From Candidatus Levybacteria bacterium RIFCSPHIGHO2_01_FULL_41_15 (GTDB taxonomy: Bacteria; Patescibacteriota; Microgenomatia; Levybacterales; UBA12049), in contig MFNV01000009.1 of the NCBI GenBank assembly GCA_001782165.1, positions 122,283 to 186,282 of the forward strand: a DNA stretch of 64,000 bases. Reading direction: 5' to 3'. Of this stretch, positions 1 through 64,000 are shown piece after piece (within the stretch, counting starts at the first letter, position 1; the number at the start of each line of letters is the position of its first letter). The notes under the pieces were generated by a model that did no database searches, was not told the DNA's origin, and saw nothing but the letters and a program-made list of their open reading frames with translations. The position numbers and the translations under genes were made by a program.

Positions 1-335
1 AATCGAATCTTGACTTTCCTTTTTTCTGTAGATACTTTTCAAAAACAAATTGTGTCTCAAACCCTGCGTGATCTGCTCCGGCAAGCCATAAGGTTGGACT
101 GCCTTTCATGCGGTGAAACCTTATAAGAATATCTTCAATAACATACATCGCGTGCCCGAAATGAAGGGGAGCATTTGCATTGGGAGGAGGAAGAATTATG
201 GAAAAAGGTTCTTTTTCTTTATCGATTGTTGACGCAAAATATCCTTTTTCTTCCCAAGTTTTATAAATCTTTTCCTCTGTTTTTTTGTGATTATAAACTT
301 TATCCACGGAGTTATTTTATCACAATTTGTCCTTT
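1..335 (-). CDS. valS: valyl-tRNA synthetase, 5' fragment (gene continues past window start)
   Basis: Minus-strand frame open from the window edge to 341. It translates ...IERTNCDKITPWIKF...LFSIILPPPNANAPLHFGHAMYVIEDILIRFHRMKGSPTLWLAGADHAGFETQFVFEKYLQKKGKSRFD. The PPPN..LHxGHA HIGH block and the G(T/A)DHAG..TQ block are ValRS-like. No in-frame ATG/GTG/TTG lies upstream; the N-terminus aligns with an ATT codon at 333-335. Confidence 0.55.
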
Positions 336-404
336 CAATATTCGAAAATTAGTTGAACAAATATTATAGGTTCGAAAATTCTTTTGAAAATGGCAGAGGA
401 AAAG

Positions 405-3080
405 TTATTTGTTAAAAACGAAATTTAAGCTTTGATCGGTTCTAATATTATCGGAAAATATAATCTCTTTTTCACTCTGTTGCACCTTGGAGGATGAGGA
501 AACAAAATTAAAAGAGGACGGATAGGAAAGCATAAAATTAAAAGGGTACTTTTCTGTTCCGGGCTGTTTAAATATCTTAAGATTGTAATTAATTACGGCT
601 CTATCCTGAGAAACTTTGGCAAGATGAACATAGGACACCTTAATACTTTTAGATTTTCTTAAAGGAACAATAGTTAAAAATCCGTAAATAGTTTTTCCTA
701 ACTCATCTTTTTTTTCTACCTCCAGCGCTTTCGGAGGCTTGAAGTTTTTTGCCTCGTAAAGTAATGGGTCTGTAACAGCGTTCACTATATTTTGAGAAAC
801 CCCATCGATGGCGATTGAGGACAGAGAAATTCCTTGGGGAAGAATTATTCTAAGATAAGTTTTATAGTCTCCTCCGGGCCATGAATCCGATTCGTTTCTA
901 AAATCCAAAGAAAGATCCGATTTAACTATCCCATCACTTTGGATCTGAGTATTTAAACTAACACTTCTTCCTATAAAAGCATTGGCCTTATTTACACCAA
1001 GATTTGCCTCATTAATACCAATAAAATCATTTATAGTCCCTTCCTTTTCTTCTCTTTCTTCCCACAAGGAAGAAGACCATCCATTGACAATTGAAATGTT
1101 CTGAATATTTGGATTCGAAAAAGCAAATATAATATGTTTTTCTTCAATAGAATCTGAAACAGATTTAAAAAGAGAGAAATAAGGAAGATTTTTTCTTTGC
1201 GAAATGTTGTTCTGAAGTGCTTTAAACAACGAATTCAAAAAATCTTTTTTTTGAGCTGAAGAAGGAAAAGAGTTTTTCTCTACATGAGATTCAGTAACTT
1301 TAAAAAAGTTTTCAGAATTGATTGTCTCATTGTAGTCGGCGACTTTAATAGGCCCCAAAACACTTATCAAATTTTTTATAAAAGAGACGTCTACTCCTAT
1401 AACGGCATCTACCTTCTTCCCTGTCTCTTCAAAAAAAAGAAAAGCAGAATCAGAAGCTGCTTTTGGGAAATCTATGTCAAAGTTACTGTCCCTTAAATAC
1501 CAGTGGACCGAAGGAAGGTATCTTCGTATCGGATAGGGGGGTTCGATGTGTCCTTTAAGTTGTCCGTCTGCATCATAAACATCATGAATGGAAAAATCCG
1601 AAAGCTTTCCTTTATCAAAAGACAGTATCCCATAAGATCCTATAAATCCGCCCGTTGGCCTTATTTCCATATTATTTTGAAATAGCACAAGATAATCTTT
1701 TTTACTACCAGGATCAATAAGATAGTAAAAAGCTTCCTGAGAATTAAATACAATATTAAAAATCGAAGAGTAGTTTCTAAGCTTTGTAAGATAATCCTTG
1801 GGGATATTTCTCTCAAGCTCTACCTCTTTAAGGACGCCAGCTGCCCTTCTAATATCCGAGAGCGAGGCTAGCAGCTCATCTTCAGGCAATTGCGATTTAC
1901 CAAGAAGAATCCTTTCCATTCCATCCGCTGCGTCCATAAATTGAGAAATCCCCTCTGATAATTTTCTTACCCCTTTTACATTATCTTTTAAATTTTCTGC
2001 TTTTGCGGAAAGTCCCAGCAATACAGTTTCTTTTTCAAGAATATAGGAACTTCCCTCTGCAAATTTTAGAAAACCACTGGAGATTAAAAGAAACTTCCTC
2101 GCCTGACTAATATTTCCTTGTTCTAAATTATTTATAAAATTGTAAAGCCCCATCCCTCCAAGCAGATAGGAAGACGCTGTTGAGACAAGTGGAAGAAGAA
2201 AAAGAAATATTAAAAGTGTGAAAAAAAATGAATGTTTTTTAAAAGAGAATTTTACTGTTTTTATCGGCAGACTCTCCAGTTGAGCATCTTTGGGAAGATC
2301 TTTTATTGCAAAACTTGCCTTTTTAAATTTTTCTTCAAGATTATATTTTTCATCAATAAGAAATTCTCCGGCTCCGGGAATTTGCGGTTCTTGGTATTTT
2401 CTTTTTTCATCAAAATCTATCGAAAGTCCCGGATCCCTTCTTTTGAGAATTTTGAACAGAGACATGAAGGTTACCGGGTTTTTTGGAAAAAGAAAAAATA
2501 CCTGAGATTTTCTTAACCCAAATATTGCTTCTATTAATCCCTTTATCGTATCCTCAAAATATATCGGGAAAACCTTCCCCAACCCATCACCGGGAATAAC
2601 TAATTTACCAGATTTAATAGTCCTTTTTATAAGCTCCTCAACGGGATTATCAAAAACAAAATTCTGATCTCCGAAGACATCTCCCAACAATACAACTTTT
2701 GCTTTTTTATAGGAATTTTTTATTTTCCCAATCAGTTCTTCGGAAAAACTTGATACATGAGAAGCAAAAATAAGAACCGAATCATCATTTTTTGCCTTCT
2801 TTAAAAAAAGCGGGAAAGATTCTCTTAAAGAAAAGTCTTCATAGTCTATTAATACTATATAAGAATAAATGTTGTCCGGTATTTCGGGAAACTTCTTATT
2901 GTATGGAACATGAATAATATTAAGGTCAGAAGAGATAGCTTGATAATTACTACTGACAAATACTACCAACAAATCCCTGGCAAGTTCTTTGGAAAGAATT
3001 TTACCTATTACGCCCTTCTTATCTACTATCAGAATAGGGTTGTTTTTCTCCTCTGAGGTAATTAGGGCAGACTTTCCCAT
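405..3080 (-). CDS. DUF4012-type membrane protein with N-terminal Rossmann-like domain
   Basis: 891-aa ORF. N-terminus ILIVDKKGVIGKIL is Rossmann-like, a central hydrophobic TM segment follows, and the C-terminal half carries the ...EIRPTGGFIGSYG... motif typical of DUF4012. Confidence 0.45.
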   Translation of the reverse strand: MGKSALITSEEKNNPILIVDKKGVIGKILSKELARDLLVVFVSSNYQAISSDLNIIHVPYNKKFPEIPDNIYSYIVLIDYEDFSLRESFPLFLKKAKNDDSVLIFASHVSSFSEELIGKIKNSYKKAKVVLLGDVFGDQNFVFDNPVEELIKRTIKSGKLVIPGDGLGKVFPIYFEDTIKGLIEAIFGLRKSQVFFLFPKNPVTFMSLFKILKRRDPGLSIDFDEKRKYQEPQIPGAGEFLIDEKYNLEEKFKKASFAIKDLPKDAQLESLPIKTVKFSFKKHSFFFTLLIFLFLLPLVSTASSYLLGGMGLYNFINNLEQGNISQARKFLLISSGFLKFAEGSSYILEKETVLLGLSAKAENLKDNVKGVRKLSEGISQFMDAADGMERILLGKSQLPEDELLASLSDIRRAAGVLKEVELERNIPKDYLTKLRNYSSIFNIVFNSQEAFYYLIDPGSKKDYLVLFQNNMEIRPTGGFIGSYGILSFDKGKLSDFSIHDVYDADGQLKGHIEPPYPIRRYLPSVHWYLRDSNFDIDFPKAASDSAFLFFEETGKKVDAVIGVDVSFIKNLISVLGPIKVADYNETINSENFFKVTESHVEKNSFPSSAQKKDFLNSLFKALQNNISQRKNLPYFSLFKSVSDSIEEKHIIFAFSNPNIQNISIVNGWSSSLWEEREEKEGTINDFIGINEANLGVNKANAFIGRSVSLNTQIQSDGIVKSDLSLDFRNESDSWPGGDYKTYLRIILPQGISLSSIAIDGVSQNIVNAVTDPLLYEAKNFKPPKALEVEKKDELGKTIYGFLTIVPLRKSKSIKVSYVHLAKVSQDRAVINYNLKIFKQPGTEKYPFNFMLSYPSSFNFVSSSSKVQQSEKEIIFSDNIRTDQSLNFVFNK

Positions 3081-3100
3081 TAGACCTATTTTAGGCTAAA

Positions 3101-3526
3101 TTATTCTTTGGTGCAAAGCGCCTTGTTGACCAACTTGTCCGCTTCCTTATTTTTTTCTCGAGGAATATAAGTATAAGCTATAGGTATATCGATTTCTCCT
3201 TCAAGTTGTCTTACAGAAAAGAGATGATCCCGAAGATTAGAATCTTTAATCTTAAAAAGACCGTTTAGCTGGGAGCACACCAAATTTGAATCAAGGAAAA
3301 AATTTATCTTGGAATAAGAGTCAAGAGTATCTAGATTTTTCCTAATCCACCTTAAAGCCTCGATAACGGCTCTGTACTCTGCTCTGTTATTGGTTGTTAT
3401 TTCTATTCTTGTCCCAAATTTTTCAACTACGCGGTTGTCCTTGTCAATAATAACTACACCTATGGCTGAAGGCCCCGGATTTCCTCTTGCGCCACCGTCT
3501 GTGTAAATACTTAAAACATTAGTCAT
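3101..3526 (-). CDS. rnhA: ribonuclease HI
   Basis: 141 aa with YTDGGARGNPGP and the conserved RNase H acidic residues. Confidence 0.85.
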   Translation of the reverse strand: MTNVLSIYTDGGARGNPGPSAIGVVIIDKDNRVVEKFGTRIEITTNNRAEYRAVIEALRWIRKNLDTLDSYSKINFFLDSNLVCSQLNGLFKIKDSNLRDHLFSVRQLEGEIDIPIAYTYIPREKNKEADKLVNKALCTKE

Positions 3527-4850
3527 ATTTTATTTTTGCAAAGTAAAGACTTAAGAAAAAAGTTAACATTAGCTGTCCTTGCTGGAGAGTTAGAAAATAA
3601 TGATCAAAAAATCCAATTATAATAATATAGAAAAAAGTTAATTTTATAAATAAGGGGGTTTTTTTATTAAAATTTTGTATTGTTTTAATAATAAACCAGA
3701 GGGAATATAAAAATCCAATAAGGCCGACCTTAAGAAAAACTAAAACAAAGATATTGTGAACAGGCTGAAGATAAAAAATATTTCCTAAGACTTTGGAATC
3801 AGTAAAATAATTATTAAGTCCGTGTCCGATTATCGGGCTTTCAAGAATTTTTTGAAAAGCTGAAACCAAAAGCTCACTTCTTAAGACAAATGATTCGTCA
3901 AAAAAAGAAGTTTCAAAAAATCTTAGGTAAAATGGTGTATAAAAAATAAAAGAAACAACTATTGAAAGTGCCAAAAGGGAGGAAATAATAATTTTCTTAA
4001 ATTTTTCTTTGTTTTTTTTAAAGGCAAAAATAGCTATAGTTAAAAGCCAAAGGATAAAAGGAAATCTTCCTAAAGACAGAAGAATCCCTAAGGACCCTAA
4101 AATTAAAGAAATTAAATAAATATTTTTTATTAATTTATTTCTTCCCTCCATATTAAATAAAATAAGCGTCATAAAAAGAAGAAGATACCCTGCCAATACA
4201 TTGGGATGGGGGAATGTGCCATAAGGCCGTAAAATTAAATCTCCTCCCAATGAGGCATTGGCTATTCCGGGAGTTTGTCCTGTAAAACTTCTTTCCCCGA
4301 ATAAATAAAAAAATCCCCCGAGTGATTTTTGATTTAGATACTGAAAAATGGAAAGGGAGGATTCAAATATTATTCCAACAGAAAAGGCAGACAAAATCTT
4401 TTCAAAACTTATTTTTTTAAGAATATTTACAGAATAAAATCCCAAGAAAACAAACTCAAAAAACTTAATTTCTCCGTAAAATCCCGCCAATACATTTTCT
4501 GAAAAGACCGAAGTGAGGGCCAAAAAAACAAAAATCAAACAAATATGCAAGATTTTATTTCTGTTTTTCCTCAGAAAATTCCCGAAATTTCTTTTTTTAA
4601 AAAAACAGAAAACAGAGATACAAAAAAGACATAAAATAAATACATCGGTTAAATAAAGAGTGGGCGATAGATAATCAACTCTGATTCCGAATAAATAAGA
4701 GAACCGAGGCCAAAAATGTCTTCCAAGCTGGGTAGGAAGAAAAAGAAGAATAAGAAAAAATAAGATTTTTCTTAGGTTAATTTTTCGGGCGGACAACCAG
4801 AGTTCTTTCTTTCCCTTCCCCGATTGATTCAGAAACAACCTCCTTATCAT
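3519..4850 (-). CDS. polytopic membrane protein, O-antigen ligase / polymerase-like (Wzy_C-like)
   Basis: 443 aa with more than 10 TM helices and a QPVHNIFVLVFLKVGLIGF loop typical of WaaL/Wzy-type proteins. The 5' 74 nt overlap jag, so the true start may be downstream. Confidence 0.4.
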   Translation of the reverse strand: MIRRLFLNQSGKGKKELWLSARKINLRKILFFLILLFLPTQLGRHFWPRFSYLFGIRVDYLSPTLYLTDVFILCLFCISVFCFFKKRNFGNFLRKNRNKILHICLIFVFLALTSVFSENVLAGFYGEIKFFEFVFLGFYSVNILKKISFEKILSAFSVGIIFESSLSIFQYLNQKSLGGFFYLFGERSFTGQTPGIANASLGGDLILRPYGTFPHPNVLAGYLLLFMTLILFNMEGRNKLIKNIYLISLILGSLGILLSLGRFPFILWLLTIAIFAFKKNKEKFKKIIISSLLALSIVVSFIFYTPFYLRFFETSFFDESFVLRSELLVSAFQKILESPIIGHGLNNYFTDSKVLGNIFYLQPVHNIFVLVFLKVGLIGFLYSLWFIIKTIQNFNKKTPLFIKLTFFYIIIIGFFDHYFLTLQQGQLMLTFFLSLYFAKIKYD

Positions 4851-5229
4851 CCTTTAAAAGAAGGTGGATAATTCTTCTTTCCCATGCTTTAAGAGCAGGA
4901 ACAATTATTTCTTTGTTTTCTGAAATAACTTTTTCTTTTGCTTCGTGTGCCATGCTCTTAAGCCATTCCTCTCTATTTTTTTTGTAATCTCCAACCTCAA
5001 GAGAGATTCTAAAAAACTTCCCCAATTTTTGAGAAATACAAAGAGATAAAATTATTTGAAGAGCTTCAAGAATATCTCCGTGTCTACCTATTACAATCCC
5101 TGAGTCCTGGGTCTGAAGGTTAATATTAAAAGACTCGTCATCGGCCTTAACTGAAACCTCTCCTTCGATTCCTAAGAGCTTGATCAGTTCTTCTGCTGTT
5201 TTTTTTACTGTTTTTTCTTCTTTTGCCAT
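4777..5229 (-). CDS. jag: Jag/KhpB RNA-binding protein (KH + R3H)
   Basis: 150 aa with GxxG KH-like IVIGRHGDILEALQ and a C-terminal R3H-like region. It sits immediately downstream of yidC, as in the rpmH-rnpA-yidD-yidC-jag operon. Confidence 0.7.
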   Translation of the reverse strand: MAKEEKTVKKTAEELIKLLGIEGEVSVKADDESFNINLQTQDSGIVIGRHGDILEALQIILSLCISQKLGKFFRISLEVGDYKKNREEWLKSMAHEAKEKVISENKEIIVPALKAWERRIIHLLLKDDKEVVSESIGEGKERTLVVRPKN

Positions 5230-6065
5230 AAACTCTCAAGGCCTCCAAGACCTGAAATTTGATATTGCTGTATGATACCAAAAACAGTAAAGGTATTCCA
5301 ATATAGAGACAGTCCAATAGGAAATTGATAAGAAAAAAAACCTATCATTAAAGGGAATATATATAGAGACTGTGACTGAAATGCAGAAGCAAAATCATCT
5401 TTTTTCTTTTTCTCCTGCCCACCCTGCTCTGCCGGAAGGCGCGTAGTAGGCAGGTTCTTTTCTCCTGAGGGAGGCGACGAGAGTGTCATCATTTTCGACT
5501 GTATAAATTGAAAAAGGGCTGTCAAAAGAGGGACCAAAAGAATCAGTGGTCCTGTCGTTGAAATCAAATGAGCAGGGTTTTGCCCCAAGGGCAGGCCAAA
5601 AAAGGAAGGGTCCCAGGTTGAAGTTAGTTTAAGAAAATCAAAATAAACTACCTTATTTATACTTGAAACAACAGACTGAGGACCAAGGGCTACGATTTGT
5701 GATAAAACCGAATAAAGCCCCCAAATTATAGGTATTTGAACTAGAACTGGAAGGCACCCAGCAGCAGGATTTACTCCGTGTTCTTTATAAAGCTTCATTG
5801 TTTCTTGCTGAAGCATCTTTGCATCATTTTTATGTTTCTCTTTTAATTTTGAAAGGTGGGGGGAAACCTCCTGCATTTTTCTTGATGCTCTAAGCTGGGA
5901 AGCGGTAAGTGGGTAAAGAATAAATCTTATAACTACAGTGAGACCTATTATTGAAAATCCTAAAGCATAGGGGGTATTAAGCAAAAAAAGAATCTTATAA
6001 ATACCTACAAGGGCATTTAAAATTGGCCAAACCAAAACAGTATTAAACAGCGATGGGTCTGTCAT
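5205..6065 (-). CDS. yidC: membrane protein insertase YidC (short form)
   Basis: 286 aa, multi-TM, YidC/Oxa1-like hydrophilic groove residues, and operon context. Confidence 0.8.
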   Translation of the reverse strand: MTDPSLFNTVLVWPILNALVGIYKILFLLNTPYALGFSIIGLTVVIRFILYPLTASQLRASRKMQEVSPHLSKLKEKHKNDAKMLQQETMKLYKEHGVNPAAGCLPVLVQIPIIWGLYSVLSQIVALGPQSVVSSINKVVYFDFLKLTSTWDPSFFGLPLGQNPAHLISTTGPLILLVPLLTALFQFIQSKMMTLSSPPSGEKNLPTTRLPAEQGGQEKKKKDDFASAFQSQSLYIFPLMIGFFSYQFPIGLSLYWNTFTVFGIIQQYQISGLGGLESLWQKKKKQ

Positions 6066-6273
6066 AAGTTTTATAGAAAGGCTGGCATTTCAAAAGTCGT
6101 CTGAGAGAAGATACCGATCCTTTTAAAATTCCTTCTTTCTCAATTGAAATCTTCGCATATTCTGAGCACGAGGGATTAAATCTGCAGGAGGATTTTATTC
6201 CCAAAACATTTTTAATAAAGATAGATAAAACATCCTGATAAAAAGTTATTAAAAAAAGAGTTAAACTCTTCAT
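6043..6273 (-). CDS. yidD: membrane protein insertion efficiency factor YidD
   Basis: 76 aa containing the CRFNPSCSEYA signature. Confidence 0.85.
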   Translation of the reverse strand: MKSLTLFLITFYQDVLSIFIKNVLGIKSSCRFNPSCSEYAKISIEKEGILKGSVSSLRRLLKCQPFYKTYDRPIAV

Positions 6274-6599
6274 TTGATAAGCCCTTCTTTCTTAAAGGAA
6301 TCTAAAACATCATTATAAATTTCACCTGTTGTTTGTCCGATAATATTTTTATTTAAAACAATCAGTAAGTCTTTTCCAGCTTTTATTTTTAGCATGTTTT
6401 TTTCTATACAACTTGCTACTTGCCTTCGTGCCCTATTTCTCAAAACAGCTCTTTTTTCTGTTTTCTTGGAAACTACTATTGAAAACCTGTCTATCTTTTG
6501 ATTGTTGTCTTTTATCTTTAAGACAAAAAAACGGGAAGAACTTTTTTTTGCGCCCTTAAAACTCACGTTCCTTGGGAGCCGGTGACCTCGAGAAAGCAT
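6270..6599 (-). CDS. rnpA: ribonuclease P protein component
   Basis: 109 aa, basic, with the RNR motif ...RNRARRQV... Confidence 0.8.
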   Translation of the reverse strand: MLSRGHRLPRNVSFKGAKKSSSRFFVLKIKDNNQKIDRFSIVVSKKTEKRAVLRNRARRQVASCIEKNMLKIKAGKDLLIVLNKNIIGQTTGEIYNDVLDSFKKEGLIK

Positions 6600-6600
6600 A

Positions 6601-6735
6601 TTATACCGTAATCCTCTTTCTTCCCTTTTTTCTTCTCCTTTTTATTATTTTTTTCCCGGAACGCGTTTTGTTTCTCTTTAAGAATCCATGCTTTCTTTTT
6701 CTCTTTAGTCTTTTTGTCTTTACCATTTTTTCCAT
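6601..6735 (-). CDS. rpmH: 50S ribosomal protein L34 (not in the ORF track, below the size cutoff)
   Basis: Minus-strand translation gives MEKMVKTKRLKRKRKHGFLKRNKTRSGKKIIKRRRKKGRKRITV*. This matches the L34 signature (KRxRxHGFRxRxxTxxGRxxxxxRRxKGRxxL). The listed ORF 6563..6757 is a different, spurious frame. Confidence 0.75.
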   Translation of the reverse strand: MEKMVKTKRLKRKRKHGFLKRNKTRSGKKIIKRRRKKGRKRITV

Positions 6736-6795
6736 ATAGATTTCTAAAGTATACCAAAAGGGAGGAATTTTTAATAGAAGGAAAAGGACATAGTT

Positions 6796-6832
6796 TTATC
6801 CACTTAATGTTCTTGACAAAAAGTTATCCACA
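6796..6832. promoter_or_regulatory. two DnaA boxes upstream of dnaA (TTATCCACT at 6796-6804, perfect TTATCCACA at 6824-6832)
   Basis: Both boxes were read directly in the 126-bp rpmH-dnaA spacer. Confidence 0.5.
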
Positions 6833-6861
6833 TAATTAAACTAGACTCCACCCCTAAATAT

Positions 6862-8208
6862 ATGATGCAGGATAATAATCAACTTTGGAAAATAATTCTT
6901 AATGAAATAGAAACGGAAGTTTCAAAAGCAAATTTTTTAACACTTTTTAAAAATACTTCTCTTTTGTCTTTTGAAGATAATGTTGCCACAATTTCAGCAC
7001 CCTCTACCATGGTGATTGATCTTCTTCAAAAAAGATTTTATCAAGTTATAAAAAAATCCCTTGATAAGCACCTAAAGGGAAATGCCAATATTATTTTTGT
7101 CCCAAAAGCTATAAACAAAAATGAGGACATTGGTATGGGCCCCCTTTTTGTGGAGGTTTCAAAAACTCCTCTTTTAATAGGACATTTACCCAAGGTCCGA
7201 AAAGACTATACTTTCGATACTCTTGCAGTATCATCAAGTAACCAACTTGCCTATGTTTCTGCTCAAAGTGTAGCCAAAAAACCCGGGTCCTCTTACAATC
7301 CTCTTTTTATATATGGTCCGGTGGGGGTTGGCAAGACCCACCTTATGCATGCCATAGCAAACCACATCTACAAAGAAACCCCTGGCAGAAAAATAGTTTA
7401 TATAACAAGCGAGGAATTTACTAACGAAGTCGTTGAGGCAATAAGAACCAATGACACGGCAAGAATGAAAAGGAAATTTAGAAACACTGATATTCTCATC
7501 ATAGACGACGTTCAGTTTCTTGCAGGAAAGGAAAAGATTCAAGAAGAACTTTTCCATACATTCAACACGCTGGTTGATAAGGAATCTCAAATTGTCTTAT
7601 CTTCCGATAGACCCCCCTCTGACATTAAAAAAATGGAGAAACGTTTATCTTCACGGTTTTCTGGAGGACTAACCGTAGACATTGAACCGCCAGACTTTGA
7701 GCTGAGAACAGCAATACTTCTTATTAAAGCAAAAAAATACAACTTTGACCTACCTATCGAAGTTGCAAAAACAATCGCCGAAAAAATTCTTGACACAAGA
7801 AGTCTTGAGGGAAATCTTTTAAGACTTATGACAGAAATGGAGGCACAAGTTTCTCCGATTGATGTGCTTTTAGATAAAATATTAAAAGGCGAAACACAAA
7901 TAGAGCCTTCCTACCATCACCCTGATGAAATTATCAAAAATCTTTGTAATTTTTACAGAATTAAACCGACCCAAATAAAAAGCCAAAAAAGGAGCGCATC
8001 TCTGGTAAGAGTAAGACAGATAGCAATGTACCTTTTAAGAAAAGAGTTGGGTCTTTCTCTTGTTGAGATAGGAAATATCCTAGGAGGAAGAGATCATACT
8101 ACCATAATGTATGGGGTTGACAAAATCGAAAATCTTTTGGTGGGGGAAGGGTTTTCTGATGAAATCAAAAAGGTTGTTCATTTTAGCAAAACAGGTCGCA
8201 CAAATTAA
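6862..8208 (+). CDS. dnaA: chromosomal replication initiator DnaA
   Basis: 448 aa with Walker A GPVGVGKTHL, the DDVQFLAGKE box, and the C-terminal DnaA DNA-binding signature. Confidence 0.95.
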   Translation: MMQDNNQLWKIILNEIETEVSKANFLTLFKNTSLLSFEDNVATISAPSTMVIDLLQKRFYQVIKKSLDKHLKGNANIIFVPKAINKNEDIGMGPLFVEVSKTPLLIGHLPKVRKDYTFDTLAVSSSNQLAYVSAQSVAKKPGSSYNPLFIYGPVGVGKTHLMHAIANHIYKETPGRKIVYITSEEFTNEVVEAIRTNDTARMKRKFRNTDILIIDDVQFLAGKEKIQEELFHTFNTLVDKESQIVLSSDRPPSDIKKMEKRLSSRFSGGLTVDIEPPDFELRTAILLIKAKKYNFDLPIEVAKTIAEKILDTRSLEGNLLRLMTEMEAQVSPIDVLLDKILKGETQIEPSYHHPDEIIKNLCNFYRIKPTQIKSQKRSASLVRVRQIAMYLLRKELGLSLVEIGNILGGRDHTTIMYGVDKIENLLVGEGFSDEIKKVVHFSKTGRTN

Positions 8209-8343
8209 CAGACCTGCGGGTTCTTAACCCTTTATCCCCCTTTTTTTCAACAGTTTTTCCACATTTTTAAACAGTCCCGTCTTGCTTTTTTCCACTTTTC
8301 CATATAGACTACTACAACTACAAATATTAATATAGTTTTAAAA
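8209..8343. promoter_or_regulatory. dnaA-dnaN spacer: candidate oriC segment
   Basis: Two DnaA-box-like 9-mers, TTTTCCACA at 8255-8263 and TTTTCCACT at 8288-8296. They are followed by an AT-rich stretch (catatagactactacaactacaaatattaatatagttttaaaa). A hairpin plus T-run after dnaA looks like a terminator. Confidence 0.4.
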
Positions 8344-9456
8344 ATGAAGGCCTCTTTCCTTTGTGAAAATGTAGACAAAAAACTTTCCTTTGTAAACCAT
8401 GCGGTTTCTCAAAGATCCCAGTTACCAATTCTTTTGAATTTTCATATTCAAGCAAAAAAAGGAAACCTTATAATCAAAGCGACCGACCTTGAAATAGGAA
8501 TTCAAGTGAGTATCCCAGCAAATGTTGAACAAGAAGGAGAAGCAACGGTTCCCGCGAGAGCTTTTTACGATCTTCTTTCAAACGTCCAGAAGGGGATAAT
8601 TTTTCTTGCGACCAAAGACAACAATCTGATTTTTGGGACGGATAAAATAAAAACCGTTTTTCAAACAACGCCCGCCGGAGAATTCCCAAAGATATATGAA
8701 GAAAAAGGGGGGAAAATTGCGACCATACCGGAGGAAACAATCGAAAAAGAATTTTCCTCCGTTGTGTTTGCCGCATCACCCGACCCCGGAAGACCTGCCC
8801 TATCGGGCGTTCTTATTAAAAAGATTAGCGGAGGAAAGGAGGGGTTTTTGATGGTAGCAACGGACGGGTTCCGCCTGTCTTTAAGGGGAACCCAGAATAA
8901 AAACACAGAGAGCGATGGGGGTTTTGTGGTTCCTGCACGAATTATAAAGGAGCTTTCCTTTATGAAAGACAACAAAGACGTAGGGGTTTATGTTTCCAAA
9001 AAAGGCAATCAAATCCTGTTTGAGCAGGAGGGGAGCATTTTGGTGGGAAGACTCATTGAGGCAAAATTCCCAAATTACCAGAAGATAATCCCCCAGGATT
9101 TTTCAACAAGAGCGGAATTTGATAAAACTGAATTTCAGTCGGCTGTTAAAACCTGCGCTGTTTTTGCAAGAGAGGCGGCAAATATTATTAAACTTTCTAT
9201 CTTAAAAAATAAGATAAAAGTCTGGGCAAGCGCACCGTCTCTTGGGGAAACAGAAATTGATGTTGACGCAGAAGTTTTAGGAGAGGAGAATGAGATTGCA
9301 TTTAATGCAAGATATCTTCTTGAATTTTTATCAAACATAGAGGGAGAGGTGATGGTCTTTGAAATGGCAGGGCCACTAAATCCCGGAGTTTTTAAATTAA
9401 AAGACGACCCCAGCTTTCTTCACATCATAATGCCCATTCGTCTGCAGGCACAATAA
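8344..9456 (+). CDS. dnaN: DNA polymerase III beta sliding clamp
   Basis: 370 aa with a three-domain clamp pattern, positioned immediately after dnaA. Confidence 0.9.
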   Translation: MKASFLCENVDKKLSFVNHAVSQRSQLPILLNFHIQAKKGNLIIKATDLEIGIQVSIPANVEQEGEATVPARAFYDLLSNVQKGIIFLATKDNNLIFGTDKIKTVFQTTPAGEFPKIYEEKGGKIATIPEETIEKEFSSVVFAASPDPGRPALSGVLIKKISGGKEGFLMVATDGFRLSLRGTQNKNTESDGGFVVPARIIKELSFMKDNKDVGVYVSKKGNQILFEQEGSILVGRLIEAKFPNYQKIIPQDFSTRAEFDKTEFQSAVKTCAVFAREAANIIKLSILKNKIKVWASAPSLGETEIDVDAEVLGEENEIAFNARYLLEFLSNIEGEVMVFEMAGPLNPGVFKLKDDPSFLHIIMPIRLQAQ

Positions 9457-9461
9457 AAGCA

Positions 9462-9962
9462 TCAGTAATTTTCACAAAAACTTAAAGTTTTCCTGGGTGG
9501 GGCAAGATAGGGGTTTGGGACATATGGAGAGGTTACTTTAACTTCTAGTTGGCAAGCTTCCTCCCTTTTTACTCCAAGCTTTGTAATAAAAGCCATCTCC
9601 GCATTCAGTCTAGTCTGTGAGGAGGAGGTTGATATATTAATTATAAATTGACTAAATCTTGTTAAGTAAGCAATTTGGAAATCTCCTTCTTTGATAAAAA
9701 GCACGTCTCCTTCACTATTGGTTTGTATGGGGCTTTTTAGGAAATTATTTGTTTTGACACCTGAAATAATTATTTTATCTGATTGGGGGATTCTAGTTCT
9801 CTCCTCTATTTTTGTCGGAGTTGGAATCTCCCCCTCTTGTCTTTTGTGTTTTGAAGGAAAGAAGAGGGAGAGGAAAAAATAAATTAACCCTAGAGCAATT
9901 AGGGTTGAAAAAAGAATGATAGCAATTCTCTTCATAGACCTATTTAAAAACTTATACCACAC
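9462..9962 (-). CDS. small bitopic secreted/membrane protein, unknown (possible VirB8-like accessory)
   Basis: 166 aa with an N-terminal TM (IAIILFSTLIALGLIYFFLSLFF) and a ~120-aa ectodomain. It is adjacent to the T4SS-like hydrolase gene. Confidence 0.35.
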   Translation of the reverse strand: MWYKFLNRSMKRIAIILFSTLIALGLIYFFLSLFFPSKHKRQEGEIPTPTKIEERTRIPQSDKIIISGVKTNNFLKSPIQTNSEGDVLFIKEGDFQIAYLTRFSQFIINISTSSSQTRLNAEMAFITKLGVKREEACQLEVKVTSPYVPNPYLAPPRKTLSFCENY

Positions 9963-11752
9963 TTAGTCAATATGTTTTTTACCGAGAGGCGATCTTCCCG
10001 ATCTGTATCCCAGACACCCCATGGTTCCCAGCTGGCCCAGTTTTCGCGTATTTCACTTGCTTTGAGTATGTTTTGGGTGGGGTTTTTCCAGTTGGACTCG
10101 CAGGCATTTCTCAAAGGAAGGCTTAAAATGTTATCGCAGGACTGATCGCCCCAGGCACCTGCCCCATATGCACCCGAGCAGTGGGCGACTGCATTTATTT
10201 GGAAAAGACCGATGCTGTAGTCGTTGGTTTGGCAATTGTCGTTTATTTTAAATGGATAACCTCCGCTCTCCGACTCGCATATCAAAGATGCGGTAAGGGC
10301 CTTTATCGGATCATTTCCAAAATAGGGCAAAAGATTGGCTACCGAGCAATAACCAGTCCCTTCGTATTGTTGTGTGCATGTGTTGCTTGATGTATTGCTT
10401 GATACAATGCACATTCCAAGTTCCTTGTCTGCCGCAACCCATCCTGGCCGTGTGTCCGTGCTTCCTGCGGGAGCAGATTCTGGATTTGGAATGTCTTTTC
10501 CCATAGAGATATGGACATGATCAATTGCGCTTGATCCAACAATTGTCCCTGAGGGATAAGACCTCCCGGGTTGCAAGCCAGTAAATCCGATGTGGCCTAG
10601 AAATAAAGTCCAGTTCTTGTTCCCTTCTAGATAACTGACAAAAACAAACTCCTTACCGCAGCTTCCATTAACTGGTTTTGTACAGTCATTTTTTTTAAGA
10701 TCAAAACGGTTAGCAAAAACCCAGTTTACACTTTTTCCTTCAATTGCTGGTAGAATTATGTTTTTTCCCTCTGTGGGGACGTCAATTGACTTTGCCCGTC
10801 TCGAGTTTGGGTCGCATTCTACTGGATAATTAGTTCCGCAGTGTCCATTCACAGTATCTGCCTGATATGAACCAAAAGAAACTGTTCCACCTGGAACAGG
10901 GCAGCTTGCAATTGATATAGCCGGATTTGGAGTAGTAGCAGGATTTGCCGACCCGCTACCACCGCCGGTTGCCACGATTATTATTATAACAAAGATAACT
11001 ATTATAAGAATAACTGCAGTAATAATCCATCCCACAGGATTTGATTCTGCAGCGACCACTCCGGTTCCGACGGCAGCTACCCCTCCTGTGGCTGCTGCAG
11101 CACCCGCTCCCGCTCCAACAGCTCCTGCTCCTGCGCCGACTGTTCCCACGCCCACAGCGGCAGTCCCTGCGCCAGCACCTGCTGCTCCGGTCCCTACTCC
11201 AGCAGCACCGACTCCTACTCCAGCTCCCATAGCTGCAGCTTCGCCAGCACCAGCGCCCACGCCTGTAGCAGCTGTGAGGCCTGTTCCTGTACCCACTTCC
11301 AAGCCAGCAGCCGCTCCCACCTCAGCACCTGTGCTAATCCCAACGCCTGCAGCTTCAGCTCCTGCACCAGCGCTAATTGCCTCAACTCCCGCTGACTCTG
11401 CTGTTGCAGTCTCAATAATTGAACCTGCCTCGGTTCCTGCAAGCGGAGCTTCCGTAGTAATTTCTGCCCCAGCGGTTTCAGCGCCAACAGAAGGTTCAAT
11501 GGCTGATTCTTCCGCAACGGCAGTTTCCCCAGGAACCGCAGCTGTTTCAGCTTCTGGGGCAGTTCGGATTTCAGAAGGTGTTTCAACTGCGGTCTCAGTG
11601 GTTTCCTTAATTTCTCCTTTGGTTTTGCCTCGCAGGCGTTTGATAAAATCTACGGCCCTTTTTAAAAACCTATATCTGTCATACCACCTGAAGCCCTTTT
11701 CTATACGACTTTCCTGTCTTTCTTCTTTTGGATTTTCCCCTGTTTTCTCCAT
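9944..11752 (-). CDS. membrane-anchored cell-wall hydrolase: M23/LytM-like + GH23 lytic transglycosylase (VirB1-like), with Ala/Gly/Thr-rich cytoplasmic tail
   Basis: 602 aa. The N-terminal ~230 aa are low-complexity (AG/TG/EA repeats), then one TM (WIITAVILIIVIFVIIIIV). An M23-like block follows (SIDVPTEGKNIILPAIEGKSV ... GHIGFTGLQPG ... HVHISM), then the SLT signature ESESGGYP...YSIGLFQIN. Confidence 0.6.
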   Translation of the reverse strand: MEKTGENPKEERQESRIEKGFRWYDRYRFLKRAVDFIKRLRGKTKGEIKETTETAVETPSEIRTAPEAETAAVPGETAVAEESAIEPSVGAETAGAEITTEAPLAGTEAGSIIETATAESAGVEAISAGAGAEAAGVGISTGAEVGAAAGLEVGTGTGLTAATGVGAGAGEAAAMGAGVGVGAAGVGTGAAGAGAGTAAVGVGTVGAGAGAVGAGAGAAAATGGVAAVGTGVVAAESNPVGWIITAVILIIVIFVIIIIVATGGGSGSANPATTPNPAISIASCPVPGGTVSFGSYQADTVNGHCGTNYPVECDPNSRRAKSIDVPTEGKNIILPAIEGKSVNWVFANRFDLKKNDCTKPVNGSCGKEFVFVSYLEGNKNWTLFLGHIGFTGLQPGRSYPSGTIVGSSAIDHVHISMGKDIPNPESAPAGSTDTRPGWVAADKELGMCIVSSNTSSNTCTQQYEGTGYCSVANLLPYFGNDPIKALTASLICESESGGYPFKINDNCQTNDYSIGLFQINAVAHCSGAYGAGAWGDQSCDNILSLPLRNACESNWKNPTQNILKASEIRENWASWEPWGVWDTDREDRLSVKNILTKCGISF

Positions 11753-11768
11753 AAGTCAATAATGTAAA

Positions 11769-13784
11769 TTAAGTTTTATTAAAAACCGGAGGGGCTTGGG
11801 GCTGCGCAGCTTGCGGTGTAGGGGAGGGAGCTTCGGGGAGAGACTCAGGAGGTGGAGGTTGTTGGGATGGCTGGGAAGGAGCTTGCTCAACAGGATTTTC
11901 CGGAGGGGAAGCAGCTTCCGCCTGCTCCTGCGATTCTTTTTGCTGGATCAATTCCTGAGGGTTTGAGGTTATTATTGTGTGCTCAAAGGGTGCTGCAATA
12001 ACTTTTATCACAACATGACTTTGTCCTGCAAAAAACAAACCTTCTCCTACATCTGATGAAAGAAGAAGCTCTTTTTCTCCTTGTGAAAGGTAAAAAACTT
12101 TTGAGATAAGATCTATTTCTGTAGGAGACTGTTTAAGAAGCATCTGTATTGATGAATTTGATAAAACTGCATTTCCGTAGTCGGTCGATAAGAAATCCTG
12201 AACATCCTGAGTTGCGGTTGTTAAAGCAAGATAATATTTTCGAGCACGTTTTGCGATTCCATAAACAAAAGACGCTGAATCTTCATATTTCATTATATAC
12301 CAGGCCTCATCTAAGACAAGAAGTCTTTTTTTAAGGCTTTTTCTGATTCTTGTCCAGACAAAATCCAAAATAATGTGCATGGCAATGGGGCGAAGTTCAT
12401 CCTCCAAAGCCTTAATTGAAAAAACGGTGAATGGGTTTGTAATATCAAAATTAGACTGCTGATTGAAAATTCCGGAGAGGCTCCCCTTTATAAATTTTTC
12501 AAGCCTTAAGGCAAGTCCTTTTGCTGTCTGATCCTCCATACCAATTAGAACTTTATATAAGTCTTCCATCAAAGGAGGCTGATTTTTTTGAGTCGAAGGA
12601 TCTGCAGTTACCCCTTTTTGTCTATAGGTTTCAACAAGAGCGCGGTCCAAGATTGCATCCTCGCCTGCAGACAGCTCTCCCATGACTATCCGCAAAAGCC
12701 CATGAAGGGAGAGTATTTTAAGCCCCAGCTCATTTTCGCCTTCCTCATAAAGGCCCGAGAGGTCAAATGGATTTATCTTAATCGGATCGGATGGAGTAAA
12801 GGATACATGTTCTCCGCCCAGTGTTTTGGAAAGAGCTTCGTATTCCCCTTCAGGGTCTATTATTATAACTTCGGTCCCAAACATAAACTGTCTTATGGCC
12901 TCAAGTTTTATCAAGTATGACTTTCCTGCACCCGATTTGCCTAATACCACTTCATTTGCGTTTTCCAAAGAATATCTGTCAAAAACTATTAGTGATCCAT
13001 TCTGCTCATTTATTCCATACATGATTCCCTTATCTTGAGTAAGAGTTGCAGATGTGAAAGGGAAAGTAGAGGCAAGAGAAGTTGTATCCATGTTCCTTGC
13101 AATGTAAAGCTTGTCAACACTTTGTGGAAGGCAAGATTTGAATCCTTCTTCCATTTGAAGTGTGGCAGGTTTTGTTATAAGAAGAATAGAGGATAAGGTT
13201 GATGTGAGTTTTTTTGAGGCCACATCAAGATCCTGTATCGTTTCTGAAAAAAGTGTTATGTAAAGACCGAACTGGAAGAATCTTTCGACTCCCTTTGCCA
13301 GTTGTTCCTGAAGCGAAAGAGCATCTTCCAAAGCTGCCTGAACCTTGGGATCAACTATCTTTCCCTCCTCTGTCTGTGACGAGATTGTTGCTTCCATCTC
13401 GGCAATCTTTCTTCGGATATCAGAAAGCACGTCATTTGAGGAAGCAGGGTAGCAAAACATCGAAACATTCATTGAATGATCAAAATCAATAAGAGGAGAA
13501 AGCCAATTGGGCGAAACAAATCTTGGATAACCTACAACAAAAAAGGTCCTGTAATAAAAATCACCTACTCTTATAAAGTTGAAATCTACTTCAACCGAAG
13601 GTGGGGCAATAATATCAAGAAGGGAGGATGTCCCCTTTTCAAGAATTTTGATTCCCTTTGCTTCTATTGTTTTTGCACCCTGCCTGTCCATTTGTCCTGA
13701 GCTCAGGGTTGAAGGACCGGCAGGCAGATCCTGCAAAGGAGTTTGATTATTGGTTTTTTGTTTTTTGAAATTTAAGAATTTCAT
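11769..13784 (-). CDS. virB4: VirB4/TrbE/CagE-family type IV secretion ATPase
   Basis: 671 aa with Walker A VVLGKSGAGKSYLIK, Walker B LLVLDEAWYIM, and an upstream CagE_TrbE_VirB-like region (RVGDFYYRTFFVVGYP). The C-terminal tail is Pro/Gln-rich. Confidence 0.85.
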   Translation of the reverse strand: MKFLNFKKQKTNNQTPLQDLPAGPSTLSSGQMDRQGAKTIEAKGIKILEKGTSSLLDIIAPPSVEVDFNFIRVGDFYYRTFFVVGYPRFVSPNWLSPLIDFDHSMNVSMFCYPASSNDVLSDIRRKIAEMEATISSQTEEGKIVDPKVQAALEDALSLQEQLAKGVERFFQFGLYITLFSETIQDLDVASKKLTSTLSSILLITKPATLQMEEGFKSCLPQSVDKLYIARNMDTTSLASTFPFTSATLTQDKGIMYGINEQNGSLIVFDRYSLENANEVVLGKSGAGKSYLIKLEAIRQFMFGTEVIIIDPEGEYEALSKTLGGEHVSFTPSDPIKINPFDLSGLYEEGENELGLKILSLHGLLRIVMGELSAGEDAILDRALVETYRQKGVTADPSTQKNQPPLMEDLYKVLIGMEDQTAKGLALRLEKFIKGSLSGIFNQQSNFDITNPFTVFSIKALEDELRPIAMHIILDFVWTRIRKSLKKRLLVLDEAWYIMKYEDSASFVYGIAKRARKYYLALTTATQDVQDFLSTDYGNAVLSNSSIQMLLKQSPTEIDLISKVFYLSQGEKELLLSSDVGEGLFFAGQSHVVIKVIAAPFEHTIITSNPQELIQQKESQEQAEAASPPENPVEQAPSQPSQQPPPPESLPEAPSPTPQAAQPQAPPVFNKT

Positions 13785-14446
13785 ACCTGACTCCCCATTT
13801 TTATAATAGGGGTTTTAAGCTCATCGGTTATTTGATTAGTTTCGATGAGGGATCCGTTGAAGATCTCATAAAAAAGTTTGACCAGCTCTTCCTTCTGAAG
13901 AGTTTTTGCGCGAAGACCTAATCTTGCAAGCTGTGAGTGAACGGAGTCTCCCTTGGAATGAAGAGCTGCCTTTGCCTCTTCAAAAAAGGAGTCTTCGGAT
14001 ATTTGACCGGGCATAGCTTTTTTGGCTGCCCCAACCCCCTTTTCAAGATAGGAATATGGAATAACAATATAAAATTTTTTGTCAAGTACCGTATTTACTT
14101 TGACCAGCTCTCTTATAAAATCCCGGTAAAGCCTTATCTGGGAAGATAAAAGCTGATTTGTTGACCCCTGAGCCTGCTCTTCCAAAAGTTTTAAATAAGA
14201 GGAGATATCAAGCTTTTTGCTTCTTATAAATATCTGAATCGGGAAAGATAGGGAATTAAGAAGAGAAGCATAGGAAAAAACTTTTGTGTCCTGTTCTTCT
14301 TTTGAAAGAAGAGAGAAATTCGTGGCATTGACCTCAATTATAAAACAGGCATTTTTACCCGATAATATAACTATGTCCTCTTCGATTCCCTCAATTTCTA
14401 TAAATTTTTGCGTTGTTGCTCTCTTTTTTTGGGCAGTTTTAGTCAT
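13781..14446 (-). CDS. cytoplasmic T4SS-associated protein, unknown (resembles a VirB4 N-terminal domain)
   Basis: 221 aa with no TM. It is translationally coupled (4-nt overlaps) between the PrgI-like gene and virB4. The segment IEIEGIEEDIVILSGKNACFIIEVNATNFSLLSKEEQDTKVFSYASLLNSL resembles the N-terminal region of VirB4/TraC proteins. Confidence 0.35.
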   Translation of the reverse strand: MTKTAQKKRATTQKFIEIEGIEEDIVILSGKNACFIIEVNATNFSLLSKEEQDTKVFSYASLLNSLSFPIQIFIRSKKLDISSYLKLLEEQAQGSTNQLLSSQIRLYRDFIRELVKVNTVLDKKFYIVIPYSYLEKGVGAAKKAMPGQISEDSFFEEAKAALHSKGDSVHSQLARLGLRAKTLQKEELVKLFYEIFNGSLIETNQITDELKTPIIKMGSQV

Positions 14447-15654
14447 GATTTTTGAACGGGATTAAATAATTCTCTTCTAAGTTCTTCTCTTTTGTCAATT
14501 GAAATTATTTCAAGAGGCATTAAAACTTCACCTCTGGCTTCTATCTCAATAGTATCAAATTTATGTTCTCCCTTGGGATCTTCAAAAAATATAGTGTAAA
14601 CTCCGTTACCTAAGGGGGTTGCCGAAGCAAATTGACCTAAGACATTTGTTTTGAATGCTCTTACAGGATTTCCTTCCTCGTCTTTCACCTCAACAAGTAT
14701 ATTAGGAAGAGGATTATTTCTTGAGTCTTTTGCTATTCCCATAACCAAGTTTGGAACATCGGGAATAAAAGGGAGTCCTGCAGTTTTACTCAATTCTCTC
14801 GGAATTCTTCTTGCATGTTTTGTTTCAGGCTTGGGAGTTATAGTTGAGGGACTATAAATATTTTTTCCCTGCATCTTAAGTTTTTTTCTAAGCTCTATTA
14901 TTTGATTCTCCAAAATTTGTTTTTGTGAAGTCACCTCGCTTAAGACCTTTTCAATCTCAAGAATTTTTTGGTGGGCCATTTGGTATTGTTCTCCCGTCTC
15001 CTGTTTTTTTTCCAGATCCTTGGCTTCCTCAAGCTCTTTCTTGAGAACATCAGCCTTTTTGTCAAGCTCTTTTTCTTCCTCTTTTTTTTTGCCTTCGTCT
15101 GTTAAATTTACATTCTCTCTGATCTGATCTTCAAATATCTTTTCATAACCTCCCAAATTCTCCGATATGTCAGTTGGGGATCCTTTGCTCAAAGAAAGAA
15201 GAGAATTTAAAAAATTAAGCTCTTTTTCATCCAATTTATCTTTTGGTTTTTGGGGAAGATTTTTTAAAAACTCTTTAAGTTTTTGGGTGGAATCGGATGA
15301 AGTCATAAGCTTAGATACTGTTTGTACTTGACTTTCCTTGGGTGGCTTGGGGAACCACATATGACCACCTATTTTCTGATATATATACTGAGTTGGATTA
15401 AATAAAGCTTTTATGTAATTTGAAATCATAAGATCAAACGGCCGACCCTCAATAGGAACAAACGCCGCTCCCACCCCCAGGCCTACAAAAAGAAGAACGA
15501 GGGGGATTTTTATAAGGATAAAAATCGGGAGCGCAAAAGTTATCCAGCCTAGGACAACTCCTGTCGCAAGATAGGCAAATTGCTTAATGGTCATGTCCCC
15601 TATCAGCTTAAACTGAAAACCTGTAATATCTTGGGGAATAGGATGATTTTCCAT
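14443..15654 (-). CDS. PrgI/VirB3-like membrane protein fused to coiled-coil and C-terminal beta-sandwich domain
   Basis: 403 aa. N-terminal region (MTIKQFAYLATGVVLGWITFALP... then a second TM) resembles PrgI/VirB3-type small T4SS membrane components located directly upstream of VirB4. A K/E-rich coiled coil follows, and the C-terminus looks like a carboxypeptidase-regulatory-like fold. The true start is probably the Met at MTIKQ. Confidence 0.4.
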   Translation of the reverse strand: MENHPIPQDITGFQFKLIGDMTIKQFAYLATGVVLGWITFALPIFILIKIPLVLLFVGLGVGAAFVPIEGRPFDLMISNYIKALFNPTQYIYQKIGGHMWFPKPPKESQVQTVSKLMTSSDSTQKLKEFLKNLPQKPKDKLDEKELNFLNSLLSLSKGSPTDISENLGGYEKIFEDQIRENVNLTDEGKKKEEEKELDKKADVLKKELEEAKDLEKKQETGEQYQMAHQKILEIEKVLSEVTSQKQILENQIIELRKKLKMQGKNIYSPSTITPKPETKHARRIPRELSKTAGLPFIPDVPNLVMGIAKDSRNNPLPNILVEVKDEEGNPVRAFKTNVLGQFASATPLGNGVYTIFFEDPKGEHKFDTIEIEARGEVLMPLEIISIDKREELRRELFNPVQKS

Positions 15655-15964
15655 AATTTGAAAAGCAACTAGTTCCTAACCACTAGCGGCTAGTTGCTAT
15701 TTTTAACAGTGTATAACGTGAAAAAAATGCTTTCAAGACAGTCAAAATAGATCAAAAAAGAAAAAAAAGAGGCTAGTGTGAAAACTGAATAGTAAATCAC
15801 AAACTCTAAATAACAAATCCTAAATAATATTTAATTTCAAATGCTCAAAATCCAAAAAATTATTATATTCGAATTTTATACTTTGAATTTATCCTTCGAC
15901 GCTACTCAGGATGGTGAGCTTGTCGAACCATTTGGAGCTTGTAATTTTGGATTTAAGATTTAGT

Positions 15965-16342
15965 CTAATTGCAGTTTCCGAAGCCGAATTGTTTTATGCA
16001 GGAGACGCCAGTCAAAGCGCTTATAAAGTTTATTATTGCAAATGAAAGGAGAATTACAACAAGACCGATAATCGCATACGTAAGAGTTTCCCTTGCTTCT
16101 TTTACTTTATCCTCTGTTCCGCCTGACCTTATGTATTTGATTCCCGACCAGATGATGAAAAAAAGAGCTACTATTCCTCCTCCGACAAGCGCCCAGTTAA
16201 TAACATTCTGAAACACAGTCGGAATACACTGAAGAGTTGCGACGCTGTCTTTTACGCAATCTCCCCAGTCAACACCGGGAATGGTAATTCCGCCCCCTCC
16301 TCCGCCTGGAGGCGGAGGCAGTTTGGCAAGAAGTTTATCCAT
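15965..16342 (-). CDS. VirB2/TrbC-like T4SS pilin paralog 1
   Basis: 125 aa with two TM helices flanking IWSGIKYIRSGGTEDKVKEARETLTYAIIGL, a motif shared by all four paralogs. The N-terminus has a PPPPGGGGGG run. Confidence 0.6.
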   Translation of the reverse strand: MDKLLAKLPPPPGGGGGGITIPGVDWGDCVKDSVATLQCIPTVFQNVINWALVGGGIVALFFIIWSGIKYIRSGGTEDKVKEARETLTYAIIGLVVILLSFAIINFISALTGVSCIKQFGFGNCN

Positions 16343-16401
16343 AGTTTTAGATTAGCAAGAAAATTTTAAAAAAACAAGGAAAGATAGAGAAACTCTAAAT
16401 T

Positions 16402-16800
16402 TTACTGGAGCTTTAATGTGGGAAGAGTGAAGGTGGTTATGGTTTTACCGAGGAAGAATCCGACGACAAGATTCAAAATGAAGTATGCCAAAAAGACTAT
16501 TACAAGGCCGACGACTGCGGCAACAATCGTGTTTCTTGCAGCTTCGACATTAGTTTTATCTCCACCCGACAGAATCCACTTAATCCCTCCCCAAATTAAG
16601 AACCCTAATGCAATAAGAACCGCAAGTATGAAAAGAAGGGTAATAACATTTCCGACTACGTTCCCAAAATTACTTGATGTGAGTTTGCAAAGACCGGCGA
16701 AGTCGCCTGTGGGACAAGTGTCAACTGTATCAGCAAAAGCCAAAGCTGGGGAGAGAAGATAAGATGAAAATGCGGCTGTTGTAGCAATTAATTTTTTCAT
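16402..16800 (-). CDS. VirB2/TrbC-like T4SS pilin paralog 2 (with signal peptide)
   Basis: 132 aa with signal peptide MKKLIATTAAFSSYLLSPALAFA and the pilin core LIWGGIKWILSGGDKTNVEAARNTIVAAVVGL. Confidence 0.65.
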   Translation of the reverse strand: MKKLIATTAAFSSYLLSPALAFADTVDTCPTGDFAGLCKLTSSNFGNVVGNVITLLFILAVLIALGFLIWGGIKWILSGGDKTNVEAARNTIVAAVVGLVIVFLAYFILNLVVGFFLGKTITTFTLPTLKLQ

Positions 16801-16887
16801 CTTTAATTAAATGCTATATAGATTTTCACAGTTTGTCAAGCCCCGATTTAACAATTGAGCAATGGAACAATAGAGCAATTGGATTTT

Positions 16888-17196
16888 CTAGAAAATCCTT
16901 ATATTAAAGAATCCGAAAATAAAGTTTATCATAAAAAATGAAAAAAAAGCAATAATCAAACCTACAACAGAATAAGTCAGTCTAAGTCTTGCCTGTTCAA
17001 TTCTTTGTTTATCTCCGCCTGATGTTATCCATTGAATTCCTGCCTGAATCATATAAAAAAGAGCAAGAAAAATCGCCGCAAGAAGAAGCAAAGTAACTCC
17101 TCCCTGAATGATTTTTGAAATGTTCCCTCCTGTTGGAACCTCGCTAGGCGGCTCAATTTCCCGCCCTCCTATTGTAATAGCTATTTTATTTAACAT
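16888..17196 (-). CDS. VirB2/TrbC-like T4SS pilin paralog 3
   Basis: 102 aa with core MIQAGIQWITSGGDKQRIEQARLRLTYSVVGL. Confidence 0.6.
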   Translation of the reverse strand: MLNKIAITIGGREIEPPSEVPTGGNISKIIQGGVTLLLLAAIFLALFYMIQAGIQWITSGGDKQRIEQARLRLTYSVVGLIIAFFSFFMINFIFGFFNIRIF

Positions 17197-17250
17197 TTCT
17201 TATTTATCATTGATCATTAAAATCGTAAATTATAAATCATCAATCACGTT

Positions 17251-18180
17251 TTATTTTATAAAGTCTGGAATGCGTAAAATGTTAAATCCGATTACTTGAA
17301 GAATCACAAAGGAGAATATTATAAAAACAAGCCCTATTATCGCGGCAATTAGCTGATCCCGCGCTGCCTCCAAAGCTTCAGGTTTGCCCCGCGCTGCTAT
17401 AAGCTGATATCCCGAATAGATTATGAGAAGAAGTGCCAGTCCTCCTGAAAGAGAAAGAATAATACCAAAGATTGATTTTATAAGACCCGATGGATCTGTG
17501 CCAATATCTATTCCAAGGCCGGTTGTTACAGAAGTGCAGATTTTTATTTGTTTTTCATCTGTGGTTAAATTCCCTTCTTTATCAAATCCCTTGGAACAGG
17601 GTGGAGGAGGGGGGCTGGGATCAGGTTCTTCGGGTTTTGGCTTATCTGACTGAGGAGAGCAAATTGTATCATATTTCTCAATTTCCAACGTCCATGTCTG
17701 CAGAATTGTTTTTTTAAACTTATCCTTATCAAGGTTGGCTACTAACCCGCATGAATAAACCTTACACTCAGAATTAGCTGGATCGCAGAGTTGGGAATAA
17801 AGACATCTGTCATTATCAGTTAAACCAGAATCATCTCCGCATTTGCCATCAGAAGATATAGGAGGAAGACATCTATACACTCCGTCATTTTCCCTGCAGT
17901 TAAATTCCTGACATCCTGCATCTGTGCAGGGCTGGGTTGACAGGCAAAACGGCGAATTTTCATCGTTGCATTCTATAGGGGAGTTATAAGGATTCGTTTG
18001 GGGGGCAGGGCCTCCGCCTGTATCTCCTGTCTCTACTGCCAAAGAGGGCGGGGGTTTGAAAATTAAAATAAGGAGAATTATTACAACAACTCTTAGAATT
18101 TGTCCCACAATTTTATAGTAGACAAGTTGAGAATACTTTGCAAGAGCCGTCAAGCTATGCTTGGAATTTTCAATTTTCAA
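17251..18180 (-). CDS. Cys-rich ectodomain fused to C-terminal VirB2/TrbC-like pilin domain
   Basis: 309 aa. An N-terminal TM anchor is followed by a ~170-aa domain with ~22 Cys and a PPPPP linker. The C-terminal 70 aa are a pilin core (IIYSGYQLIAARGKPEALEAARDQLIAAIIGL). The start is a TTG embedded in a 7-nt x4 tandem repeat, so the 5' boundary is uncertain. Confidence 0.55.
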   Translation of the reverse strand: MKIENSKHSLTALAKYSQLVYYKIVGQILRVVVIILLILIFKPPPSLAVETGDTGGGPAPQTNPYNSPIECNDENSPFCLSTQPCTDAGCQEFNCRENDGVYRCLPPISSDGKCGDDSGLTDNDRCLYSQLCDPANSECKVYSCGLVANLDKDKFKKTILQTWTLEIEKYDTICSPQSDKPKPEEPDPSPPPPPCSKGFDKEGNLTTDEKQIKICTSVTTGLGIDIGTDPSGLIKSIFGIILSLSGGLALLLIIYSGYQLIAARGKPEALEAARDQLIAAIIGLVFIIFSFVILQVIGFNILRIPDFIK

Positions 18181-18266
18181 TTTTCAATTTTCAATGAATT
18201 TTTAATGTTTCAAGCTTTAAATTTTAAAAACTTAGATTTGATTTCAAATTTCAAATTTAAAATTAT

Positions 18267-19619
18267 TTATGGTGTAAATTTTATTCCTCTTCCCTTAATT
18301 GTTTGCAAGTGAGATGGATTATTGGGGTCGTCTTCTATTTTTTTTCGAAGGCGAAAGATTAGCTGATCCAGAGCTTGATCGGTTACTCCTTCTGTTGATT
18401 TTGAATTTTTCCACACGGCGTTTATTACTTCCTCCCTTTCTACAATTTTATCTTTATTCTCAATCAGGAACTTAAGGAGCTTAAATTCGGAAGAGGTCAG
18501 AATATCAGAAAGGATACTATCTCCCTTTTTTATCTCGTTGGTGATAGGGTCAAACGAAATGACTTGATTACCCAATTGTTCGATTACCGTGATGAATTTT
18601 TCAAAAAGGGGAATTGAGATTTTACTGTTTTCTATTAATCCAACGTTTTGTAAATAGCCACTAGAAATTAGTTGGTTAGCAATTAGTGATTTCTGTTCGG
18701 AAGGTGTTAAGGAATACAAAATCTCATAAAGAGAACCTCTTATCGTTTTTTGCTCAAGCAAAAAACTCTGTAACCCTATTCTGGTTGCTAGTTGCCAATT
18801 GCTAGTCGCTAATCTTGTCTCAAGACAAAGCCTTGTTAATTTTCCGTGGCCTGCGGTTAGTGAAATTATTTTGTTAGTTAGTTTTTCGTTTATTCTTTTA
18901 CCGCTTACTTTTTCAAGGTATGAGATTCGGAAATCAAGACCGGGCTTGTCAAATAGCGGTAAATAAACGATGTTTCCTGCCAAAAATTCATAAAAATCCG
19001 AGAAAAGCATTGGTTCTATCAAATCCTCAAGGGGTCTATTAAGAGAAAAAACAACAGAGAATCTGTATTTTGCCCTGTTTCTCAAGATTCTAAGATTGGC
19101 AAAAAATTCAGATGAGAGCATTGGTACATATTCTTCAAATCTGTCAAACAGAAAGACTACTGTAAGTTCTTTCTCAATACAAAGGTAATCAATTGCTTTT
19201 TTAAGGCCCCCAAACAAAACCATCTCGTCATTGGTCAGAAGCGATTCTTTGAAAATCTTATCCATGGTTTCATGTTCCTGCATTTTTCTTTCTCTTAATG
19301 AATCAACAAGTGAAAGGAAGATGAATTTTGTTGCCTCAAATAAGGGCTTTTTTCTAATCTCCGAAAAATTTAAGAGGACAAAATGAAACCATTTCTGGTC
19401 TTCTCCTAAATGTTTTAACCGGACAGTGCGGTTATAAGATAAAAGACCCAAAAGATTTGATCTTCCAACCCCGGGAAGACCAATAAGCTGAGCCGATTTT
19501 CCTTCCTTTGCAAACCTTAAGATTTTTTCTATTTCATCAAATCTTGAATTTTCAGGGTATAATGATTCGAAATGAGCCAGTTCACTACCATCGACCATTG
19601 ATGATTTATTATTTACCAT
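18267..19619 (-). CDS. putative transcriptional regulator: N-terminal P-loop NTPase-like (STAND/AAA-like) + C-terminal OmpR/PhoB-type winged helix
   Basis: 450 aa. A degenerate Walker A (LIGLPGVGRSNLLGLL) and hhhhD (VVFLFDRFEE) sit at the N-terminus. The C-terminal ~95 aa (SSEFKLLKFLIENKDKIVEREEVINAVWKN...ALDQLIFRLRKKIEDDP...LQTIKGRGIKF) is a clear trans_reg_C wHTH. Confidence 0.55.
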   Translation of the reverse strand: MVNNKSSMVDGSELAHFESLYPENSRFDEIEKILRFAKEGKSAQLIGLPGVGRSNLLGLLSYNRTVRLKHLGEDQKWFHFVLLNFSEIRKKPLFEATKFIFLSLVDSLRERKMQEHETMDKIFKESLLTNDEMVLFGGLKKAIDYLCIEKELTVVFLFDRFEEYVPMLSSEFFANLRILRNRAKYRFSVVFSLNRPLEDLIEPMLFSDFYEFLAGNIVYLPLFDKPGLDFRISYLEKVSGKRINEKLTNKIISLTAGHGKLTRLCLETRLATSNWQLATRIGLQSFLLEQKTIRGSLYEILYSLTPSEQKSLIANQLISSGYLQNVGLIENSKISIPLFEKFITVIEQLGNQVISFDPITNEIKKGDSILSDILTSSEFKLLKFLIENKDKIVEREEVINAVWKNSKSTEGVTDQALDQLIFRLRKKIEDDPNNPSHLQTIKGRGIKFTP

Positions 19620-19694
19620 GTTTGTTAAATTACAAATTCAAAATTACAAATAACAAATAATTGCAAAGTTATAAATACAAAATTCAAAACAACT

Positions 19695-20057
19695 TTATCT
19701 ACTTTTTTCTAAGATTGCAGCAAAAATTTTAACAAGCTCGGTAGTTTCTTGCAATAGTGGAGTAATCTTATTCTTGAGTTCCGGGTTTGCCTCTTCGATC
19801 AATTGTAACCAGTAAATTGTTTCTTTTCCTTCTTTTCTGCAGATTCTAATTCTAAATGAGAAATCTTTCTTTGTTTCTGTTTCATTTGCTTCTCGATAGT
19901 TAGCACCCATAGAAGTTCCGGAACGAATAACTTGATCGCACAAATTAAAGTTAATTGTGTTTTTCGGCAAGTCTTTAGCTAAGTGAATAATTTTTTTTCC
20001 AAATTCAAGCGTTCTATCTTCTAAATCGTACTTTTTATTATTTTGGTTATTTGACAT
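19695..20057 (-). CDS. four-helix-bundle protein (23S rRNA intervening-sequence protein family)
   Basis: 120 aa; the motif ...QVIRSGTSMGANYREANETETKKDFSFRIRICRKEGKETIYWLQL... is typical of the PF05635/TIGR02436 family. Confidence 0.6.
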   Translation of the reverse strand: MSNNQNNKKYDLEDRTLEFGKKIIHLAKDLPKNTINFNLCDQVIRSGTSMGANYREANETETKKDFSFRIRICRKEGKETIYWLQLIEEANPELKNKITPLLQETTELVKIFAAILEKSR

Positions 20058-20180
20058 TTTAATTTATTTGGAACTTGTAATTTTGTACTTGTAATTTTCC
20101 TTACTACGTAAGGATATTGTAATCTTCTTGAAAGCTAATTATCAAGCGCTTCGGCTTCGCTAAGTGTAAACTTCCCTCGT

Positions 20181-22961
20181 ATGAAAGAGTTTGATTTGAC
20201 AGGCAGAGCTAATCGCCCTACACTTGAAGTGAAGGGAGATATTTTTATGTCAGAACCCGGACAAAGAGAACAGCCGCCAAAACAGCTCGAACCTGCCTCT
20301 GGAGCTGGTGGAGGATCTCCGCCAGAAAAACCACCAATCACTACATCCGGAGAAGCAAATGGCAATGGGGAAGATTCTGGTGAACAGGCGCCAAATATAA
20401 AGACCGGCCCTGCGAAATGGAAAAACAAAGATAATGATCAGCCTATTGTTGTTACAGAGTATGCAGGTAAAGGTCCAGACGGTAAAGATTATGTCAATAT
20501 TGAAGGAAGCGAAACCAGTGTTCCTCTTGATGAAATAGAATATCCACAAGAAGAAATTCCAGCTGCAGGCGCAGGCGGAGGAGAGCCTCCCGAAGAACCC
20601 CCAGAGGTAGTAACTGCAGAAGAACCTGGGGAGAGTGACGGTGGTGAGGATCGTGGGGAAATTAAAGAATATATAAAGGCATTAAATAAGTTATTGTCAG
20701 ATGAAGAAGTAAGAAGGGTATTGATTTCGGATAACCCAGACTTTGATCAGCTCCCTCAGCTAGAAGAATTTATAAGAAAGTACATGAGTCCTGCAGACAG
20801 GAGCGGAAAGATAGGCCATTTTGCTAGATTTGTTACCGGAAAAGATAATGATTTTTCTTCTACATCAAAGAAGCTTATATTCGAGCGTTTACTTGAAAAA
20901 ATTATAGGCATGACAGATAAAACTCCCGATAGGCCATATCATGCTGATTCGGGCAATATATATGTTTCATCCAACTTACAAGAGCTACTTGAAGTAGCAA
21001 GGGCAAATTTGGCTGAAGATTTTCCATATTTCGGAAACCTTGCTTATGTAAGAGAAGTTGCTCATGAATTGAATAGAAATCTTAAATACGGGGAGCAATA
21101 CAAAAAATATGTAACAGAAAGTTTGCGTACCGGGGGACTTAATTTTATGCATAATAGAATTGCAGGTGTAAGTGCAGTTATAAGAGAGTATGAAAGAATA
21201 AGTTCATACAGAATAAGACAAGTAAAAACCTGGTTTTCAGAAAAGGATATAAGGGCAATAGACAGTGAGGTAGAAGAGATGATAAAAGATCATTCGAGAG
21301 AAGAAATGAAGATAGGTAATAGGAAATTATCAGATTGGGAGATTGAAAGGGCTTTAAAAATAGGTAAAATTCTCTTTGCAGGAAGCCAAAGACTGGCCGC
21401 GTATGCTGCTGCAGGGGATCTTCCTCACGACGCGTTGCTTACTGGACGATTTGGATCTGTTCCCTATGAATATATAGCAAGATCTTTATTTCCATTCAAA
21501 ATGACTTCCCCAAGGTTTTTTGCTGGAGCAGGAGGTTCAAGAAGATACATGGAGAGAATATTTGAAGAACAAAAGAAAGATAGCCCGTGGTTTGATGAGA
21601 AAGAAAAAAAATCAAAGCTTTATTCTCTCTTTGGACTTGATGAAAGAACCATCCTTATGGATAGTTGCGGAGCTATGGATTCTCAGACTCAGGCATGGAG
21701 AGCGGAAATGATGTTTTTGGGAGCCATTACGATGAACATAGACGGAGAACACGTTAACTTACTGGATTACTTGAATGAGTTTGCTGTTCTACACGGTGGA
21801 AAATCAGGAGATCCTAAGGATCAGATTCTGGGTGGAAGGGGCGTTGATGAGAAGGAAAGACCAAATTTTTCAAAAGACGTTAGAAATGTAGTAATGGGTC
21901 AAAGATTATATTTATCTAATCTTGCTCGATACGGAAATTTTGATGACGTCCTAAAAGCGGATATCTGGCAAAAAATTAGTCTTCTTACTCCATCAACAAT
22001 AGCATCTGTGGTTCCCAGAGCCATCGGCAAAGAAGATGAGAAAATATGGGAGCAGATGCGATATAAACTATATGCCGCTGAGAATAAAAGAATAAACAAT
22101 GATTCAGTAAGGTACAGGAAAGGGTTAACAAATGATGATTTAAAGGGCGAAAATGAAAAATTCAGTAAGGTTTTAGAAACTGTAAAAAAAGATGTTTGGA
22201 CAGAAGGAGATTTTGATACAATTTTGGAATATATGGGGATGGGAGAGCTGAAGCTAGAGATAGATGAGAAGAAATTACTGAAAAAAATAATAACAGCTGG
22301 TATAGAAGAGTCAGAGAAGCTTGGTAGGGCAAAACTTCCCTTTGCGTTTGCGATTGTCGATGCGCCTGAAGTAGCATGGTCTAAAACAGAGGATGGGACT
22401 GGAGGACTTGAGGATGAAGATTTGCTAAGGATACTTTTAAGTGATCAGGAATCATTTTCCAAGGCATGGACAGAAATGAACGGTCTAATAGAAAACCCAA
22501 CCGCAGGTTTACGAGAACATACAGCAAAAGCAGTTGAAGGAATAGGAATGGTAATAGGCAGAAAAAGCGCACAGGAAATAATTCGCCCATTTATAATAGC
22601 TTATATTAAGATGGCATCTACTACGCCTTCTTCAGAATGGATAGGCGATTTTCAAAAACTTCTTAGGCAAGCTACGTCAGAAATGGAAAGGTATTATAGA
22701 AATTCCCACATATCGTGGGATGCTAAAGAGAGAGAAATAACTCTTGAAGGAATGTCTCAAGATGGCTCAATCTCTGATGATATTTCTGAAGGAAATATAT
22801 CTGATCTAGATAAAGTTAAGAAGAAAACAAAATCGACCAGAAGAGCAACTTTTCTTAGAATGGCAAGATTAATAATTATGTTACTAGGTCCGGAGGCAGG
22901 TATATCATTTCTTAAACTTTTTGTGCCACAAGATTTACTAAACTCTTTACAAAAAAAATAA
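20181..22961 (+). CDS. large cytoplasmic protein of unknown function with disordered repeat-containing N-terminus
   Basis: 926 aa with no TM and no recognisable catalytic motif. The N-terminal 170 aa are acidic/Pro-Gly rich with a duplicated AGAGGG(S/E)PPE(K/E)PP unit. The start is possibly the downstream Met (MSEPGQ). Confidence 0.45.
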   Translation: MKEFDLTGRANRPTLEVKGDIFMSEPGQREQPPKQLEPASGAGGGSPPEKPPITTSGEANGNGEDSGEQAPNIKTGPAKWKNKDNDQPIVVTEYAGKGPDGKDYVNIEGSETSVPLDEIEYPQEEIPAAGAGGGEPPEEPPEVVTAEEPGESDGGEDRGEIKEYIKALNKLLSDEEVRRVLISDNPDFDQLPQLEEFIRKYMSPADRSGKIGHFARFVTGKDNDFSSTSKKLIFERLLEKIIGMTDKTPDRPYHADSGNIYVSSNLQELLEVARANLAEDFPYFGNLAYVREVAHELNRNLKYGEQYKKYVTESLRTGGLNFMHNRIAGVSAVIREYERISSYRIRQVKTWFSEKDIRAIDSEVEEMIKDHSREEMKIGNRKLSDWEIERALKIGKILFAGSQRLAAYAAAGDLPHDALLTGRFGSVPYEYIARSLFPFKMTSPRFFAGAGGSRRYMERIFEEQKKDSPWFDEKEKKSKLYSLFGLDERTILMDSCGAMDSQTQAWRAEMMFLGAITMNIDGEHVNLLDYLNEFAVLHGGKSGDPKDQILGGRGVDEKERPNFSKDVRNVVMGQRLYLSNLARYGNFDDVLKADIWQKISLLTPSTIASVVPRAIGKEDEKIWEQMRYKLYAAENKRINNDSVRYRKGLTNDDLKGENEKFSKVLETVKKDVWTEGDFDTILEYMGMGELKLEIDEKKLLKKIITAGIEESEKLGRAKLPFAFAIVDAPEVAWSKTEDGTGGLEDEDLLRILLSDQESFSKAWTEMNGLIENPTAGLREHTAKAVEGIGMVIGRKSAQEIIRPFIIAYIKMASTTPSSEWIGDFQKLLRQATSEMERYYRNSHISWDAKEREITLEGMSQDGSISDDISEGNISDLDKVKKKTKSTRRATFLRMARLIIMLLGPEAGISFLKLFVPQDLLNSLQKK

Positions 22962-22963
22962 AA

Positions 22964-24694
22964 TTATCCTACGCCGAATCTTCGACCGAATGCTCGTAGT
23001 TTTCCGACTTTGCCGTAACTTACCCTTCCTGTTGCTTGATCATAACCTGCCAATCTATATTCCTCAGAACCGGCTATAGTTTGACCTACACCCTTAGCTA
23101 CAGAAATTGGGTAACCTGCTCCCGCTCCAACTGCGGCACCGATTGAGGAGAGGTCGATTTTGGGTGCCTTGAGAGCTTCTCTTAATGTTGTTACAATTCT
23201 TGGCGCAGTCAATATGATTCCAAGGGCAATTATTGCGCCGAAACGCTCTCCATTGGGGTTTCCTATAAAAGGCGGCACGAACATGTCTCCCCCTCCTGCA
23301 TCAAAAAGATGCATAAAAGTCTCTCCCAGAAGGAAAAGAACAAGAGTTGCCGGGAAAGCCGCAAGGTTTGAAATAAGACTTCTGAGCCAGGAGGTAAAGC
23401 TGATTGTACTTCCCGGGAAAAGTCCTGCGACAATCCAGAAAGGCGCAAATACTATGTCTATGAGAATCATTATATAGGCCTGAAGAAGGATAAACCAGAG
23501 TCTAAACAGCGCCCAGAGAATTGCAATAAGAATCACCAGAAATGCAATTATACCGGCCAACCCTCCGATTACGATCTTCCCAGCATAGTTTGTAAGGTCG
23601 CACGCTCCTCCTCCAAATAACCCAAAACCAGAAGTTATAAAATTGAGGGCTCCGCTTAAAAAACCTCCCACAACAGGAAGACTTTCAAAAATCGCACAAG
23701 TACTCCCCGCAACCGCACCAATAGGCCCGGCAAGTATGAAACCAAGTACTGCGGTTATAATACTGCCTAAATAAGTAGTAAAAAGACCTGGGGTGAGACT
23801 GGCTATTATATTACCCACACTATAAGAAGCATTAAACGCAACTGTAAAAATATTAAATGTATCATGCGCAACACTAAAAGGAGAAGTATATAGCCGCGGA
23901 ACATCGTGTTCAAAGATATTTAGGATCAAATATAGGGCGACATACATAAGGTCAATAAGAAAAGCTGCAATTGCAAGAGAGAATGTCACAAGAAGTATCC
24001 CTATAATTAATTTGGGTATTTGGTTCTGCAAAGTCATGACAGTTCGCGGATCTATTTTTACCCTAAGCATTATTGCAACTCCTATAATCACAAAGACAAG
24101 GACAAACAGAAGATATACAATGTCTCTGAATTTACTCCAAAGAGGAATAAGAGGAGAGACTCTGGAGACGCCAAGTCCTGTATTCTGGGCATAAGTACTT
24201 TTTGCTATCCCAAAATTTTGAGCAAGATCTTTCATATAGTCTGCCGCGTGAACAGGAGCCGTATAGAGCATACCGATCATGCCTCCCATAAAACCCACTG
24301 CTCCTCCACCGCCTTCAACAAAGCCGATACTTCCGGTCTTAGGATCAACACCGAGGCATTTTTGTGAGACATTTGTCGGATCAATTCCCGAAAGCTGGCA
24401 GACAAGAGCGGACATTACTTCTATCATCACACTTTGGGTATAAGTATGAAGGTTTTTTGGGACATCAGGATTTGTGTTGGGGGCAGCGTAGGGATTGGTT
24501 TGGTTATTTTGGTAATTGGGTAGATTGGAGTTCGGAATGCTTACTGTCTGAGCAAAAGTTGGGGATTTAAAAATTAAGAATGAAAAAATAAAAAATAAAA
24601 AAACCAAAATAAGATACGGGCCCCACTTCGTTAAAACTTCCACCGTCGCTAAGGCTTTGGCGGACAAGTCGCGGGGCAAGGCAGGAAGTCTCAT
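22964..24694 (-). CDS. polytopic membrane protein, VirB6/TrbL-like candidate
   Basis: 576 aa with a signal/TM start and then ~8-10 TM helices with Gly-rich loops. Its size and topology fit the VirB6/PrgH-class channel subunits usually encoded with VirB4 systems. Confidence 0.4.
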   Translation of the reverse strand: MRLPALPRDLSAKALATVEVLTKWGPYLILVFLFFIFSFLIFKSPTFAQTVSIPNSNLPNYQNNQTNPYAAPNTNPDVPKNLHTYTQSVMIEVMSALVCQLSGIDPTNVSQKCLGVDPKTGSIGFVEGGGGAVGFMGGMIGMLYTAPVHAADYMKDLAQNFGIAKSTYAQNTGLGVSRVSPLIPLWSKFRDIVYLLFVLVFVIIGVAIMLRVKIDPRTVMTLQNQIPKLIIGILLVTFSLAIAAFLIDLMYVALYLILNIFEHDVPRLYTSPFSVAHDTFNIFTVAFNASYSVGNIIASLTPGLFTTYLGSIITAVLGFILAGPIGAVAGSTCAIFESLPVVGGFLSGALNFITSGFGLFGGGACDLTNYAGKIVIGGLAGIIAFLVILIAILWALFRLWFILLQAYIMILIDIVFAPFWIVAGLFPGSTISFTSWLRSLISNLAAFPATLVLFLLGETFMHLFDAGGGDMFVPPFIGNPNGERFGAIIALGIILTAPRIVTTLREALKAPKIDLSSIGAAVGAGAGYPISVAKGVGQTIAGSEEYRLAGYDQATGRVSYGKVGKLRAFGRRFGVG

Positions 24695-24773
24695 CTTATT
24701 TGAGTTTGATATATTAATTAAGAATTGTCAAGAAAGGGAAGCAAATTGCTGGATTGTTAGATTGTTGGAGAAG

Positions 24774-24861
24774 TGCGGAGGAGAGGAGATTCGAACTCCT
24801 GATACGGTTGCCCGTAAACCTGCTCTCCAAGCAAGCGCCATAGGCCACTAGGCGACTCCTC
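24774..24861 (-). tRNA. tRNA-Ser (anticodon GGA)
   Basis: Manual fold: acceptor GGAGGAG/CTCCTCC, anticodon loop TTGGAGA, long variable arm, T-loop TTCGAAT. CCA is not encoded. Confidence 0.8.
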
Positions 24862-24965
24862 CAAAATTAAATTCCAAAATTCGAAATCTTGAATCCTAAA
24901 TAAATCCTAAACCCAAAATTACAAATTTCAAACGATTGGACAATTTAGCAGTCCTTATTATATCA

Positions 24966-25382
24966 TCAGATCAATTTTCTTGCGTTTTGCCAAACTTGCC
25001 TGTCAGATTTATATGTAAGTCTTTCTTCAACTTTTTCAAGAGGGATCCATTCAACGTTCTGCATTTCCCAGTCATGCTCTTTGGTGTCTCCTGACCCGTG
25101 CTCCATAAGAAAATAATAAACAGTTTTTTTAATCTTTTGACCTTGAAAATTATACCAGTATGTAACAGGCTGTAAAGCTTTAATTATTTTCCCATTTATC
25201 CCTGTTTCTTCCTTAACTTCTCTTATTGCAGTTTCTTCTTTACTTTCTTTCTTTTTATGGTCACCGATTACCCCTTTAGGAAATACCCATCCGTGATGGC
25301 CTGAATGCTGAGCGACAAGAATAAATATCTTATCTTTAGATTTTTTATATACTATTCCACCGGCAGAGAACTCGAATTTCAT
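24966..25382 (-). CDS. NUDIX hydrolase
   Basis: 138 aa with the Nudix box GWVFPKGVIGDHKKKESKEETAIREVKEETG. Confidence 0.85.
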   Translation of the reverse strand: MKFEFSAGGIVYKKSKDKIFILVAQHSGHHGWVFPKGVIGDHKKKESKEETAIREVKEETGINGKIIKALQPVTYWYNFQGQKIKKTVYYFLMEHGSGDTKEHDWEMQNVEWIPLEKVEERLTYKSDRQVWQNARKLI

Positions 25383-25496
25383 TTCTTACCCCTCTGTTAA
25401 TATTGGTTTAGTCCACGCTTGTCTTCGCTGACGCTTCGCAAGCGAGCTCCGTCGCTTCGCCCCGTACCAGTCTGGTACAGGGCTTCGCTCGTCCGC

Positions 25497-25522
25497 TCCA
25501 CCTGCAGAAAATTCAAACTTCA
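25497..25522. repeat. direct repeat copy 1 (ccacctgcagaaaattcaaacttcat); on the minus strand it encodes MKFEFSAGG
   Basis: 25/26 identical to the copy at 26056-26081. Both re-encode the first 9 residues of the adjacent NUDIX gene with different synonymous codons. Confidence 0.6.
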
Positions 25523-25529
25523 TGATACA

Positions 25530-25763
25530 TTAGTCTTTCAATAATTTAATAAACTCATCTCTGCCCACCCGTAGATCTCTCTTTATTATTTTTGTTAATA
25601 ATCCGATACCGATCACTTGCGCAGGATGGATTGGAATAGTAGTTCTTCTTCCGTCAGGATGCATATAAATTGCGTGGCTTCCGCTTTGATCGCGAAAAGT
25701 AAATCCAAGTCTTAACACTACCTTAACTAATTCTCTTGCTTTGACTTGAGGAAGTTTTGGCAT
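25530..25763 (-). CDS. hicA: HicA mRNA interferase toxin
   Basis: 77 aa; ...GFTFRDQSGSHAIYMHPDGRRTTIPIHP... matches the HicA/YcfA family. Confidence 0.75.
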   Translation of the reverse strand: MPKLPQVKARELVKVVLRLGFTFRDQSGSHAIYMHPDGRRTTIPIHPAQVIGIGLLTKIIKRDLRVGRDEFIKLLKD

Positions 25764-26014
25764 TAGATAGATACTTCAAGCGAAGTCATACTTACGGGTT
25801 CAACTTTTGGAATATCCTGATGTTCTTTGCGAAGAACCTTTAAATGCAGTTTGATTGCGTCGCGAATATTAGTAATTGCCTGTTCAAGTGTTTTTCCTTG
25901 CGTATGACATCCTGCAAGATCTGGGCAGTCTGCCACAAAAAATCCATCCTCATCCTTTTCAATGATAACCGGAAATTTATAGGTAGTAGTTTTTATTTTT
26001 TGCATTTTTCCCAT
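25763..26014 (-). CDS. hicB: HicB antitoxin (UPF0150 family)
   Basis: 83 aa; KFPVIIEKDEDGFFVADCPDLAGCHTQGKTLEQAITNIRDAIKLHL. Its stop overlaps the hicA start. Confidence 0.7.
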   Translation of the reverse strand: MGKMQKIKTTTYKFPVIIEKDEDGFFVADCPDLAGCHTQGKTLEQAITNIRDAIKLHLKVLRKEHQDIPKVEPVSMTSLEVSI

Positions 26015-26055
26015 ATACTTATTATAACATTTTTAGTTCTTTCCTGCCGACAACT

Positions 26056-26081
26056 CCGCCTGCAGAAAATTCAAACTTCAT
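26056..26081. repeat. direct repeat copy 2 (ccgcctgcagaaaattcaaacttcat), abutting the 3' end of tRNA-Ser(CGA)
   Basis: Read directly; on the minus strand it opens a 19-codon mini-ORF MKFEFSAGGVVGRKELKML*. Confidence 0.6.
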
Positions 26082-26082
26082 G

Positions 26083-26166
26083 CGGAGGGTACAGGATTCG
26101 AACCTGTGAGGGATTACTCCCACGAGTTTTCGAAACTCGCGCCTTAAACCGCTCGGCCAACCCTCC
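26083..26166 (-). tRNA. tRNA-Ser (anticodon CGA)
   Basis: Acceptor GGAGGGT/ACCCTCC, anticodon loop TTCGAAA, long variable arm, T-loop TTCGAAT, discriminator G. Confidence 0.8.
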
Positions 26167-26181
26167 AATTTTATTAAATTG

Positions 26182-26255
26182 CACCCTCGAAAGGATTCGA
26201 ACCTTCGACCTCGACGTCCGCAACGTCGCGCTCTATCCAACTGAGCTACGAGGGC
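26182..26255 (-). tRNA. tRNA-Arg (anticodon GCG)
   Basis: Manual fold: acceptor GCCCTCG/CGAGGGT (G1-U72), D-arm GCTCAGTTGGATAGAGC, anticodon stem-loop CGACG-TTGCGGA-CGTCG, 5-nt variable loop, T-loop TTCGAAT. Confidence 0.6.
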
Positions 26256-26341
26256 ATCCTCTAACCGTCCCGCCAGAGGCGGGATGCTACTATCCGTTGA
26301 ACTACGGGCACAAAGTGGTTTTTATTCTATCTAATTTTAGA

Positions 26342-26953
26342 TTATGAAGCAACTTTTGTGTTCTCAAGAGGAAAATTTTTGGAAAGAAAATTTCCTGCAT
26401 TTTCCATAAAAGTAGGTTTTATCACCTCTCTATAGGGAAGATACGGTAGGAGAACAGATCTTACGTGCTCTACGTCAAGGTTGCCAAGCGGAACAGTCAA
26501 AACACCCGGAATAAAAGCATGCGTTCTCACATGAAGAACTTCTATTCCTTCCACCCTTTTAAAATAAAAATCATAAAGCTCCTGCCATAAAAAGAAATGA
26601 TCTTCAATTGTTATGCCCTCTGTTGAGATCCGATAATGAAAATTATGAGGGGGGACAATGGCAAGTGCAAAGGCAACAAAAACAAGAGACAGGACTACAA
26701 GCATCAAAAGATATTGGGAGAATAAAAATAAAATAACTTGGACAAGAAGCATTATAAGAAGGCTAGTTAGAAAGTATTGCTTAGTTCTTTTCTTGTACGG
26801 TCTTCCGGGAGCGGTCCAGGACAAAAGGGTTTTTATATGGGGATATTGCGTTTCCGCCTGAAGTTCTAAAGGCTCTTTGGGAAGGTCTGCCTTGCCGGCA
26901 GGCAGGTCTCTGGCTTCTTTGGGAAATAATTTTTCCTCTTTTTGGGCAGCCAT
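26342..26953 (-). CDS. membrane protein of unknown function
   Basis: 203 aa with two central TM helices and a ~100-aa C-terminal domain. Confidence 0.4.
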   Translation of the reverse strand: MAAQKEEKLFPKEARDLPAGKADLPKEPLELQAETQYPHIKTLLSWTAPGRPYKKRTKQYFLTSLLIMLLVQVILFLFSQYLLMLVVLSLVFVAFALAIVPPHNFHYRISTEGITIEDHFFLWQELYDFYFKRVEGIEVLHVRTHAFIPGVLTVPLGNLDVEHVRSVLLPYLPYREVIKPTFMENAGNFLSKNFPLENTKVAS

Positions 26954-27000
26954 AAGTTTAATTTATAGGATTAGGAGGAATTAGTCAATGGCGAATAGAA

Positions 27001-27327
27001 CTAGATTCTGGCAGCGTAATTGAAGGCGTAAAAGTATTTTTTAAAAGAGCTATCAGTGGAAAGATATTGATTGTCTAAATACCAGTCAACAAGAACCTCT
27101 CGCATACGGCATAGTTCTTTGAGCCGCATGCGGTTTTTTGGGTCTTTTAGAGTTAGATCAATTAGCTCCAATGCCCGCTCGAATGCCAATTTTTGATATT
27201 GTTTATTACCTTTATTCTTCCAGATTATAGTCCGCTCAACTTCACTACCTATATTAGCCATTTGTTCTACGAGCCTCATATTAAACCAGTGTTTTTTGGA
27301 TAAATTTTTATGATAGATAAGATTCAT
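27001..27327 (-). CDS. small hypothetical protein (downstream member of an overlapping two-gene module)
   Basis: 108 aa, predicted helical. Its start overlaps the upstream 113-aa ORF by 4 nt (ATGA). Confidence 0.35.
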   Translation of the reverse strand: MNLIYHKNLSKKHWFNMRLVEQMANIGSEVERTIIWKNKGNKQYQKLAFERALELIDLTLKDPKNRMRLKELCRMREVLVDWYLDNQYLSTDSSFKKYFYAFNYAARI

Positions 27328-27665
27328 CTTTGAACTAACTTATTTATTATTTGAATTATTTTTTTTTGAATTTTCGGATCATCAACACCACGAGAGTAAT
27401 TGTCTTGTGATGGCTTAAGATTGATCATTGAATCAAATTCGATAAAATCATCGCCCTTTTTTTCTGGATAGAGATTAATACCCCATAAATCTTCCTGCTT
27501 AGATCCACGCTGCAATAAATATTGCTCTTCGTCGGCATGCAGTTCGGCGTTGATCACCATTATTTCTTTTTTAACATCAATAACTGCCTTGACCAAAATA
27601 CCAAACATTCTTTTGGCCATTCTTTTAATTTCTAGAATACTGATTTTTTTTTCAACAACTTTCAT
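27324..27665 (-). CDS. small hypothetical protein (upstream member of an overlapping two-gene module)
   Basis: 113 aa, translationally coupled to the 108-aa ORF. Architecture is toxin-antitoxin-like, but no family was recognised. Confidence 0.35.
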   Translation of the reverse strand: MKVVEKKISILEIKRMAKRMFGILVKAVIDVKKEIMVINAELHADEEQYLLQRGSKQEDLWGINLYPEKKGDDFIEFDSMINLKPSQDNYSRGVDDPKIQKKIIQIINKLVQR

Positions 27666-27892
27666 AAAACCATTCTAACATGCCAAAGATATTGCTTCAA
27701 TGATTTGATCCCGGGGATCATGGCAGAGGAGTATTATTTTCTGTTGGAGTTTAAGATTTTTTCTAGTCGATTTCTTATGTTTACCAACTGGCGGTGGGAG
27801 TGAGATTCACTTCGGCTCCGCTCAGTGTAAACTTCTCATCCCATTTACACTTCGCCAATCTCAGAACATAAAGTCCTGAGCTTGTCGAAGGG

Positions 27893-27979
27893 CGGTGGGA
27901 GTGAGATTCGAACTCACGGCGGCATTGCTGCCACAATGGTTTTCAAGACCATCCGGATAAACCACTCCCGCATCCCACC
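27893..27979 (-). tRNA. tRNA-Ser (anticodon TGA)
   Basis: Acceptor GGTGGGA/TCCCACC, anticodon stem-loop ATGGT-CTTGAAA-ACCAT, long variable arm, T-loop TTCGAAT. Confidence 0.8.
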
Positions 27980-27984
27980 AAATG

Positions 27985-28072
27985 CGGAGAGGGTGGGATT
28001 CGAACCCACGCGAGCCTTGCGGCTCAGGGGATTAGCAATCCCCCGCAATGGACCAAACTATGCGACCTCTCC
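27985..28072 (-). tRNA. tRNA-Ser (anticodon GCT)
   Basis: Acceptor GGAGAGG/CCTCTCC, anticodon stem-loop GGGGA-TTGCTAA-TCCCC, long variable arm, T-loop TTCGAAT. Confidence 0.8.
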
Positions 28073-28152
28073 AAAATCAGCCGTTAGCAATTAGCCACTA
28101 GCTGTTAGCAGTATTATACCATCAAAACTCTAATTTTTGCTACACTGATATT

Positions 28153-28848
28153 GTGGATTTCTTAGATATCTTTTTCCCAAAATATTGCGTAAATTGTAAA
28201 AAATTGGGCGATTATATTTGCTCTGACTGTTTTTCCTTTCTGTCTTTTGATGTGGAGAAGATTTGCGCTGTTTGTAACCTCCCTACTTTTAATAACCTGA
28301 CTCACCCAAGGTGCAGGAAAAGATATACGATTGACGGAGTTTTTTCAAGTATTTCCTATAAGGGGACAGCCAAAAAACTGATCTATAACTTCAAATATAA
28401 CCCCTATGTTTCGGATTTGGAAAAACTTTTGACGGACATTTTTTACGAAGGACTTATCCAAAAAGAGGAGTTTCACAAAGTTTTAAATTCTCAAAAAGTA
28501 GTTTTGGTGCCAATTCCGCTCTATCATTTAAGAGAAAGAAAAAGGGGATACAACCATGCTTCTATTTTAGCTGAGCAAATTTCAAAGAAATTAAATATCC
28601 CTGTTTGTAAAGTTTTAGAGCGCATAAAAAACACAAAAACACAAGTAAATTTAGACAAGGAGGAGAGGAAAAAAAATTTAAAAAATGCTTTTGTGATTGC
28701 CCCTGAGTTCAAAAATAAACTTAAAGGCAGAGAGGTTTTTCTAGTGGATGATGTATTTACCACTGGCTCAACCCTTTTGGAGGCGGCAAATACTTTAAAA
28801 AGAAGCGGAGTAAAAAAGGTCTTCGGTTTGACTTTAGCGAGGGGTTGA
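28153..28848 (+). CDS. comFC: ComF-family protein (double zinc-ribbon + phosphoribosyltransferase domain)
   Basis: 231 aa with an N-terminal CxxC...CxxC pair and C-terminal PRTase motif VFLVDDVFTTGSTL. Confidence 0.75.
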   Translation: MDFLDIFFPKYCVNCKKLGDYICSDCFSFLSFDVEKICAVCNLPTFNNLTHPRCRKRYTIDGVFSSISYKGTAKKLIYNFKYNPYVSDLEKLLTDIFYEGLIQKEEFHKVLNSQKVVLVPIPLYHLRERKRGYNHASILAEQISKKLNIPVCKVLERIKNTKTQVNLDKEERKKNLKNAFVIAPEFKNKLKGREVFLVDDVFTTGSTLLEAANTLKRSGVKKVFGLTLARG

Positions 28849-28866
28849 GATATAATACGCCTACTT

Positions 28867-29266
28867 GGGGATGCATTGCATCGACAGGAAAGCACATTAA
28901 AAACTGCAAGCCGACTTTGATGACAGTCGTCCCGCTGATAGTTTTCAGTCGGGATCCCGCCATCGGCGGTGATAAAACAGGGTCAAAAAATAAATGCTAA
29001 CGATCAAAAGTTAGCGTACGCATTTGCTTATAATTAAGTAATTTCGTACTGTTCATTAAATCTTTTCTCAACGAGATTTTATGGGCATAAATAAAGTTGA
29101 GATATAAATAAAAAGTTGGTTGGCTTTTTATCCGAAAATTTCAACCTTTGCTTTGTTTGTTTCCTTCCGATTTGGAGAAAATAAAGCGAGACTTAAAAAT
29201 CGGATAAGCTTGTAGATGTTTTTGGTTCGGCTTTCTTGGACTCGAGCTCACAGCTCGACATCTCCA
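28867..29266 (+). ncRNA. ssrA: tmRNA (transfer-messenger RNA)
   Basis: 5' GGGGAUG...AUCGACAGG tRNA-like start. 3' T-stem-loop TCGAG-CTCACAG-CTCGA, then CATCTCC-A, giving a G3-U70 wobble and A73 discriminator (tRNA-Ala identity). The internal AAAAAAUAAAU-GCU AAC GAU... block parallels E. coli AAAAAAUAGUC-GCA AAC GAC. Predicted tag reading frame 28996-29037 encodes (A)NDQKLAYAFAYN*. The element sits in a 490-bp ORF-free gap 1.0 kb from smpB. Confidence 0.65.
28931..28978 (+). repeat. 48-nt double-hairpin element, copy A (inside the tmRNA pseudoknot-1 region)
   Basis: gtcccgctgatagttttcagtcgggatcccgccatcggcggtgat has two stem-loops. A second copy lies at 53656-53703 with compensatory changes. 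Confidence 0.5.
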
Positions 29267-29341
29267 CACTACGCCCACGATTTCATAGGGGCTCCGCGTG
29301 GTAAACCACACTTTAATCTTTTGTTCCCATTCTTTTAATGC

Positions 29342-29626
29342 ATGCGAAGTGTGTGCCGCGAAACTTCAGTGAAGTGGTACAATTTATCTGTGTATTACGT
29401 TTACATTCTAAGACTCAACGACAGATCATATTATCATGGTTACTCTACGGATCTTAAAAAAAGACTAAAGTACCACAGACAAGGGTTAATTCCATCAACA
29501 AAGAACTTCCGTCCAGTAAAACTAATTTTTTATTCTGCTTTTGAATCAAAAACTAAAGCTCTTGAGTTTGAAAAATACTTAAAATCCAGCTCGGGTTTTG
29601 CTTTTCGAAACAAACATCTAATTTAA
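29342..29626 (+). CDS. GIY-YIG nuclease-domain protein (YhbQ/UPF0213-like)
   Basis: 94 aa; YYVYILRLNDRSYYHGYSTDLKKRLKYHRQG...TKNFRPVKLIFYSAFESKTKALEFEKYLKSSSG. Confidence 0.7.
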   Translation: MRSVCRETSVKWYNLSVYYVYILRLNDRSYYHGYSTDLKKRLKYHRQGLIPSTKNFRPVKLIFYSAFESKTKALEFEKYLKSSSGFAFRNKHLI

Positions 29627-29696
29627 ATATTTCATCATATCCACAAATTAACCTATAATAATTGCTTTTAACTTCTATTTTTGATACAATTCCGCA

Positions 29697-30251
29697 ATGG
29701 TAACAACTGAGCTCCAAAGAAAGTTGCATGCGAACGACTATCCTCATGCTGAAGAATTGAGGGGAAGATTGGTCCCAGTTTATCACATAACTGACAAGGA
29801 CGCCTTACCTTCCATAATGCAAACTGGATTATCTGCCTCTAGAGACAAGAGCAGAAGCGCAAAAATGTATAAGGAAGAGAGAAGAATAGTCGATGGGATA
29901 ATTGATAGGTTCGTTTTTAAACTTTGGCCGGGATTCTCAAGAACCGATGCTATTTACGCTGATCTTGAACCAGCAATCCGCATTGTGCCTTTTAGATGGC
30001 AAACAACAAATTTAGAAGTGATGGTTGACCCCAGTAAAGTTTTGGTTGTTGATCAATGGTATTATGATGAGACAAGAGGAGCTCTTCAACGGCATAAATT
30101 AAGGGAAGTAGTTTGGAATGCAAGGCAATACTGGAAGACAGCAGTAACGCTTCAAGAATATAGAGCTCGGGGTGGGGGATTATTTGCTATACCAGAAGTT
30201 ATTATACCCAACCCGGTTGGCATAGGAAGACTAAGAGTATTAAATGATTGA
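29697..30251 (+). CDS. hypothetical protein with ADP-ribosyltransferase-fold-like N-terminus (DarT/DUF4433-like or Tpt1-like), orphan
   Basis: 184 aa. VPVYHITDKDALPSIMQTGLSAS ... ERR ... IDRFVFKLWPGFSR resembles the YHITH..NL.SIL..G.L / ...VPFYFCP blocks of DarT-type ARTs. No DarG/macrodomain partner is nearby. This is a memory-based motif match only. Confidence 0.3.
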   Translation: MVTTELQRKLHANDYPHAEELRGRLVPVYHITDKDALPSIMQTGLSASRDKSRSAKMYKEERRIVDGIIDRFVFKLWPGFSRTDAIYADLEPAIRIVPFRWQTTNLEVMVDPSKVLVVDQWYYDETRGALQRHKLREVVWNARQYWKTAVTLQEYRARGGGLFAIPEVIIPNPVGIGRLRVLND

Positions 30252-30257
30252 AGAAGA

Positions 30258-30689
30258 TTAGGCTAACTCCCGCTCGACATCGCGCTCTATATCCTTCTTC
30301 TTCTTTGCTTCTTTTTTCTCAAATTCTTTCTTTCCTTTTCCCAAACCAAGCGCTACTTTTATAAAATTTTTGGTTGTGTAAATCGAAAGAGGGATAATGG
30401 ATAGATTGGAACCTTCAGTTCTGCCTTTTAGAGCTATTATCTCTTTTTTGTGAAGAAGTAGTTTTCTTGTTCTTCTTTCATCATACCCCTCCGGTCTTGC
30501 GTATTGATAGGGGAAAATTTTCGCATTTATTAAATACGCCTCGCTTCCAATTATTTTAACAAAACTTCCTTTTAAATCTGCCATCCCAAGTCTTACAGCT
30601 TTTACTTCTGCGCCTATCAGATTTATACCGGCCTCAACTTTTTCAAGAACTTGATAATCAAAAAATGCTTTTTTATTTACTATTTTCAT
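30258..30689 (-). CDS. smpB: SsrA-binding protein SmpB
   Basis: 143 aa; KKAFFDYQVLEKVEAGINLIGAEVKAVRLG... and a basic C-terminal tail. Confidence 0.9.
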   Translation of the reverse strand: MKIVNKKAFFDYQVLEKVEAGINLIGAEVKAVRLGMADLKGSFVKIIGSEAYLINAKIFPYQYARPEGYDERRTRKLLLHKKEIIALKGRTEGSNLSIIPLSIYTTKNFIKVALGLGKGKKEFEKKEAKKKKDIERDVERELA

Positions 30690-30763
30690 CCTTCGGCGAG
30701 CTCAGGACAAGTTACTTCGCTTTGCTCAGTTCAATAATAGAGGATAAGAAAGTAAAAGTAAAT

Positions 30764-32500
30764 TTACTTTAAATCTATTTGGTAGATTTTATTGCCAGAT
30801 AATATATAGATTTTTTTGCCAGCTTCTTTTACTTCAAAATCTTTTGCATTTTTTAAGAGATTTGTTTGATATTGCGACTTGTAGCCGCCGTTTTTATCAG
30901 ACACTACAATCCGCAAGTTTCCGTTATCAAGTATATAAACATTATCAGAATCAGCATCTGTAAAAATTCTTGAAGGATTTGAGAGGGGCTTATCGAGTCC
31001 TGAAATATTCAGGTTGTCTGATTTGCCCTTCGTGTATTTACTTATTGATCCATCAGAAGAAAGAATCCAAATCGAGCCGTCAATTGCAATACTTTGAGCT
31101 TTCGAAAGATTAGGAGATGAATCTTTTGGGAAATAATTAGTTTTGGAATATTCCTCCTCAGATTCAACGAACTTATAAATTTGACCACTATCTTTATCAA
31201 GAATATAGAAATTCCCAAAATATACACCAAAGCCCCCAATATTTTTGGGAAGCTCTGAGATTTTTATTAATATTTCCTGGTTTTCTCCATTAAGATCTTC
31301 CGAAACTACCCCATCTTTTTTAAGAAAATAAATTTTCTCGTCACTCTTTACAAAGTAAGAAGAGCTGGGGTTTTTAAGCTCTGAGGAGAGCAGGGGACTT
31401 GAGGATTCATTTACTTCTTTGGCCTCTGCTGATTCTATTCCCGATGCTTGCAAAAGTGCCTTAGAGGTTTTATCAAAAAGAGAAAGAATTTGTTTTTCCT
31501 CTTTTGAGTCTTTTGGAAATTTTGATTTATTTTCATTTAAAGTATTGTAAGCCTCCTTGAAGCTGTCTCTTGCAAGATTTTTGTTAAGAGATAAAAGACT
31601 TTGTCCTTCATCATATTTCTTAGAAGCGTTTGGATAGACGCTTTCAAAAAGAGCTCGTACTTTGGCATCGTTTCTGCTTTTAATAGAAAGATAAATTGTT
31701 GATATTAAAACTAGGGCAACAACAATTGTTATAGTCAAAAATAACCTTCTTGTATGGGGAATTTTCCTGAAGCTTGATATATTAATCCTGCTTCTGATAG
31801 ACGCCAGAAAGTTTTTAAGATTAATTGAAAATCTCTTTTGGGAAGATAAAGAGGTGCCATCCGTTATTTTTTCCAAGATCAAGGGCTCCTCTTCAGCAAA
31901 TTTAAGCTCAAAAATTATTGCAGAAGCACCTCCTTGTCCTTCCTCCCCATGGATAATAGGAGCAATAGTTTCAGCAATATCGGAGGCAGATTGGTGGTCC
32001 AAAGATGAAATAAGAATTTTTGAGGAAACAAGATCCTTAAATCCTCGTGTCTGAAGTATCAATAAATCTTCGTTTTTTATCATTCCCGATATCGCAGAAA
32101 TTTTGCCTTCCTCGTCTTCTTCAAGAAGTGTTCCCAATTCATCTGCTCTTTTGATATTTACTCGGCAGGGACCTTGGGAAAAAATATAAATTACATTTTT
32201 GACAATGGAGGCAACTACAAATGAGATAGATAGATCCTCTGGGATTTTCTTAGTTGTCGCTTCGAAGGCAGTTTTTATAGAAGGGAGATCCTTTGTTTCA
32301 AGAGTAAAAAATTCCTGTTCAAGACCCTCAATTATTTCTTTACCCTGCGTACTTAAATAATCCTCTCTTTTTTCTTCGGGAGATTTTTTTTCAAGAGACA
32401 AAACTGCAAATAGTTTGCCTGCATTGTAGGCCTGCGACCAGGAGGACGCGGTTGGGTTGGCAACGACCTTTGCAACAGAGATACTTATCTCATCGGCCAT
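30764..32500 (-). CDS. bitopic membrane protein: cytoplasmic N-terminal domain, one TM, extracellular repeat-rich domain; unknown function
   Basis: 578 aa with TM at LFLTITIVVALVLISTIYL. The ectodomain has repeated YIL/WIL beta-strand-like units (possibly a propeller). The N-domain vaguely resembles a degenerate PP2C-like fold. Confidence 0.35.
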   Translation of the reverse strand: MADEISISVAKVVANPTASSWSQAYNAGKLFAVLSLEKKSPEEKREDYLSTQGKEIIEGLEQEFFTLETKDLPSIKTAFEATTKKIPEDLSISFVVASIVKNVIYIFSQGPCRVNIKRADELGTLLEEDEEGKISAISGMIKNEDLLILQTRGFKDLVSSKILISSLDHQSASDIAETIAPIIHGEEGQGGASAIIFELKFAEEEPLILEKITDGTSLSSQKRFSINLKNFLASIRSRINISSFRKIPHTRRLFLTITIVVALVLISTIYLSIKSRNDAKVRALFESVYPNASKKYDEGQSLLSLNKNLARDSFKEAYNTLNENKSKFPKDSKEEKQILSLFDKTSKALLQASGIESAEAKEVNESSSPLLSSELKNPSSSYFVKSDEKIYFLKKDGVVSEDLNGENQEILIKISELPKNIGGFGVYFGNFYILDKDSGQIYKFVESEEEYSKTNYFPKDSSPNLSKAQSIAIDGSIWILSSDGSISKYTKGKSDNLNISGLDKPLSNPSRIFTDADSDNVYILDNGNLRIVVSDKNGGYKSQYQTNLLKNAKDFEVKEAGKKIYILSGNKIYQIDLK

Positions 32501-32503
32501 AAT

Positions 32504-32728
32504 TTATAGTATAACAACTGCTGCAATAAAAAGCGAAATCGCCAAAAGAAGATTGATAACTGTAACGCCTGTCAATACTTGCGAGGAGGGAGGAATGTGA
32601 ATTATTTTATTCATTGTTATTGTTTGAATTAATATAACAACCGTAAAGATAATATAACCGAAAATAAGAATAAGACCTGAAATCTTTATGAAAAAGGCAA
32701 GATTTGGAAGTTGAACAATGTTATCCAC
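32504..32728 (-). CDS. small two-TM membrane protein
   Basis: 74 aa with two hydrophobic helices. Confidence 0.3.
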   Translation of the reverse strand: MDNIVQLPNLAFFIKISGLILIFGYIIFTVVILIQTITMNKIIHIPPSSQVLTGVTVINLLLAISLFIAAVVIL

Positions 32729-33356
32729 TTGTGCCCCCTTTTCCTATACTCTCGCCAATGATTCTTGCGGCTTCTGCGGGATTAGGCACGGCCAATGCCT
32801 CAAGATTCTCTTTTCCTCCTGCCGTTTGAACGAAGAGATCGCCGTAGTTTAAAAGCGATCTTATGAAACCTACTTTGGTATAATTTACGTCCTCGATTAA
32901 ATTCAAATTTGTCATTGCTACATCGTGATAAACAATGTTTGAATAATCAATGTCAACAACCCCCCTATCAGTAATAAGAGTTATATTATAAAACCAGTCC
33001 ATAAAACTGATTAATATATAGGAGAGAATAATAAGATAATAAAAAAGGGCTGAAAAAAATAGAAGTCCATTGGGCAAAAATGGGAAAAGATTGGCAAAAT
33101 CGTTTGAGACAGATATAAAGATAGGAAAGGCAATAATGAGAACTGCAGATATTAATAACCAACTTAAATTGGTTATGAAATGCCGTCTTAAGAGAAGAAT
33201 TATCTTTTCATCCTGTTTCTGATGCTGAAAAGTTATTTTTTCTGGGTCCCTTGTGAATCTCAAATGTAGCCGATTAATCTTCCTTATTCCATCGGACTTT
33301 TTATCTATATGTGTCTGCGTTTTGACTTTGCTATTTGCAATAAAAATGTCAGGCAT
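32721..33356 (-). CDS. membrane-flanked bacterial PH-domain protein (YdbS/YdbT-like, bPH_2)
   Basis: 211 aa with two TMs then ITDRGVVDIDYSNIVYHD...DLFVQTAGG...EALAVPNPAEAARIIGE. Confidence 0.5.
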   Translation of the reverse strand: MPDIFIANSKVKTQTHIDKKSDGIRKINRLHLRFTRDPEKITFQHQKQDEKIILLLRRHFITNLSWLLISAVLIIAFPIFISVSNDFANLFPFLPNGLLFFSALFYYLIILSYILISFMDWFYNITLITDRGVVDIDYSNIVYHDVAMTNLNLIEDVNYTKVGFIRSLLNYGDLFVQTAGGKENLEALAVPNPAEAARIIGESIGKGGTSG

Positions 33357-33408
33357 GATAATAAATTAAAAATTAAAAGTGAAAATTTAAAAATTTACGA
33401 AACTTAGA

Positions 33409-35136
33409 TTAGTTCCGCTCTACATTATATAACGGACCGACAATTTGGATATTTGCAGGAGCTCTCAAATTGAACCAGTCTTTAAATTCTGCTCCTTGGA
33501 AGGTAACTGTCCCGGCATCCCCGGACAGATTTATTGATGTTGTTCTTCCTGACCCAAAGTCTGCTCCAATAGAAACGCTTGATATCCTGCCATAAGGAGT
33601 TATATTTCTTGATTGAAGCTCACTTTTTACACGATCCTCATTCCAAATTTCTCCTCCATAAGGATGAGGCTTGTCTGTCTGGTAAAGTTTTTCCTTTGTC
33701 GAAGAATCTGCCCGCGCTAAAAGAATTATGTTTACAATATCTGCAATTTCCTCCTCTTTTAGCCAAGCTGTTTTATTGTATTGTGTTCTTGATCCCCAAT
33801 CGCAATAGAACCACGGAGAATCACGATCATATGCGCTTCCATTAAGATCGCTAAAGCTTCCTGCATTTCCCGTTGTTGTGTCGGTTGCATGTTTTGTCCA
33901 GGAAGTTTCGGACCATCCGGGTAGTTCACTTGTTGCTAAGATATATCCTCCATGAGTCGATGAATACCATGCCTTAATTGGTGATCCGCCTTGAATCATA
34001 ACCCAACCTCTTGTATCATTTACAGCCTGTTCCCAAGCTCCTCCTTTAGGATCGGGTTTAAAGACCTGACATTTTTCGGTTGTACAAATAGAATTCGCGC
34101 CGTTATTGGTATACGAAAGTGCATACGATCTTGCAGCTATTGCTTGAGCCTTTAAGGCTTCTGGGTGGAAACTATTGGGCATCTCATAAATCCTTTTAAC
34201 GTAGTCTTCAATGTTATACCCGCCATAACCCTCAACGTTTATTGTAATTGCGGTATCATAATCTTTTTTAAGTTCATAATTTGTATAGTAAGCTAATAAA
34301 ATCTGTTCCGCATTCTGTGCTGCGTTTGCTCTTCCATTTGCCCCATACTGGTTGAGTCCAGTTCTGTTTGGGACTCCGTAGGTAAAAAAGGCAAACCTTG
34401 GCCCAAAACCCGGATCTTTACCTCTGTCATCAACGCAGGCTGGCGCTCCGGTTCCTGCAGATCTTGGAATTCCTAAGGCAGAAAGTCTTTGGCCTAAAAT
34501 TTCCTGTTGTCTTTGGGAAAGCTGGGCTATCTGGCTTGATAGACTTGCCTGATAAGACTTTGCTCCTTTGACGACTTGGTCAAGTTTTTCAGATTGAAGG
34601 TCAAGGTCTGCCTTTAGCATTGCTAGCTGTTTTTTCTCCTTCTCAAGATTCTTCTTTTTTGTCTCAAGGTCATTAATAGATAAAGCAATGTTTGTAATAA
34701 TAGCCTTATCTTGATCTGTTGCCGCTTTCTGATATGCAAGAATCTGGGTAATATCAGAGACAGAGGAAGAGGAAAGAAAAACCAAAAAAGGAGTATTATA
34801 ATAAGATTTAATATAGAAATCCCTAATCGTCTGGTTTAAAATTTTCTCTTGTTTTTCAAGATTTTTATACCCCTCATTTATACTTTTTTCTTTATTTTCG
34901 ATGTCATTTTCAATAATGGTCAGTCTAGTTTTGATCCCGAGAACCTGGTTCTGAAGATTTGTAAGCTGTGATTCAAGAGGCTGTGTAGCTTTGATTGAGT
35001 CGTTGAGGGCAGAAGTTAAGTCCTGAATTTGACGGGTAATATCGGAAAGCTCATCAGATAATGTTTTGGGAGCAAAAACAAAAAAAACCCCAAATAGCAA
35101 ATAAAAAATGAGAAAACAAGAGAGGATCTTTTTCAT
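33409..35136 (-). CDS. SpoIID/LytB-domain protein with N-terminal coiled coil
   Basis: 575 aa with a signal/TM and a ~230-aa coiled coil. The C-terminal PEALKAQAIAARSYALSYTNNG...CTTEKCQVFK is the SpoIID/LytB signature. Confidence 0.65.
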   Translation of the reverse strand: MKKILSCFLIFYLLFGVFFVFAPKTLSDELSDITRQIQDLTSALNDSIKATQPLESQLTNLQNQVLGIKTRLTIIENDIENKEKSINEGYKNLEKQEKILNQTIRDFYIKSYYNTPFLVFLSSSSVSDITQILAYQKAATDQDKAIITNIALSINDLETKKKNLEKEKKQLAMLKADLDLQSEKLDQVVKGAKSYQASLSSQIAQLSQRQQEILGQRLSALGIPRSAGTGAPACVDDRGKDPGFGPRFAFFTYGVPNRTGLNQYGANGRANAAQNAEQILLAYYTNYELKKDYDTAITINVEGYGGYNIEDYVKRIYEMPNSFHPEALKAQAIAARSYALSYTNNGANSICTTEKCQVFKPDPKGGAWEQAVNDTRGWVMIQGGSPIKAWYSSTHGGYILATSELPGWSETSWTKHATDTTTGNAGSFSDLNGSAYDRDSPWFYCDWGSRTQYNKTAWLKEEEIADIVNIILLARADSSTKEKLYQTDKPHPYGGEIWNEDRVKSELQSRNITPYGRISSVSIGADFGSGRTTSINLSGDAGTVTFQGAEFKDWFNLRAPANIQIVGPLYNVERN

Positions 35137-35182
35137 GCAATTGTTATTATATCAAATTGAACCTTGCTAAATTGAAACTTAT

Positions 35183-35788
35183 GTGATAATATTCGGCTTA
35201 AGATTTATGGAAGAGAATCCATTTCCGACCCCAGCGATAAATAAATCTGCCCGAAACCCCAAAAGATTCCTGTTTTTGCTAGCCGGATTTGCTCTTCTTT
35301 TAATAATTATTTTTGCAGGGACAAGGCTTATTGGGGGAGATAAGGAAAAAAATATAGCTCCTACCCCCACCCCAACCGAGTTTTTAATCCCCACTGATAC
35401 TCCTGTCCCTTCGGAGGAGGAAGCGACTCCTACCCCAAAACCTAAGAGTACTTCCACTCCCACCCCGAAGGCTTCTGTATCACCAATCGATCCTGCAACA
35501 GGTCTTGATAGAAGCAAGTTATCTGTTGAGGTGCAAAATGGAAGCGGTGTGGAGGGAGTTGCGGGAAAAGCAGCGGATCTTCTGAAAAATTTAGGTTATA
35601 GTATAGCTTCTACGGGAAATGCGGATAATTTCGACTACTCAAATGCTACGATCCAAGTAAAAAGTTCGAAAGCATCGTATCTTCCTCTTCTTAAAACTGA
35701 TTTGAGTTCTGACTATAATATTGGAGCAAGTTCTTCTGATCTCTCTGCAACTTCCTCTGCCGACGCCCTGGTTATTATCGGCAAGTAA
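35183..35788 (+). CDS. LytR_C (cell-envelope-related attenuator C-terminal) domain membrane protein
   Basis: 201 aa with a TM, a Pro/Thr-rich linker, then LSVEVQNGSGVEGVAGKAADLLKNLGY...IQVK (LytR_C). The start is likely the Met at 35207. Confidence 0.55.
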   Translation: MIIFGLRFMEENPFPTPAINKSARNPKRFLFLLAGFALLLIIIFAGTRLIGGDKEKNIAPTPTPTEFLIPTDTPVPSEEEATPTPKPKSTSTPTPKASVSPIDPATGLDRSKLSVEVQNGSGVEGVAGKAADLLKNLGYSIASTGNADNFDYSNATIQVKSSKASYLPLLKTDLSSDYNIGASSSDLSATSSADALVIIGK

Positions 35789-35833
35789 TTGACCCCGATT
35801 GACCCTCTAGCCCCTTTCCTGTAGTATATTTTT

Positions 35834-36781
35834 ATGGACTTCTTCGATGTGGTAACAGTCGGAAAAGCGACCCTCGATATCTTTCTTTTTTCAAAGGAGT
35901 CAAACAAACATTTTCGCCTAGACAGGGAGACGCATGAGATTTGTATTAAGTCAGGAGATAAGGCTATCGTAGACAGTTCTTACTTTCTTACCGGAGGAAA
36001 CGCAAATAATGTTGCGATTGGACTCTCAAGAATGGGTTTTAAGGCAGCTATAATTGCCGAGATTGGCGCTGACGAGTTCTCTCAGAAAATCATAAATACT
36101 CTAAAGAAAGAGGGAGTTTCTACCTCTTTTCTTAAGCAAACGCCTCATCAGCCTTCTTCTTTTTCTGTAATCTTAAATGTTCAAGGCGATAGAACGATTT
36201 TTGAGGAAAATATAGTAAGAGAACATGATTTTTCTTTTGAAGGAGTTAATACTAAATGGATATATCTTACATCGATGGAAAATAAATGGCAGAAAGCTTA
36301 CGAGAAAACTTTAGATTTTGTAAAGAAAAATAATGTTAAGCTTGCCTTTAATCCCGGTACGACTCAATTGGATGATGATTTAAGTCAAATAGAAGAGACA
36401 ATTGCACTTTCTGAAATTCTTTTTGTAAATAAAGAAGAGGCGGCAAGAATCTGCGGGTTTGAAATTACAAATGATGAAAGTTTTGTCCCCCATCTTTTGT
36501 CTCAAGTTAAAAGTAAAGGTGCAAAGACGGTCGTTATAACAGACGGAGCAAGAGGAGCTTTTATGATTGACAGTCTAGGGACTGTCCATTTTGGTGAACC
36601 TTCGGAGGCCTCCGTTCTCGAGAGAACTGGTGCTGGGGATGCTTTTGCAAGCGGATTTTTAAGCGCAGTTTTGGCAAGTTTGTCAGGAGAAGATGCCATG
36701 AAGTGGGGTTCTAAGAATGCAAGTTCGGTTATAGGTAAAATCGGGGCCCAGGAAGGTTTGTTAAAAAAAGATAGTATTTAA
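35834..36781 (+). CDS. PfkB-family carbohydrate kinase
   Basis: 315 aa with N-terminal GG motif (FLTGGNANNVAIGLSRMGF) and C-terminal TGAGDAFASGFL. Confidence 0.8.
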   Translation: MDFFDVVTVGKATLDIFLFSKESNKHFRLDRETHEICIKSGDKAIVDSSYFLTGGNANNVAIGLSRMGFKAAIIAEIGADEFSQKIINTLKKEGVSTSFLKQTPHQPSSFSVILNVQGDRTIFEENIVREHDFSFEGVNTKWIYLTSMENKWQKAYEKTLDFVKKNNVKLAFNPGTTQLDDDLSQIEETIALSEILFVNKEEAARICGFEITNDESFVPHLLSQVKSKGAKTVVITDGARGAFMIDSLGTVHFGEPSEASVLERTGAGDAFASGFLSAVLASLSGEDAMKWGSKNASSVIGKIGAQEGLLKKDSI

Positions 36782-36782
36782 T

Positions 36783-37709
36783 ATGACTAAAGATCTTGGA
36801 TATAATAAATTTCTTTTTATTCTTCCCTTTGATCATAGGTCTTCATTTGAAAAAGGGATGTTCGGAGTTGAGGAACAAGGCTTGACTCCTGAGATTATCG
36901 AAAAAATTAAAGAGGAAAAACAAATAATCTATGCAGGATTTAAAAAGGCAGTTTCAGAAAAGATTCCAAAAGGACTTGCAGCAATTTTGGTGGATGAACA
37001 ATTCGGAGATGAAATATTAAAAAATGCGATAAAAGAAAGTTATGTTACTTTACTGACAACAGAAAAAAGTGGGCAAGATGAATTTGTTTTTGAATATGGT
37101 GATCAATTTGGTGAACATATTAAAAAATACAATCCTGTTTTTGCCAAGGCATTAGTGCGTTATAACCCAGAAGATAAGCAAGATTTAAAAAATAGACAGA
37201 GAGCAAGCCTTAAGAAGTTGAGTGATTTTTGTCATAGTAACGATTATAAGTTTTTACTCGAGGTGTTAATTGAGGCTCTGGAAAATCAGCTCTTAAGAGT
37301 CAATGGAAATAAAAAAAGATACGATAAAGAATTAAGACCTCATCTTGCAGTCGAGGTCGTAAAAGAGCTTCAAGAAGAGGCAATTGAACCAGACGTTTGG
37401 AAAATGGAGGGAATGGAAACAGAAGAAGATTATAAAGCGCTTGTCAATCAAGCAAGAACTAATGGGCGGAAAGGTGTTGGCGTTGTGGTCTTAGGACGTG
37501 GAGCTGAAAAAGAAGAAGTTGAAAAGTGGATAGTAAATGGAGCAAAAGTTGAAGGAGTCATAGGTTTTGCGGTAGGAAGAACAATATTTTGGAATCCCTT
37601 GGCCGATTTTACAAACGGAAAAACAACAGAGGATGACGCGGTAGACCGGATAAGCAAAAATTATGAATATTACTGTGATTTATTTTTAAGACAAAAAGGG
37701 ATCTTATGA
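36783..37709 (+). CDS. DUF2090-like protein (putative sugar-phosphate aldolase partner of the PfkB kinase)
   Basis: 308 aa; FILPFDHRSSFEKGMFG N-terminus. The family is frequently fused or adjacent to PfkB kinases in inositol/sugar pathways. Confidence 0.4.
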   Translation: MTKDLGYNKFLFILPFDHRSSFEKGMFGVEEQGLTPEIIEKIKEEKQIIYAGFKKAVSEKIPKGLAAILVDEQFGDEILKNAIKESYVTLLTTEKSGQDEFVFEYGDQFGEHIKKYNPVFAKALVRYNPEDKQDLKNRQRASLKKLSDFCHSNDYKFLLEVLIEALENQLLRVNGNKKRYDKELRPHLAVEVVKELQEEAIEPDVWKMEGMETEEDYKALVNQARTNGRKGVGVVVLGRGAEKEEVEKWIVNGAKVEGVIGFAVGRTIFWNPLADFTNGKTTEDDAVDRISKNYEYYCDLFLRQKGIL

Positions 37710-38170
37710 AGGTTTATTTGGGAGCTGACCATAGGGGGTTTAATCTTAAAGGAAAAATTAAGAATTGGCTTTCAGAAAATAAATTTTCAACAGATGACTT
37801 AGGCGCATTTTCTTACGATCCAAATGACGATTACCCTCTCTTTGCAGAAAAAGTCGCAAATTCTGTTTCCTCTGATATTAATAAGGGGCTTGAATCAAGG
37901 GGAATTGTAATTTGTGGATCCGGAGTCGGAGTTGATATTGTCGCAAATAAATTTAAACATATCAGAAGCGGCCTCGCCTTAAACCTAAAACAGGTCGCGC
38001 AAGCGCGAAAAGATGATGACATCAATGTGCTTTCAATTCCCTCCGACTTTATGTCAGAAGAAGCAAAAGAGATTGTCAAAATTTTTCTTGCGACCCCTTT
38101 TTCCAAAGAAGAGAAAAAGATTAGAAGACTCAAGGAAATTGACGAAATAGAAAATGCAAAAAAGTTTTAA
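37706..38170 (+). CDS. rpiB: ribose-5-phosphate isomerase B (RpiB/LacA/LacB family)
   Basis: 154 aa; GADHRGF...IVICGSGVGVDIVANK. Confidence 0.85.
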   Translation: MKVYLGADHRGFNLKGKIKNWLSENKFSTDDLGAFSYDPNDDYPLFAEKVANSVSSDINKGLESRGIVICGSGVGVDIVANKFKHIRSGLALNLKQVAQARKDDDINVLSIPSDFMSEEAKEIVKIFLATPFSKEEKKIRRLKEIDEIENAKKF

Positions 38171-38807
38171 TCTCATAATTCCAGGGATTCTTGAAAAGGA
38201 TTGGGAAGAAATTGAGAAAAAAATTCAACTTGTTCTTCCTTTTGCAAAAGCAATACATATAGATATTATTGACGGGAAATTTGCTCCAAACTCTACCTTC
38301 ATGGATCCCGGCCCTTTTAAAAAATACACAAAAGATATTCAATTTGAACTTCATATGATGGTCGAGGAGCCAATAAACTTTTTAAAGCCTTGGGCTGATG
38401 CTGGATTTGTGAGATTTATCGGACAGATTGAGAAGATGTCCGATCAGATAAAGTTTGTTGCTAAGGCTCAATTATTAGGAGAAGTAGGACTTGCAATTGA
38501 TGGTCCAACCGAGATAGAAAAAATAGAAGCTCCATTTGATGATTTAGATGTAATACTTTTTATGACTATTAAGGCAGGAGCCTCTGGCCAACAATTTGTT
38601 CCAGAGAATTTGGAAAAAGTGAGAAAAATTAGAGGAAAGACGTCTATTCCTATTGAGGTTGATGGTGGAATTAATGATCCAACAATTATTCAAGCCAAAG
38701 AATGTGGCGTGAATCGTTTTGTCACCACATCGTTTCTTTTTAATGGGGATCCCTCGGAAAATTATAGAAAGCTTAAGGCTCTTATTGATTGGGAGGTGAT
38801 AATATGA
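38154..38807 (+). CDS. rpe: ribulose-phosphate 3-epimerase
   Basis: 217 aa; IHIDIIDGKFAPN...HMMV...VDGGIN. Confidence 0.85.
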   Translation: MQKSFNLIIPGILEKDWEEIEKKIQLVLPFAKAIHIDIIDGKFAPNSTFMDPGPFKKYTKDIQFELHMMVEEPINFLKPWADAGFVRFIGQIEKMSDQIKFVAKAQLLGEVGLAIDGPTEIEKIEAPFDDLDVILFMTIKAGASGQQFVPENLEKVRKIRGKTSIPIEVDGGINDPTIIQAKECGVNRFVTTSFLFNGDPSENYRKLKALIDWEVII

Positions 38808-38983
38808 CTGATGGAAAAGGAGGAAAAGAAAAACTTTTGGAGGTTTCAGGAATCATTGCTATTGTGTATGGAATAGGAACTTATCTTGTTGAAAGTTTGA
38901 GCTGGCCAGTTTATGGAGCTTTTATAGCAGGCGGGATGATCCTTGTTTTTTTAGCATGGGCAAAAAGATCGATGCAAGAATAA
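38789..38983 (+). CDS. small membrane protein
   Basis: 64 aa with two hydrophobic helices, overlapping the rpe stop. Confidence 0.3.
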   Translation: MGGDNMTDGKGGKEKLLEVSGIIAIVYGIGTYLVESLSWPVYGAFIAGGMILVFLAWAKRSMQE

Positions 38984-38986
38984 TAA

Positions 38987-41197
38987 TTAAGGCGTCTTTT
39001 GTGGTGATGGGGATGGTCTTTTGAAAGCACAGTTTACAAAATTTTCCGTCCCTTTTATGAAATATTCATTACGACTAAGACACTGTTTCTGGACAATATC
39101 AGATGGGATAGAATACTTTTCATCCTTCTTGGAAGACAAAAGATTTTCCATTATCCTATGCCAAATCGGAGCGGCACCTGTAATTCCCGATGCTAAACTC
39201 TGATTCATCGGACTATTGTCGTTGTTTCCCACCCAGACAGCCACCAGATAGGAAGGAGTGTATCCGATTGTCCAATTGTCTCTCTTATTATCAGAGGTTC
39301 CTGTCTTTACTGAAACCGTTCGACCCTTAATGACAAGAGGAGAATTTGTGCCAAATTCCATTTCTCTTGCCTTATTGTCCGATAAAATATCTGAAATCAT
39401 AAATGTTACTCCCTCGTCCAATACTTTTATTTTTTCATTCCCTTTTTTCTCAAGAGCGTGACCCTTGGAGTCGGTTACCTCCAAGATAGGATTTAGATCA
39501 ACTCTATACCCCTGATTTGCAAGTACCCCATAAACAGTTGCCATATCAATCATTCGGACTTCTGCTCCGCCGAGTGTTATTGAGAGTCCATAGTCTTTTG
39601 GATCTTTCCATGTAGTTATTCCCATTTTCTTTCCCAGCTCAAGCATAGCCGGGATTCCTATTGCATTTAAGATTTTAACAGCAGGAATATTTACAGAATT
39701 CGAAAGAGCCTGTCTTATTGTCAAAGGTCCATGGAATCTCCCGTCATAATTAACCGGTGAGTAGGAGGGGCCACCATTTTGGGTAAAAGTTATAGGAGCG
39801 TCTTCTACAATTGTTGCTGCTGTAAAGCCTTTTTGAAGAGCGGCTGAATAAGTGACTGCTTTAATACTTGATCCAGGCTGTCTTAAAGCAAGCGTTACAT
39901 TATAGTTTCCGCCTTCTAGGTCCGAGTAGTCCTTGCTTCCTACCATTGCCAAGACATCTCCCGTCAAGGGTGCAGTTACCAGAGACGCACCGTTTGTGAG
40001 GGCAAGATATAAAGATTTTTCAATCTCCTCCTTTGTAATTTTTTCTGCCATTCCCTGTATTTTTAAGTCAAGAGATGTCCTGACCATGAGGCCACCTTTT
40101 TCTACAATGGGCAGTCCGTACTTCTTAATTAGAAGATCTTTAATATACATCACGAAGTGGGGAGCACGAATAGGATCTAAAGTTCTTTGAAAATTAAATT
40201 CAATTTTATTTGCTTCATCTGCTTGCTTCTTACTTATGAATTTCTGCTCAACCATTTTTTTGAGTACCTCTTCTCTTCTTTTTTTCCAAAGATTCGGATT
40301 GTTTCCATAAGGAGAGTAAACAGTTGGAGCATTGGGAAGGCCGGCTAAAAAGGCTGACTCGGACAAATTAAGATCTTTTGCACGCTTTCCAAAATATGTT
40401 TGCGAAGCCGCTTCAACTCCCCAGGCGGTCCCTCCATAAGGAATCTGATTAAGATACATCTCAAAAATTTCTTCCTTTTTGTAAATTTTTTCAGCCCAGA
40501 AAGCCAATATTATCTCCTTTATTTTTCTGGTAATACTTTTTTCAGGATTAAGAAGTTTTGATTTAATAAGCTGTTGTGTGATGGTTGATCCTCCCTGAAG
40601 AGGTTTTCCCGAAAGGTTTGAGAGTAAGGACCGTGCAATTGCTTCTATATTAAATCCGGGATTTGAATAAAAATCATTATCCTCGATTGCAATCGTTGCC
40701 TCCCTAAGATATTTGGGCGTATCTGATAGCGGAATTTGGGTTCTGTTTTCTGTTGCATAAATCTGGTACAAAAGATTTCCGTTCCTGTCATAAATTTTAG
40801 TTGTTAGTGCATTATCTGACAAAGCGAGAATTTTTGGATTGGGAAGGTCCTGGATAAAAATGAAAGAAAGAAGAGGGATGAATATAAAGATAGACGAGAA
40901 TAAGAATCCAACAAGGAAAAATTTCATTTTTACAGACAATGGAACAGGGAAAATTGAGATTTTCTTGGTCTTTGTTTTTGGGTAAAATCTTAATGTTCTT
41001 ATAAAGAATGAAAATCGATTGCCAAAAACTCTAAGAGAGTCTTTAACGGAAGACAGAAGAGCAGAAGATCCTGAAGGAACCCATTCCGAAGTTTTTCTTA
41101 TAAATTTTATAATTTTTTCAAAAAGGAATAGAGTTATATCTCCTATCCTGATAAGAATTTTTACAATCAGAATGACGATGCTTGATAAGACTTTCAT
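38987..41197 (-). CDS. class A penicillin-binding protein (glycosyltransferase GT51 + transpeptidase), paralog 1
   Basis: 736 aa with GT51 motifs EDNDFYSNPGFN, GGSTITQQLIK and transpeptidase SxxK/SxN/KTG blocks. The likely true start is the Met at 40927 (MKFFLVGFLF). Confidence 0.85.
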   Translation of the reverse strand: MKVLSSIVILIVKILIRIGDITLFLFEKIIKFIRKTSEWVPSGSSALLSSVKDSLRVFGNRFSFFIRTLRFYPKTKTKKISIFPVPLSVKMKFFLVGFLFSSIFIFIPLLSFIFIQDLPNPKILALSDNALTTKIYDRNGNLLYQIYATENRTQIPLSDTPKYLREATIAIEDNDFYSNPGFNIEAIARSLLSNLSGKPLQGGSTITQQLIKSKLLNPEKSITRKIKEIILAFWAEKIYKKEEIFEMYLNQIPYGGTAWGVEAASQTYFGKRAKDLNLSESAFLAGLPNAPTVYSPYGNNPNLWKKRREEVLKKMVEQKFISKKQADEANKIEFNFQRTLDPIRAPHFVMYIKDLLIKKYGLPIVEKGGLMVRTSLDLKIQGMAEKITKEEIEKSLYLALTNGASLVTAPLTGDVLAMVGSKDYSDLEGGNYNVTLALRQPGSSIKAVTYSAALQKGFTAATIVEDAPITFTQNGGPSYSPVNYDGRFHGPLTIRQALSNSVNIPAVKILNAIGIPAMLELGKKMGITTWKDPKDYGLSITLGGAEVRMIDMATVYGVLANQGYRVDLNPILEVTDSKGHALEKKGNEKIKVLDEGVTFMISDILSDNKAREMEFGTNSPLVIKGRTVSVKTGTSDNKRDNWTIGYTPSYLVAVWVGNNDNSPMNQSLASGITGAAPIWHRIMENLLSSKKDEKYSIPSDIVQKQCLSRNEYFIKGTENFVNCAFKRPSPSPQKTP

Positions 41198-41261
41198 ATC
41201 CTAAGAGCAGAGAAAAGCAGAGGAATTATACTATAGGCGATAGCTATTTTAAAGAGGCATT

Positions 41262-43433
41262 TTAAGGACTGGGGGACGGAGAAGGAGATGGATGTGCGCA
41301 ACTCAGGCAATAAGCGTCTCCGGTTGGGTCTTTAATAATAGTTTGTTTTTTAACTTCTGTATTGGCGTCTCCCTCCTTTGCCATCTCCTGAGTATCTTTA
41401 TTTACCCATACATCTTGATTGGTGATACTTATGCCTCCCTTAAACTCCGTTCCAAGGATGAAATACTCAAACCGGGTCTTACAAGAGTTTCCCTTCCCTG
41501 GAATAGAGCCGGTATCTTCACATACTGCTTTTTGTATTATTCCTCCCGGTCTTTGGAATGGTTCAGGAGGTTTTCCCTTAAGAAGATTTTCCATTATATC
41601 ATGCCAGATTGGCGCTGCTCCAGTTATTCCTGATACAAGGCCGCCCATGGGGCTCCCGTCATTATTTCCAACCCATATGGCAACAACATAGGAAGGAGTA
41701 AAACCTATTGTCCAGTTGTCTTTGAAATCATTTGTGGTTCCAGTTTTTACAGCAACGGGAAGGTTACCGATCCTAAGAGGTGAATTTGCACCAAATGCCA
41801 TTTCTCTTGCCCTATTGTCGGAGAGAATGTCGGATATTATAAATGCTACCCCTTCAGGAATTACCTTTTTGCCAAAGATTGGCGAAGAAGGAGGTTTATA
41901 TTCCTCAAGAACTTTCCCTTTCCCATCAACGACCTTAAGAATTGGATGCAAAGGAATTTTGTATCCTCCGTTTGCAAAAACTCCAAAAGCCTGTGCCATA
42001 TCAACCATGGTAACTTCTCCCCCCCCCAACGTTAGAGAAAGACCATATCTGTCAGGACTTTCAAATGTACTAATTCCCATAGCAGATGCTGTTTCTATCA
42101 TTGTCTCAAGTCCGTTGAGCTTAAGCATTTTAACGGCAGGTATATTTATAGAATTTGCAAGAGCAAATCTCATTTGCATTACACCATGAAATCTTCCGTC
42201 ATAATTAACAGGACAATAAGGACGCTGTCCCGGATTAGGGAAACATATCCTCTGATCAATAAAAGGAGTTGCGGCAGTGTACCCCTTTATAAGTCCTGTT
42301 GCGTAATTTATTGGTTTAATACTTGATCCAGGCTGTCTTTCCGCCAAAGTTACATTAACATTTCCGTCATTTTCGGTATCAAAATAATCTCGGCTTCCAA
42401 CCATTGCGAGTATTTCTCCTGTTCCTGGTCTTGTAACCAAACCTGCCCCGTTATTCGCATTTGCATATTTTATTCTTTTCACTTCCGCAGAAATAGTTGC
42501 TTGTGCCATTGCCTGAATCTTTAGGTCAAGACTTGTTGTAACCTTAAGCCCTCCCTCCTCAACAGTCTTTTCCCCATACTTTTTGACCAGAAGATCCTTG
42601 ACATAGAGAACAAAGTGAGGAGCTTTTATAGTATTTGACAGATTTTTATATTTCAGAGGTTCTCTTAAAGCTTTATCAAACTCCCTTTTGCTGATATGTT
42701 TCTGCTCATACGTCCTTCTTAAAACTTCCTCCTGTCTTTTTTTGGCAAGTTCAGGATGGGCTCCAAAAGGAGAATAAGTGGTCGGAGCCTCAGGGAGCGC
42801 AGCAAGAAGAGAACTCTCTGAGAGAGTAAGATCTTTTGCACGCTTTCCAAAATATGTTTGCGAAGCCGCTTCAACTCCCCAGGCGGTCCCTCCATATGGG
42901 GTTTGGTTAAGATACATTTCAAGTATTTTGTTCTTAGGATAAAGAGCTTCTGTTGCAAAAGAAAGAAGAACTTCCTTGACTTTCCTTTTGATAGTTCTTT
43001 CCTGAGTAAGAAGGCTGTTTTTCACAAGCTGCTGAGTGATGGTTGATCCTCCTTGGAGCCTGCCATAAAAAATTATAGAAATTGCCGATCTGACAATCCC
43101 TTTTATATCAATAGGCCCATGCTCATAGAAATCCTTATCCTCTATTGCTATTGTGGCTTCTTGCATGTGTTTGGGAATAGAAGAAAGAGGCACAAAGGTT
43201 TGGTTTTTCTTTCCGTAAATTGTAAAGAGAAGCTCCCCGTTCCTGTCATAAATTTGGGACGAGTAAGATGCGCTGTTTACCGAAAGGCGGGTTGGAGAAG
43301 GGAGGTCTTTTAATATAGATATGTAAAACATAACGAACCCCAAAAAGATAAAAATAATCGGGAGGGCATATCTTTTTTTAATAAGTTTCTTAACAAAATC
43401 TTTAACTTTCTTGGTATACTTATCTTCTGGCAT
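41262..43433 (-). CDS. class A penicillin-binding protein, paralog 2
   Basis: 723 aa; EDKDFYEHGPID, GGSTITQQLVK, transpeptidase motifs, and a C-terminal PSPSPSP tail. Confidence 0.85.
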   Translation of the reverse strand: MPEDKYTKKVKDFVKKLIKKRYALPIIFIFLGFVMFYISILKDLPSPTRLSVNSASYSSQIYDRNGELLFTIYGKKNQTFVPLSSIPKHMQEATIAIEDKDFYEHGPIDIKGIVRSAISIIFYGRLQGGSTITQQLVKNSLLTQERTIKRKVKEVLLSFATEALYPKNKILEMYLNQTPYGGTAWGVEAASQTYFGKRAKDLTLSESSLLAALPEAPTTYSPFGAHPELAKKRQEEVLRRTYEQKHISKREFDKALREPLKYKNLSNTIKAPHFVLYVKDLLVKKYGEKTVEEGGLKVTTSLDLKIQAMAQATISAEVKRIKYANANNGAGLVTRPGTGEILAMVGSRDYFDTENDGNVNVTLAERQPGSSIKPINYATGLIKGYTAATPFIDQRICFPNPGQRPYCPVNYDGRFHGVMQMRFALANSINIPAVKMLKLNGLETMIETASAMGISTFESPDRYGLSLTLGGGEVTMVDMAQAFGVFANGGYKIPLHPILKVVDGKGKVLEEYKPPSSPIFGKKVIPEGVAFIISDILSDNRAREMAFGANSPLRIGNLPVAVKTGTTNDFKDNWTIGFTPSYVVAIWVGNNDGSPMGGLVSGITGAAPIWHDIMENLLKGKPPEPFQRPGGIIQKAVCEDTGSIPGKGNSCKTRFEYFILGTEFKGGISITNQDVWVNKDTQEMAKEGDANTEVKKQTIIKDPTGDAYCLSCAHPSPSPSPSP

Positions 43434-43481
43434 AGCCTATATGATACCATTTAAAATAATACCAATACAATTGTTCTCTGT

Positions 43482-44516
43482 ATGAATTTTGCAAATTTTT
43501 TAGAATCTTTCTTAAACACCTTTTCTCTTTCGGGTCTTAATCTAAACTGGGTTGATTTTGCCATCATTGTCGGGCTTATATTTTACGCAGTTGAGGGATA
43601 TTCCTTGGGTTTTGCGGCAGCTGCCCTTGATCTTATTAGTTTTGTAATTTCATTTGTTTTCGGACTTAAAACCTATTCAATAGTAGGAAATTTTCTTAAA
43701 ACAACTTTTTCTATATCTTCGGGATTTTCAAATGCATTGGGTTTTTTAATAGCAGCCTCTTTTTTGGAAATAATCCTTGGGATTGCCTTAAGAAAAATTG
43801 TTTACGGAAAATACTTTGACAGATTTACCTTAAAAGGGAGTTTTTTTAAAAATTCAGATAAGGCACTCGGCACTTTTTTTGGCCTTCTTTCAGGTCTTAT
43901 TCTTTTTGCGTTTCTTCTTACAGTAGTAATTGCCCTTCCCGTATCCCCTTTTCTTAAACATTCAGTTTCAGACTCAAGAATCGGAAGCTTATTGGTTTCA
44001 CGGACTCAGGGTTTTGAAAAAGAATTCAATAATATTTTTGGGGGAGCGGTAAATGAAACACTGAACTTTCTGACAGTTGAACCGAGGGGAAATGAGAAAG
44101 TTGATTTAAGATTCAGAACCCAAAAACTTTCGATTGATGGAAAAGCAGAGACAGAAATGCTTAATTTAGTAAACAAAGAAAGAACATCGAGGGGTTTAAG
44201 ACCTGTTTTGGCGGATAATCTCTTAAGAGAGGTTGGGAGAAACCACTGCAAAGACATGTTTGAAAGGGGATATTTTTCGCACTACACCCCGGAAGGATTA
44301 TCGCCTTTTGATAGAATGGCAGAGGCTGATGTAATCTTTAATTATGCGGGGGAAAATTTAGCGCTTGCCCCAAACGTTACTGTTGCAATGCAGGGATTAA
44401 TGCAAAGTCCTGGGCATAAAGCAAATATTTTATCTCCGAATTTTGGTAGAATTGGAGTCGGAGTAATCGATGGAGGAATTTATGGAGAAATGTTCTGTCA
44501 GGAGTTCGCGAACTAA
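43482..44516 (+). CDS. CvpA-family membrane domain fused to secreted CAP/SCP (PR-1-like, YkwD-like) domain
   Basis: 344 aa with an N-terminal 4-TM CvpA-like region and a C-terminal NHCKDMFERGYFSHYTPEG...GENLA...SPGHKANIL CAP signature. Confidence 0.6.
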   Translation: MNFANFLESFLNTFSLSGLNLNWVDFAIIVGLIFYAVEGYSLGFAAAALDLISFVISFVFGLKTYSIVGNFLKTTFSISSGFSNALGFLIAASFLEIILGIALRKIVYGKYFDRFTLKGSFFKNSDKALGTFFGLLSGLILFAFLLTVVIALPVSPFLKHSVSDSRIGSLLVSRTQGFEKEFNNIFGGAVNETLNFLTVEPRGNEKVDLRFRTQKLSIDGKAETEMLNLVNKERTSRGLRPVLADNLLREVGRNHCKDMFERGYFSHYTPEGLSPFDRMAEADVIFNYAGENLALAPNVTVAMQGLMQSPGHKANILSPNFGRIGVGVIDGGIYGEMFCQEFAN

Positions 44517-44596
44517 AGAAGTTAGTTCGAAGTTTGGTTATTGGTTATTCGTAAAAAAACGAAGAGCGAACTAGCAAACTAACTAATAACTGTCAA

Positions 44597-45739
44597 ATGA
44601 TTAAACTTCCGAATTTAAGAAATGCAGATGTAAAAGGTAAGAGAGTATTTCTCCGATTGGATTTAGATGTTCCACTCACGCAACACTTAACAATTGCAGA
44701 TGATACAAGGCTTAAGGATAGCCTTGAGACGCTGAACTTTCTTCTTGAAAATGGAGCAACTGTAATTATTGGAGGTCATCTTGGGAGACCTGATCATAAA
44801 TTCAAAAGTCAAAAGTCAAAATTCAAAATTGAAGAAAACAAATTTTCTTTAAAACCTGTTGCACAGTGGTTTGGAAAAGAATTTAAAATTGAGAATTTAA
44901 AATTGAAAATTGAAAATTTTGAAGGGCTAAGGGGTTGGAGAATTACAGACAGTTTATTTTTGCTCGAAAATCTAAGGTTTGATCCGGGAGAGGAGGCAAA
45001 CCCTTCGACAAGTCCTTTGACCATGAGCTCAGGGTTGAATGACTCAGGGCAAGTTTTTGCAAAAAAACTTGCAAGCCTTGCGGATATTTATGTTAATGAT
45101 GCTTTTGCATCTTCACATCGTGCCCATGCATCAATTGTTGGAACTGCAAAACTTCTGCCTCATTTTGCCGGTTTACAACTTGCACGAGAAATAGAAACCC
45201 TCTCTTATCTTTTGGAAAACCCAAAAAGACCATTGGTTGTGATAATAGGTGGCGCAAAAATAGAAACAAAACTTCCCTTAGTTTCGAAGATGCATAAGTT
45301 CGCAGACTATGTTTTGGTCGGGGGAAAAATTGCGGAAGAGACTCGAGTTTTGCTTAAAGTTCAACACGAAAAAGTGGAAAACCGAAAATCAGCTCTTTTG
45401 GTTGCGGATTTGAATAATGAGCAAACTGATGTTACCCCAAAAGACGTTGAGAATTTTGTACAGATAGTTAATCTTTCCCAAACTGTAGTTTGGAATGGTC
45501 CAATCGGGGTTACTGAAGGAAAAGAGGGCAATTATGAAATAGCATCTTACAAACTTGCGAAAGGAATCATCGACGTAGGAGCTTATTCTGTAGTCGGAGG
45601 AGGGGATACCATTGGATACCTTAAAAAGGTGGGATTATTAAACAAATTTTCTTTTGTTTCAACAGGCGGCGGCGCCATGCTCGAATTTCTTTCAGGAGAA
45701 AATTTACCGGGGATCGAAGCTCTGATTGAAAAAAGTTAA
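44597..45739 (+). CDS. pgk: phosphoglycerate kinase
   Basis: 380 aa with PGK N- and C-domain motifs (RLDLDVPL, ...GGGA.LE). It contains a low-complexity insert KFKSQKSKFKIEENKF...KIENLKLKIENFEG, which is encoded by the genome-wide aaattcaaaat repeat. Confidence 0.85.
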   Translation: MIKLPNLRNADVKGKRVFLRLDLDVPLTQHLTIADDTRLKDSLETLNFLLENGATVIIGGHLGRPDHKFKSQKSKFKIEENKFSLKPVAQWFGKEFKIENLKLKIENFEGLRGWRITDSLFLLENLRFDPGEEANPSTSPLTMSSGLNDSGQVFAKKLASLADIYVNDAFASSHRAHASIVGTAKLLPHFAGLQLAREIETLSYLLENPKRPLVVIIGGAKIETKLPLVSKMHKFADYVLVGGKIAEETRVLLKVQHEKVENRKSALLVADLNNEQTDVTPKDVENFVQIVNLSQTVVWNGPIGVTEGKEGNYEIASYKLAKGIIDVGAYSVVGGGDTIGYLKKVGLLNKFSFVSTGGGAMLEFLSGENLPGIEALIEKS

Positions 45740-46248
45740 TCTCTAAGTTTATCTTCGATGTGTCCGACAGAAACTTGAATGCTCGGATATTTGGTCCCGT
45801 ACATCTCAGTAAACGCACCTTCTACAAATCTTACATCCCCGATTGCTACAGGAAGCTCGTCGTGAGAGAATCCAAATAAATATGCCGCAACATCTATAGC
45901 CATAAGTCCTTCGCTTTTGGGATCTTTAATTCCTAACACATTTTGACCAGTCTGCTTAAATCCATAAGAATCAGTTACCTTTCTATCGAACTGAACCCAT
46001 ACATCCCCAAATTTCAAAGGCGCATATACTGGCTCAAATCTCCTCCACAAATCCACAGCCTCAAAGCATGCAAGGGGTCTAAGACTCATTAATGTGAATC
46101 GAACCAGATCTAAACCAGTGATAAAATACCTGTACGCTTTAAGATAAGTATCTTTTTCGCCTAATGAAAGCCTTTGTGACAAGTGAACATTTACAGGAAT
46201 ATCAAATGTCGGAAGAGATCTTCCACCTTCTAGTTTTCTGTTCGGCAT
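45736..46248 (-). CDS. hypothetical protein
   Basis: 170 aa with no recognised motif. Its start overlaps the pgk stop on the opposite strand. Confidence 0.35.
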   Translation of the reverse strand: MPNRKLEGGRSLPTFDIPVNVHLSQRLSLGEKDTYLKAYRYFITGLDLVRFTLMSLRPLACFEAVDLWRRFEPVYAPLKFGDVWVQFDRKVTDSYGFKQTGQNVLGIKDPKSEGLMAIDVAAYLFGFSHDELPVAIGDVRFVEGAFTEMYGTKYPSIQVSVGHIEDKLRD

Positions 46249-46293
46249 AATCCGAGTATTATAGGATAAAAAAAAGAGGAAATCAAGATATGA

Positions 46294-47979
46294 TTACCAG
46301 CTTGTCCTAAGGTGGTTCATGGCGTAGTTTAGGTCGCCGGAGACTTTTTTGCGGGGGTTGAAGATATTTTGGGGGTCGAAGATTTTTTTTGTTTCCTCAA
46401 AAAGCTTTACAATTTCTTCTCCATACATTTGCTTAAGATACGGAGTTCGTATCAATCCATCATTGTGCTCTCCGGTTGTTGACCCCTTATACTTTGCGAC
46501 AATTTTATAAACCTGGTTTGAAATCTGGGGAATTGCTTCTCGGACATTTGGATTATTAATATCAACCAGAGGAATGATATGAAAGTTTCCATCTCCCACA
46601 TGCCCTGCGACAGTGAAGATGAATTCCGGATGTTTTTTCAGGATATCAGTCACTTGGGGTACTACTTCTGTAATATATTCAGGTTTAATAACAAAGTCAT
46701 CTATAAAAGGTGCTGTGTGTTTATCTCGAATTTTCTTGCGAAGCAGATTGAAACTCTCGCGCCGGACAAGCCAATATCTTTTCTCCTGTCCTTCCAAAGC
46801 TGTCTGGGTTGTGGGATGAAGCGGTTTGAGTTTTTCCCGAAGTGTCGCCACTTTTCCCTTAACCTCCGAAAGATCGTCGCTTGTAAAATCAACTTGAAGA
46901 ACCAGTTTGGGAAGACTTCTTCCGGTAAACAAATCAAAAAAAGCTGGCAAAAATGCAATGCCTGCTTCAATTGATCCTAGAAAACCTAATTGTTTTGTAA
47001 ATTCCGGAAAATATTTAAGCGCGAGTTTTAATGTATTGTCATCATACGATTCAAAACTTTCCGGCTCAAGATCAAGAACCTCTTTTATAATCTGTCCAAG
47101 GGCAGACATGTCATGAAGAAAAATTATTAACATATCACGATGCTTATGAATGGGTACAAGTCCCAAGTCTCCTTCTAAAAACATTCCCAGAGTTCCTTGC
47201 GCTCCGACAAAAAGTCTAGTAAGATCAAATATTTTTTTGTCTTTGTCCCATACATTCCAAAGATAGTAGCCTGCGGAGTTTTTTGAAACCTGTGGCTTTG
47301 CTTTCAATAACAGTTCGTAGTTATTAGTTATTAGTTCATAGATTTTTTTATAGATTTCTCCTTCGTAATCTTTTTGTTTTAATTTTTGCTCGAGTTCCTT
47401 TTCATTTAGCGGCCTAAACTCGTATTCGTTTCCATCAGATAGAACAACTTTTAATCTTCTTACATAATTTTCGGTCTTTCCATACTTAAGGGATTTTTCT
47501 CCTCCCGCATTGTTGTTGAAGATTCCTCCCATTGCGCATAATTCCCTAGATGCAGGATATGAGGGGAAAATTAGATTATATTTAAGAGTCTCCTTTTCAA
47601 AATCCCTGTAAAAAACTCCCGGTTGAGTTGTCGCTATATTTCCGTTTACGGCCGGGGTTTTATTAAAGTATTTGCCAAAAGCAACGATAATAGATTCATT
47701 AATTGATCCGCCTCCCATGTCTGTCCCTGCGGCGCGTGCGGTAAGGGAAAGAGTGGGATTATTTTTTTTATTATCATTAACAAACTTAACCAGAGCTTTC
47801 ACATCTTCGTCATCTTTTGGGAAAACTACAGCTTGAGGCTTTACTTCAAAAAGCGAAGCATCGTGGGAGTAGTCGGAGAGGGTTTGATTATCGGTTATAA
47901 CGTCACCTTTAATCAATGTCTTAAGTTTATCGAGTAATTCTTGATCCATAAATTCCAAATCCAAAATCTCAAATAACAA
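46294..47979 (-). CDS. FAD-linked oxidase (GlcD / D-lactate dehydrogenase-like)
   Basis: 561 aa with FAD_binding_4 (ARAAGTDMGGGS) and a C-terminal HVGDGNFHI block. Confidence 0.75.
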   Translation of the reverse strand: MLFEILDLEFMDQELLDKLKTLIKGDVITDNQTLSDYSHDASLFEVKPQAVVFPKDDEDVKALVKFVNDNKKNNPTLSLTARAAGTDMGGGSINESIIVAFGKYFNKTPAVNGNIATTQPGVFYRDFEKETLKYNLIFPSYPASRELCAMGGIFNNNAGGEKSLKYGKTENYVRRLKVVLSDGNEYEFRPLNEKELEQKLKQKDYEGEIYKKIYELITNNYELLLKAKPQVSKNSAGYYLWNVWDKDKKIFDLTRLFVGAQGTLGMFLEGDLGLVPIHKHRDMLIIFLHDMSALGQIIKEVLDLEPESFESYDDNTLKLALKYFPEFTKQLGFLGSIEAGIAFLPAFFDLFTGRSLPKLVLQVDFTSDDLSEVKGKVATLREKLKPLHPTTQTALEGQEKRYWLVRRESFNLLRKKIRDKHTAPFIDDFVIKPEYITEVVPQVTDILKKHPEFIFTVAGHVGDGNFHIIPLVDINNPNVREAIPQISNQVYKIVAKYKGSTTGEHNDGLIRTPYLKQMYGEEIVKLFEETKKIFDPQNIFNPRKKVSGDLNYAMNHLRTSW

Positions 47980-48078
47980 ATAAATTCAAAGCTACAATTT
48001 CCAAAATCGAAAACGATCTTGAATTTTGAGATTAGAATTTAGATATTATTTAGGATTTGGTGCTTTGAATTTGTAATT

Positions 48079-49068
48079 TTATTTCCTTGCTATCACTTTT
48101 TTCACAGCCTCAATTATTGAGGGTGCGTCCATTTTGTATTTTGCCATGAGTTCTTTTGGAGTTCCGGATTCTGCAAAAGTATCCTGAAGGCCGACAAATT
48201 CCATAGGAGTAGGATTATTTTTTGCCAGAACTTCTGCGATTGCACCTCCCAAGCCTCCCATAACTTGATGATCTTCAACTGTTACGATAGTTCCGGTTTT
48301 TTTTGAAAGCTCAATAATCGATTTTTCATCGATTGGTTTAACTGTTGAAACATTTGCGACTAGAACATGGACATTTTCTTTTTCGAGTTCTTTTGCCGCC
48401 AAGAGAGCATTATAAAGAATATGCCCTGTTGCAAAAATAACTGTTTGAGGATTCTCAGAGTCCCAAAATGTTTGGATTTTTCCTACTTCAAAATGAGTTT
48501 CGTCGGTGGTAATTACAGGTGTCTTATCTCTCGTAAATCTCAAATAAACAGGACCTTCAATTTCGGCAGATTTAATTGTTGCTTTTTTTGCCTCAATTGC
48601 ATCACAGGGAACAAAAATTGTAAGACCCGGCCAGGCGCGAGTTATTGCAATATCCTCTGTTGCCTGATGAGTTGCTCCGTCAGGACCAGTCACGACTCCG
48701 GAGTGATGTCCTGCGATTTTTACATTAGACTGGTTATATATAATAGTAGTGCGAATCGTTTCCCAGTTTTTGCCGGGAGAAAAAGTTGCGTAAGAAGATA
48801 TGAAAGGAATTTTGCCGCTTATTCCAAGCCCTGCTGCAATAGCCGCCATGTTTTGCTCGGCGACTCCACATTCAAAAAATCTATCAGGAAATTTTTTCTC
48901 AAATTTTTCTGTCTGTGTTGATTCTGACAAGTCTGCTGTTAAAACCACAACATTTGGATTTTTTTCTCCAAGTTCAACCAAACCCTCCCCATAACCTGTC
49001 CTTGTTGCCTTCTGCTCTACATTTTCATCAAATATTTTTGGGCTTAGCTTAAGGTATAGATTTAACAT
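48079..49068 (-). CDS. transketolase, C-terminal subunit (pyrimidine-binding + C-terminal domain)
   Basis: 329 aa, split-transketolase architecture. Confidence 0.85.
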   Translation of the reverse strand: MLNLYLKLSPKIFDENVEQKATRTGYGEGLVELGEKNPNVVVLTADLSESTQTEKFEKKFPDRFFECGVAEQNMAAIAAGLGISGKIPFISSYATFSPGKNWETIRTTIIYNQSNVKIAGHHSGVVTGPDGATHQATEDIAITRAWPGLTIFVPCDAIEAKKATIKSAEIEGPVYLRFTRDKTPVITTDETHFEVGKIQTFWDSENPQTVIFATGHILYNALLAAKELEKENVHVLVANVSTVKPIDEKSIIELSKKTGTIVTVEDHQVMGGLGGAIAEVLAKNNPTPMEFVGLQDTFAESGTPKELMAKYKMDAPSIIEAVKKVIARK

Positions 49069-49160
49069 AACAATTCAAAATTCATAATTTAGAGTTCAGA
49101 ATTTAAATTTAAAGTTTAGGATTCTCTTAATTCTTAATTCTGCATTCTAGATTCTAAATT

Positions 49161-50024
49161 CTATTGGTGTTCGCTTCTTATTTTTCCCTGTAAAGTCCTA
49201 AGTTCGTCGAGGGCTTTTTTTGCCTCCTCTTTGTTCGGCGGTTTTCCGTGCCAGTGAAAGTCTTTTTCCATAAAATCAACACCTTTTCCCGGAATTGTGT
49301 GGGCAATAATAACTGTTGGTTTTTCAAAGACAGCCCGAGCTTCTTTTACGGAATCTATAAAAGCTCTGATATTATTTCCATCAACTTCTAGGACTTTCCA
49401 ATTAAATGTTTCATACTTTTGCCTTAAAGGTTCAAGAGGCATTACATCTTCTGTGAAGCCATCGATCTGGATGTTATTTCTGTCTATTACAACTGTTAAA
49501 TTATTTAACCTATGTTTTCCTGCAAACATTGCCGCCTCCCAAGCGTTTCCTTCCTGATGTTCGCCGTCTGATGTTATGCAATAAATATGATACTTTTTAT
49601 TATCAAGACTTGCGGCAAGTGCCATACCGATTGACTGAGAAATACCTTCTCCCAAAGGACCTGATGTCGTCTCGACTCCGGGAAGTGAGGTTCTATGAGG
49701 ATGTCCCTGAAGACGGGAATTTATTTTTCTTAAGGTTTTTAATTCCTCCAATGGAAAATAACCAGCAAGTGCCATGGTGACATAGCGAACCGGACAAATA
49801 TGTCCGTTTGAGAGAATTAGTCTGTCACGATCTTCCCAGTCGGGATTTTTCGGATCGTGATTTAGAATATGAAAATAAAAGGCTGTGAAGATATCCGCCA
49901 TTCCTAAAGGGCCTGCAGAATGTCCGGAGCCTGCTTCCAAGAGAGTTTCTATTATAAGCTCCCGGGTCCGGACTGCTTTTAATTCAAGTTCTTTAAGTTT
50001 TTTTTCGTGAAGTTCGGGAATCAT
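49161..50024 (-). CDS. transketolase, N-terminal subunit (TPP-binding)
   Basis: 287 aa; GHSAGPLGMADI... and GDGE..EG motifs. Confidence 0.85.
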   Translation of the reverse strand: MIPELHEKKLKELELKAVRTRELIIETLLEAGSGHSAGPLGMADIFTAFYFHILNHDPKNPDWEDRDRLILSNGHICPVRYVTMALAGYFPLEELKTLRKINSRLQGHPHRTSLPGVETTSGPLGEGISQSIGMALAASLDNKKYHIYCITSDGEHQEGNAWEAAMFAGKHRLNNLTVVIDRNNIQIDGFTEDVMPLEPLRQKYETFNWKVLEVDGNNIRAFIDSVKEARAVFEKPTVIIAHTIPGKGVDFMEKDFHWHGKPPNKEEAKKALDELRTLQGKIRSEHQ

Positions 50025-50281
50025 CCTAATTCTATATTACAGTTTATTTATTAGGCTTTGCAAACAGTTTCATCTTCTTTTCTGCCGAGAAAGCCTATTC
50101 TGTACTTTTGTACCGGCAAAAGTACCAAAAACTCTCGACAAGCCTCCTCTCGTGCTTTCAGATTAAAACTCACTTAACGTGGGAACCCTCCCGTTAGGGA
50201 ATCCCACAGTTGCGCTCATTTAATCCTTCATGCACTCGACGCCAGATTGTCAATTAATAACTGTGGAATGGCAAAATAAAA

Positions 50282-51556
50282 CTAGTCTTTTAAAACAATC
50301 ATGAGGTCCGAGACGTTTGAGGGAAGGCGGCCGGTTTCAATTCCGTCTCCTGTTTTTTGGAAAAATTCTAAACTATTGTTATTGTCCAAAAATTCTTGCG
50401 GATTTAAGTTTAATTTTTTTGCTTTTTCTAAGGTCTCAATGTCTCCGATAGCTCCGGCAAAAGGAGAGTTATCCCAACCATCTGAGTCAAAAGAGCAAAT
50501 TACAGTTTTGTCATCTATATTTGAAAGTGCGCCGAGAACTACTTCCTGATTTCTACCGCCTTTTCCAGAACCTGTTACCTTTACAGTTGTCTCGCCCCCA
50601 ATAAGAAGAATAGAGCTTGGAGTAGTTTTACTTACAAGGTCCGACCCTGTATTTCTTGCTTCACCCTGGAATTTATCGCTTAGAATTTCTGCTTTAAAAC
50701 CTAGCTCTTCCGCTTTTTTCTTCATTGCCTCAAGAGCTGTTAAATTGCTTAAAATTAAAATATTTGAAATTTTTTCAAAATATTTATCCTCCTTAGGAGT
50801 TTCTGTTAAATAGTCCTTGGTAACAAGGTCCGACCTTGTTAAGCTTGTTGAGATTGAAAGAGCGTCATCAATAGTTGTCGGGTCTTTAACAGTTGGTCCT
50901 GAAGATATGACAGAAAGATCATTGCCGGGGACATCAGATGCGATTATACTTACAATGGTTGCGGGGTAAAGATGCTTAGCAAGTCCTCCTCCTTTTACAC
51001 TTGATAAATGTTTTCTTACTGTATTCATTTCTTTGATATTTGCACCTGATTTAAGAAGGGCATCATTAATTTGTATTAGTTTTTCAAGATCAACACGGTA
51101 TGGTTTTTCAAATAGGGCAGAACCTCCTCCTGTTATTACTACTATTACCAAGTCTTTTCTTGTAGGATTAATTTCAGTAAATCTCTTTATCAAACTGTCG
51201 GTAAAATCAACATTAGTTTGTGAGGGGAGGGGATGGGTGCCTTGGGTAAATTTTATTTTTTTAAAATCTTCAGAGTTTGTGTCTATAACATAACTCTCAA
51301 CCAGTCTGTTCCCTAACTTTTCCTTAATTAGTCTTGAGTTTTTCGCCGACCCTTTCCCAAAACCTATTAAAAATATTCTCTCAAAGCCTCCTAAGTCAAA
51401 TGACTTATCACTAATTCCTAAAATATTGTTTTCTAATTTAATACTATTATTAATAACATTTTCCGGCTGAATTGATGAAAGAGCAGTTTCTACAAGCTCC
51501 AAGACAATCTTCCTCTGTGGTCTTGTCGCAATCTTCTCAAAATTCCTAATAAACAT
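50282..51556 (-). CDS. glycerate kinase (MOFRL family)
   Basis: 424 aa with MOFRL family domain architecture (DUF4147-like N, MOFRL C). Confidence 0.65.
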   Translation of the reverse strand: MFIRNFEKIATRPQRKIVLELVETALSSIQPENVINNSIKLENNILGISDKSFDLGGFERIFLIGFGKGSAKNSRLIKEKLGNRLVESYVIDTNSEDFKKIKFTQGTHPLPSQTNVDFTDSLIKRFTEINPTRKDLVIVVITGGGSALFEKPYRVDLEKLIQINDALLKSGANIKEMNTVRKHLSSVKGGGLAKHLYPATIVSIIASDVPGNDLSVISSGPTVKDPTTIDDALSISTSLTRSDLVTKDYLTETPKEDKYFEKISNILILSNLTALEAMKKKAEELGFKAEILSDKFQGEARNTGSDLVSKTTPSSILLIGGETTVKVTGSGKGGRNQEVVLGALSNIDDKTVICSFDSDGWDNSPFAGAIGDIETLEKAKKLNLNPQEFLDNNNSLEFFQKTGDGIETGRLPSNVSDLMIVLKD

Positions 51557-51728
51557 TTGATTTTAGTTTATATTTATCCCAAGCTATTGACAACAGCTTA
51601 TAGTTATGAAAATTCTTGTCATTATACCAATGTTATAACGTTGTTATAACATAATATTCTTGACAGGAATTTATAATGGGCATACTATATTTATATAATA
51701 GTTTTTATATAGTCTTGGCAGACATCCT

Positions 51729-52436
51729 ATGAGCGTTGAAGGCGCCCGGGTTCTTCATTTCTTTGATAGATACAGGAGGTTTAGCCCCCAAGTCCCCCCT
51801 CCCGCAAAAGCAGAAATAGTTTCCATCTCTGATATAAGAATCAAAAGAGAGGAAAGAGTTTTAAAAGAACAGATAGCAAGATTTGTAGAGGAGTTTGGCT
51901 TTCATAGAGAGTTGGATATGTCAGAGGAGGATTACTGCGCCTCTTTCCCAAAACCAGCCCAAAAGCCAGAGGAATATAGTGCTAGATTTGATATTACTCT
52001 TCCTATTGACCCTAGAATTCCGCTACAAACCTTGCATAGACTTGCGGGAATTTATGACTATTATTTTGAAGCACTAAATGTTGTAGACCTAAAACACCCT
52101 CCTACTAGAAAACCTTATATTATTTATCTTAGAAGCGAGACTCATGCCCTCAATTCAATAGAAGAGGGAATGGCAAGTCTTAAAGAAGATGAGGGAGATC
52201 CCACGTGGCGTGAAGTTGTCCTTTTCTATCTATTGCATTATAGAGAGCATCCTGAACCTCATTCTATTGTCCGATCGTTTAGGGCAGCAAGTTCGCGTCT
52301 TATAATTGAGGACGGAGAATTAGTACCCGTTCTTGAAATGTACCACGATAAGCCAATAGCCCGAGGCAGGACTATTGATTCTTTCTATCCACATAGGGCT
52401 TTAATTCGTGGAAATATAATAAATGTTGCTGCTTAA
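51729..52436 (+). CDS. hypothetical protein
   Basis: 235 aa with no recognised motif. Its GC content appears higher than surrounding genes. Confidence 0.35.
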   Translation: MSVEGARVLHFFDRYRRFSPQVPPPAKAEIVSISDIRIKREERVLKEQIARFVEEFGFHRELDMSEEDYCASFPKPAQKPEEYSARFDITLPIDPRIPLQTLHRLAGIYDYYFEALNVVDLKHPPTRKPYIIYLRSETHALNSIEEGMASLKEDEGDPTWREVVLFYLLHYREHPEPHSIVRSFRAASSRLIIEDGELVPVLEMYHDKPIARGRTIDSFYPHRALIRGNIINVAA

Positions 52437-52489
52437 GTTTCTTCTTTCTGCCTCTTGATGTAATTTTTCCTGTCTCCTATACTAATTGT

Positions 52490-53569
52490 ATGATTCGCGT
52501 TGCTATAAATGGATATGGAAGAATAGGGAGAGTAGCTCATAGAGTAATTCTTGAGAAATATCTTTCGGAGATCGATGTTGTTGCGATAAATGCAGGCTCT
52601 TCAACTGATATAAAAGGGTGGATGTACCTGCTAAAGTACGATTCTTCATATGGACCATTAAGTTCAGAGTTCAGAGTTCAGAGTTCAGAGTTGAATGATT
52701 CAGAAAAAACAGGAATACTAAAAGATTGCATCGGTTATTTAATTATTAATGATAAAGAAATTCCGGTTTTTTCCCAGAAGGATCCAAGTCTTTTGCCATG
52801 GAAAGACTTAAATGTTGATGTAGTTATTGAATCAACAGGAGCTTTTACAAAAGAGGAAAAACTTAAGCATCATCTTGATGCAGGTGCAAAATCAGTAGTT
52901 TTATCAGCTCCTGCCAAAGATGGTGACGTTCCCACATATGTAATTTCAGTAAATTCCAAAGATTACAAAGGCGAAAAACTTATAAATAACGCTTCTTGCA
53001 CAACTAATTGCATAACACCGGTTGCAAAAGTAATTGTTGATAATTTTGGCGTCGAGAAGGCTATGATGACGACAATCCACGGATATACATCTGATCAGAG
53101 ACTTCAGGATGGCGGACATAAAGATTATAGACGCGCCCGAGCGGCAGCAGAAAATATAGTGCCAACATCAACCGGTGCCACAATTGCCGCTTCGCAAGCT
53201 CTGCCAGAACTTCAAGGATTATTCAGCGGACTTGCAATAAGAGTTCCTGTTGCGGTTGGGTCTTTATCGGATTTCACTTTTCTTTTAAAAAGGGAGACTT
53301 CAAAAGAAGAAGTAAATGAGATTTTTAGAAAGGCATCAACGGATCCCATATATAAAGGTATACTAGAGGTGACAGAAGATCCTATTGTATCATCTGATAT
53401 TATTGGGAATCCCCATTCCGCAATTGTAGATTTATCTCTGACGCAGGTAGTAGGAGGAAACATGCTTAAGGTAATTGCCTGGTACGACAATGAATACGGA
53501 TATTGCAATCGACTCGTTGAAGAAGTACTACTCGTTGGAAAATCACAAATACAAAGCACCAAATCCTAA
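52490..53569 (+). CDS. gap: glyceraldehyde-3-phosphate dehydrogenase, type I
   Basis: 359 aa with NGYGRIGR and ASCTTNC active site. A 7-nt (agttcag) x4 tandem repeat at 52661-52688 encodes the atypical insert SEFRVQSSEL. Confidence 0.9.
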   Translation: MIRVAINGYGRIGRVAHRVILEKYLSEIDVVAINAGSSTDIKGWMYLLKYDSSYGPLSSEFRVQSSELNDSEKTGILKDCIGYLIINDKEIPVFSQKDPSLLPWKDLNVDVVIESTGAFTKEEKLKHHLDAGAKSVVLSAPAKDGDVPTYVISVNSKDYKGEKLINNASCTTNCITPVAKVIVDNFGVEKAMMTTIHGYTSDQRLQDGGHKDYRRARAAAENIVPTSTGATIAASQALPELQGLFSGLAIRVPVAVGSLSDFTFLLKRETSKEEVNEIFRKASTDPIYKGILEVTEDPIVSSDIIGNPHSAIVDLSLTQVVGGNMLKVIAWYDNEYGYCNRLVEEVLLVGKSQIQSTKS

Positions 53570-53655
53570 ATAATAATTTAATTAAGTCCAAATGTCCAAA
53601 ATCCAAAACAGTTTTGGTATTAGAATTTTTTATTTTGTATTTATTTGTGATTTGT

Positions 53656-53703
53656 CCCGCTGGTAGTTTCCAGCCGGGATCCCGCAATTGCGGTGAGAAT
53701 TTT
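53656..53703 (+). repeat. 48-nt double-hairpin element, copy B
   Basis: gtcccgctggtagtttccagccgggatcccgcaattgcggtgag. Same two stem-loops as copy A with compensatory substitutions (ctga/tcag to ctgg/ccag; ccgcc/ggcgg to ccgca/tgcgg). It lies 87 nt after the gap stop; copy A lies 83 nt after the comF stop. Confidence 0.5.
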
Positions 53704-53758
53704 AGATTTAGAATTTGATTAAATTAATTAGTTTAATTAGAATAATTAGAAATTCACA

Positions 53759-54334
53759 ATGGTTGGTCTGCTAAATATTAAAAATATCACAATCTCGGGG
53801 AGAATTGGGTCTGGTGCAACAACTCTTGCTAAAAAACTTTCAAAAATTCTGGGTTGGGAGATGATTGAGGGAGGAGCGATAATGAGACGTACTCAACAGG
53901 AAGTAGGAGCCAGCATAATTGAGACAGACAAAAGACCGGATCATTTCGACCTTGAATACGAGGAAATGGTAAGGAAAATTTTAAAAGAAGAAGAGCACCG
54001 GATTGTCCAAAGCCATCTTGCAGGATTTGATGCAAAGAGGATAGATGGAGTTTTTAAAATCCTTCTTGTTTGTGATGATGAAAAAGGGCGTGATAAAAAA
54101 GAAATCCGTGTAGATAGACTCGTAAATAGAGATGGTATATCAGTTAAGAATGCAAAATTTGAAATTAACGAGCGGGAAAAAAGAAATTTGGATAAATGGA
54201 GAAGACTTTATGCGCAGGGCGATGAGGCTTGGGTTTACTGGGACAAAAAATACTATGATTTAGTCATTAACACATATTCTCACAATAAGGACGAAACACT
54301 AAGGATCGCATTAGATGCTATCGGATACAGATAA
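53759..54334 (+). CDS. cytidylate kinase-like family P-loop NMP kinase
   Basis: 191 aa with P-loop ISGRIGSGATTLAKKL, resembling the CMP-kinase-like family PF13189. Confidence 0.55.
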   Translation: MVGLLNIKNITISGRIGSGATTLAKKLSKILGWEMIEGGAIMRRTQQEVGASIIETDKRPDHFDLEYEEMVRKILKEEEHRIVQSHLAGFDAKRIDGVFKILLVCDDEKGRDKKEIRVDRLVNRDGISVKNAKFEINEREKRNLDKWRRLYAQGDEAWVYWDKKYYDLVINTYSHNKDETLRIALDAIGYR

Positions 54335-54428
54335 ATTTATTATTTTCTTCTTACCCCTACGCCCTATTGACTTTTAAAATCGAATAATATAAGATTATGT
54401 CCATTTACTAGAAACTCAGGTATAAGTA

Positions 54429-55220
54429 TTGTTTAAATATATCGAGTTTATTATATATATGGGAGGTCTAGAATTAAGAGTCGAAGGAAAGCATGGAGTG
54501 CCCAACGGTGTCAACGCCAAAGGGGAAAAACTTAGAAACGGCAATATTGAGGTAAGATTTGCTGATCTAGAGAAAGATGCTAAGGGTATCGTAGAGATTT
54601 GGAATCAGCCTTCTGTAATAGAGCATCTTGCAGGGGTCGGTCCTGCGAAAACTCCTCCAGAAGTTGATCTTAAAAGATATAGAAGACATCATCCATCTCC
54701 ACCTAATACACCTATTCTTATTGCAGTGCCGGATGAGATTAGAGGATCTTTCGAAAACAACCCCAGTATCACAACTATTGTAGCAATAGATAAGTCCTCA
54801 AATAGACTAGTTGGAACTATTCAGGTGGGGTTTGCCACAGGGCGGGGTATTACTGTGGCTTCTGTAGAAAGATTAGCTGTTTCCGAGGAAGCTCGGGGGA
54901 AAGGTATTGGCAAGAGGCTTTTAAGAACAGCTCATGCACTTATTTATACAGTAACAGATAAAGAAAAGCAGTACGTCTATACAGGTATTCGTGCAGGAAT
55001 TATAAATAATGCAAAAGGAGCAGATGCAGCATGGATGTTGTTTAAGGGTGCTGGATATGATCTTATCGGACAGCAAAAAAGTATTTGCGTAAGTTGGGAT
55101 AATGATGAGAGAAGGTTTGTTGCAAGAGATACATGGATAGTAGGAACAGGAAATATCCCTCCCTGGCGCAGAGTAGAGTTGCTTAAGTTTCTTCCCAAAG
55201 AGACTTCCCAGACCTCGTAA
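54429..55220 (+). CDS. GNAT-family N-acetyltransferase
   Basis: 263 aa with motif A RLAVSEEARGKGIGKRLL. The start is possibly the Met at 54459. Confidence 0.55.
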   Translation: MFKYIEFIIYMGGLELRVEGKHGVPNGVNAKGEKLRNGNIEVRFADLEKDAKGIVEIWNQPSVIEHLAGVGPAKTPPEVDLKRYRRHHPSPPNTPILIAVPDEIRGSFENNPSITTIVAIDKSSNRLVGTIQVGFATGRGITVASVERLAVSEEARGKGIGKRLLRTAHALIYTVTDKEKQYVYTGIRAGIINNAKGADAAWMLFKGAGYDLIGQQKSICVSWDNDERRFVARDTWIVGTGNIPPWRRVELLKFLPKETSQTS

Positions 55221-55264
55221 AACCTATTGATATTTACCAAACTTAGTGTTAAAGTAAAGGCGCT

Positions 55265-55852
55265 TTGGCAATGAGTAAATATTTGGACTTCTTTAAAACT
55301 GTCGGAAAATCGAAAAAACTTCCTCGTACCGGGTGGATTAGAGAAAAAATCAAAAACCCCGAAAGTGCTGCGGAACATTCCTTTAGAGTCGGAGTATTAT
55401 CTATGATTCTTGCAGAAAAACTGGAAGTTGAAAAAGATAAGCTTATGAAAATGGCCCTAATCCATGATTTGGGAGAAGCAGTTACAGGAGATCTAGTATG
55501 GATAAGATGGGGCGTGGTGGATTTAAAAGCAAGAGGAAAGAAAGAGGAGCAAGAAATAAGAGGAGTTATAAAACTTTTTAGCGGCATCGAAGAAGGAAAA
55601 AAATATATAAAGATTTTTGAAGAAATGATTCTCCGTTCTACAAAAGAGGCAAGACTTTTCTGGCAAATTGATAAATTAGAAATGGCTCTACAGGCTTTGG
55701 AGTATGAAGAGGAGCAAGGGAAAAATCTGGATGAGTTCTTTGCTACAGCTGATTTGTATGTTAAGCATCCGGTTTTAAGAGAAATATTTGATGAAATTTT
55801 AAGCCAGAGACCTGCTGCTAAGCAGAGGAAGATAGGATATGAAAGTAGCTGA
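55265..55852 (+). CDS. HD-domain phosphohydrolase (YfbR-like 5'-deoxynucleotidase family)
   Basis: 195 aa; AEHSFRVGVL...IHDLGEAVTGD. Confidence 0.7.
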   Translation: MAMSKYLDFFKTVGKSKKLPRTGWIREKIKNPESAAEHSFRVGVLSMILAEKLEVEKDKLMKMALIHDLGEAVTGDLVWIRWGVVDLKARGKKEEQEIRGVIKLFSGIEEGKKYIKIFEEMILRSTKEARLFWQIDKLEMALQALEYEEEQGKNLDEFFATADLYVKHPVLREIFDEILSQRPAAKQRKIGYESS

Positions 55853-57089
55853 TGTGATGTCAACAACCTTGGATTGGGTGGCTACGGATACAAAAATTAG
55901 AGAGGTTTCAAGACTTATTTTTGGCCGAGGCATCAACGGAGTACCTGTCTGTAGAGGAAGAAAAGTAATAGGCTTTATTTCAGAAAAAGACATTCTCTCC
56001 AAGTTTTACCCCTCAATGAGGGAATATACGGAGGACCCTTTTCGTGAAGGAAATTTTGAGGAAATGGAGGAGAAAGTCGATCAAATATTTGCTCTCACGG
56101 CAGAAAAGATAATGAGCAGAAATCCGACAACTGTTACCCCTGACACCCCTCTTCTTAAAGCCCAGTCCTTAATGTTTATTCATAAAGTCGGAAGACTTCC
56201 GGTTGTGGATAAAAGTGGGAACTTAATTGGAATGATAACTAAAGGGGATATCTTTAGAGCATCAGTAGGAGATAGGCTGCCCTTAACAGATGAAGAAGAG
56301 TATCACGACTGGCAGGCAAAACACTACGATATAATAACTGACTGGAAACAAAGACTCCAAAACGAAATCCCGGATTTATCGGCTCTTTTTAGGAAACATA
56401 AAGTAAAAGATGTGATAGATATTGGTTTCGGCACAGGCGAACATGATATTGCTCTGGCAAAAGAAGGATTTAATGTTTTGGGAATTGAAAGCAGCCAATT
56501 AATGGCCAGAGAGGCCAAGAAAAAGGCAGATAAACTACCGCAGGATGTTAAAAAGAGATTAAACTTTATTTTCGGGGACTATTCAAAAATACTTTCGCAG
56601 GAAGAAAAAAAGTACAGAGCAGCAATTTTTATGGGAAACGCGTTTCTTCATCTTGTCCCACAGTACAAAAAAGTCCTAGATGCGATTTCCAACTCTCTTT
56701 TATCTCACGGGTCTGTTATTGTTCTTCAGATTACAAATCTTGAGAGAATTTTCAAAGTCAAAAACAGGGTTTTTGATGTTACCTTCGGACGTTCTAAGCA
56801 TGGAGTTCCTTCGGAACACGCATTCTTCAGATTTTATGATCCGAAAGACAAGAATGGTTACCTTACCCTTAATACCGCAATCTTTGATCATGACGAGAGA
56901 AGATGGAAGTTTAGGACAATGAACTCCGCACCAATTGTTAATCTTAATAAAAATAGTGTAAGAAATTTGCTTAAAAAGAAGGGGTTTGGTAAAATTTCAT
57001 TTTATGGAGGGAAATTTCTTGGGAGGCTTTTTAGAGAACCATTTAAGCCCTCTGAGAGCGATTGGCTAAATGTAATTGCCGTAAGATAA
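55839..57089 (+). CDS. CBS-pair domain fused to class I SAM-dependent methyltransferase
   Basis: 416 aa with two CBS repeats at the N-terminus, then VIDIGFGTGEHDIALAKEGFNVLGIE. Confidence 0.6.
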   Translation: MKVADVMSTTLDWVATDTKIREVSRLIFGRGINGVPVCRGRKVIGFISEKDILSKFYPSMREYTEDPFREGNFEEMEEKVDQIFALTAEKIMSRNPTTVTPDTPLLKAQSLMFIHKVGRLPVVDKSGNLIGMITKGDIFRASVGDRLPLTDEEEYHDWQAKHYDIITDWKQRLQNEIPDLSALFRKHKVKDVIDIGFGTGEHDIALAKEGFNVLGIESSQLMAREAKKKADKLPQDVKKRLNFIFGDYSKILSQEEKKYRAAIFMGNAFLHLVPQYKKVLDAISNSLLSHGSVIVLQITNLERIFKVKNRVFDVTFGRSKHGVPSEHAFFRFYDPKDKNGYLTLNTAIFDHDERRWKFRTMNSAPIVNLNKNSVRNLLKKKGFGKISFYGGKFLGRLFREPFKPSESDWLNVIAVR

Positions 57090-57092
57090 GTT

Positions 57093-57641
57093 ATGAAAAA
57101 ATTATTATTTGCGGTTTTAATTTTTCTTTTTGTCTTAAATCCGAATTCCTCTTTTGCTCAGGATTCTTCCGCAACCTCCTCAGGAAAAAGCAAAAAAGTT
57201 GAGTATACTCTTCCTTATCCCGGAATTCTTCCAGATAGTCCTCTTTATCCTTTTAAGGCCCTGCGAGACAGAATTGTTTCATTTCTTATGTCAGATCCTG
57301 CAAAGAAAGCCGAGTTTAATCTGCTTTCGGCAGACAAACGTTTAAATGCGGGAGTATACTTGTTTGCAAAAGGGGAGAGTAAACAAAAGCTTGCACACTC
57401 TACCATTTCAAAAGGAGCAAATTACTTTGAGCAGGGAATTTCCCAGCTTGAACTTTTAAAAAAGCAAAACTACCCCTTGGATAGTTTGATACAGAAATAT
57501 CAACTGGCTTCGTATAAACATCAGGAGGTACTAAGAGAGCTGATAAGAAAATCAAAGGGGGATATTCAAAAGGGCCTCTCCGCCACAGAAGAAAGGATTG
57601 AAAATTTTCAAAATAGGCTAAATAAGCTTAGATCTCCATAA
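57093..57641 (+). CDS. secreted DUF5667-like protein
   Basis: 182 aa with a signal peptide, then LPYPGILPDSPLYPFKALRDR, typical of a family common in CPR genomes. Confidence 0.4.
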   Translation: MKKLLFAVLIFLFVLNPNSSFAQDSSATSSGKSKKVEYTLPYPGILPDSPLYPFKALRDRIVSFLMSDPAKKAEFNLLSADKRLNAGVYLFAKGESKQKLAHSTISKGANYFEQGISQLELLKKQNYPLDSLIQKYQLASYKHQEVLRELIRKSKGDIQKGLSATEERIENFQNRLNKLRSP

Positions 57642-57848
57642 TAAGATAAACAAAATATAACGAGTAAATTTTGTCAGTTCCTCTAAATTTGCTTTTTTAT
57701 CCTTTCAAAAATTAGCAGAATTTTTTTACCCGTTTTAAACTCCAAATTTTGCCTTTTGCAAAACCCGAGGCTAAAAAAAGGCTTGACACTATTTGATATT
57801 GTTATTGATAGTTGACACGGCAGATTTAGTGTAATACCATCCTTCTTA

Positions 57849-57864
57849 GCACTATTAGTAGTGT
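57849..57864. promoter_or_regulatory. candidate NrdR box (gCACTAttagTAGTGt) in the nrdR leader
   Basis: Palindromic arms CACTA/TAGTG match the 16-bp NrdR operator consensus (acaCwAtATaTwGtgt) at 12/16. A weaker half-match lies at 57786-57801, and two TTGACA -35-like hexamers at 57784 and 57819. Confidence 0.35.
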
Positions 57865-57996
57865 TTCTGTCTGTCGGCAGACAGGTTCCGCCAGAGACGG
57901 ATTAAGTACATTGATAATTTGCCAAGACCCCTGTCCGAACGTGCAAGTTGATGTGAAGCAAATTAAAATGAATTTATCTAATGCAAGAATTTATTT

Positions 57997-58446
57997 ATGA
58001 AGTGTCCATACTGCGGATCCAAAGAAACTGAAGTTGTAGAAACAAGGGACAGCGAGGATCTTGAGACTATCAGAAGAAGAAGATCTTGTTTGACTTGTGA
58101 CAAGAGATTCACGACATATGAAAGAGTAGAGAATATAAGCTTGGTAGTAATTAAAAAAGACGGCAGACGGGAACAGTTTAACAGAGACAAATTAAGGTCA
58201 GGAATAATAAGGTCATGTGAGAAAACAAAAGTATCGATGGAGGACATCGAAAGAATAGTTACGGAGACGGAAAGAGAATTGAGAAATGCCGATTCGGTTG
58301 AGGTAGATAGCAAAAAAATAGGACAGATGGTTGCAGCAAGACTTAAAAAAATTGACAAGGTTGCTTATATAAGATTTTCAAGTGTATTTAAGAGATTTGT
58401 AGATGTTGAAGACTTCGAAAAAGAAGTCAAAAGATTAATAAAATGA
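57997..58446 (+). CDS. nrdR: transcriptional repressor NrdR
   Basis: 149 aa with an N-terminal zinc ribbon CPYCGS...CLTCDKRF and an ATP-cone. Confidence 0.9.
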   Translation: MKCPYCGSKETEVVETRDSEDLETIRRRRSCLTCDKRFTTYERVENISLVVIKKDGRREQFNRDKLRSGIIRSCEKTKVSMEDIERIVTETERELRNADSVEVDSKKIGQMVAARLKKIDKVAYIRFSSVFKRFVDVEDFEKEVKRLIK

Positions 58447-58862
58447 AACAATTAAAAACAGAAATTATCGCACTTTGCGATTACGCAAGTATTTCGAGAG
58501 AAGGAAAACTAAATATTAATGGAATTTTTGATGAATTAAGAGTTCAACAATTTCCCGGCGGTTTAGCGCGTGCGTTTTTTGTTGCAACTATTTCTGGTAC
58601 ACCAAACACCTCTTATAAATTAAATCTAAAAATAGAACCATCCGAGGGATTTGCAGGTGAAAAAAGCAGCTTTGATCTTGATACTTCTACCGGGCCTAAT
58701 GGCAAAAATAATTTGGTAGTAGAGCTTATGGGCCTAGCTTTTAAAGAGGAGGGGGACTATAAATTCATATTAAATGAGAAGAAGAAAGAAGTTGGATCAA
58801 CAACACTGAAGGTTTTAGATCAAAGAAAATATAGCATTAAGGACACAAAATTACCAAATTAA
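58443..58862 (+). CDS. hypothetical protein in the nrdR-nrdJ operon
   Basis: 139 aa, translationally coupled to the nrdR stop (ATGA overlap). Confidence 0.4.
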   Translation: MKQLKTEIIALCDYASISREGKLNINGIFDELRVQQFPGGLARAFFVATISGTPNTSYKLNLKIEPSEGFAGEKSSFDLDTSTGPNGKNNLVVELMGLAFKEEGDYKFILNEKKKEVGSTTLKVLDQRKYSIKDTKLPN

Positions 58863-58864
58863 AT

Positions 58865-59410
58865 ATGAATAAAGATTTTGCTAATAATTTAGTTAATACC
58901 CCAGATTACGAGCATGAACCTTTCGATATGAGTGAACTAAAACCTTTAACTGTTTATCCTAATGCAATGAATTCTGGCGCAGCTATTTATCCAGCAACTA
59001 TAGTTGAAGGACCGATAGATAATTTCGGAACAGCAGTTGCTCAAGGCAATATGGGTCAAGATTTTTATCCTACTACGGTTAGCGGGACTACCTCTGTTTA
59101 TTCAAATTCTAATATTAATTCATGCACTTCGGTCTCGTTAAGGACTATTTCAGAGGGCTTTCATAAAGGAGATGGACATAATCTAGGAGAATTGTCGGGG
59201 TCAACCTTTCTAGCTAAGCCCACCACAGAGCAATATCAAACCAAAGATAAAAGCTGTACAAATAGTAAATCTAATTTTTATAAAATAGAAATTAAATATG
59301 ACCTTGCCAAAAAGCCTAACTACAAAAACGCAGATCAAATTGCAAAAGTGGATTTACACAAATTTCTTAGATACAGCCACGTGCAGTTTCTAGCTGAATA
59401 TTATTTATGA
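58865..59410 (+). CDS. hypothetical protein in the nrdR-nrdJ operon
   Basis: 181 aa, rich in Ser/Thr/Asn; its stop overlaps the nrdJ start. Confidence 0.4.
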   Translation: MNKDFANNLVNTPDYEHEPFDMSELKPLTVYPNAMNSGAAIYPATIVEGPIDNFGTAVAQGNMGQDFYPTTVSGTTSVYSNSNINSCTSVSLRTISEGFHKGDGHNLGELSGSTFLAKPTTEQYQTKDKSCTNSKSNFYKIEIKYDLAKKPNYKNADQIAKVDLHKFLRYSHVQFLAEYYL

Positions 59411-61959
59411 AACTTGATGGAATAAGAAATAAAGTGTTTTTGGACAGATATGCTTTAAAGGGCGAAAAGGGCGAACTTCTTGAACAAACCCCAGAGCAAA
59501 TGTGGACAAGAGTTGCCCATGGCATTGCAGGCAATGAGAAGACCAAAGACAGAAAGCATTGGGAGAAAAAATTCTACGATGTAATGAAGGATTTTAAATT
59601 TGTTCCCGGAGGAAGAATCTTATCAGGAGGAGGAACAGACTATCAAGTAACCTACTTTAATTGTTTTGTAATACCGTCTCCAAAGGATTCAAGAGAAGGA
59701 ATCTTAGAATCCTTAAAACAGCTTGTTGAAATTCAATCAAGATCAGGTGGAGTAGGTCTTAGTCTTTCTTCTTTAAGACCTCGGGGAGCAAGAGTTAAGA
59801 AAGTAAACGGAACATCCTCAGGCCCTGTTACGTGGGCAGGACTCTTTTCCTATGCAACTCATGATGTGGTTCAGCAGGGAGGAACCCGACGCGGTGCGAC
59901 AATGCTCATGCTTTGGGATTGGCATCCTGATATCGAAGAGTTTATTACCGTAAAACAGGACCTTTCCAGGATAAATGGGGCAAACCTTTCGGTATGTATT
60001 TCAGACGCCTTTATGGAAGCAGTCAAAAAAGATGCAGATTGGGATTTGGTTTATCCTGACCTTGATGACCTAAGATATGATGAAAAATGGAACGGAGAGA
60101 TAGATCAATGGAAAAAAATGGGCGGCAAAGTGAAAATCTACAAAACCGTAAAGGCAAGGTATCTATGGAATCTTATTTGTGAAGCCGCCTGGGGATCTGC
60201 TGAGCCGGGGTTGCATTTTCTTGAGCGGAGCAACAAAAGAAGCAACACTTGGTATTTTGAAAGGCTTGTTGCGACAAACCCTTGCGGAGAGCAGCCTTTG
60301 GGACCATGGGCGGTATGCAACCTTGGGGCAATGAATTTGGCATCTTATGTAAAAGTGGATAGCCAGTTTGATTACAAACAGTTAGGAGAAGATGTAAAGG
60401 TTGCGATAAGATTTTTAGACAATGTTATTGATAAGACTTATTACTTTTTCAAAGAGAACAAAAAATGTGCCAAAGATATAAGAAGGACAGGTCTTGGGAT
60501 AATGGGACTTGGAGACGCTCTTATAAAGATGAAAGTTCGTTATGGTTTGGATGAATCTCTTAAAATTATTGATAAAATATTCGAGACCCTTAGAAACAGC
60601 GCCTATGAGGCATCCTCAGAAATTGCCAAAGAGAAAGGCCCTTTCCCTAAATTTGATAAAACTAAATATCTTAAGGGGTATCATATAAAAGAATTGCCCG
60701 CCGCTATCCGAAAAAAGATAAGTCGGTACGGGATAAGAAATGCCGTTCTTCTTACAATTGCTCCAACAGGTACTACTTCTCTTCTTGCGGGAGTGACCTC
60801 GGGAATCGAACCCGTGTATGAATTTACATTTATAAGAAGGGACAGGACAGGCGAGCATGTTATGTATCATCCACTCTTTGAGGAATGGAAAAAAGAAAAC
60901 GCTGGCAAAGAAAAATCCTTCGACTCCGCTCAGGACAGGCCTGATTACTTCGTTTCGGCAAATGATCTGACTCCTCTTGAGCATGCCCAAGTTCAGGCAG
61001 TTGCCCAAAAATATATTGATGCATCAATTTCAAAAACAGTGAATGCACCAAGCTCCCATACAGTCGAGGATGTAAAAACCCTGTACATGGCAGCATATGA
61101 CTTAGGACTTAAAGGAGTAACATACATGAGAGAGGGGTCAAGAGAAGGAGTTTTATCAAGAGTGGATGAAAAGAAAGATAAAGAAAAGGTTGATAAATCA
61201 CAAAGACCAACTGCTCCACGACCCATACAGCTTGAAGGAGTAACTTACAGGGTAGAAACTCCTTTAGGCAAGACTTACATAACTATAAATCATGATGAAA
61301 ATAGAGAACCGTTTGAAGTGTTCATTACTATAGGAAAAACCGGATCAGATATTTCCGCAATGGCAGATGCCTTGGGTAGATTAATTTCCGTAAATTTAAG
61401 ACTCTCAGGCGGACTCTCTCCAAGAGAAAGAATAAGACAGATAGTTGCTCAGCTTGCGGGGATTGGAGGAGCAAGAAGTGTCGGATTTGGAAAAGATAGG
61501 GTAAGATCTTTGCCCGATGCGGTCTCAAAAATTCTTGCAATGCATTTTGGTTTTGCAGTTAATGGTCTTGTAGAGGATAAAAACCTGTCTTTGGGCCCGC
61601 TTCGCAGCGAGGCGAGCAAGGCAGAAATTGAACAGAATGGACAATTGAGTGGAGTTTTGGCAAATGGAGTAGACGGAAGAGTCCGCCTGCCCTCTGATCC
61701 TCATCTTACTGCCGAAGGACTTGGCAGGGATAGGGAAATAGCAAATGGGGAAATCGAAGTAAGAAAGGACGAGGAAAAAGAGGAAGAGGTAATTAAGATG
61801 CAGCAACTTGCCCTGGTAGGTAAAGCCTCAGGAGTTAATCAAGAATTTTCTGATTCCGGAACAGGGCTTTATGATATTTGCCCTGAGTGTGGAGGAGGAA
61901 GCTTAGCGTACGAAGAAGGCTGCCGCAAATGTTATAGCTGCGGTTATGCCGAATGCTAA
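59407..61959 (+). CDS. nrdJ: adenosylcobalamin-dependent ribonucleotide reductase (class II)
   Basis: 850 aa with class II RNR motifs (GGTRRGATM, NPCGEQPL, thiyl-radical Cys) and a C-terminal Zn-ribbon CPECGG...CRKCYSCG. Confidence 0.85.
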   Translation: MKLDGIRNKVFLDRYALKGEKGELLEQTPEQMWTRVAHGIAGNEKTKDRKHWEKKFYDVMKDFKFVPGGRILSGGGTDYQVTYFNCFVIPSPKDSREGILESLKQLVEIQSRSGGVGLSLSSLRPRGARVKKVNGTSSGPVTWAGLFSYATHDVVQQGGTRRGATMLMLWDWHPDIEEFITVKQDLSRINGANLSVCISDAFMEAVKKDADWDLVYPDLDDLRYDEKWNGEIDQWKKMGGKVKIYKTVKARYLWNLICEAAWGSAEPGLHFLERSNKRSNTWYFERLVATNPCGEQPLGPWAVCNLGAMNLASYVKVDSQFDYKQLGEDVKVAIRFLDNVIDKTYYFFKENKKCAKDIRRTGLGIMGLGDALIKMKVRYGLDESLKIIDKIFETLRNSAYEASSEIAKEKGPFPKFDKTKYLKGYHIKELPAAIRKKISRYGIRNAVLLTIAPTGTTSLLAGVTSGIEPVYEFTFIRRDRTGEHVMYHPLFEEWKKENAGKEKSFDSAQDRPDYFVSANDLTPLEHAQVQAVAQKYIDASISKTVNAPSSHTVEDVKTLYMAAYDLGLKGVTYMREGSREGVLSRVDEKKDKEKVDKSQRPTAPRPIQLEGVTYRVETPLGKTYITINHDENREPFEVFITIGKTGSDISAMADALGRLISVNLRLSGGLSPRERIRQIVAQLAGIGGARSVGFGKDRVRSLPDAVSKILAMHFGFAVNGLVEDKNLSLGPLRSEASKAEIEQNGQLSGVLANGVDGRVRLPSDPHLTAEGLGRDREIANGEIEVRKDEEKEEEVIKMQQLALVGKASGVNQEFSDSGTGLYDICPECGGGSLAYEEGCRKCYSCGYAEC

Positions 61960-62147
61960 ATTAAATAATTGTGTAATGGGCAATCGCCGTGAAAATCGGT
62001 GGCAGTGCCGCTACTGTTAAAGTCAGAAAACCATTACATACTAAATTTCCCGAGCAGGAAAATTTTATCCTTCTAGGGAAACCAGAAGGATTTTTATATA
62101 AATCTTTATTTTTTTATTTTTTACATTTAATTTTTTGTTTTACTACC

Positions 62148-62681
62148 ATGCCGATTTATACCAAAACAGGAGACAAAGGACAAACAGGACTTTTTTCTGG
62201 AAAAAGAGTTTCAAAAGCAAGCCTTCGGATAGAGGCAATTGGTACTGTTGACGAGTTAAATAGCGTAATAGGGCTCGTGATCTCGCAAATTCAAAATTCA
62301 AAATCACAAATTACAAATGAATTGATTGAGATTCAAAAAGATTTATTTGAAATAGGCGCTGCACTGGCAAATCCCCGCCAAGCATTGAATCTTTCAAAAA
62401 GGGTAAAGGAATTTGAGAAAACAATTGATAAAATGACCAAAGAATTGCCGCCGCTTTTTAACTTTATTCTTCCCGGAGGAGGAGTGGCGGGTTCAACTTT
62501 GCATATTGCAAGAACAGTTTGCCGGCGAACTGAAAGAAGAATAGTTGAGCTTTCAAAAAAGGAAAAAGTTCAAAGCGACGTCATCGTTTATATAAACAGA
62601 CTCTCAGATCTTTTTTTAACTGTGTCGCGTTTTATAAATCAAAAAGAAAAACAAAAAGAAGTTATTTGGACCAGTAAGTAA
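62148..62681 (+). CDS. PduO-type ATP:cob(I)alamin adenosyltransferase
   Basis: Starts at MPIYTKTGDKGQTGL...RIEAIGTVDELNS. It contains a low-complexity insert QIQNSKSQITNE encoded by the caaaattcaaaat repeat. The ORF track entry begins earlier at 61989. Confidence 0.75.
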   Translation: MPIYTKTGDKGQTGLFSGKRVSKASLRIEAIGTVDELNSVIGLVISQIQNSKSQITNELIEIQKDLFEIGAALANPRQALNLSKRVKEFEKTIDKMTKELPPLFNFILPGGGVAGSTLHIARTVCRRTERRIVELSKKEKVQSDVIVYINRLSDLFLTVSRFINQKEKQKEVIWTSK

Positions 62682-62691
62682 CAAGTTTTTT

Positions 62692-63813
62692 ATGAGAATA
62701 GAAGCATATACAGTAGGTTTTGATCCACGAAATTATCATGCGCCAATTCCTAGTGGTTATTCAAAAGACGAAATTACTCGAAGAAGAGAGGGAAATATTA
62801 GGGATAATATAATTAGATATTTAGGGGAATATAGGTTGGGAGTTAAATTTGATGAGATTCGTTATTCAGTTAAAACAAATAATGCCGGAGAAACTTATCT
62901 AGAATCCCCCCATGCCGATCCAGGCCCCATATTAAATGTTTACAAAAAAGCAATTGCCTATAGGCAAGAAAGAGGACTTTCTGTACATAGAGAGGTTGCA
63001 GAATGCCTGGGATTTCAAAAATTGCAGGATAAACTCGTCAATGCACCAGTAGGAACAATGGCAATGTGGGTTAGTCGTCCAGGATCTAAGGAGGACGGGT
63101 ATGGAACGCATAGTTTTACATTCCTTATCCAAGTTGTGGAAGATCCAGGAGAAGGAAAAAGTTTAAGAGTAATCCCTTACAGAAACGAGCAGAGTATAGA
63201 AGAACAGAAAAGCAATTTAATATACTTTGATAAGAACGCCCAAAACTACAATACAGATGTAGATTTATTAGCAAATCCATCTATCATAAATCAGTCCGAC
63301 GCTTTTCAAACACTTGATGACATAATTTCTTTTATAGGAGAAACTGAAAAGTTTAATATCCAGTGGCGTAATAAGCTTACCCCTTTAATAATGCCTTTGA
63401 TAGGAGGATTTATACAGCTTGTTAGAGAAAAAGCATCAGACGAAAATTTACAAAAAGCAAGATATGCAATTGAAAATTTTCTATTAGCGAAGAAAGATTA
63501 CATTTTGGGAAAGGATAGAAACCCTCAGTTAGTTTTTGAAAACCAACCTCGGGTAATTTTTGAAAGATATGGAAATACTACTCCACCAATTGTTGGCGGA
63601 AGCTGTGGGGCTAGCGCAAACGGAGAGAGCAGCAACACATTTAATAATGTTTTTCTTGAAGATAAGTATGGATCAAGAATTTTTAGTTGTCCGGAATGTG
63701 GAAAGACCAATATAAGACCCGAAAACGAACTCCTTTCCAACTGTCAGCATTGCGGCAGCGATAAGGTTTCCTGCTGTGATGTTGATAGATCTTCTTTTGT
63801 TCTTGTTGCATAA
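62692..63813 (+). CDS. hypothetical protein with C-terminal zinc ribbon
   Basis: 373 aa with no recognised catalytic motif. The C-terminus has CPECGKTN...CQHCGS...CC. Confidence 0.4.
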   Translation: MRIEAYTVGFDPRNYHAPIPSGYSKDEITRRREGNIRDNIIRYLGEYRLGVKFDEIRYSVKTNNAGETYLESPHADPGPILNVYKKAIAYRQERGLSVHREVAECLGFQKLQDKLVNAPVGTMAMWVSRPGSKEDGYGTHSFTFLIQVVEDPGEGKSLRVIPYRNEQSIEEQKSNLIYFDKNAQNYNTDVDLLANPSIINQSDAFQTLDDIISFIGETEKFNIQWRNKLTPLIMPLIGGFIQLVREKASDENLQKARYAIENFLLAKKDYILGKDRNPQLVFENQPRVIFERYGNTTPPIVGGSCGASANGESSNTFNNVFLEDKYGSRIFSCPECGKTNIRPENELLSNCQHCGSDKVSCCDVDRSSFVLVA

Positions 63814-64000
63814 AGAACTTGTTAGGCAAATATAATGACACGCCTTACATTTCATGGTATCATGAATCTGATATGGATTTGAATAAAGATCAAAAAACAA
63901 CCGGACAAACATCTACAGGACAACAGGATGCAAATCCTTTAGCTCCTGTGGGTGGTGTTCAAAAAGAACAGGAACCCTCCGGTGCTTCTTTGATGAGATC

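Follow-up and report, generated by a model that had tools for sequence, protein, structure and literature searches.

A probable Levybacteria version of the Patescibacteria type IV secretion system adjoining dnaA and dnaN

Introduction

Chromosomal type IV secretion systems (T4SSs) have been described across Patescibacteria, with Southlakia epibionticum ML1 as the type example, in which Wang et al. (2023, Cell; PMC10633639) showed that the genes SEML1_0004-0019 are essential in co-culture and the T4SS is needed for epibiotic growth. Quinonero-Coronel et al. (2025, Microb Genom; PMC12102498) place the Patescibacteria VirB4 clade within MPF_FATA, describe TrsD, PrgI, and pilin arrays, and give arrays of 2-11 pilin genes, a TrsD partner, PrgI, lack of a relaxase, and proximity to dnaA as typical of the phylum. 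According to a review, CPR T4SSs are required for growth and, alone among monoderm systems, have VirB2 pilins (PMC12857230); a cultivated relative forms tubular structures directed toward its host (bioRxiv 10.64898/2026.06.21.733656). Here, a Levybacteria cluster is compared with these systems within a 64-kb stretch of DNA, referred to as the window. To our knowledge, no Levybacteria isolate or experiment exists.

Results

Genomic Setting and Conservation

The cluster (9462-24694) starts directly after rnpA, yidC, dnaA, and dnaN and is flanked by housekeeping genes. All ORFs of the original prediction were present at their coordinates. The cluster encodes VirB4 together with a TrsD-like protein that corresponds to a split-off VirB4 N-domain, a PrgI/VirB3 fusion, and a peptidoglycan hydrolase, as well as four VirB2-like pilins. 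An OmpR-type winged-helix (wHTH) regulator, a protein of the four-helix-bundle type, a large protein without a known domain, and a divergent VirB6-like protein complete the set, arranged between the cluster boundaries as follows:

6862..9456, plus strand: dnaA and dnaN, conserved chromosomal boundary on one side of the cluster
9462..9935, minus strand: small bitopic protein, 157 aa from Met10 (the 166-aa ORF extends to 9962)
9944..11752, minus strand: VirB1-like bitopic cell-wall hydrolase, 602 aa
11769..13784, minus strand: VirB4 ATPase of the CD1110/MPF_FATA type, 671 aa, without N-terminal domain
13781..14446, minus strand: TrsD-like protein, 221 aa, separately encoded VirB4 N-terminal domain
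14443..15654, minus strand: PrgI/VirB3-like protein, 403 aa
15965..16342, minus strand: VirB2-like pilin 1, 125 aa, two transmembrane (TM) segments, Cys pairs in both tails
16402..16800, minus strand: VirB2-like pilin 2, 132 aa, Sec-type signal peptide and two TM segments
16888..17196, minus strand: VirB2-like pilin 3, 102 aa, two TM segments, no Cys
17251..18180, minus strand: pilin with N-terminal exported Cys-rich ectodomain, 309 aa
18267..19619, minus strand: cluster-linked regulator, 450 aa, ATPase-like N-domain and C-terminal OmpR/PhoB-type winged helix
19695..20057, minus strand: four-helix-bundle protein of the 23S-rRNA-IVS family, 120 aa
20196..20224, plus strand: conserved sigma-70-type promoter of the large gene, TTGACA-17-TACACT
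20247..22961, plus strand: large hypervariable protein, most likely 904 aa (the ORF extends to 20181, 926 aa)
22964..24694, minus strand: divergent VirB6/TrbL-like polytopic membrane protein, 576 aa
24775..24862, minus strand: tRNA-Ser(GGA), boundary on the other side of the cluster

Among 80 related Levybacteria loci, dnaA/dnaN adjoined the cluster in 53-58. The gene order was common to about 50 related Levybacteria genomes (MAGs, one representative per species), which argues for a vertically inherited chromosomal module rather than an ICE. Composition was uniform, and GC matched the flanks except in one low-complexity coding stretch. The tRNA-Ser(GGA) gene lies 80 bp past the VirB6-like gene and was ruled out as an att site because no matching direct repeat was present at the dnaN end.

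Once spurious antisense and overlapping ORFs had been set aside, none of the likely-gene ORFs of at least 100 aa across the 64-kb window matched a relaxase, VirD4, or integrase family, which upholds the proposed T4SS/pilus apparatus without DNA-transfer genes. The canonical Walker-A ATPases in the window were DnaA and VirB4 only, and ORFs of no known family had neither a Walker A nor a match to a T4SS, relaxase, or coupling-protein family. Neither a VirB8-like component nor an NTF2/VirB8-like protein was recognized in the cluster, and no close relatives were found in viral contigs. A ComFC-like gene lies 3.5 kb from the cluster, at 28153-28848.

VirB4, TrsD-Like, and PrgI Core

The 671-aa ORF proposed as VirB4 matched NCBIfam NF045971 (“VirB4-like, CD1110 family”) with 379.9 bits (cutoff 325) over profile positions 183-732, as well as Pfam P-loop_TraG (1e-27) and, weakly, CedB (1.3e-14); its Walker A motif is GKSGAGKS. 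Its nearest plasmid homologs were monoderm (Firmicutes, Actinobacteria) VirB4 proteins with 30-37% identity, and it was 63-90% identical across the 80 Levybacteria loci. The 221-aa protein, previously likened to a VirB4 N-domain, did match TrsD over its full length (NF041427, 5e-5) and the N-terminal part of Mycoplasma VirB4 (VirB4_plasma, 2.6e-11, profile positions 97-233). It covers positions 3-169 of the CD1110 profile, which the 671-aa VirB4 matches from position 183 on, and the two genes thus tile one long VirB4. The trsD-like gene was found in 77 of the 80 loci and overlaps both virB4 and prgI by 4 nt, suggesting translational coupling.

In the 403-aa protein, the N-terminus is a PrgI domain (PF12666, 33.4 bits, GA 27, residues 5-92) that includes a hairpin of two helices. 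A helical K/E-rich linker, variable in length, joins it to a beta-sandwich-like domain of ∼90 aa at the C-terminus, for which a CarboxypepD_reg-like match was weak (8e-4, below GA). This C-terminal domain is very strongly conserved, with the motif PNILVEVKD..GNPVRAFKTN.LGQFASATPL in all 14 C-termini displayed out of 69 orthologs recovered; ortholog length ranged from 269 to 473 aa.

Hydrolase Cassette and Pilin Array

The hydrolase contains 14 Cys and consists of a ∼240-aa Ala/Gly/Thr/Glu-rich low-complexity N-terminal tail, a TM segment (243-261), a middle domain, and a C-terminal lysozyme-like SLT_3 domain. The tail accounts for a bin of 50% GC and for a spurious plus-strand ORF at 11088-11762. 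SLT_3 scored 3.6e-5 at residues 484-578, just below GA, and 4e-10 in an ortholog 48% identical over that region; thus, of the predicted “M23 + lytic transglycosylase” pair, the lysozyme-like part stood. The supposed M23 domain had no significant HMM or PDB match, and carries an invariant GHCG...SIDV...LxH...HVHI, a putative LAS/M23-like motif. In relatives, genes at the hydrolase position carry CHAP, SLT, SLT_3, M74, M15_4, and DUF11. The adjacent 157-aa protein has an N-terminal TM segment (residues 13-31), followed by an extracytoplasmic domain with a conserved pair of Cys at its end, and belongs to no Pfam or NCBIfam family. Word-indexed search returned only two homologs and tblastn found homologs in three loci; jackhmmer (five iterations) matched small bitopic ORFs between the hydrolase and dnaN in 12 of 14 loci, with strong matches including the C-terminal Cys-pair motif limited to six ORFs in five loci (L001, L021, L044, L063, L076), and the weaker matches may be driven by the TM segment and a Pro/Thr-rich linker.

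All four pilins exceeded the PF18895 GA of 26.6 bits, as expected if the small two-TM proteins are T4SS pilins: pilin 1 with 45.8 bits (6e-12), pilin 2 with 42.4 bits (7e-11), pilin 3 with 27.7 bits (2.8e-6), and the 309-aa pilin with 36.4 bits (5.7e-9). Their pilin domains are 29-35% identical to one another, and the best curated match of each was the Mycoplasma-ICE pilin-like family NF045849, below the family cutoff (2.4e-7, 3.6e-4, and 5.7e-7 for pilins 1-3, respectively); pilin 2 also matched TrbC (2e-5). The 309-aa protein has the predicted Cys-rich ectodomain fusion, with a signal anchor, a ∼185-aa ectodomain containing 14 Cys, and a C-terminal VirB2-like pilin domain matching PF18895 at residues 232-297 (TM segments 23-41, 236-254, and 278-296). 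Its alignment to relatives was confined to the pilin domain, and the best-matching ORFs ranged from 108 to 647 aa with 2-31 Cys, the shortest of which may be ordinary pilin paralogs, not true orthologs.

Regulator, Four-Helix-Bundle Gene, and Large Hypervariable Protein

The original prediction of an NTPase-wHTH regulator held for the wHTH (Trans_reg_C, 67.9 bits, 8e-19), to which PDB matches were confined, and less so for the NTPase, in which the Walker A is degenerate yet conserved (PGxGRS; PGVGRS here). GRS and LFDRFEE were kept in 33 aligned sequences (the window and 32 orthologs), and of the 54 loci having pilin 1, 39 had the regulator beside the pilin array. The 120-aa protein is a four-helix-bundle protein as proposed (TIGR02436, 80 bits, 1.4e-22; PF05635, 8e-17); its gene, present in 10 loci only and at differing cluster positions, is flanked by 66-nt inverted repeats (19627-19692 and 20032-20097) and is probably a passenger, not part of the machine.

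For the large gene, the conserved promoter is followed by an SD sequence (GGGAGA) and ATG 20247, the most likely start, so that the protein described before as 926 aa would be 904 aa. The “Leu-Thr” upstream of this start was always encoded by TTGAC[AT] (15 of 15 sequences, the window and 14 orthologs). In four of the five short-spacing orthologs (L053, L060, L063, L067), 17 nt separate TTGAC[AT] from TATAAT or TATGAT, which stops 6 nt short of the ATG, implying a leaderless mRNA; the fifth, L079, has TATTCT at this position. As originally described, the protein had no known domain, with no Pfam, NCBIfam, or PDB match. Beyond a disordered N-terminus rich in Pro, Gly, and Glu, it is largely alpha-helical and ends in a hydrophobic helix, and its AF2 model (pLDDT 63) gave only non-significant HEAT/ARM-like fold matches. 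Word search found nine homologs and profile search 416 representatives. An ORF of 895-1126 aa occupied the same position and orientation in 14 of 14 examined loci reaching it, with only weak chained similarity among them, and this protein is a candidate host-specific factor or substrate.

Divergent VirB6-Like Protein

The 576-aa protein has six or more TM helices in addition to a signal anchor and an exported region of ∼140 aa. It had no HMM match of its own, and its profile matched no PDB sequence; three of 40 orthologs (about 50% identity) matched PF04610 TrbL/VirB6 (best 1.3e-7), and two of 768 homologs carried precomputed PF04610 matches. In Foldseek searches of PDB with a poor model (pLDDT 59.6), nine of the top 11 matches were R388 TrwI/VirB6 chains, all non-significant (E 0.2-1.2, TM <0.4). 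Transitive homology and this fold ranking point to a divergent VirB6-like protein, consistent with the original prediction.

Discussion

The cluster is probably the form that the Patescibacteria-clade T4SS takes in Levybacteria (class Microgenomatia). This T4SS is a chromosomally fixed, origin-proximal derivative of MPF_FATA (monoderm conjugation) systems in which the DNA-processing module was lost and VirB2-like pilins are present. This cluster type is already published, and the Levybacteria copy is not a new system; every feature is paralleled in the phylum-wide description, and the original claim that the architectures and pilin number are unusual is not supported. The accessible text of Wang et al. 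(2023) and Quinonero-Coronel et al. (2025) does not mention the 576-aa protein as the “missing” divergent VirB6 of Microgenomatia, the conserved ATPase-like/wHTH regulator, the Mycoplasma-ICE pilin-like family as best match of all four pilins, or three hypervariable modules around a conserved core. These fast-evolving modules, namely the hydrolase cassette, the pilin ectodomain, and the ∼900-aa helical protein, flank the core in a pattern expected of host-specificity determinants.

The prgI, trsD-like, virB4, hydrolase, and small bitopic genes form one tightly packed minus-strand unit, with 4-nt overlaps and presumably a single operon. By analogy with the solved R388 architecture, VirB4 and the TrsD N-domain would dock on the PrgI/VirB3 hairpin and VirB6 channel at the cytoplasmic membrane. 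The bitopic hydrolase would open the cell wall locally, and two-helix pilins would be extracted from the membrane by VirB4 and polymerized into a tube, with the Cys-rich ectodomain pilin as a putative minor, surface-displayed adhesin. Control of the promoters of the pilins and the large gene probably falls to the wHTH regulator. The pilus or translocon may then contact, and perhaps penetrate, a host bacterium, allowing the exchange needed for an epibiotic lifestyle, a step proposed because of Tn-seq essentiality in Southlakia and the tubular structures in the cultivated relative. We know of no CPR T4SS for which a pilus has been demonstrated biochemically. The proposed function is extrapolated from Saccharibacteria, and the originally proposed organelle for host attachment instead of conjugation agrees with the published view for Patescibacteria (PMC12857230, PMC10633639, PMC12102498).

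It is unlikely that the T4SS/pilus instead imports DNA or host RNA and exports nothing, in the manner of ComB or Ced. VirB2/3/4/6 without relaxase or coupling protein (T4CP), as in Helicobacter pylori ComB, the weak CedB match, and the nearby ComFC-like gene (comFC adjoins the cluster in Southlakia) fit such import, as do co-localization of T4SS with comF/recG/radA in class ABY1 (PMC12102498) and uptake of host RNA by the cultivated relative, with tubular structures at the interface (bioRxiv 10.64898/2026.06.21.733656). However, comEC deletion in Southlakia ends competence with viability unaffected, unlike loss of the essential T4SS, and DNA uptake is attributed to type IV pili (PMC12857230); comFC is also non-essential there, and no nucleic-acid-binding component was recognized in the cluster. 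Much less probable is a still-conjugative T4SS, for example in chromosomal transfer, with relaxase and coupling protein encoded elsewhere or too divergent. The 64 kb inspected are one part of the genome, and, according to PMC12102498, T4CP genes often lie far from virB4, 5,713 T4CP homologs occur in CPR genomes, and “very different relaxases” are left open; the same study counts only 109 relaxases in 3,035 CPR genomes. The Southlakia T4CP is non-essential, in contrast to the T4SS, and the cluster is fixed at the origin, vertically inherited, and accompanied in the window by no ORF of unknown family with a Walker A motif or a match to a T4SS, relaxase, or coupling-protein family. An ICE or decayed ICE remnant inserted beside tRNA-Ser, suggested by the neighboring tRNA gene and descent of the machinery from monoderm conjugative elements, is effectively refuted by the yidC/rnpA-dnaA-dnaN-cluster order in roughly 50 Levybacteria MAG loci, an analogous arrangement in Saccharibacteria, flank-like GC, and the lack of integrase, relaxase, or att-like direct repeat.

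The Patescibacteria-type T4SS proposed here resembles that of Southlakia in its chromosomal position just after dnaA/dnaN, a lysozyme-type hydrolase, VirB4, a TrsD-like protein, PrgI with a C-terminal extension, a VirB6-like protein, a tandem array of divergent PF18895 pilins, large helical proteins of no known family inside the cluster, absence of relaxase and T4CP from the cluster, and comFC and tRNA-Ser just beyond or near it. It differs in having four pilins (one with a Cys-rich ectodomain) rather than six, a VirB6-like protein of 576 aa rather than 1088 aa with an ARM extension, a highly conserved beta-sandwich-like rather than helical PrgI end, an embedded ATPase-like/wHTH regulator, no recognized NTF2/VirB8-like protein, and pilins on the virB4 strand.

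Among MPF_FATA systems (CTn2 CD1110 type, pCF10 Prg/Pcf, pGO1 Trs, and Mycoplasma ICE Mbov_0395/0397), the likeness lies in VirB4, above the CD1110-family cutoff and 30-37% identical to Firmicutes/Actinobacteria plasmid proteins, in TrsD (pGO1 type), PrgI (pCF10 type), and the bitopic VirB1-like hydrolase, and, below family cutoffs, in the best curated Mycoplasma-ICE matches of the four pilins and TrsD. In contrast to these systems, the cluster has no relaxase, T4CP, oriT, or PrgB adhesin and is not on a mobile element, and unlike classical Gram-positive systems, which are without VirB2-like pilins, it has several. ComB serves DNA uptake in H. pylori, whereas Bordetella Ptl and Brucella VirB secrete proteins. 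All three are, like the present cluster, chromosomal T4SSs with VirB2/3/4/6 homologs and without coupling protein or relaxase (PMC12857230); however, they belong to the diderm MPF_T type, have an outer-membrane core of VirB7-10, show no sequence affinity past the shared superfamily, and carry cargo that is known. R388 Trw (PDB 7o3v/8rtd) differs from the cluster, which has no VirB5 tip protein or outer-membrane complex, and serves as the structural template for the VirB3-VirB4-VirB6 stalk and inner-membrane organization.

Chromosomal Setting and Conservation of the Cluster

The T4SS cluster (9462-24694) comprises 13 genes, 12 of them on the minus strand and only the large gene on the plus strand. 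Its first gene is separated by 6 bp from dnaN, which is preceded by dnaA, rnpA, yidC, and jag, an adjacency that identifies the chromosomal origin region. The other 40 kb of the window encode housekeeping functions, including tmRNA, SmpB, two PBP1a proteins, pentose-phosphate and glycolytic enzymes, and ribonucleotide reductase, and GC content is uniform except for one 50% bin, which reflects the Ala/Gly-rich tail of the hydrolase. No relaxase (MOB) was found with Pfam and NCBIfam among the ORFs scanned in the 64-kb window, nor did these ORFs include a type IV coupling protein (VirD4/TcpA) or an integrase family; only two ATPases of the window, DnaA and VirB4, have a canonical Walker A, in agreement with the original prediction, in which no relaxase or VirD4 was evident. 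No att-like repeat paired with the adjacent tRNA-Ser. At 28153-28848 (+), 3.5 kb past the cluster and adjoining a tRNA-Ser pair and the tmRNA, lies a gene for a ComFC-like protein that combines a double zinc ribbon with a phosphoribosyltransferase.

Relatives were collected by a scan with one genome per species, which yielded 80 loci with a VirB4 of 63-90% identity; the informatively titled records were mostly Candidatus Levybacteria/Levyibacteriota (class Microgenomatia), along with Microgenomates and Patescibacteria, and many titles were uninformative or evidently wrong (e.g., “uncultured Gammaproteobacteria”). As far as contigs permitted, a common gene order was found in ∼50 genomes: yidC, rnpA, dnaA, dnaN, small bitopic proteins, bitopic hydrolase, VirB4, TrsD, PrgI, three pilins, ectodomain pilin, winged-helix (wHTH) regulator, large ORF on the opposite strand, and VirB6-like protein. 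The persistence of this order marks a vertically inherited chromosomal module and excludes an integrative conjugative element (ICE), for which integrase, relaxase, and att sites are all missing in the window. Amino acid identity to the window proteins was 62-90% for VirB4, 38-78% for TrsD, 36-69% for PrgI, 32-71% for the pilin domains, 30-55% for the VirB6-like protein, and 45-77% for the regulator, save one outlier at 22%. Judged by sequence comparison, the cluster is a conserved core with a hypervariable periphery.

VirB4, TrsD, PrgI, and Pilins

Nearly every assignment in the original prediction was upheld by HMM searches. The 671-aa protein, predicted to be a VirB4 ATPase, matched NCBIfam NF045971 (“VirB4-like, CD1110 family”) at 379.9 bits, above the curated cutoff of 325, as well as Pfam P-loop_TraG (1e-27), and its Walker A motif is intact. 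Its best-matching plasmid homologs were monoderm VirB4 proteins (30-37% identity), and its sequence indicates an affinity with MPF_FATA; no close VirB4 relatives were found in a search of viral contigs. The 221-aa protein encoded upstream of virB4, with a 4-nt gene overlap, had been likened to a VirB4 N-domain and belongs to the TrsD family (NF041427, 5e-5, full length covered). It covers positions 3-169 of the CD1110-type VirB4 profile, whereas the match of the 671-aa protein to that profile begins at position 183; together the genes thus tile one ancestral VirB4. The 221-aa protein also matched positions 97-233 of the Mycoplasma VirB4 profile, and BLASTP detected no similarity between TrsD and the VirB4 of the window, as expected if they are complementary parts rather than paralogs.

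The predicted PrgI/VirB3-like fusion was likewise recovered: the 403-aa protein contains a PF12666 PrgI domain (33.4 bits; gathering threshold (GA) 27); a helical K/E-rich segment and then a weakly matching CarboxypepD_reg-like region come after it, and the C-terminal ∼90 residues of the protein are nearly invariant among relatives. All four predicted pilins, three in tandem and a fourth with a Cys-rich ectodomain, exceeded the GA of PF18895 (T4SS_pilin), with 29-35% mutual identity. The fourth is organized as a signal anchor, a 14-Cys ectodomain, and a C-terminal pilin domain; its best-matching ORFs in relatives ranged from 108 to 647 aa and from 2 to 31 Cys, although the shortest of these may be ordinary pilin paralogs. 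The best curated matches for the four pilins and TrsD were Mycoplasma-ICE families (NF045849, NF045975), all below cutoff, a hint that part of the MPF_FATA lineage may have pilin-like proteins of its own, not taken over from diderms.

A Candidate VirB6

The 576-aa membrane protein had been predicted to be VirB6-like. It had no family match of its own in Pfam or NCBIfam, PF04610 included, or by profile against PDB; the assignment found support in its orthologs (∼50% identity), 3 of 40 of which matched PF04610 (TrbL/VirB6; best, 1.3e-7), with two more carrying precomputed matches. In a Foldseek search of PDB with its AlphaFold model, which is poor (pLDDT 59.6), chains of R388 TrwI/VirB6 made up 9 of the top 11 matches, none of them significant. 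A 2025 survey describes VirB6 as scarce in Microgenomatia, with divergence suspected (PMC12102498), and this family of 768 homologs is, from its sequences, likely the missing VirB6 of the class. The locus would thereby supply an identity for a component that HMM surveys found scarce in this group.

The Variable Cassette Next to dnaN

The 602-aa hydrolase had been described as an M23 peptidase joined to a lytic transglycosylase. The second half of this description stood, in that a C-terminal, lysozyme-like SLT_3 domain was the only domain detected; M23 gained no HMM or PDB support, since the middle domain had no M23 or other Pfam match at E up to 1, and PDB sequence and profile searches with the whole protein and the middle domain gave no significant match. 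The only match of the middle-domain profile in PDB (E = 0.97) was to a phage hub, aligned across an LLH...HLHIE-type motif. Invariant GHCG, D, H, and HVH residues, which preserve an H...D...H...HxH pattern, are nonetheless compatible with a possible LAS-type metallopeptidase.

In relatives, the hydrolase is mostly unrecognizable by sequence; CHAP, SLT, SLT_3, M74, M15_4, and DUF11 domains are swapped at its position, and additional secreted HExxH proteins are frequent. In five virB4-dnaN intervals (L010, L021, L044, L063, and L079, loci of relatives), the gene products include up to three small bitopic proteins as well as secreted proteins with an HExxH (zincin-like) or M15-like motif; the window, whose cassette consists of one hydrolase and one bitopic protein, has the minimal version. 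Two ORFs overlapping the hydrolase gene, at 11088-11762 (+; 224 aa) and 11215-11586 (-; 123 aa), are artifacts of the GC-rich (50%), low-complexity Ala/Gly/Thr/Glu region encoding the hydrolase N-terminal tail.

Regulator, Probable Passenger Gene, and Large Hypervariable Protein

The winged-helix part of the predicted NTPase-wHTH regulator was confirmed as an OmpR/PhoB domain at the C-terminus of the 450-aa protein, which also has a conserved, degenerate Walker A motif (PGxGRS). The gene lies within the cluster in 39 of the 54 loci with pilin 1, and the available portions of published accounts of the T4SS cluster do not mention such an ATPase-like/wHTH regulator.

The neighboring 120-aa protein matched TIGR02436, as anticipated for a four-helix bundle. 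Its gene (23S-rRNA-IVS-type; 19695-20057) occurs in 10 loci at varying positions in the cluster and is bracketed by 66-nt inverted repeats (19627-19692 and 20032-20097; 71% complementary); it is therefore probably a passenger, and these features suggest a small mobile or IVS-like cassette. Homologs lie at different positions of the T4SS cluster in the relatives L004, L008, L013, and L025. A diversity-generating retroelement behind the hypervariable proteins, with this gene as an Avd-like component, was rejected, as neither a reverse transcriptase nor TR/VR-like repeats were found in the window.

In each of the 14 loci examined, the large ORF (895-1126 aa) was found at the same position, with similarity within the family weak and only chained. 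A word search of 5.8 billion proteins retrieved 9 homologs and a profile search 416 representatives. The 904-aa protein had no Pfam, PDB, or fold matches, including by Foldseek with its poor AlphaFold model (pLDDT 63), and a Pfam scan of 40 family members returned a single weak Tox-MPTase4 match and nothing else. The gene, originally read as a 926-aa ORF, has its most likely start at 20247: a promoter (TTGACA-17-TACACT) followed by GGGAGA precedes the ATG at 20247 (20196-20246). Across the family, the Leu-Thr ahead of the start is always encoded by TTGAC[AT], and in four of five short-spacing orthologs (L053, L060, L063, and L067) TATAAT or TATGAT follows 17 nt later and ends 6 nt before the ATG, an arrangement that implies a leaderless mRNA. 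The invariant TTGAC[AT] and downstream TATAAT/TATGAT rule out the N-terminal “LT...IFM.E” motif of the 926-aa family as a peptide signal; the apparent “LT...FM.E” motif reads instead as a promoter plus SD or leaderless start. The near-consensus sigma-70 promoter is kept across very divergent orthologs, and public-database gene callers run these ORFs upstream through it.

One speculative and rather unlikely reading pairs the conserved T4SS core with three quickly diversifying modules that would jointly be host-range determinants: the large protein, which has its own consensus (in some cases leaderless) promoter, the Cys-rich pilin ectodomain, and the swappable hydrolase/protease cassette. In it, the large protein would act as a translocated substrate or a host-recognition factor (in the latter variant, pilus- or channel-associated) and the ATPase-like/wHTH protein as dedicated regulator. 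If true, this would be the first candidate cargo and specificity system for a CPR T4SS.

Repeats and Other Features of the Window

An AT-rich repeat family (consensus about AAATTACAAATTCAAAATTACAAATAACAAAT) occurs in many intergenic regions, on both strands, in and outside the T4SS cluster, with copies at:

15793-15856, AT-rich repeat
19626-19689, AT-rich repeat
24862-24964, AT-rich repeat
47949-48080, AT-rich repeat
53539-53583, AT-rich repeat
62286-62349, AT-rich repeat

The family had no match in Rfam, and its candidate roles are those of promoter/UP element, regulator site, and REP-like element; Rfam searches of the cluster intergenic regions at a permissive threshold also found nothing. 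Two tandem arrays, of period 7 (18165-18195) and period 25 (19635-19689), are located upstream of the genes for the ectodomain pilin and the regulator. Downstream of pilin 1, a hairpin in minus-strand orientation (TTCGAC-N21-GTCGAA, ggttcgacaagctcaccatcctgagtagcgtcgaagga; 15903-15945) resembles a REP-like element or terminator, with a partly complementary copy at 24901-24960.

Beyond the cluster, a 35-nt tmRNA segment (GTCCCGCTGATAGTTTTCAGTCGGGATCCCGCCAT, 28929-28963) is repeated with 89% identity at 53654-53688, in the intergenic spacer behind the GAPDH gene, with a second small hairpin following it; Rfam, run at E up to 1, gave no match at that site. Genes for a ribonucleotide reductase of the B12-dependent type (59407-61959) and a cob(I)alamin adenosyltransferase (61989-62681) flank an AdoCbl-II riboswitch (55.5 bits; 61961-62041, +), which overlaps the adenosyltransferase ORF as called from its first start codon (GTG). 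The two PBP1a genes (class A penicillin-binding protein; 38987-41197 and 41262-43433, -) are tandem paralogs with 72-79% nucleotide identity in several segments.

Function and Relationship to Known Systems

The cluster very probably belongs to the Patescibacteria-clade T4SS, and it probably assembles a pilus or translocon of the VirB2 type, powered by VirB4, that serves contact with a host bacterium rather than conjugation. The original interpretation was thus correct, and the feature real and well delimited; the system, already published, is not novel. By analogy with solved T4SSs, VirB3, VirB4, and VirB6 would dock with one another, the hydrolase would assist in crossing the wall, and the Cys-rich ectodomain would be displayed on the pilus surface.

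The main rival to a contact organelle is nucleic-acid import, either ComB/Ced-like or as RNA uptake, which would fit both the ComB-type composition (VirB2/3/4/6 without relaxase or coupling protein) and the ComFC-like gene 3.5 kb away; the comEC result among the Southlakia genetics argues against a DNA-uptake role. For a cultivated relative whose food is host RNA, a 2026 preprint describes tubular structures, possibly T4SS pili, extending into the host.

The CPR T4SS is one of a small number of machines with a demonstrated essential role in the epibiotic life of these ultrasmall bacteria. In Wang et al. (2023; PMC10633639), Tn-seq found SEML1_0006-0019 of Southlakia epibionticum to be essential in co-culture, and a requirement in epibiotic growth is known only from this Tn-seq; that cluster is described there as Gram-positive-like in composition, with a pilin series and no coupling or relaxase proteins. 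A 2025 review (PMC12857230) states that, among monoderm T4SSs, potential conjugative pili and a requirement for growth are found in these systems alone. According to Quinonero-Coronel et al. (2025; PMC12102498), who surveyed 3,035 genomes, the VirB4 clade is monophyletic and nested in MPF_FATA, TrsD is its commonest partner, PrgI/VirB3 also occurs, VirB2-like arrays comprise 2-11 genes (notably in Microgenomatia and Saccharimonadia), VirB1 homologs carry M23/LysM domains, relaxases occur in only 103 genomes, and the location is near dnaA/dnaN/rnpA.

The Levybacteria locus adds no new kind of system. Within this group, the cluster stays linked to the origin as a stable chromosomal component whose core is conserved and whose periphery evolves fast, and the locus flags the conserved regulator and a hypervariable ∼900-aa partner as candidates for follow-up. 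Among the hallmarks of a conjugative MPF_FATA element, relaxase, coupling protein, integrase, and att repeats were not found in the window, nor is the distribution among relatives patchy. The cluster instead combines VirB4, TrsD beside virB4, PrgI, a PF18895/PF04956 array, and a dnaA/dnaN site free of relaxase, as in the Patescibacteria-clade T4SS outlined in PMC12102498. The tables of PMC10633639 show the same skeleton by dnaA/dnaN in Southlakia, with comFC and tRNA-Ser likewise just beyond it, so the wider neighborhood of T4SS, comFC, and tRNA-Ser may be anciently conserved.

Follow-up and report, generated by a model that had tools for sequence, protein, structure and literature searches.

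A stretch of 64,000 nucleotides from a Candidatus Levybacteria genome, referred to here as the window, carries four consecutive genes for VirB2-like pilins, one of which is extended by a cysteine-rich N-terminal domain. This arrangement raises the question of whether the four proteins are variants of one pilin or components with separate duties, and of what a pilin may do with a large additional domain.

The pilin array and its T4SS neighbourhood

The array begins with a long head-bearing VirB2-like pilin (gene 1, 17251..18108), followed by short pilins of 102 aa at position 2 (16888..17196), 132 aa at position 3 (16402..16800) and 125 aa at position 4 (15965..16342), all on the minus strand. 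An HMM search placed all four proteins above the Pfam gathering score of PF18895 (T4SS_pilin, 26.6 bits), with 36.4 bits for the long pilin (residues 232-297) and 27.7, 42.4 and 45.8 bits for the pilins at positions 2, 3 and 4, respectively; the E-values, from 6e-12 to 3e-6 in all four, exclude a chance match. The preliminary description had reported four genes in a row at 15965-18180, sharing a core between two hydrophobic helices, and had named a failure of this motif to align with PF18895 as grounds for rejecting the pilin assignment. The row is present, the cores align as G-I-x-W-I-x-S-G-G-D-K-x3-E-x-A-R-x7-G-L, hydropathy places this motif between two hydrophobic helices in every member, and it aligns with PF18895, the 132-aa member almost reaching the TrbC/VirB2 family as well. 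The family assignment is correct, and the four PF18895 proteins also lie inside a T4SS gene cluster. The hallmark of PF18895, a helix pair with a short polar loop, is seen by hydropathy in all four and in the AF2 model of the long member; every product of the array is thus shown to have the form of a VirB2-like hairpin with two membrane helices. All 20 Cys residues of the four pilins fall into predicted extracytoplasmic segments, an even number in each, and are absent from the helices and from the loop. The identity among the four paralogues is 29-42%. A weak fifth match to the pilin HMM, at 35183-35788, was rejected as a LytR_C protein.

Downstream of the array, the minus strand encodes in order a PrgI/VirB3-like protein of conserved synteny (14443..15654; PF12666, 33.4 bits against a cut-off of 27), which contains a long charged region and, at its C-terminus, a CarboxypepD_reg-like domain, then a TrsD/TraC-like protein (13781..14446; NCBIfam VirB4_plasma, E 2.6e-11; TrsD, E 5e-5), which corresponds to the N-terminal part of VirB4 as a separate ORF, and a VirB4 ATPase of the CD1110 (monoderm) family (11769..13784; NF045971, 379.9 bits against a cut-off of 325; PF19044, E 1e-27), which begins 2.2 kb downstream of the array. 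These are followed by a candidate VirB1-like cell-wall hydrolase (9944..11752, minus strand; PF18896, 24.6 bits, just under the cut-off of 27), in which sequence and hydropathy distinguish a low-complexity N-terminus, one transmembrane helix, a Cys-rich region and an SLT_3 domain, and then by dnaN (8344-9456) and dnaA (6862-8208), the latter about 8 kb from the array. Directly upstream of the pilins, a protein combining a P-loop with an OmpR/PhoB-type winged-helix regulator is encoded (18267..19619, minus strand; PF00486, E 8e-19), and its position is conserved in three related loci (L001, L003 and L085). The presence of both a CD1110-family VirB4 and PrgI assigns the system to the monoderm (MPF-FATA type) T4SS. 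No relaxase or coupling protein (T4CP) family was found among the ORFs scanned, which included some of the small ones, and scanning the entire window with Rfam revealed no RNA element within the array or next to it.

This set of features corresponds to a T4SS pilin array of Patescibacteria (Levybacteria-type), as described in 2023 and 2025; the array had been taken as new in the preliminary description, but such arrays are already published (PMC10633639, PMC12102498). Patescibacterial arrays comprise 2-11 VirB2-like pilins near virB4 and dnaA, and the traits listed for them, namely tandem pilins, a close virB4, low paralogue identity, nearby dnaA/dnaN and the absence of a relaxase (here among the scanned ORFs), all recur in the window (PMC12102498). 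The closest known arrays are SEML1_0006-0019 of Southlakia epibionticum, the 'Sec-secreted array' of TM7x and those of the survey by Quinonero-Coronel et al. 2025. Like them, the present array combines tandem divergent PF18895 pilins with PrgI/VirB3 and a monoderm-type VirB4, has dnaA near and has neither a relaxase nor a coupling protein nearby. In the searchable descriptions of Patescibacteria arrays, the pilins figure as small paralogues of similar structure, and neither positional orthology nor a long member whose large N-terminal ectodomain is exchangeable is mentioned.

The relationship to other VirB2-type families is more distant. With its signal peptide, two-helix hairpin and short charged loop, the array resembles the VirB2/TrbC/TraA pilins of diderms, and the 132-aa member aligns with the TrbC profile end to end (positions 9-96 of 98). 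However, the gathering cut-off of TrbC/VirB2 (PF04956, 27.9 bits) is not reached: the 132-aa member is the best at 25.2 bits (E 2e-5), the 125-aa member gives E 0.083 and the other two give no match. VirB2, TrbC and TraA pilins that have been studied well are small and are not known to carry a large folded extra domain; adhesion in those systems is performed by VirB5 or other proteins. The Mycoplasma ICE family of Mbov_0395 pilin-like proteins (NF045849, cut-off 40 bits) is likewise not reached by the long pilin core (28.6 bits, E 8.5e-7) or by the 132-aa member (20.1 bits), so by profile comparison the two proteins are related to this family and are not members of it. The T4SS of Mbov_0395 and of PrgF (pCF10) is of the same monoderm type as that of the window, with CD1110-family and VirB4_plasma matches, and the loop motif GVKEIRSG of PrgF resembles GIKWIxSG of the window and was aligned with it in register; the hhalign comparison with PrgF was not significant (probability 0.8%, E 0.07) either with the single sequence or with a 22-member alignment, the PrgF family alignment being shallow. 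Unlike the long pilin, Mbov_0395 and PrgF proteins consist of 75-100 aa and have no head. A pilin-core profile (A2) run against all PDB chains matched no solved VirB2/TraA pilin, and its best hits (E 0.72) were unrelated membrane proteins.

The three short pilins differ in their termini. The 102-aa protein has neither Cys nor a signal peptide and carries a conserved N-terminal motif IxGxxIExPxEVPTGG; its positional orthologues are 40-50% identical. The 132-aa protein begins with a classic signal peptide (MKKLIATTAAFSSYLLSPALAFA, followed by DT), has a Cys pair C29/C38 and is 41-47% identical to its orthologues. In the 125-aa protein, the Cys pairs C29/C39, before helix 1, and C115/C124, at the C-terminus, are both kept in orthologues 63-65% identical to it. 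The PPPPGGGGGG run noted earlier for one member occupies its residues 9-18 and is not kept in those orthologues. The 102-aa and 125-aa proteins lack a recognisable signal peptide, so their predicted N-out topology follows from the logic of Cys pairs only.

Organisation of the long pilin

In the mechanical ORF list, the long pilin extends over 17251-18180 and has 309 aa with a TTG start. This length, adopted in the preliminary description, is probably wrong: the start is better placed at the GTG at 18108, giving 285 aa, because it is put there by the homologues and by a promoter that is conserved across 41 loci. The promoter-like element (18115..18143, minus strand) consists of TTGCAA (18143-18138), a 17-nt spacing and TACTAT (18120-18115), and AAAATT and GTG follow; the identical layout is kept 5' of the long pilin in the 41 loci. 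With AAAATT and then GTG directly after TACTAT, a leaderless mRNA is implied. The same layout is found at 11 of the 58 ORFs in the window and is not specific to pilins.

With the corrected start, a Sec signal peptide is predicted by inspection (MGQILRVVVIILLILIFKPPPSLA, followed by VE; 18037..18108, minus strand), with n-, h- and c-regions and S-L-A at -3/-1. An equivalent peptide occurs in the homologues with complete-looking N-termini, P0002 and P0006-P0010; the start is different in P0003, P0004 and P0011. The claim that a single pilin has a classic signal peptide thus stands for the 132-aa member, but two of the four proteins carry one once the long pilin starts at GTG 18108. The lack of a secretion signal for the Cys-rich region had been specified beforehand as a refuting observation, and the signal peptide now precedes that region. 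It is predicted from the peptide and from the location of all Cys in outside segments that the head is extracellular.

The Cys-rich head (17659..17988, minus strand) contains 12 Cys and an internal repeat of two CL[SY][ST]Q[PL]C-x3-5-C-x3-C modules; for the whole long member, 14 Cys were counted instead of the roughly 22 reported previously, and 13 are invariant across 11 homologues. The reported poly-Pro linker before the core is found as PDPSPPPPP within a Pro-rich segment recognised by inspection (SPQSDKPKPEEPDPSPPPPP; 17599..17658, minus strand). It is followed just before helix 1 by a conserved stalk (17494..17598, minus strand) with a Cys...Cys loop, C171-C191 in the GTG numbering, and the motif TGLGIxIGTDP; in the TTG numbering, alignment A4 shows C195 as invariant and C215 and T220/G223/T228 as nearly invariant. 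The pilin core (17254..17493, minus strand), delimited by hydropathy, AF2 and PF18895, comprises two transmembrane helices and, between them, the loop AARGKPEALEAARDQ, with AF2 helices at 206-238 and 243-277. Before its hairpin, the long pilin is thus shown to carry four extra parts, namely a signal peptide, a disulfide-rich head, a Pro linker and a disulfide-looped stalk.

Modelling of the Cys-rich domain and a search for structural neighbours, as proposed at the outset, gave a moderate AF2 model (pLDDT 70-84 over most of the head, mean 64 for the model) and no PDB neighbour, the best Foldseek hit of the long-pilin model having E 0.78. No relatives of the window's head were found in Pfam, PDB and wider sequence databases; phmmer with the head against 1.84 billion cluster representatives returned six matches: three long pilins from the same family, and three unrelated repeat proteins that were judged spurious on inspection. 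The head of the window's long pilin is an orphan fold, and since it has no fold neighbour and its model is moderate, a binding function is suggested by context and not by fold.

Positional orthology and head replacement across genomes

At every array position, the pilin is more similar to its counterparts at that position elsewhere than to the paralogues of its own genome; at position 4, the identity is 63-65% across genomes versus 31-41% to paralogues. Judged by these identities, the members of the array are positional orthologues with fixed places from genome to genome and not recent variants, and the four pilins are shown to be distinct, conserved, non-interchangeable types. Among the 56 informative loci, defined as those with enough flank, 39 have a long pilin with three or more short ones after it, and six more are partial cases. 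Stand-alone long pilins, located off the array beside a 4-TM protein and metG, account for 11 of the 56.

The heads were compared in the 120 closest long pilins. All 120 match PF18895, their cores being 49-77% identical to that of the window, and the PPPPC junction is nearly invariant, with P194-C195 and C215 invariant or nearly so. Meanwhile, the N-terminal parts fall into 31-34 clusters unrelated by BLAST, that is, at least 31 head families. This shows that the head of the long pilin has been replaced by unrelated domains in relatives. The head of one orthologue was modelled as tandem beta-sandwiches of the kind found in surface modules. Inside the window's own head family, the head is diverging faster than the core (identity 32-65% versus 66-74%). 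The window's core is nearest (74-78%) to cores bearing a different head family, whereas proteins with the same head are at 69-73%; as identity over 85 core residues is noisy, this apparent disagreement of core and head is no more than suggestive.

Possible role of the long pilin

It seems probable that the array is the pilin set of a chromosomal, origin-proximal T4SS of a Levybacteria-like patescibacterium (Microgenomatia), in which the long pilin displays a variable binding head on a filament. The pilins would enter the membrane in such a way that both ends lie outside, and the VirB3/VirB4 machine would extract and polymerise them into a short filament or a conduit through the wall. The long pilin would co-assemble via its core and display its head on the outside of the structure; as the bulky member, it would most likely be a low-copy or first-in (tip) subunit, and the head would bind a feature of the host-cell surface and so set the partner specificity. 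Three results favour a pilin that presents a binding domain: the long gene keeps the first array position, unrelated heads are exchanged on a conserved core, and an orthologue's head models as beta-sandwich surface modules. The filament itself and binding by the head are putative, as is the 'minor or tip' place of the long pilin, which may also sit in the shaft or outside any filament. In pili in general, a bulky subunit is expected at the tip, and bulky or two-domain tip subunits include FimH/PapG (chaperone-usher), VirB5/CagL, PilV of R64 (shufflon) and the GspK/TcpB type. They share with the long pilin the logic of an incorporation module joined to a domain that varies or binds and so determines the specific partner; no sequence or fold relation between them and the long pilin is known, and they use another assembly machine. 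The long pilin differs from them in that its scaffold is a VirB2-type membrane hairpin and its head is N-terminal.

Alternatively, the long protein may be a membrane-anchored surface adhesin, the hairpin of which is only an anchor or a T4SS docking module and is never polymerised, with the short proteins perhaps acting as channel or membrane subunits. A pilus has not been observed in Patescibacteria, a sequence relative with a solved pilus structure was not found, and the 11 loci with stand-alone long pilins show that this architecture can exist outside a pilin operon. Nevertheless, we consider this explanation rather unlikely, as the long gene is held first in the array beside VirB3/VirB4 in most loci, the core, at 66-78% identity, is more conserved than a simple anchor needs, its invariant G/G/A-R/G-L positions are common to the short pilins, and experimental support for pilus-like assembly exists for PrgF, a VirB2-like protein of a monoderm T4SS (bioRxiv 10.64898/2025.12.18.695078).

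Another proposal, put forward for the arrays of Patescibacteria with Bartonella and Anaplasma as models (PMC12102498), regards such genes as interchangeable variants of one major pilin that serve antigenic or host-range variation, so that the long protein would be merely a variant. The paralogue identity of 29-42% fits the reported array average of 25%, but positional orthology points to four old, separately conserved types with their own N- and C-terminal features, the pattern of one long and three short pilins is conserved, and the reported essentiality of the Southlakia pilin series argues against redundancy, making this proposal improbable here. Diversification of the head in place by a diversity-generating retroelement (DGR) is brought to mind by an Avd-like 23S_rRNA_IVP ORF at 19695-20057, two genes upstream, and by the bAvd match of the orthologous ORF in L003. 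This can hardly be credited, since the head diversity is whole-domain replacement and not point variation, no template/variable repeat pair touching 17251-18180 was found in the 64 kb, and no reverse transcriptase was found among the ORFs scanned; a DGR is effectively refuted for this window.

Returning to the head-displaying pilin, one may tentatively go further and regard it as a modular adhesin-pilin, with a VirB2-type core in an essential T4SS filament and a head that is swapped between lineages at the PPPPC junction and decides the host cell, the swapping being likened to that of phage receptor-binding domains; we rate this extended version as possible but doubtful. The array itself is known, and the modular head-pilin was not found in the searchable literature and is new with respect to it. 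The pilin array is essential in Southlakia (PMC10633639), while the role of the patescibacterial T4SS is stated as unknown and its filament as not yet seen (PMC11665869). The T4SS is essential in the sole patescibacterium tested genetically, yet its role has been described as completely unknown. With its hypervariable surface domain and its place as the first array gene in many genomes of the Levybacteria type, the long pilin is a concrete candidate for the component by which this system contacts the host, and it touches the question of host choice by these epibionts. If the reading is true, the VirB2 family would extend to domain-bearing subunits, which bears on a recent claim that pili are built by monoderm T4SS although these have no known tip protein. 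The long pilin would then be the first known pilin of the VirB2 family to serve as the adhesin in its own right, in place of the VirB5-like tip that is missing, and the head families would offer a genomic marker from which the host range of uncultivated Microgenomatia could be read.

Four pilin paralogues and the start of the long pilin

Four successive minus-strand ORFs at 15965-18180 encode proteins of 125, 132, 102 and 309 aa, which score 45.8, 42.4, 27.7 and 36.4 bits, respectively, with PF18895 (T4SS_pilin), all above its gathering score of 26.6 bits. The C-terminal end of each protein consists of two hydrophobic helices and a short connecting loop, and the motif G-I-x-W-I-x-S-G-G-D-K-x3-E-x-A-R-x7-G-L, which is not a chance pattern, is common to all four. 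The preliminary description of these genes as four paralogous VirB2-like pilins is thus borne out; their T4SS pilin-family identity is established, and the array belongs to the published class of patescibacterial pilin arrays. The best alignment with TrbC/VirB2 proper (PF04956) covers the whole profile (E 2e-5), though its 25.2 bits fall under the cut-off of 27.9 and do not place the proteins in that family. Profile searches with the pilin cores detected no solved pilin structures. The core matches the Mycoplasma-ICE ‘Mbov_0395 pilin-like’ family (E 8.5e-7, below the family cut-off); this match and those of neighbouring genes to CD1110 and VirB4_plasma point to monoderm T4SS as the probable nearest relatives. 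The likeness to PrgF does not extend beyond the loop motif and does not reach significance.

The classic signal peptide, the PPPPGGGGGG run and the poly-Pro linker described earlier were found in the 132-aa, the 125-aa and the long protein, respectively. The length of 309 aa probably needs correction; the TTG start of the long protein is likely to be an ORF-calling artefact. Homologues start at the position equivalent to GTG 18108 (e.g., VRRIFIILG...), and in 41 related loci the sequence 5' of the long pilin gene reads cTTGCA(a/t), about 17 nt, TAC(G/T)AT, 6 nt and a start codon, GTG in most of them. In the window, this promoter-like element occupies 18106-18143 of the minus strand including the GTG (TTGCAA 18143-18138, TACTAT 18120-18115, GTG 18108). 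The N-terminus of the 285-aa product of the GTG start, MGQILRVVVIILLILIFKPPPSLA|VE, reads as a typical signal peptide of the Sec type, and the ‘LAKY..LVYYKIV’ stretch that looks conserved at some database N-termini comes from translation of promoter DNA. Such a layout implies a putative leaderless, GTG-initiated mRNA. The 125-aa pilin gene is preceded by TTGTTT-17-TAATCT-6-ATG. It seems that leaderless starts are a general trait of this genome, since about 11 of the 58 window ORFs have the same promoter-to-start spacing.

Gene neighbourhood and other features of the window

A P-loop and winged-helix regulator lies directly upstream of the array, and five genes follow it downstream on the minus strand. 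They encode a PrgI/VirB3-like protein (14443-15654; PF12666, 33.4 bits), a 221-aa TrsD/TraC-like protein (13781-14446) matching the N-terminal part of VirB4_plasma and TrsD, a 671-aa ATPase belonging to the monoderm CD1110 family of VirB4 (11769-13784; NF045971, 379.9 bits, cut-off 325), a 602-aa membrane protein (9944-11752) that has a lysozyme-like SLT_3 domain and probably serves the T4SS as its VirB1-like wall hydrolase, and a small single-pass protein; dnaN and dnaA come next. The same gene order is present in Levybacteria genomes, and a JGI metagenome contig carries a 100%-identical long pilin with the same neighbours. This context, synteny and identity indicate a chromosomal T4SS cluster that lies near the origin in a Levybacteria-like patescibacterium (Microgenomatia).

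At 403 aa, the PrgI/VirB3-like protein is unusually long; its middle is coiled-coil-like and rich in Lys and Glu, its C-terminus matches a CarboxypepD_reg-like beta-sandwich (E 8e-4), and this architecture is also found in the related locus L003. VirB4 appears split into the 221-aa and 671-aa ORFs, which overlap by 4 nt; the split is kept in L003 and in another related locus, L001. The local rise in G+C to 0.50 at 9944-11752 stems from some 200 residues with abundant Ala, Gly, Thr, Glu and Val at the cytoplasmic N-terminus of the 602-aa protein; after them come a single TM helix, a Cys-rich region that contains an HVH motif, and the SLT_3 domain. In the JGI contig (L085), the 132-aa pilin was left uncalled in favour of a 114-aa antisense ORF (L085 4419-4763); of the corresponding window ORFs, 16418-16762 (plus) and 16402-16800 (minus), the minus-strand pilin is real (Pfam match, E 7e-11). 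A 926-aa protein (20181-22961, plus) and a 576-aa polytopic membrane protein with about eight hydrophobic segments (22964-24694, minus) have no family match, and their synteny beside the array is kept in L001, L003 and L085. The 576-aa protein may be the ‘missing’ VirB6 of Microgenomatia. The long pilin of L003 is preceded by an inserted AbiEii/DUF6922 pair.

AT-rich intergenic repeats of the AAATCACAAA...TAAATAACAAATCCTAAATAAT-like type, partly arranged as inverted pairs, are located at 15793-15856 (between the last pilin gene and the PrgI gene), 19626-19689, 24862-24964, 47949-48012, 53540-53583 and 62286-62349. Two tandem paralogous class A penicillin-binding proteins with transglycosylase and transpeptidase domains (38987-41197 and 41262-43433, minus) share about 73-79% DNA identity over repeated stretches. 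An AdoCbl-II riboswitch (61961-62041, plus; 55.5 bits) immediately follows the ribonucleotide reductase gene 59407-61959 and overlaps the listed start of ORF 61989-62681, so the true start of that ORF is probably further downstream. Within 6 kb (24775-30689), there are four tRNA-Ser genes with different anticodons, tRNA-Arg, tmRNA (28867-29269) and smpB (30258-30689).

The exchangeable head of the long pilin

All of the 120 closest homologues match the C-terminal 30-45% of the long pilin, with 49-77% identity. The regions that precede this match (63-413 aa, median 279) form 31-34 clusters with no BLAST similarity between them, and the Cys-rich head of the window protein is common to only about ten proteins. 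The head/core boundary is conserved in the 120 homologues, C195 being invariant and P194 and C215 nearly so (numbered from the TTG). These comparisons show a head that is exchangeable and preceded by a predicted secretion signal. The window core is closest (74-78%) to cores carrying a different head family, against 69-73% for same-head cores, and nearest-core neighbours have the same head family in only 48 of 94 cases; this mismatch is suggestive of module exchange, not conclusive, because the core is short. Within the Cys-rich family, identity is lower in the head (32-65%) than in the core (66-74%), i.e., the head diverges faster. Diversification of the head by a diversity-generating retroelement was suggested by an Avd-like four-helix-bundle ORF, 23S_rRNA_IVP (19695-20057, minus), which lies between the regulator and the 926-aa gene and has one or two copies at orthologous loci. 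That explanation is rejected for this window, as it has no template/variable repeat.

The long protein had been credited with about 22 cysteines; the count is 14, with 12 in the head and two in the stalk, and 13 of them are invariant in 11 homologues. The head holds two copies of a CL[SY][ST]Q[PL]C-x3-5-C-x3-C module. It has no Pfam match and no true relatives outside the long-pilin family among 1.84 billion cluster representatives, and is therefore a predicted orphan disulfide-rich domain, for which the label ‘adhesin-like’ rests on context, not fold. A secretion signal for the Cys-rich region is supported, as a predicted signal peptide precedes the head after correction of the start to GTG. 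All 20 cysteines of the four proteins are in segments predicted to be outside, namely the head and the N- and C-terminal tails; each segment has an even number of them and the helices and loop have none, as an N-out/C-out hairpin with extracellular disulfides would predict. In solved conjugative pili, both ends of the pilin face outwards and its loop lines the lumen, so an N-terminal head on a flexible Pro linker would be compatible with incorporation into a filament.

Positional types and possible assembly

The four-gene array is an already known kind of feature, as 441 arrays of 2-11 VirB2-like pilins, found with PF18895 and PF04956, have been described (Quinonero-Coronel et al. 2025, PMC12102498); they were especially frequent in Microgenomatia and Saccharimonadia and lay close to virB4, often close to dnaA as well, and members of one array were about 25% identical; these findings were repeated in a 2025 review. 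The T4SS of Southlakia epibionticum is essential, as is a series of predicted pilins in it; the system has neither a coupling protein nor a relaxase and resembles Gram-positive conjugative systems (Wang et al. 2023, PMC10633639). Monoderm T4SS in general were argued to build pili from VirB2-like PrgF, and a VirB5-like tip protein could not be found in them (December 2025 preprint, bioRxiv 10.64898/2025.12.18.695078).

The literature suggests that such genes are a pool of interchangeable variants. For the present array this is quite improbable, as the reported essentiality of the pilin series and the positional orthology of the four types argue against it. In an all-against-all comparison of array members from three genomes, every member resembled its positional counterparts in the other genomes more than its own paralogues: identity was 63-65% across genomes against 31-41% to paralogues for position 4 (125 aa), and 46-52% against 29-31% for the core of position 1, the long pilin. 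Position 2 (102 aa) keeps the N-terminal motif IxGxxIExPxEVPTGG and has no Cys, position 3 (132 aa) keeps the signal peptide, and position 4 keeps Cys pairs before helix 1 and at the C-terminus. Sequence comparison thus shows conserved types rather than loose variants. Of 79 loci surveyed in species-representative genomes, 56 combined a long pilin with at least 2.5 kb of downstream sequence; the long pilin was followed by at least three short pilins in 39 of these, with a partial pattern in six more, and stood alone beside a small 4-TM protein and metG in the other setting, a second one for head-bearing pilins (11/56; L008, L010, L017, L021, L022, L024, L030, L031, L059, L070 and L076). There, long PF18895 pilins are sometimes two in tandem, without short pilins after them; the next gene in six inspected loci encodes a conserved protein of about 125 aa with four TM segments, followed by metG in five.

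An explanation in which the hairpin serves only as an anchor or docking module and forms no polymer, which we consider unlikely, would fit the stand-alone long pilins beside metG. It is rather likely that the pilins are assembled by VirB3/VirB4 and that the long pilin displays a host-contacting head. The four pilins would be inserted into the membrane and assembled by the VirB3/VirB4 machine into a filament or wall-spanning conduit, which the long pilin, as a putative minor or tip subunit, would join via its conserved core, exposing a lineage-specific head that may bind the host cell. That this head sets host specificity is a more tentative proposal.

The head-bearing, head-swapping first pilin is a conserved variant, of which no description was found in the searchable literature. 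The role of patescibacterial T4SS was called completely unknown in a 2024 perspective (PMC11665869). On comparative inference only, the head-bearing pilin is a good lead for host recognition by this essential, unexplained machine.

Follow-up and report, generated by a model that had tools for sequence, protein, structure and literature searches.

The window, a stretch of 64,000 nucleotides of Levybacteria DNA, carries numerous short tandem arrays whose defining feature is a strict 7-nt period and not k-mer enrichment. With a probability of roughly 0.6, these arrays are best read as heptanucleotide simple-sequence repeats that arise when the template misaligns over a short range and that selection then filters. 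On this reading they are a new lineage-level instance, in an ultrasmall CPR bacterium, of heptanucleotide repeats already known in cyanobacteria and Xanthomonas; some of them sit in reading frame within core glycolytic genes, where their DNA sequence is kept uniform. The 64-kb window contains 8 exact period-7 runs versus 0.03 in dinucleotide shuffles, with exact runs at periods 2 and 3 at shuffle level and those at periods 4–6 and 8–15 at zero. A tolerant search gives 16 period-7 regions where 0.1 would be expected, none of the periods from 4 to 15 that are not multiples of 7 shows a comparable excess in the window, and the autocorrelation of intergenic DNA has peaks at lags 7, 14, and 21. A typical array comprises 2.5–5.5 copies of an AT-rich unit, spans only 20–45 bp, and has a GC content of 0.08–0.23. 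The original prediction had described pervasive families of short oligomers, whose named members occur at the frequency of the dinucleotide shuffle (TTCAAAAT, 19 vs 16.6; ATTTTCA, 43 vs 39.9; AGTTCAG, 9 vs 7.9). Both the 7-nt tandem period as the defining feature and the membership in a known prokaryotic repeat class had been missed there.

The arrays are lineage-enriched. Period-7 regions reach 2.5 per 10 kb in the window, 1.9 in close Levybacteria, and 0.55 in more distant Levybacteria-like loci, and further period-7-rich loci in Patescibacteria belong to Curtissbacteria, Yanofskybacteria, and Parcubacteria. The control loci show no excess like that of Levybacteria, with 0.07 per 10 kb in 34 Saccharibacteria loci and 0.16 in 37 non-CPR loci.

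About half of the detected period-7 regions lie in frame within genes. Stop-free in-frame arrays are present in gap, at two sites in pgk, and in the PduO-type adenosyltransferase, the three genes named from the initial inspection. The gap array, a perfect (AGTTCAG)x4.6 at 52660..52694 (+; TRF 100%; exact repeat 52661-52692), encodes SSEFRVQSSEL, and gap residues 63–67 form a β-strand in the AlphaFold model. At this site the window and the related locus L173 both carry (AGTTCAG)4, L178 carries (AATTCAG)3 plus one AGTTCAG, L004 carries (AATTCAA)4, L180 carries (GAAATCC)4, and L176 carries mixed units, with array length constant across five species and flanking third-codon positions 48–50% identical between species. 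The unit does not track the gene tree: L173 groups nearest to L005 and L004 but has the same unit as the window. The gap loop of L005 and other homologues holds a different, GC-richer palindromic insert. Coding arrays are perfectly periodic within each species while the unit differs between species, and the comparison of different units at the same gap codons, at equal length and between flanks only about 50% identical, shows homogenisation at the DNA level with length unchanged.

The first pgk array, (AAATTCA / AAAGTCA)x4.7 at 44798..44830 (+; TRF) in a gene with a PGK Pfam match, encodes HKFKSQKSKFKIE. It forms an insertion of ~11 aa relative to L004, L007, and L008, adjoins native KFSL codons, and has a counterpart at the same site in L178. 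The second, (AAAATTG / AGAATTT)x5.6 at 44880..44919 (+; TRF), encodes EFKIENLKLKIENF; its orthologous position is occupied by (AGAATTC)n in L004 and by (ATAATTC)-type units in L178, and relative to the array-free L008 the sequence is replaced with length unchanged. At this second site, two units in the would-be TGA phase have T for G. The two pgk arrays, one beside KFSL and the other introduced at constant length, would count for an origin in situ. The adenosyltransferase gene (62148-62681, Pfam Cob_adeno_trans) contains (AAATTCA / AAATCAC / AAATTAC)x4.3 at 62286..62320 (+; TRF), encoding SQIQNSKSQITNE, and L004 has SQIRNPKSEIRKE at that position, encoded by (GAAATCC)n. Additional coding examples include a degenerate in-frame array (TAGTTAT on the + strand) at 47308..47346 (−; TRF, period-7 region) in an FAD-linked oxidase gene (46294-47979(-), Pfam FAD_binding_4 and FAD-oxidase_C), and (AAAAATA)n at 24567..24611 (−; period-7 region, TRF) near the 5' end of ORF 22964-24694(-). 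The unit is stop-free in all frames for 14/19 coding arrays on the sense strand versus 3/19 on the antisense strand. Intergenic arrays have no orientation bias (7:9); these statistics set the two groups apart and count for a selection filter. Together with the fixed gap length and the T-for-G units in pgk, they bear out the earlier proposal that the arrays are constrained in coding sequence.

In intergenic DNA the arrays are less pervasive than the "nearly every gap" originally claimed. Among the 35 gaps of at least 45 nt that were scored, 9 (about a quarter) give a lag-7 z of at least 2.5, all of them co-directional and none divergent. Specifically, co-directional gaps hold 28 arrays in 19.5 kb, convergent gaps 1 in 3.8 kb, and divergent gaps 0 in 7.2 kb, where ~10 would be expected at equal density. 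The spacers proposed at 15780-15960, 18166-18260, 19620-19690, 24860-24950, 47950-48080, and 49070-49160 do contain arrays and that at 53570-53760 does so over part of its length, but 20058-20100 holds a 12-nt duplication instead (lag-7 z = 0.6). Between two T4SS-pilin genes lies a degenerate heptamer array (17219..17247; period-7 region, gap lag-7 z = 4.1), and the spacer that also holds the perfect array at 18164..18196 contains (ATTTCAA)x3.4 at 18241..18264 (TRF, 94% matches; gap z = 4.5), which has no RNA structure (z = 0.05). A degenerate AAATTAC / AAATTCA / AAATAAC array at 19627..19689 (TRF, period-7 region; gap z = 3.2) occupies the entire spacer upstream of the Trans_reg_C gene 18267-19619(-) and is likewise unstructured (fold z = 0.64). 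A degenerate xCAAAAT-type array at 24860..24935 (gap z = 3.7) adjoins tRNA-Ser(GGA) at 24775-24862, and (AAATTAA)x4.7 at 33357..33395 (TRF; gap z = 2.9) fills a 52-nt co-directional spacer. Between two transketolase-half genes, (AATTCAA)n is followed by inverted (TCTAAAT / AATTCTT)n at 49072..49163 (TRF; gap z = 6.5; fold z = -2.6), an arrangement with a homologue in L005 at 655-770. AT-rich 7/9-nt arrays (TTTAGAA, ATTAGATTA) at 53696..53750 (TRF, promoter scan) sit directly upstream of gene 53759-54334 and contain a promoter-like TTGATT-17-TAGAAT, and (TTTATTT)x5 at 62105..62141 (+; TRF) lies between an AdoCbl-II riboswitch (61961-62041) and the adenosyltransferase ATG (62148).

This placement raises the alternative, possible although unlikely, that the intergenic arrays act in cis within polycistronic or closely packed transcription units, the coding arrays being a by-product. 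Their absence from divergent and near-absence from convergent gaps could equally mean function in transcribed intercistronic spacers, and the same context bias characterizes the mostly transcribed heptamers of Xanthomonas and Nostoc (PMC4692102). Orthologous spacers retain an array while its unit changes, which supports a function; the high unit diversity, within the genome and between orthologous spacers, speaks against sequence-specific recognition. The unbiased orientation relative to flanking genes (7:9) also counts against a cis-element. One variant, already proposed for TAACTGA repeats, envisages an AU-rich platform that binds a protein with affinity for single-stranded nucleic acids (S1, Csp, CsrA-like); Shine-Dalgarno-like motifs occur in just 10/63 genes, so AU-rich leaders could matter. 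Other variants invoke hairpin terminators or stabilisers where an array meets an inverted copy, and UP-element or promoter material. Some arrays do pair with an inverted array into long AU-rich hairpins, and four array spacers fold better than shuffles (z -2.4 to -5.3), but several have no RNA structure (z near 0) and terminator-like sites do not exceed shuffle expectation in either region scanned. Similarly, some arrays supply -35/-10-like hexamers at 17-nt spacing, but the excess of promoter-like sites in two regions (39 vs 26.6, sd 4.6; 39 vs 31.5, sd 4.8) is spread across coding and spacer DNA, with no concentration at the arrays.

Three near-identical copies of a ~115-nt element, built of degenerate heptamers and dispersed over the 64 kb, imply dispersal beyond slippage alone. 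The copies share 77-82% identity over 62-117 nt, including an exact 24-mer (self-BLAST), and each starts in or just past a gene's last codons. The copy at 15791..15905 (+; nhmmer E = 4e-24; gap lag-7 z = 4.9; RNA fold z = -2.4) has an xCAAAAT-type arm and then the inverted complement of that arm; it lies between a T4SS-pilin gene and a PrgI-like gene and is 79-82% identical to the other copies. The copy at 47967..48081 (−; E = 3.6e-28; gap z = 4.7) takes up the spacer that follows the transketolase C-half gene and, as RNA, folds into a long imperfect hairpin (-35.6 kcal/mol, z = -5.3), and that at 53536..53659 (+; E = 6.8e-30; fold z = -3.2) begins within the last gap codons (KSQIQSTKS*). On this basis the longer degenerate arrays might be copies of a MITE- or REP-like mobile palindrome inserting after stop codons, from which the period-7 signal of spacers would be largely inherited. 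The hairpin potential of the copies is consistent with such an element, and the palindromic insert in the gap loop of L005 and other homologues indicates that small elements do colonise these genomes. Nevertheless, this reading is doubtful: it accounts for just 3-5 of ~18 arrays, neither the perfect short arrays nor any of the coding arrays share its units or have flanks in common, and similarity between low-complexity arrays is partly expected from composition. Beyond the window, nhmmer matches comprise only positional orthologues downstream of gap (L176, 3.7e-17; L173, 1.8e-10), and neither terminal repeats nor target-site duplications were detected. The consensus fold of the dispersed element (-1.1 kcal/mol, 0 compensatory pairs) has no covariation support, which weighs against the cis-element reading.

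That the arrays serve as intrinsically curved DNA or nucleoid-protein-binding spacers is very unlikely. Nucleoid proteins often favour AT-rich DNA, and the arrays are very AT-rich. However, they are short, occur also within genes, and have a 7-bp phasing that does not match the 10.5-bp helical repeat; on DNA geometry, successive A-tracts would be turned by ~240 degrees, with bends cancelling every 21 bp, and therefore should not sum to a bend.

As originally described, a perfect (AATTTTC)x4.4 array at 18164..18196 (TRF, 100% matches; exact run 18165-18195) overlaps the TTG at which the longest ORF, 17251-18180(-), begins. The public gene call uses this start as well, and the 309-aa product has Pfam T4SS_pilin. 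The pilin start is uncertain, as an in-frame GTG lies 24 codons further on, ahead of the hydrophobic segment. In twelve independently sampled contigs of the same population, which cover 15267-22619, 41597-48739, and 49529-59961, identity to the window is 99.86-100% with zero gaps, so the pilin and gap arrays have the same unit number everywhere; six independent contigs, drawn from JGI, ENA, and Logan samples, agree in the length of the 18165-18195 array. The suggested unit-number polymorphism is thus absent from these assemblies and the suggested slippage switch at the pilin gene unsupported; with k-mers unenriched and array lengths constant in the assemblies, that interpretation fails on its own terms. 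Although Haemophilus hmw1A is phase-variable through 7-bp repeats and the ctx promoter is tuned by TTTTGAT heptads, as outlined for those systems, contingency loci toggling the surface pilin and other genes by 7-nt gain or loss are scarcely credible given this invariance, the uncertain start, and like arrays in gap and pgk, where switching would harm.

The preferred reading treats the arrays not as fast on/off switches but as largely tolerated by-products for which a dedicated function would be unnecessary. Replication or repair in these lineages may be prone to short-range template misalignment by one 7-nt register (slippage and out-of-register copying), which would seed arrays at proto-repeats, for example where a K-F-K motif is encoded by AAA-TTC-AAA, after which unit variants would spread along the array by concerted evolution. 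Within genes, selection would spare arrays only if their orientation is free of stops, their length keeps the frame, and the protein segment tolerates them, and it would purge arrays from divergent promoter gaps. The surviving arrays would insert or overwrite short stretches of protein (KFKIQNS / EFRVQSS-type peptides) and supply spacer DNA. Misalignment itself was not seen to happen, and no assembly contains a unit-number variant; the process is therefore slow relative to ~0.1% divergence, or variants were lost in consensus assembly. Homogenisation at fixed length is unlike the simple ±1-unit slippage prediction for a 7-nt unit in an essential gene, and is assumed to require ±3-unit steps or out-of-register conversion. 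The misalignment reading leaves the preference for period 7 without a cause.

Related heptamer systems place these arrays in context. The heptamer units of cyanobacterial STRR repeats (Calothrix/Nostocales) are CCCCAGT, TTGGTCA, and CAACAGT, and the window contains no tandem copies of them. STRR arrays are likewise scattered in the intergenic DNA of one lineage, but differ in units and phylum, are longer, and are dominated by few unit types; three heptanucleotide repeats exist in Calothrix PCC 7601 (PMC4692102). In outline, the survey of Mrazek, Guo & Shah (2007; PMC4679880, PMC4692102) identifies heptanucleotides as the most abundant long simple-sequence repeat class (5-11-nt units) in most surveyed genomes, and a 7-nt polymerase contact has been proposed as the reason. 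The same over-representation of 7-nt units relative to other unit lengths, a lineage-specific and mostly intergenic occurrence, and proposed polymerase slippage connect those repeats with the present ones; the survey predates CPR genomes, and the window differs in that many AT-rich units coexist in short arrays, about half of the regions being in frame in genes. The Haemophilus hmw1A-type phase-variable loci, as outlined, share a non-triplet tandem repeat at or in a surface-structure gene, whereas the Levybacteria arrays do not vary in unit number among population contigs and extend to housekeeping genes. The G-rich heptamers GGGAATC of Xanthomonas and GGGGA(T/C)T of Nostoc PCC 7120 (Rehm et al. 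2015, PMC4692102) resemble them in being located between aligned ORFs and depleted between divergent ones, preferring about four units, forming inverted pairs at times, and occupying intergenic sites common to related species with varying sequence. Because the Levybacteria units lack runs of G or C, quadruplex formation cannot explain the shared four-unit preference here. TAACTGA direct repeats of marine Beggiatoaceae, cyanobacteria, and Bacteroidetes (MacGregor 2015, PMC4679880) likewise form 2-6-copy intergenic arrays near start codons, with occasional in-frame copies yielding 7-aa repeats and the stop content of the unit setting ORF orientation. There, a single dominant unit lies just upstream of starts and ORF copies occur at the termini of mostly hypothetical proteins, whereas the Levybacteria arrays combine diverse units, no fixed position relative to start codons, and copies inside conserved enzymes.

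The arrays that the original prediction had described as families of related k-mers are present in the window, and the trait common to them is a tandem period of 7 nt, not shared motifs. Its three motifs (ttcaaaat, attttca and agttcag) occur across the whole window at shuffle frequency (19 versus 16.6, 43 versus 39.9 and 9 versus 7.9), so the k-mer framing was abandoned and periodicity was used instead. Eight exact runs with period 7 and 2.4 or more copies were counted, where dinucleotide-preserving shuffles predict 0.03; periods 2–6 and 8–15 show no excess of exact runs, periods 2 and 3 lying at shuffle level and periods 4–6 and 8–15 giving zero. A mismatch-tolerant detector requiring at least 16 of 21 lag-7 matches returned 16 period-7 regions in the window against 0.1 expected. 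The other non-multiple periods gave 0–4 tolerant regions each against about 0.2 expected, and the only further strong signal lay at the harmonic period 14. TRF reports period 7 in 17 rows, of which two (4.4 and 4.6 copies) match at 100%, and the autocorrelation of intergenic DNA peaks at lags 7, 14 and 21, coding DNA having the usual period 3. The window thus holds head-to-tail copies of 7-nt units, in excess over composition and specific to period 7, which are properties that define the heptanucleotide simple-sequence-repeat (SSR) class. The feature is real and statistically strong, but it was described wrongly at first, also in extent: significant lag-7 periodicity is found in only 9 of the 35 intergenic gaps of at least 45 nt, not in nearly every one, and 20058–20100, once listed as an array, is a 12-nt duplication with no heptamer array. 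The divergent gap 20058–20180 coincides with the minimum of cumulative GC skew near 20 kb, where the main gene orientation also switches, and may be a replication origin or strand-switch point. Unit types are many (AATTTTC, ATTTCAA, AAATTCA, AAAGTCA, AAAATTG, AGTTCAG, TCTAAAT, AAATTAA and TTTATTT), usually in 2.5–5.5 copies. Array G+C is 0.08–0.23, the gap gene array excepted (0.40), and neither GGG nor CCC occurs in any of the window arrays.

The gap protein encoded in the window matches, at 100% identity, one that NCBI attributes to a Candidatus Levybacteria bacterium of the RIFCSP series, which places the window (G+C ~0.38) in a CPR/Patescibacteria genome. In the region of the arrays it carries a T4SS-like cluster (TraG/VirB4-type ATPase, PrgI-like gene and three T4SS_pilin genes), clustered tRNA genes, tmRNA, and a glycolysis/pentose-phosphate neighbourhood with pgk, a split transketolase, glycerate kinase and gap. 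Further genes encode NrdR, ribonucleotide reductase and a PduO-type adenosyltransferase preceded by an AdoCbl-II riboswitch. This riboswitch (55.5 bits, region 61961–62148) lies directly 5′ of the adenosyltransferase; a long ORF from GTG 61989 that crosses it is probably spurious, the Pfam domain starting at ATG 62148. The ORF at 9944–11752 (minus strand, 602 aa), which adjoins the TraG/VirB4-like ATPase, is without a Pfam match and may be foreign DNA, its segment having a G+C of ~0.50 versus 0.38 for the window. A permissively defined Shine-Dalgarno-like 4-mer precedes only 10 of the 63 window ORFs, and TANNNT (−10-like) hexamers cluster 0–11 nt upstream of start codons (TATACT before gap, for example), which together suggest many leaderless or very short-leader transcripts.

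On a crude, ORF-based gene map of the window and seven Levybacteria loci (170 kb), 36 arrays were placed, 20 in coding sequence and 15 in co-directional gaps (1.6 per kb), and none was found in divergent (2.8 kb) or convergent gaps (1.6 kb). Seven array-rich loci from other Patescibacteria gave 16 coding, 13 co-directional, 0 divergent and 1 convergent, bringing the pooled gap arrays to 28, 0 and 1 in the three gap classes. At the co-directional density, ~10 arrays would be expected in the divergent gaps of the pooled loci, and 0 were found (Poisson P ~3e-5 by our arithmetic). The arrays are accordingly located between aligned ORFs and depleted between divergent ORFs, as in the Xanthomonas/Nostoc type. 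This strictly co-directional context is what makes a regulatory role of the intergenic arrays a serious rival to a mutational origin; sequence-specific recognition is, however, difficult to reconcile with units this diverse, with array orientations unbiased with respect to the flanking genes (7:9), and with the absence of a conserved structure. Consensus scans around the arrays gave terminator-like sites at shuffle level and promoter-like sites modestly above it, a result uninformative about the arrays themselves. An Rfam scan of the window matched tRNAs, tmRNA and the AdoCbl-II riboswitch only, with no match at the arrays.

Folding separates two kinds of spacer. Direct-array spacers (18175–18270, 19615–19700 and 33350–33412) are without folding potential (z near 0), and spacers that combine an array with its inverted complement form long AU-rich hairpins at 47945–48085 (z = −5.3), 53570–53715 (z = −3.2), 49060–49170 (z = −2.6) and 15785–15930 (z = −2.4). 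Three of these hairpin-type spacers are copies of one ~115-nt element (53536–53659, 47967–48081 and 15791–15905), whose single-copy hairpins span z −2.4 to −5.3 and whose positional orthologues follow gap in the related loci L176 and L173. These copies alone may represent a MITE/REP-like dispersed palindromic element: the three dispersed copies share 77–82% identity, an exact 24-mer and individual hairpins, but the fold is neither conserved nor covarying across copies. A conserved structured RNA is ruled out for the element, the consensus fold of five copies reaching −1.1 kcal/mol with 0 compensatory pairs and no covariation support. The idea that the arrays act as curved DNA is not supported. 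A ~230-nt GC-richer non-coding element at 50040–50275 (minus strand), just 5′ of the transketolase N-half gene, folds at −68.9 kcal/mol (z = −3.2) with no Rfam match at E ≤ 1; its homologue in the syntenic Levybacteria locus L004 (5975–6170) occupies another spacer, between the two transketolase-half genes. Candidate identities are a structured leader, an ncRNA and a small mobile element.

Within genes, the arrays proposed earlier proved correct: gap contains a perfect (AGTTCAG)x4.6 at 52661–52692 encoding SSEFRVQSSEL, pgk contains two arrays (site 1, 44798–44830; site 2, 44880–44919), and the adenosyltransferase contains one (62286–62320). Of 19 coding arrays, 16 are A-rich in the sense direction, and the consensus unit is stop-free in all three frames in the sense direction in 14 of 19 and in the antisense direction in only 3, a bias expected if arrays arise both ways and only readable ones survive. 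At pgk site 2, pure (AAAATTG)n would yield TGA in one phase, and the two units of that phase end in T, not G, which is consistent with purging of stops, albeit in small numbers. When gap is compared with GAPDH structures that have been solved, the array-coded FRVQSSE falls on the KVEYTE strand of 1hdg, and a 14-residue insertion comes after it. Residues 63–67 form a β-strand (pLDDT 74–91) in the AlphaFold model of gap, which is of moderate quality (pLDDT 66) and was taken into account for the N-terminal domain only. By strand alignment and model together, the gap array encodes a structured, exposed segment and not just a floppy loop.

The metagenome scan for gap yielded few close relatives, and orthologous nucleotide sequences were obtained via exact-protein look-ups. 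Orthologous gap codons hold different arrays in different species: perfect (AGTTCAG)x4 in the window and L173, (AATTCAG)x3 plus one AGTTCAG in L178/L179, perfect (AATTCAA)x4 in L004, (GAAATCC)x4 in L180, mixed units in L176, and 14-nt alternations in L084 and L088. The five closest species have loops of equal length. Between species, identity at flanking third-codon positions reaches only 48–50%, so independent drift would have erased the periodicity. The window and L004 arrays differ at nine sites, all at two unit positions in every copy (chance ~7e-7). Moreover, unit type departs from the gene tree: L173 is nearest to L005 (92.9%) and L004 (91.0%) outside the loop, yet shares the window's unit despite 88.1% outside-loop identity to the window. 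An alignment of 120 gap homologues contains all intermediates, including SKFKIQNSKL, SKFRIQNSEL, SEFRIQSSEL and SEFRVQSSEL. The pgk site-1 array, which adjoins native KFSL codons, occurs in the window and L178 but is missing from L004, L007 and L008; site-2 units differ among the window, L004 and L178 at a length unchanged from the array-free L008; and in the adenosyltransferase, an (AAATTCA)-like array in the window stands opposite (GAAATCC)n in L004. In the gap loop of L005 (3649–4716), an in-frame palindromic insert of higher G+C, GTCATCCTGA...TCAGAATGAC, whose encoded peptides include PSTVILNAREGSGDSSASPQNDN, stands instead of the heptamer array and recurs in L086 and the gap protein homologues P0017, P0026, P0030, P0057, P0063, P0077 and P0107. 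Since L005 is otherwise closest to the array-bearing L173, the loop is a hotspot for repeat DNA of two unrelated kinds.

Within the population, the assemblies show the arrays at constant length. Twelve contigs of the same population (L001–L003 and L164–L172), which stem from independent samples (JGI, ENA and Logan), cover 15267–22619, 41597–48739 and 49529–59961 at 99.86–100% identity with zero gaps, and no unit-number polymorphism appears among these assemblies, at this divergence, in the pilin (18165–18195), pgk or gap arrays. The unit-number variation that marks a phase-variable contingency locus is thus absent from the 12 assemblies, and the slippage switch proposed at the pilin gene is not supported. 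The Logan contigs L166–L169, which carry a Trans_reg_C gene, stop inside the flanking arrays (window 18173/18243 and 19654–19661); that short contigs end within arrays reflects the effect of repeated k-mers on assembly, and the arrays thereby fragment k-mer-based assemblies. In L170 (ERZ4903072), positions 4698–6353 correspond to window 46294–47949, and the FAD-linked oxidase there is called as two ORFs (119 and 407 aa); the contig differs from the window by 3 substitutions but no indel, so one of the variants may be a pseudogene. Between species, homogenisation of the gap arrays implies turnover. Because the number of 7-nt units in an essential gene cannot change by one, homogenisation without a change of length needs steps of ±3 units or out-of-register conversion, and we infer that one of these was the route.

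Counted per 10 kb, period-7 regions reach 2.5 in the window and 1.9 in those Levybacteria whose gap identity is 78% or more, against 0.55 in Levybacteria-like loci at greater distance, 0.07 in Saccharibacteria (561 kb) and 0.16 in non-CPR genomes (570 kb), an abundance that is lineage-specific, as in the heptanucleotide SSR class. Array-rich metagenome loci at 45–57% gap identity include L097 (9 arrays), L100 (7), and L108 and L157 (4 each); exact-protein look-ups assign such loci to Curtissbacteria, Parcubacteria/Patescibacteria and Yanofskybacteria, and their arrays also lie within pgk and other genes. A cyanobacterial origin, considered because their units resemble cyanobacterial STRR units, is ruled out by these names for the gap proteins (Curtissbacteria, Yanofskybacteria and Patescibacteria) and by the cyanobacterial HIP1 octamer, present in 0–1 copies in the related loci tested. 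A search with the synthetic peptide (KFKIQNS)6 yielded nothing but short, spurious ORFs lying on long (AAATTCA)n arrays, mainly in metagenomes and also in Nostoc, Moorena, Okeania, Microcoleus, Bdellovibrio and Prevotella, which shows that the (AAATTCA) unit exists elsewhere and that the search is no CPR-specific census.

Collectively, the arrays are members of the known heptanucleotide SSR class, new at the lineage level, and literature searches on heptamer or simple-sequence repeats in CPR/Patescibacteria found no such description. Their unusual and well-documented trait is concerted evolution within core enzymes. The most economical account is a lineage-specific mutational tendency, template misalignment in a 7-nt register, that would seed arrays and then homogenise them, selection presumably clearing them from divergent promoter gaps and clearing coding arrays that create stops, frameshifts or harmful residues. 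A broader and, in our estimate, improbable proposal is that several Patescibacteria (Levybacteria, Curtissbacteria, Yanofskybacteria and others, not Saccharibacteria) share a distinctive templated mutational process, length-preserving copying in a 7-nt register during replication or repair, that writes arrays and continually homogenises them, structured parts of essential enzymes included. If so, part of the sequence of gap, pgk and other core proteins would be set by DNA-level repeat dynamics, not by protein selection, and if the process depends on one particular configuration of polymerase, primase or repair genes, the long-noted and so far unaccounted-for 7-nt preference of bacteria would be explained. 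The in-frame gap and pgk arrays, whose unit is not a multiple of three and which are homogenised without frameshift, constitute a natural experiment that can separate slippage from out-of-register conversion. In practice, the arrays break short-read assemblies, may mislead start-codon calls, and make protein lengths within CPR gene families look more variable than they are.

Heptanucleotide repeats, since 1990 an oddity of a few bacterial lineages, have lacked an explanation, and CPR adds an independent, AT-rich lineage with very small genomes. The STRR units of heterocystous cyanobacteria are tandem CCCCAGT, TTGGTCA and CAACAGT, of which the window, from Candidatus Levybacteria, contains 0 tandem dimers. 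TAACTGA arrays of the Beggiatoaceae type occur in 2–6 copies with ORF-internal orientation set by stop codons (MacGregor 2015, PMC4679880), whereas the window has 9 single TAACTGA and 0 tandem dimers. The G-quadruplex heptamers of Xanthomonas and Nostoc need at least 4 G-tracts, unlike the window arrays with their G+C of 0.08–0.40 and absence of GGG/CCC. Those G-rich heptamers lie between aligned ORFs and not in divergent gaps or coding regions, favour four units, occasionally form inverted pairs, and share intergenic sites among related species while varying in sequence (Rehm et al. 2015, PMC4692102). The quadruplex argument is inapplicable in CPR, but arrays there follow the same context rules and again favour about four units, which points to a common mechanistic cause. 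According to the summaries in these two papers (PMC4679880, PMC4692102), Mrazek et al. 2007 identified heptanucleotides as the most abundant long SSR class (5–11-nt units) in most surveyed genomes, and proposed that 7 nt corresponds to the DNA segment gripped by the polymerase. In period, context rule, copy number and turnover at orthologous sites, the Levybacteria arrays resemble the known heptamers.
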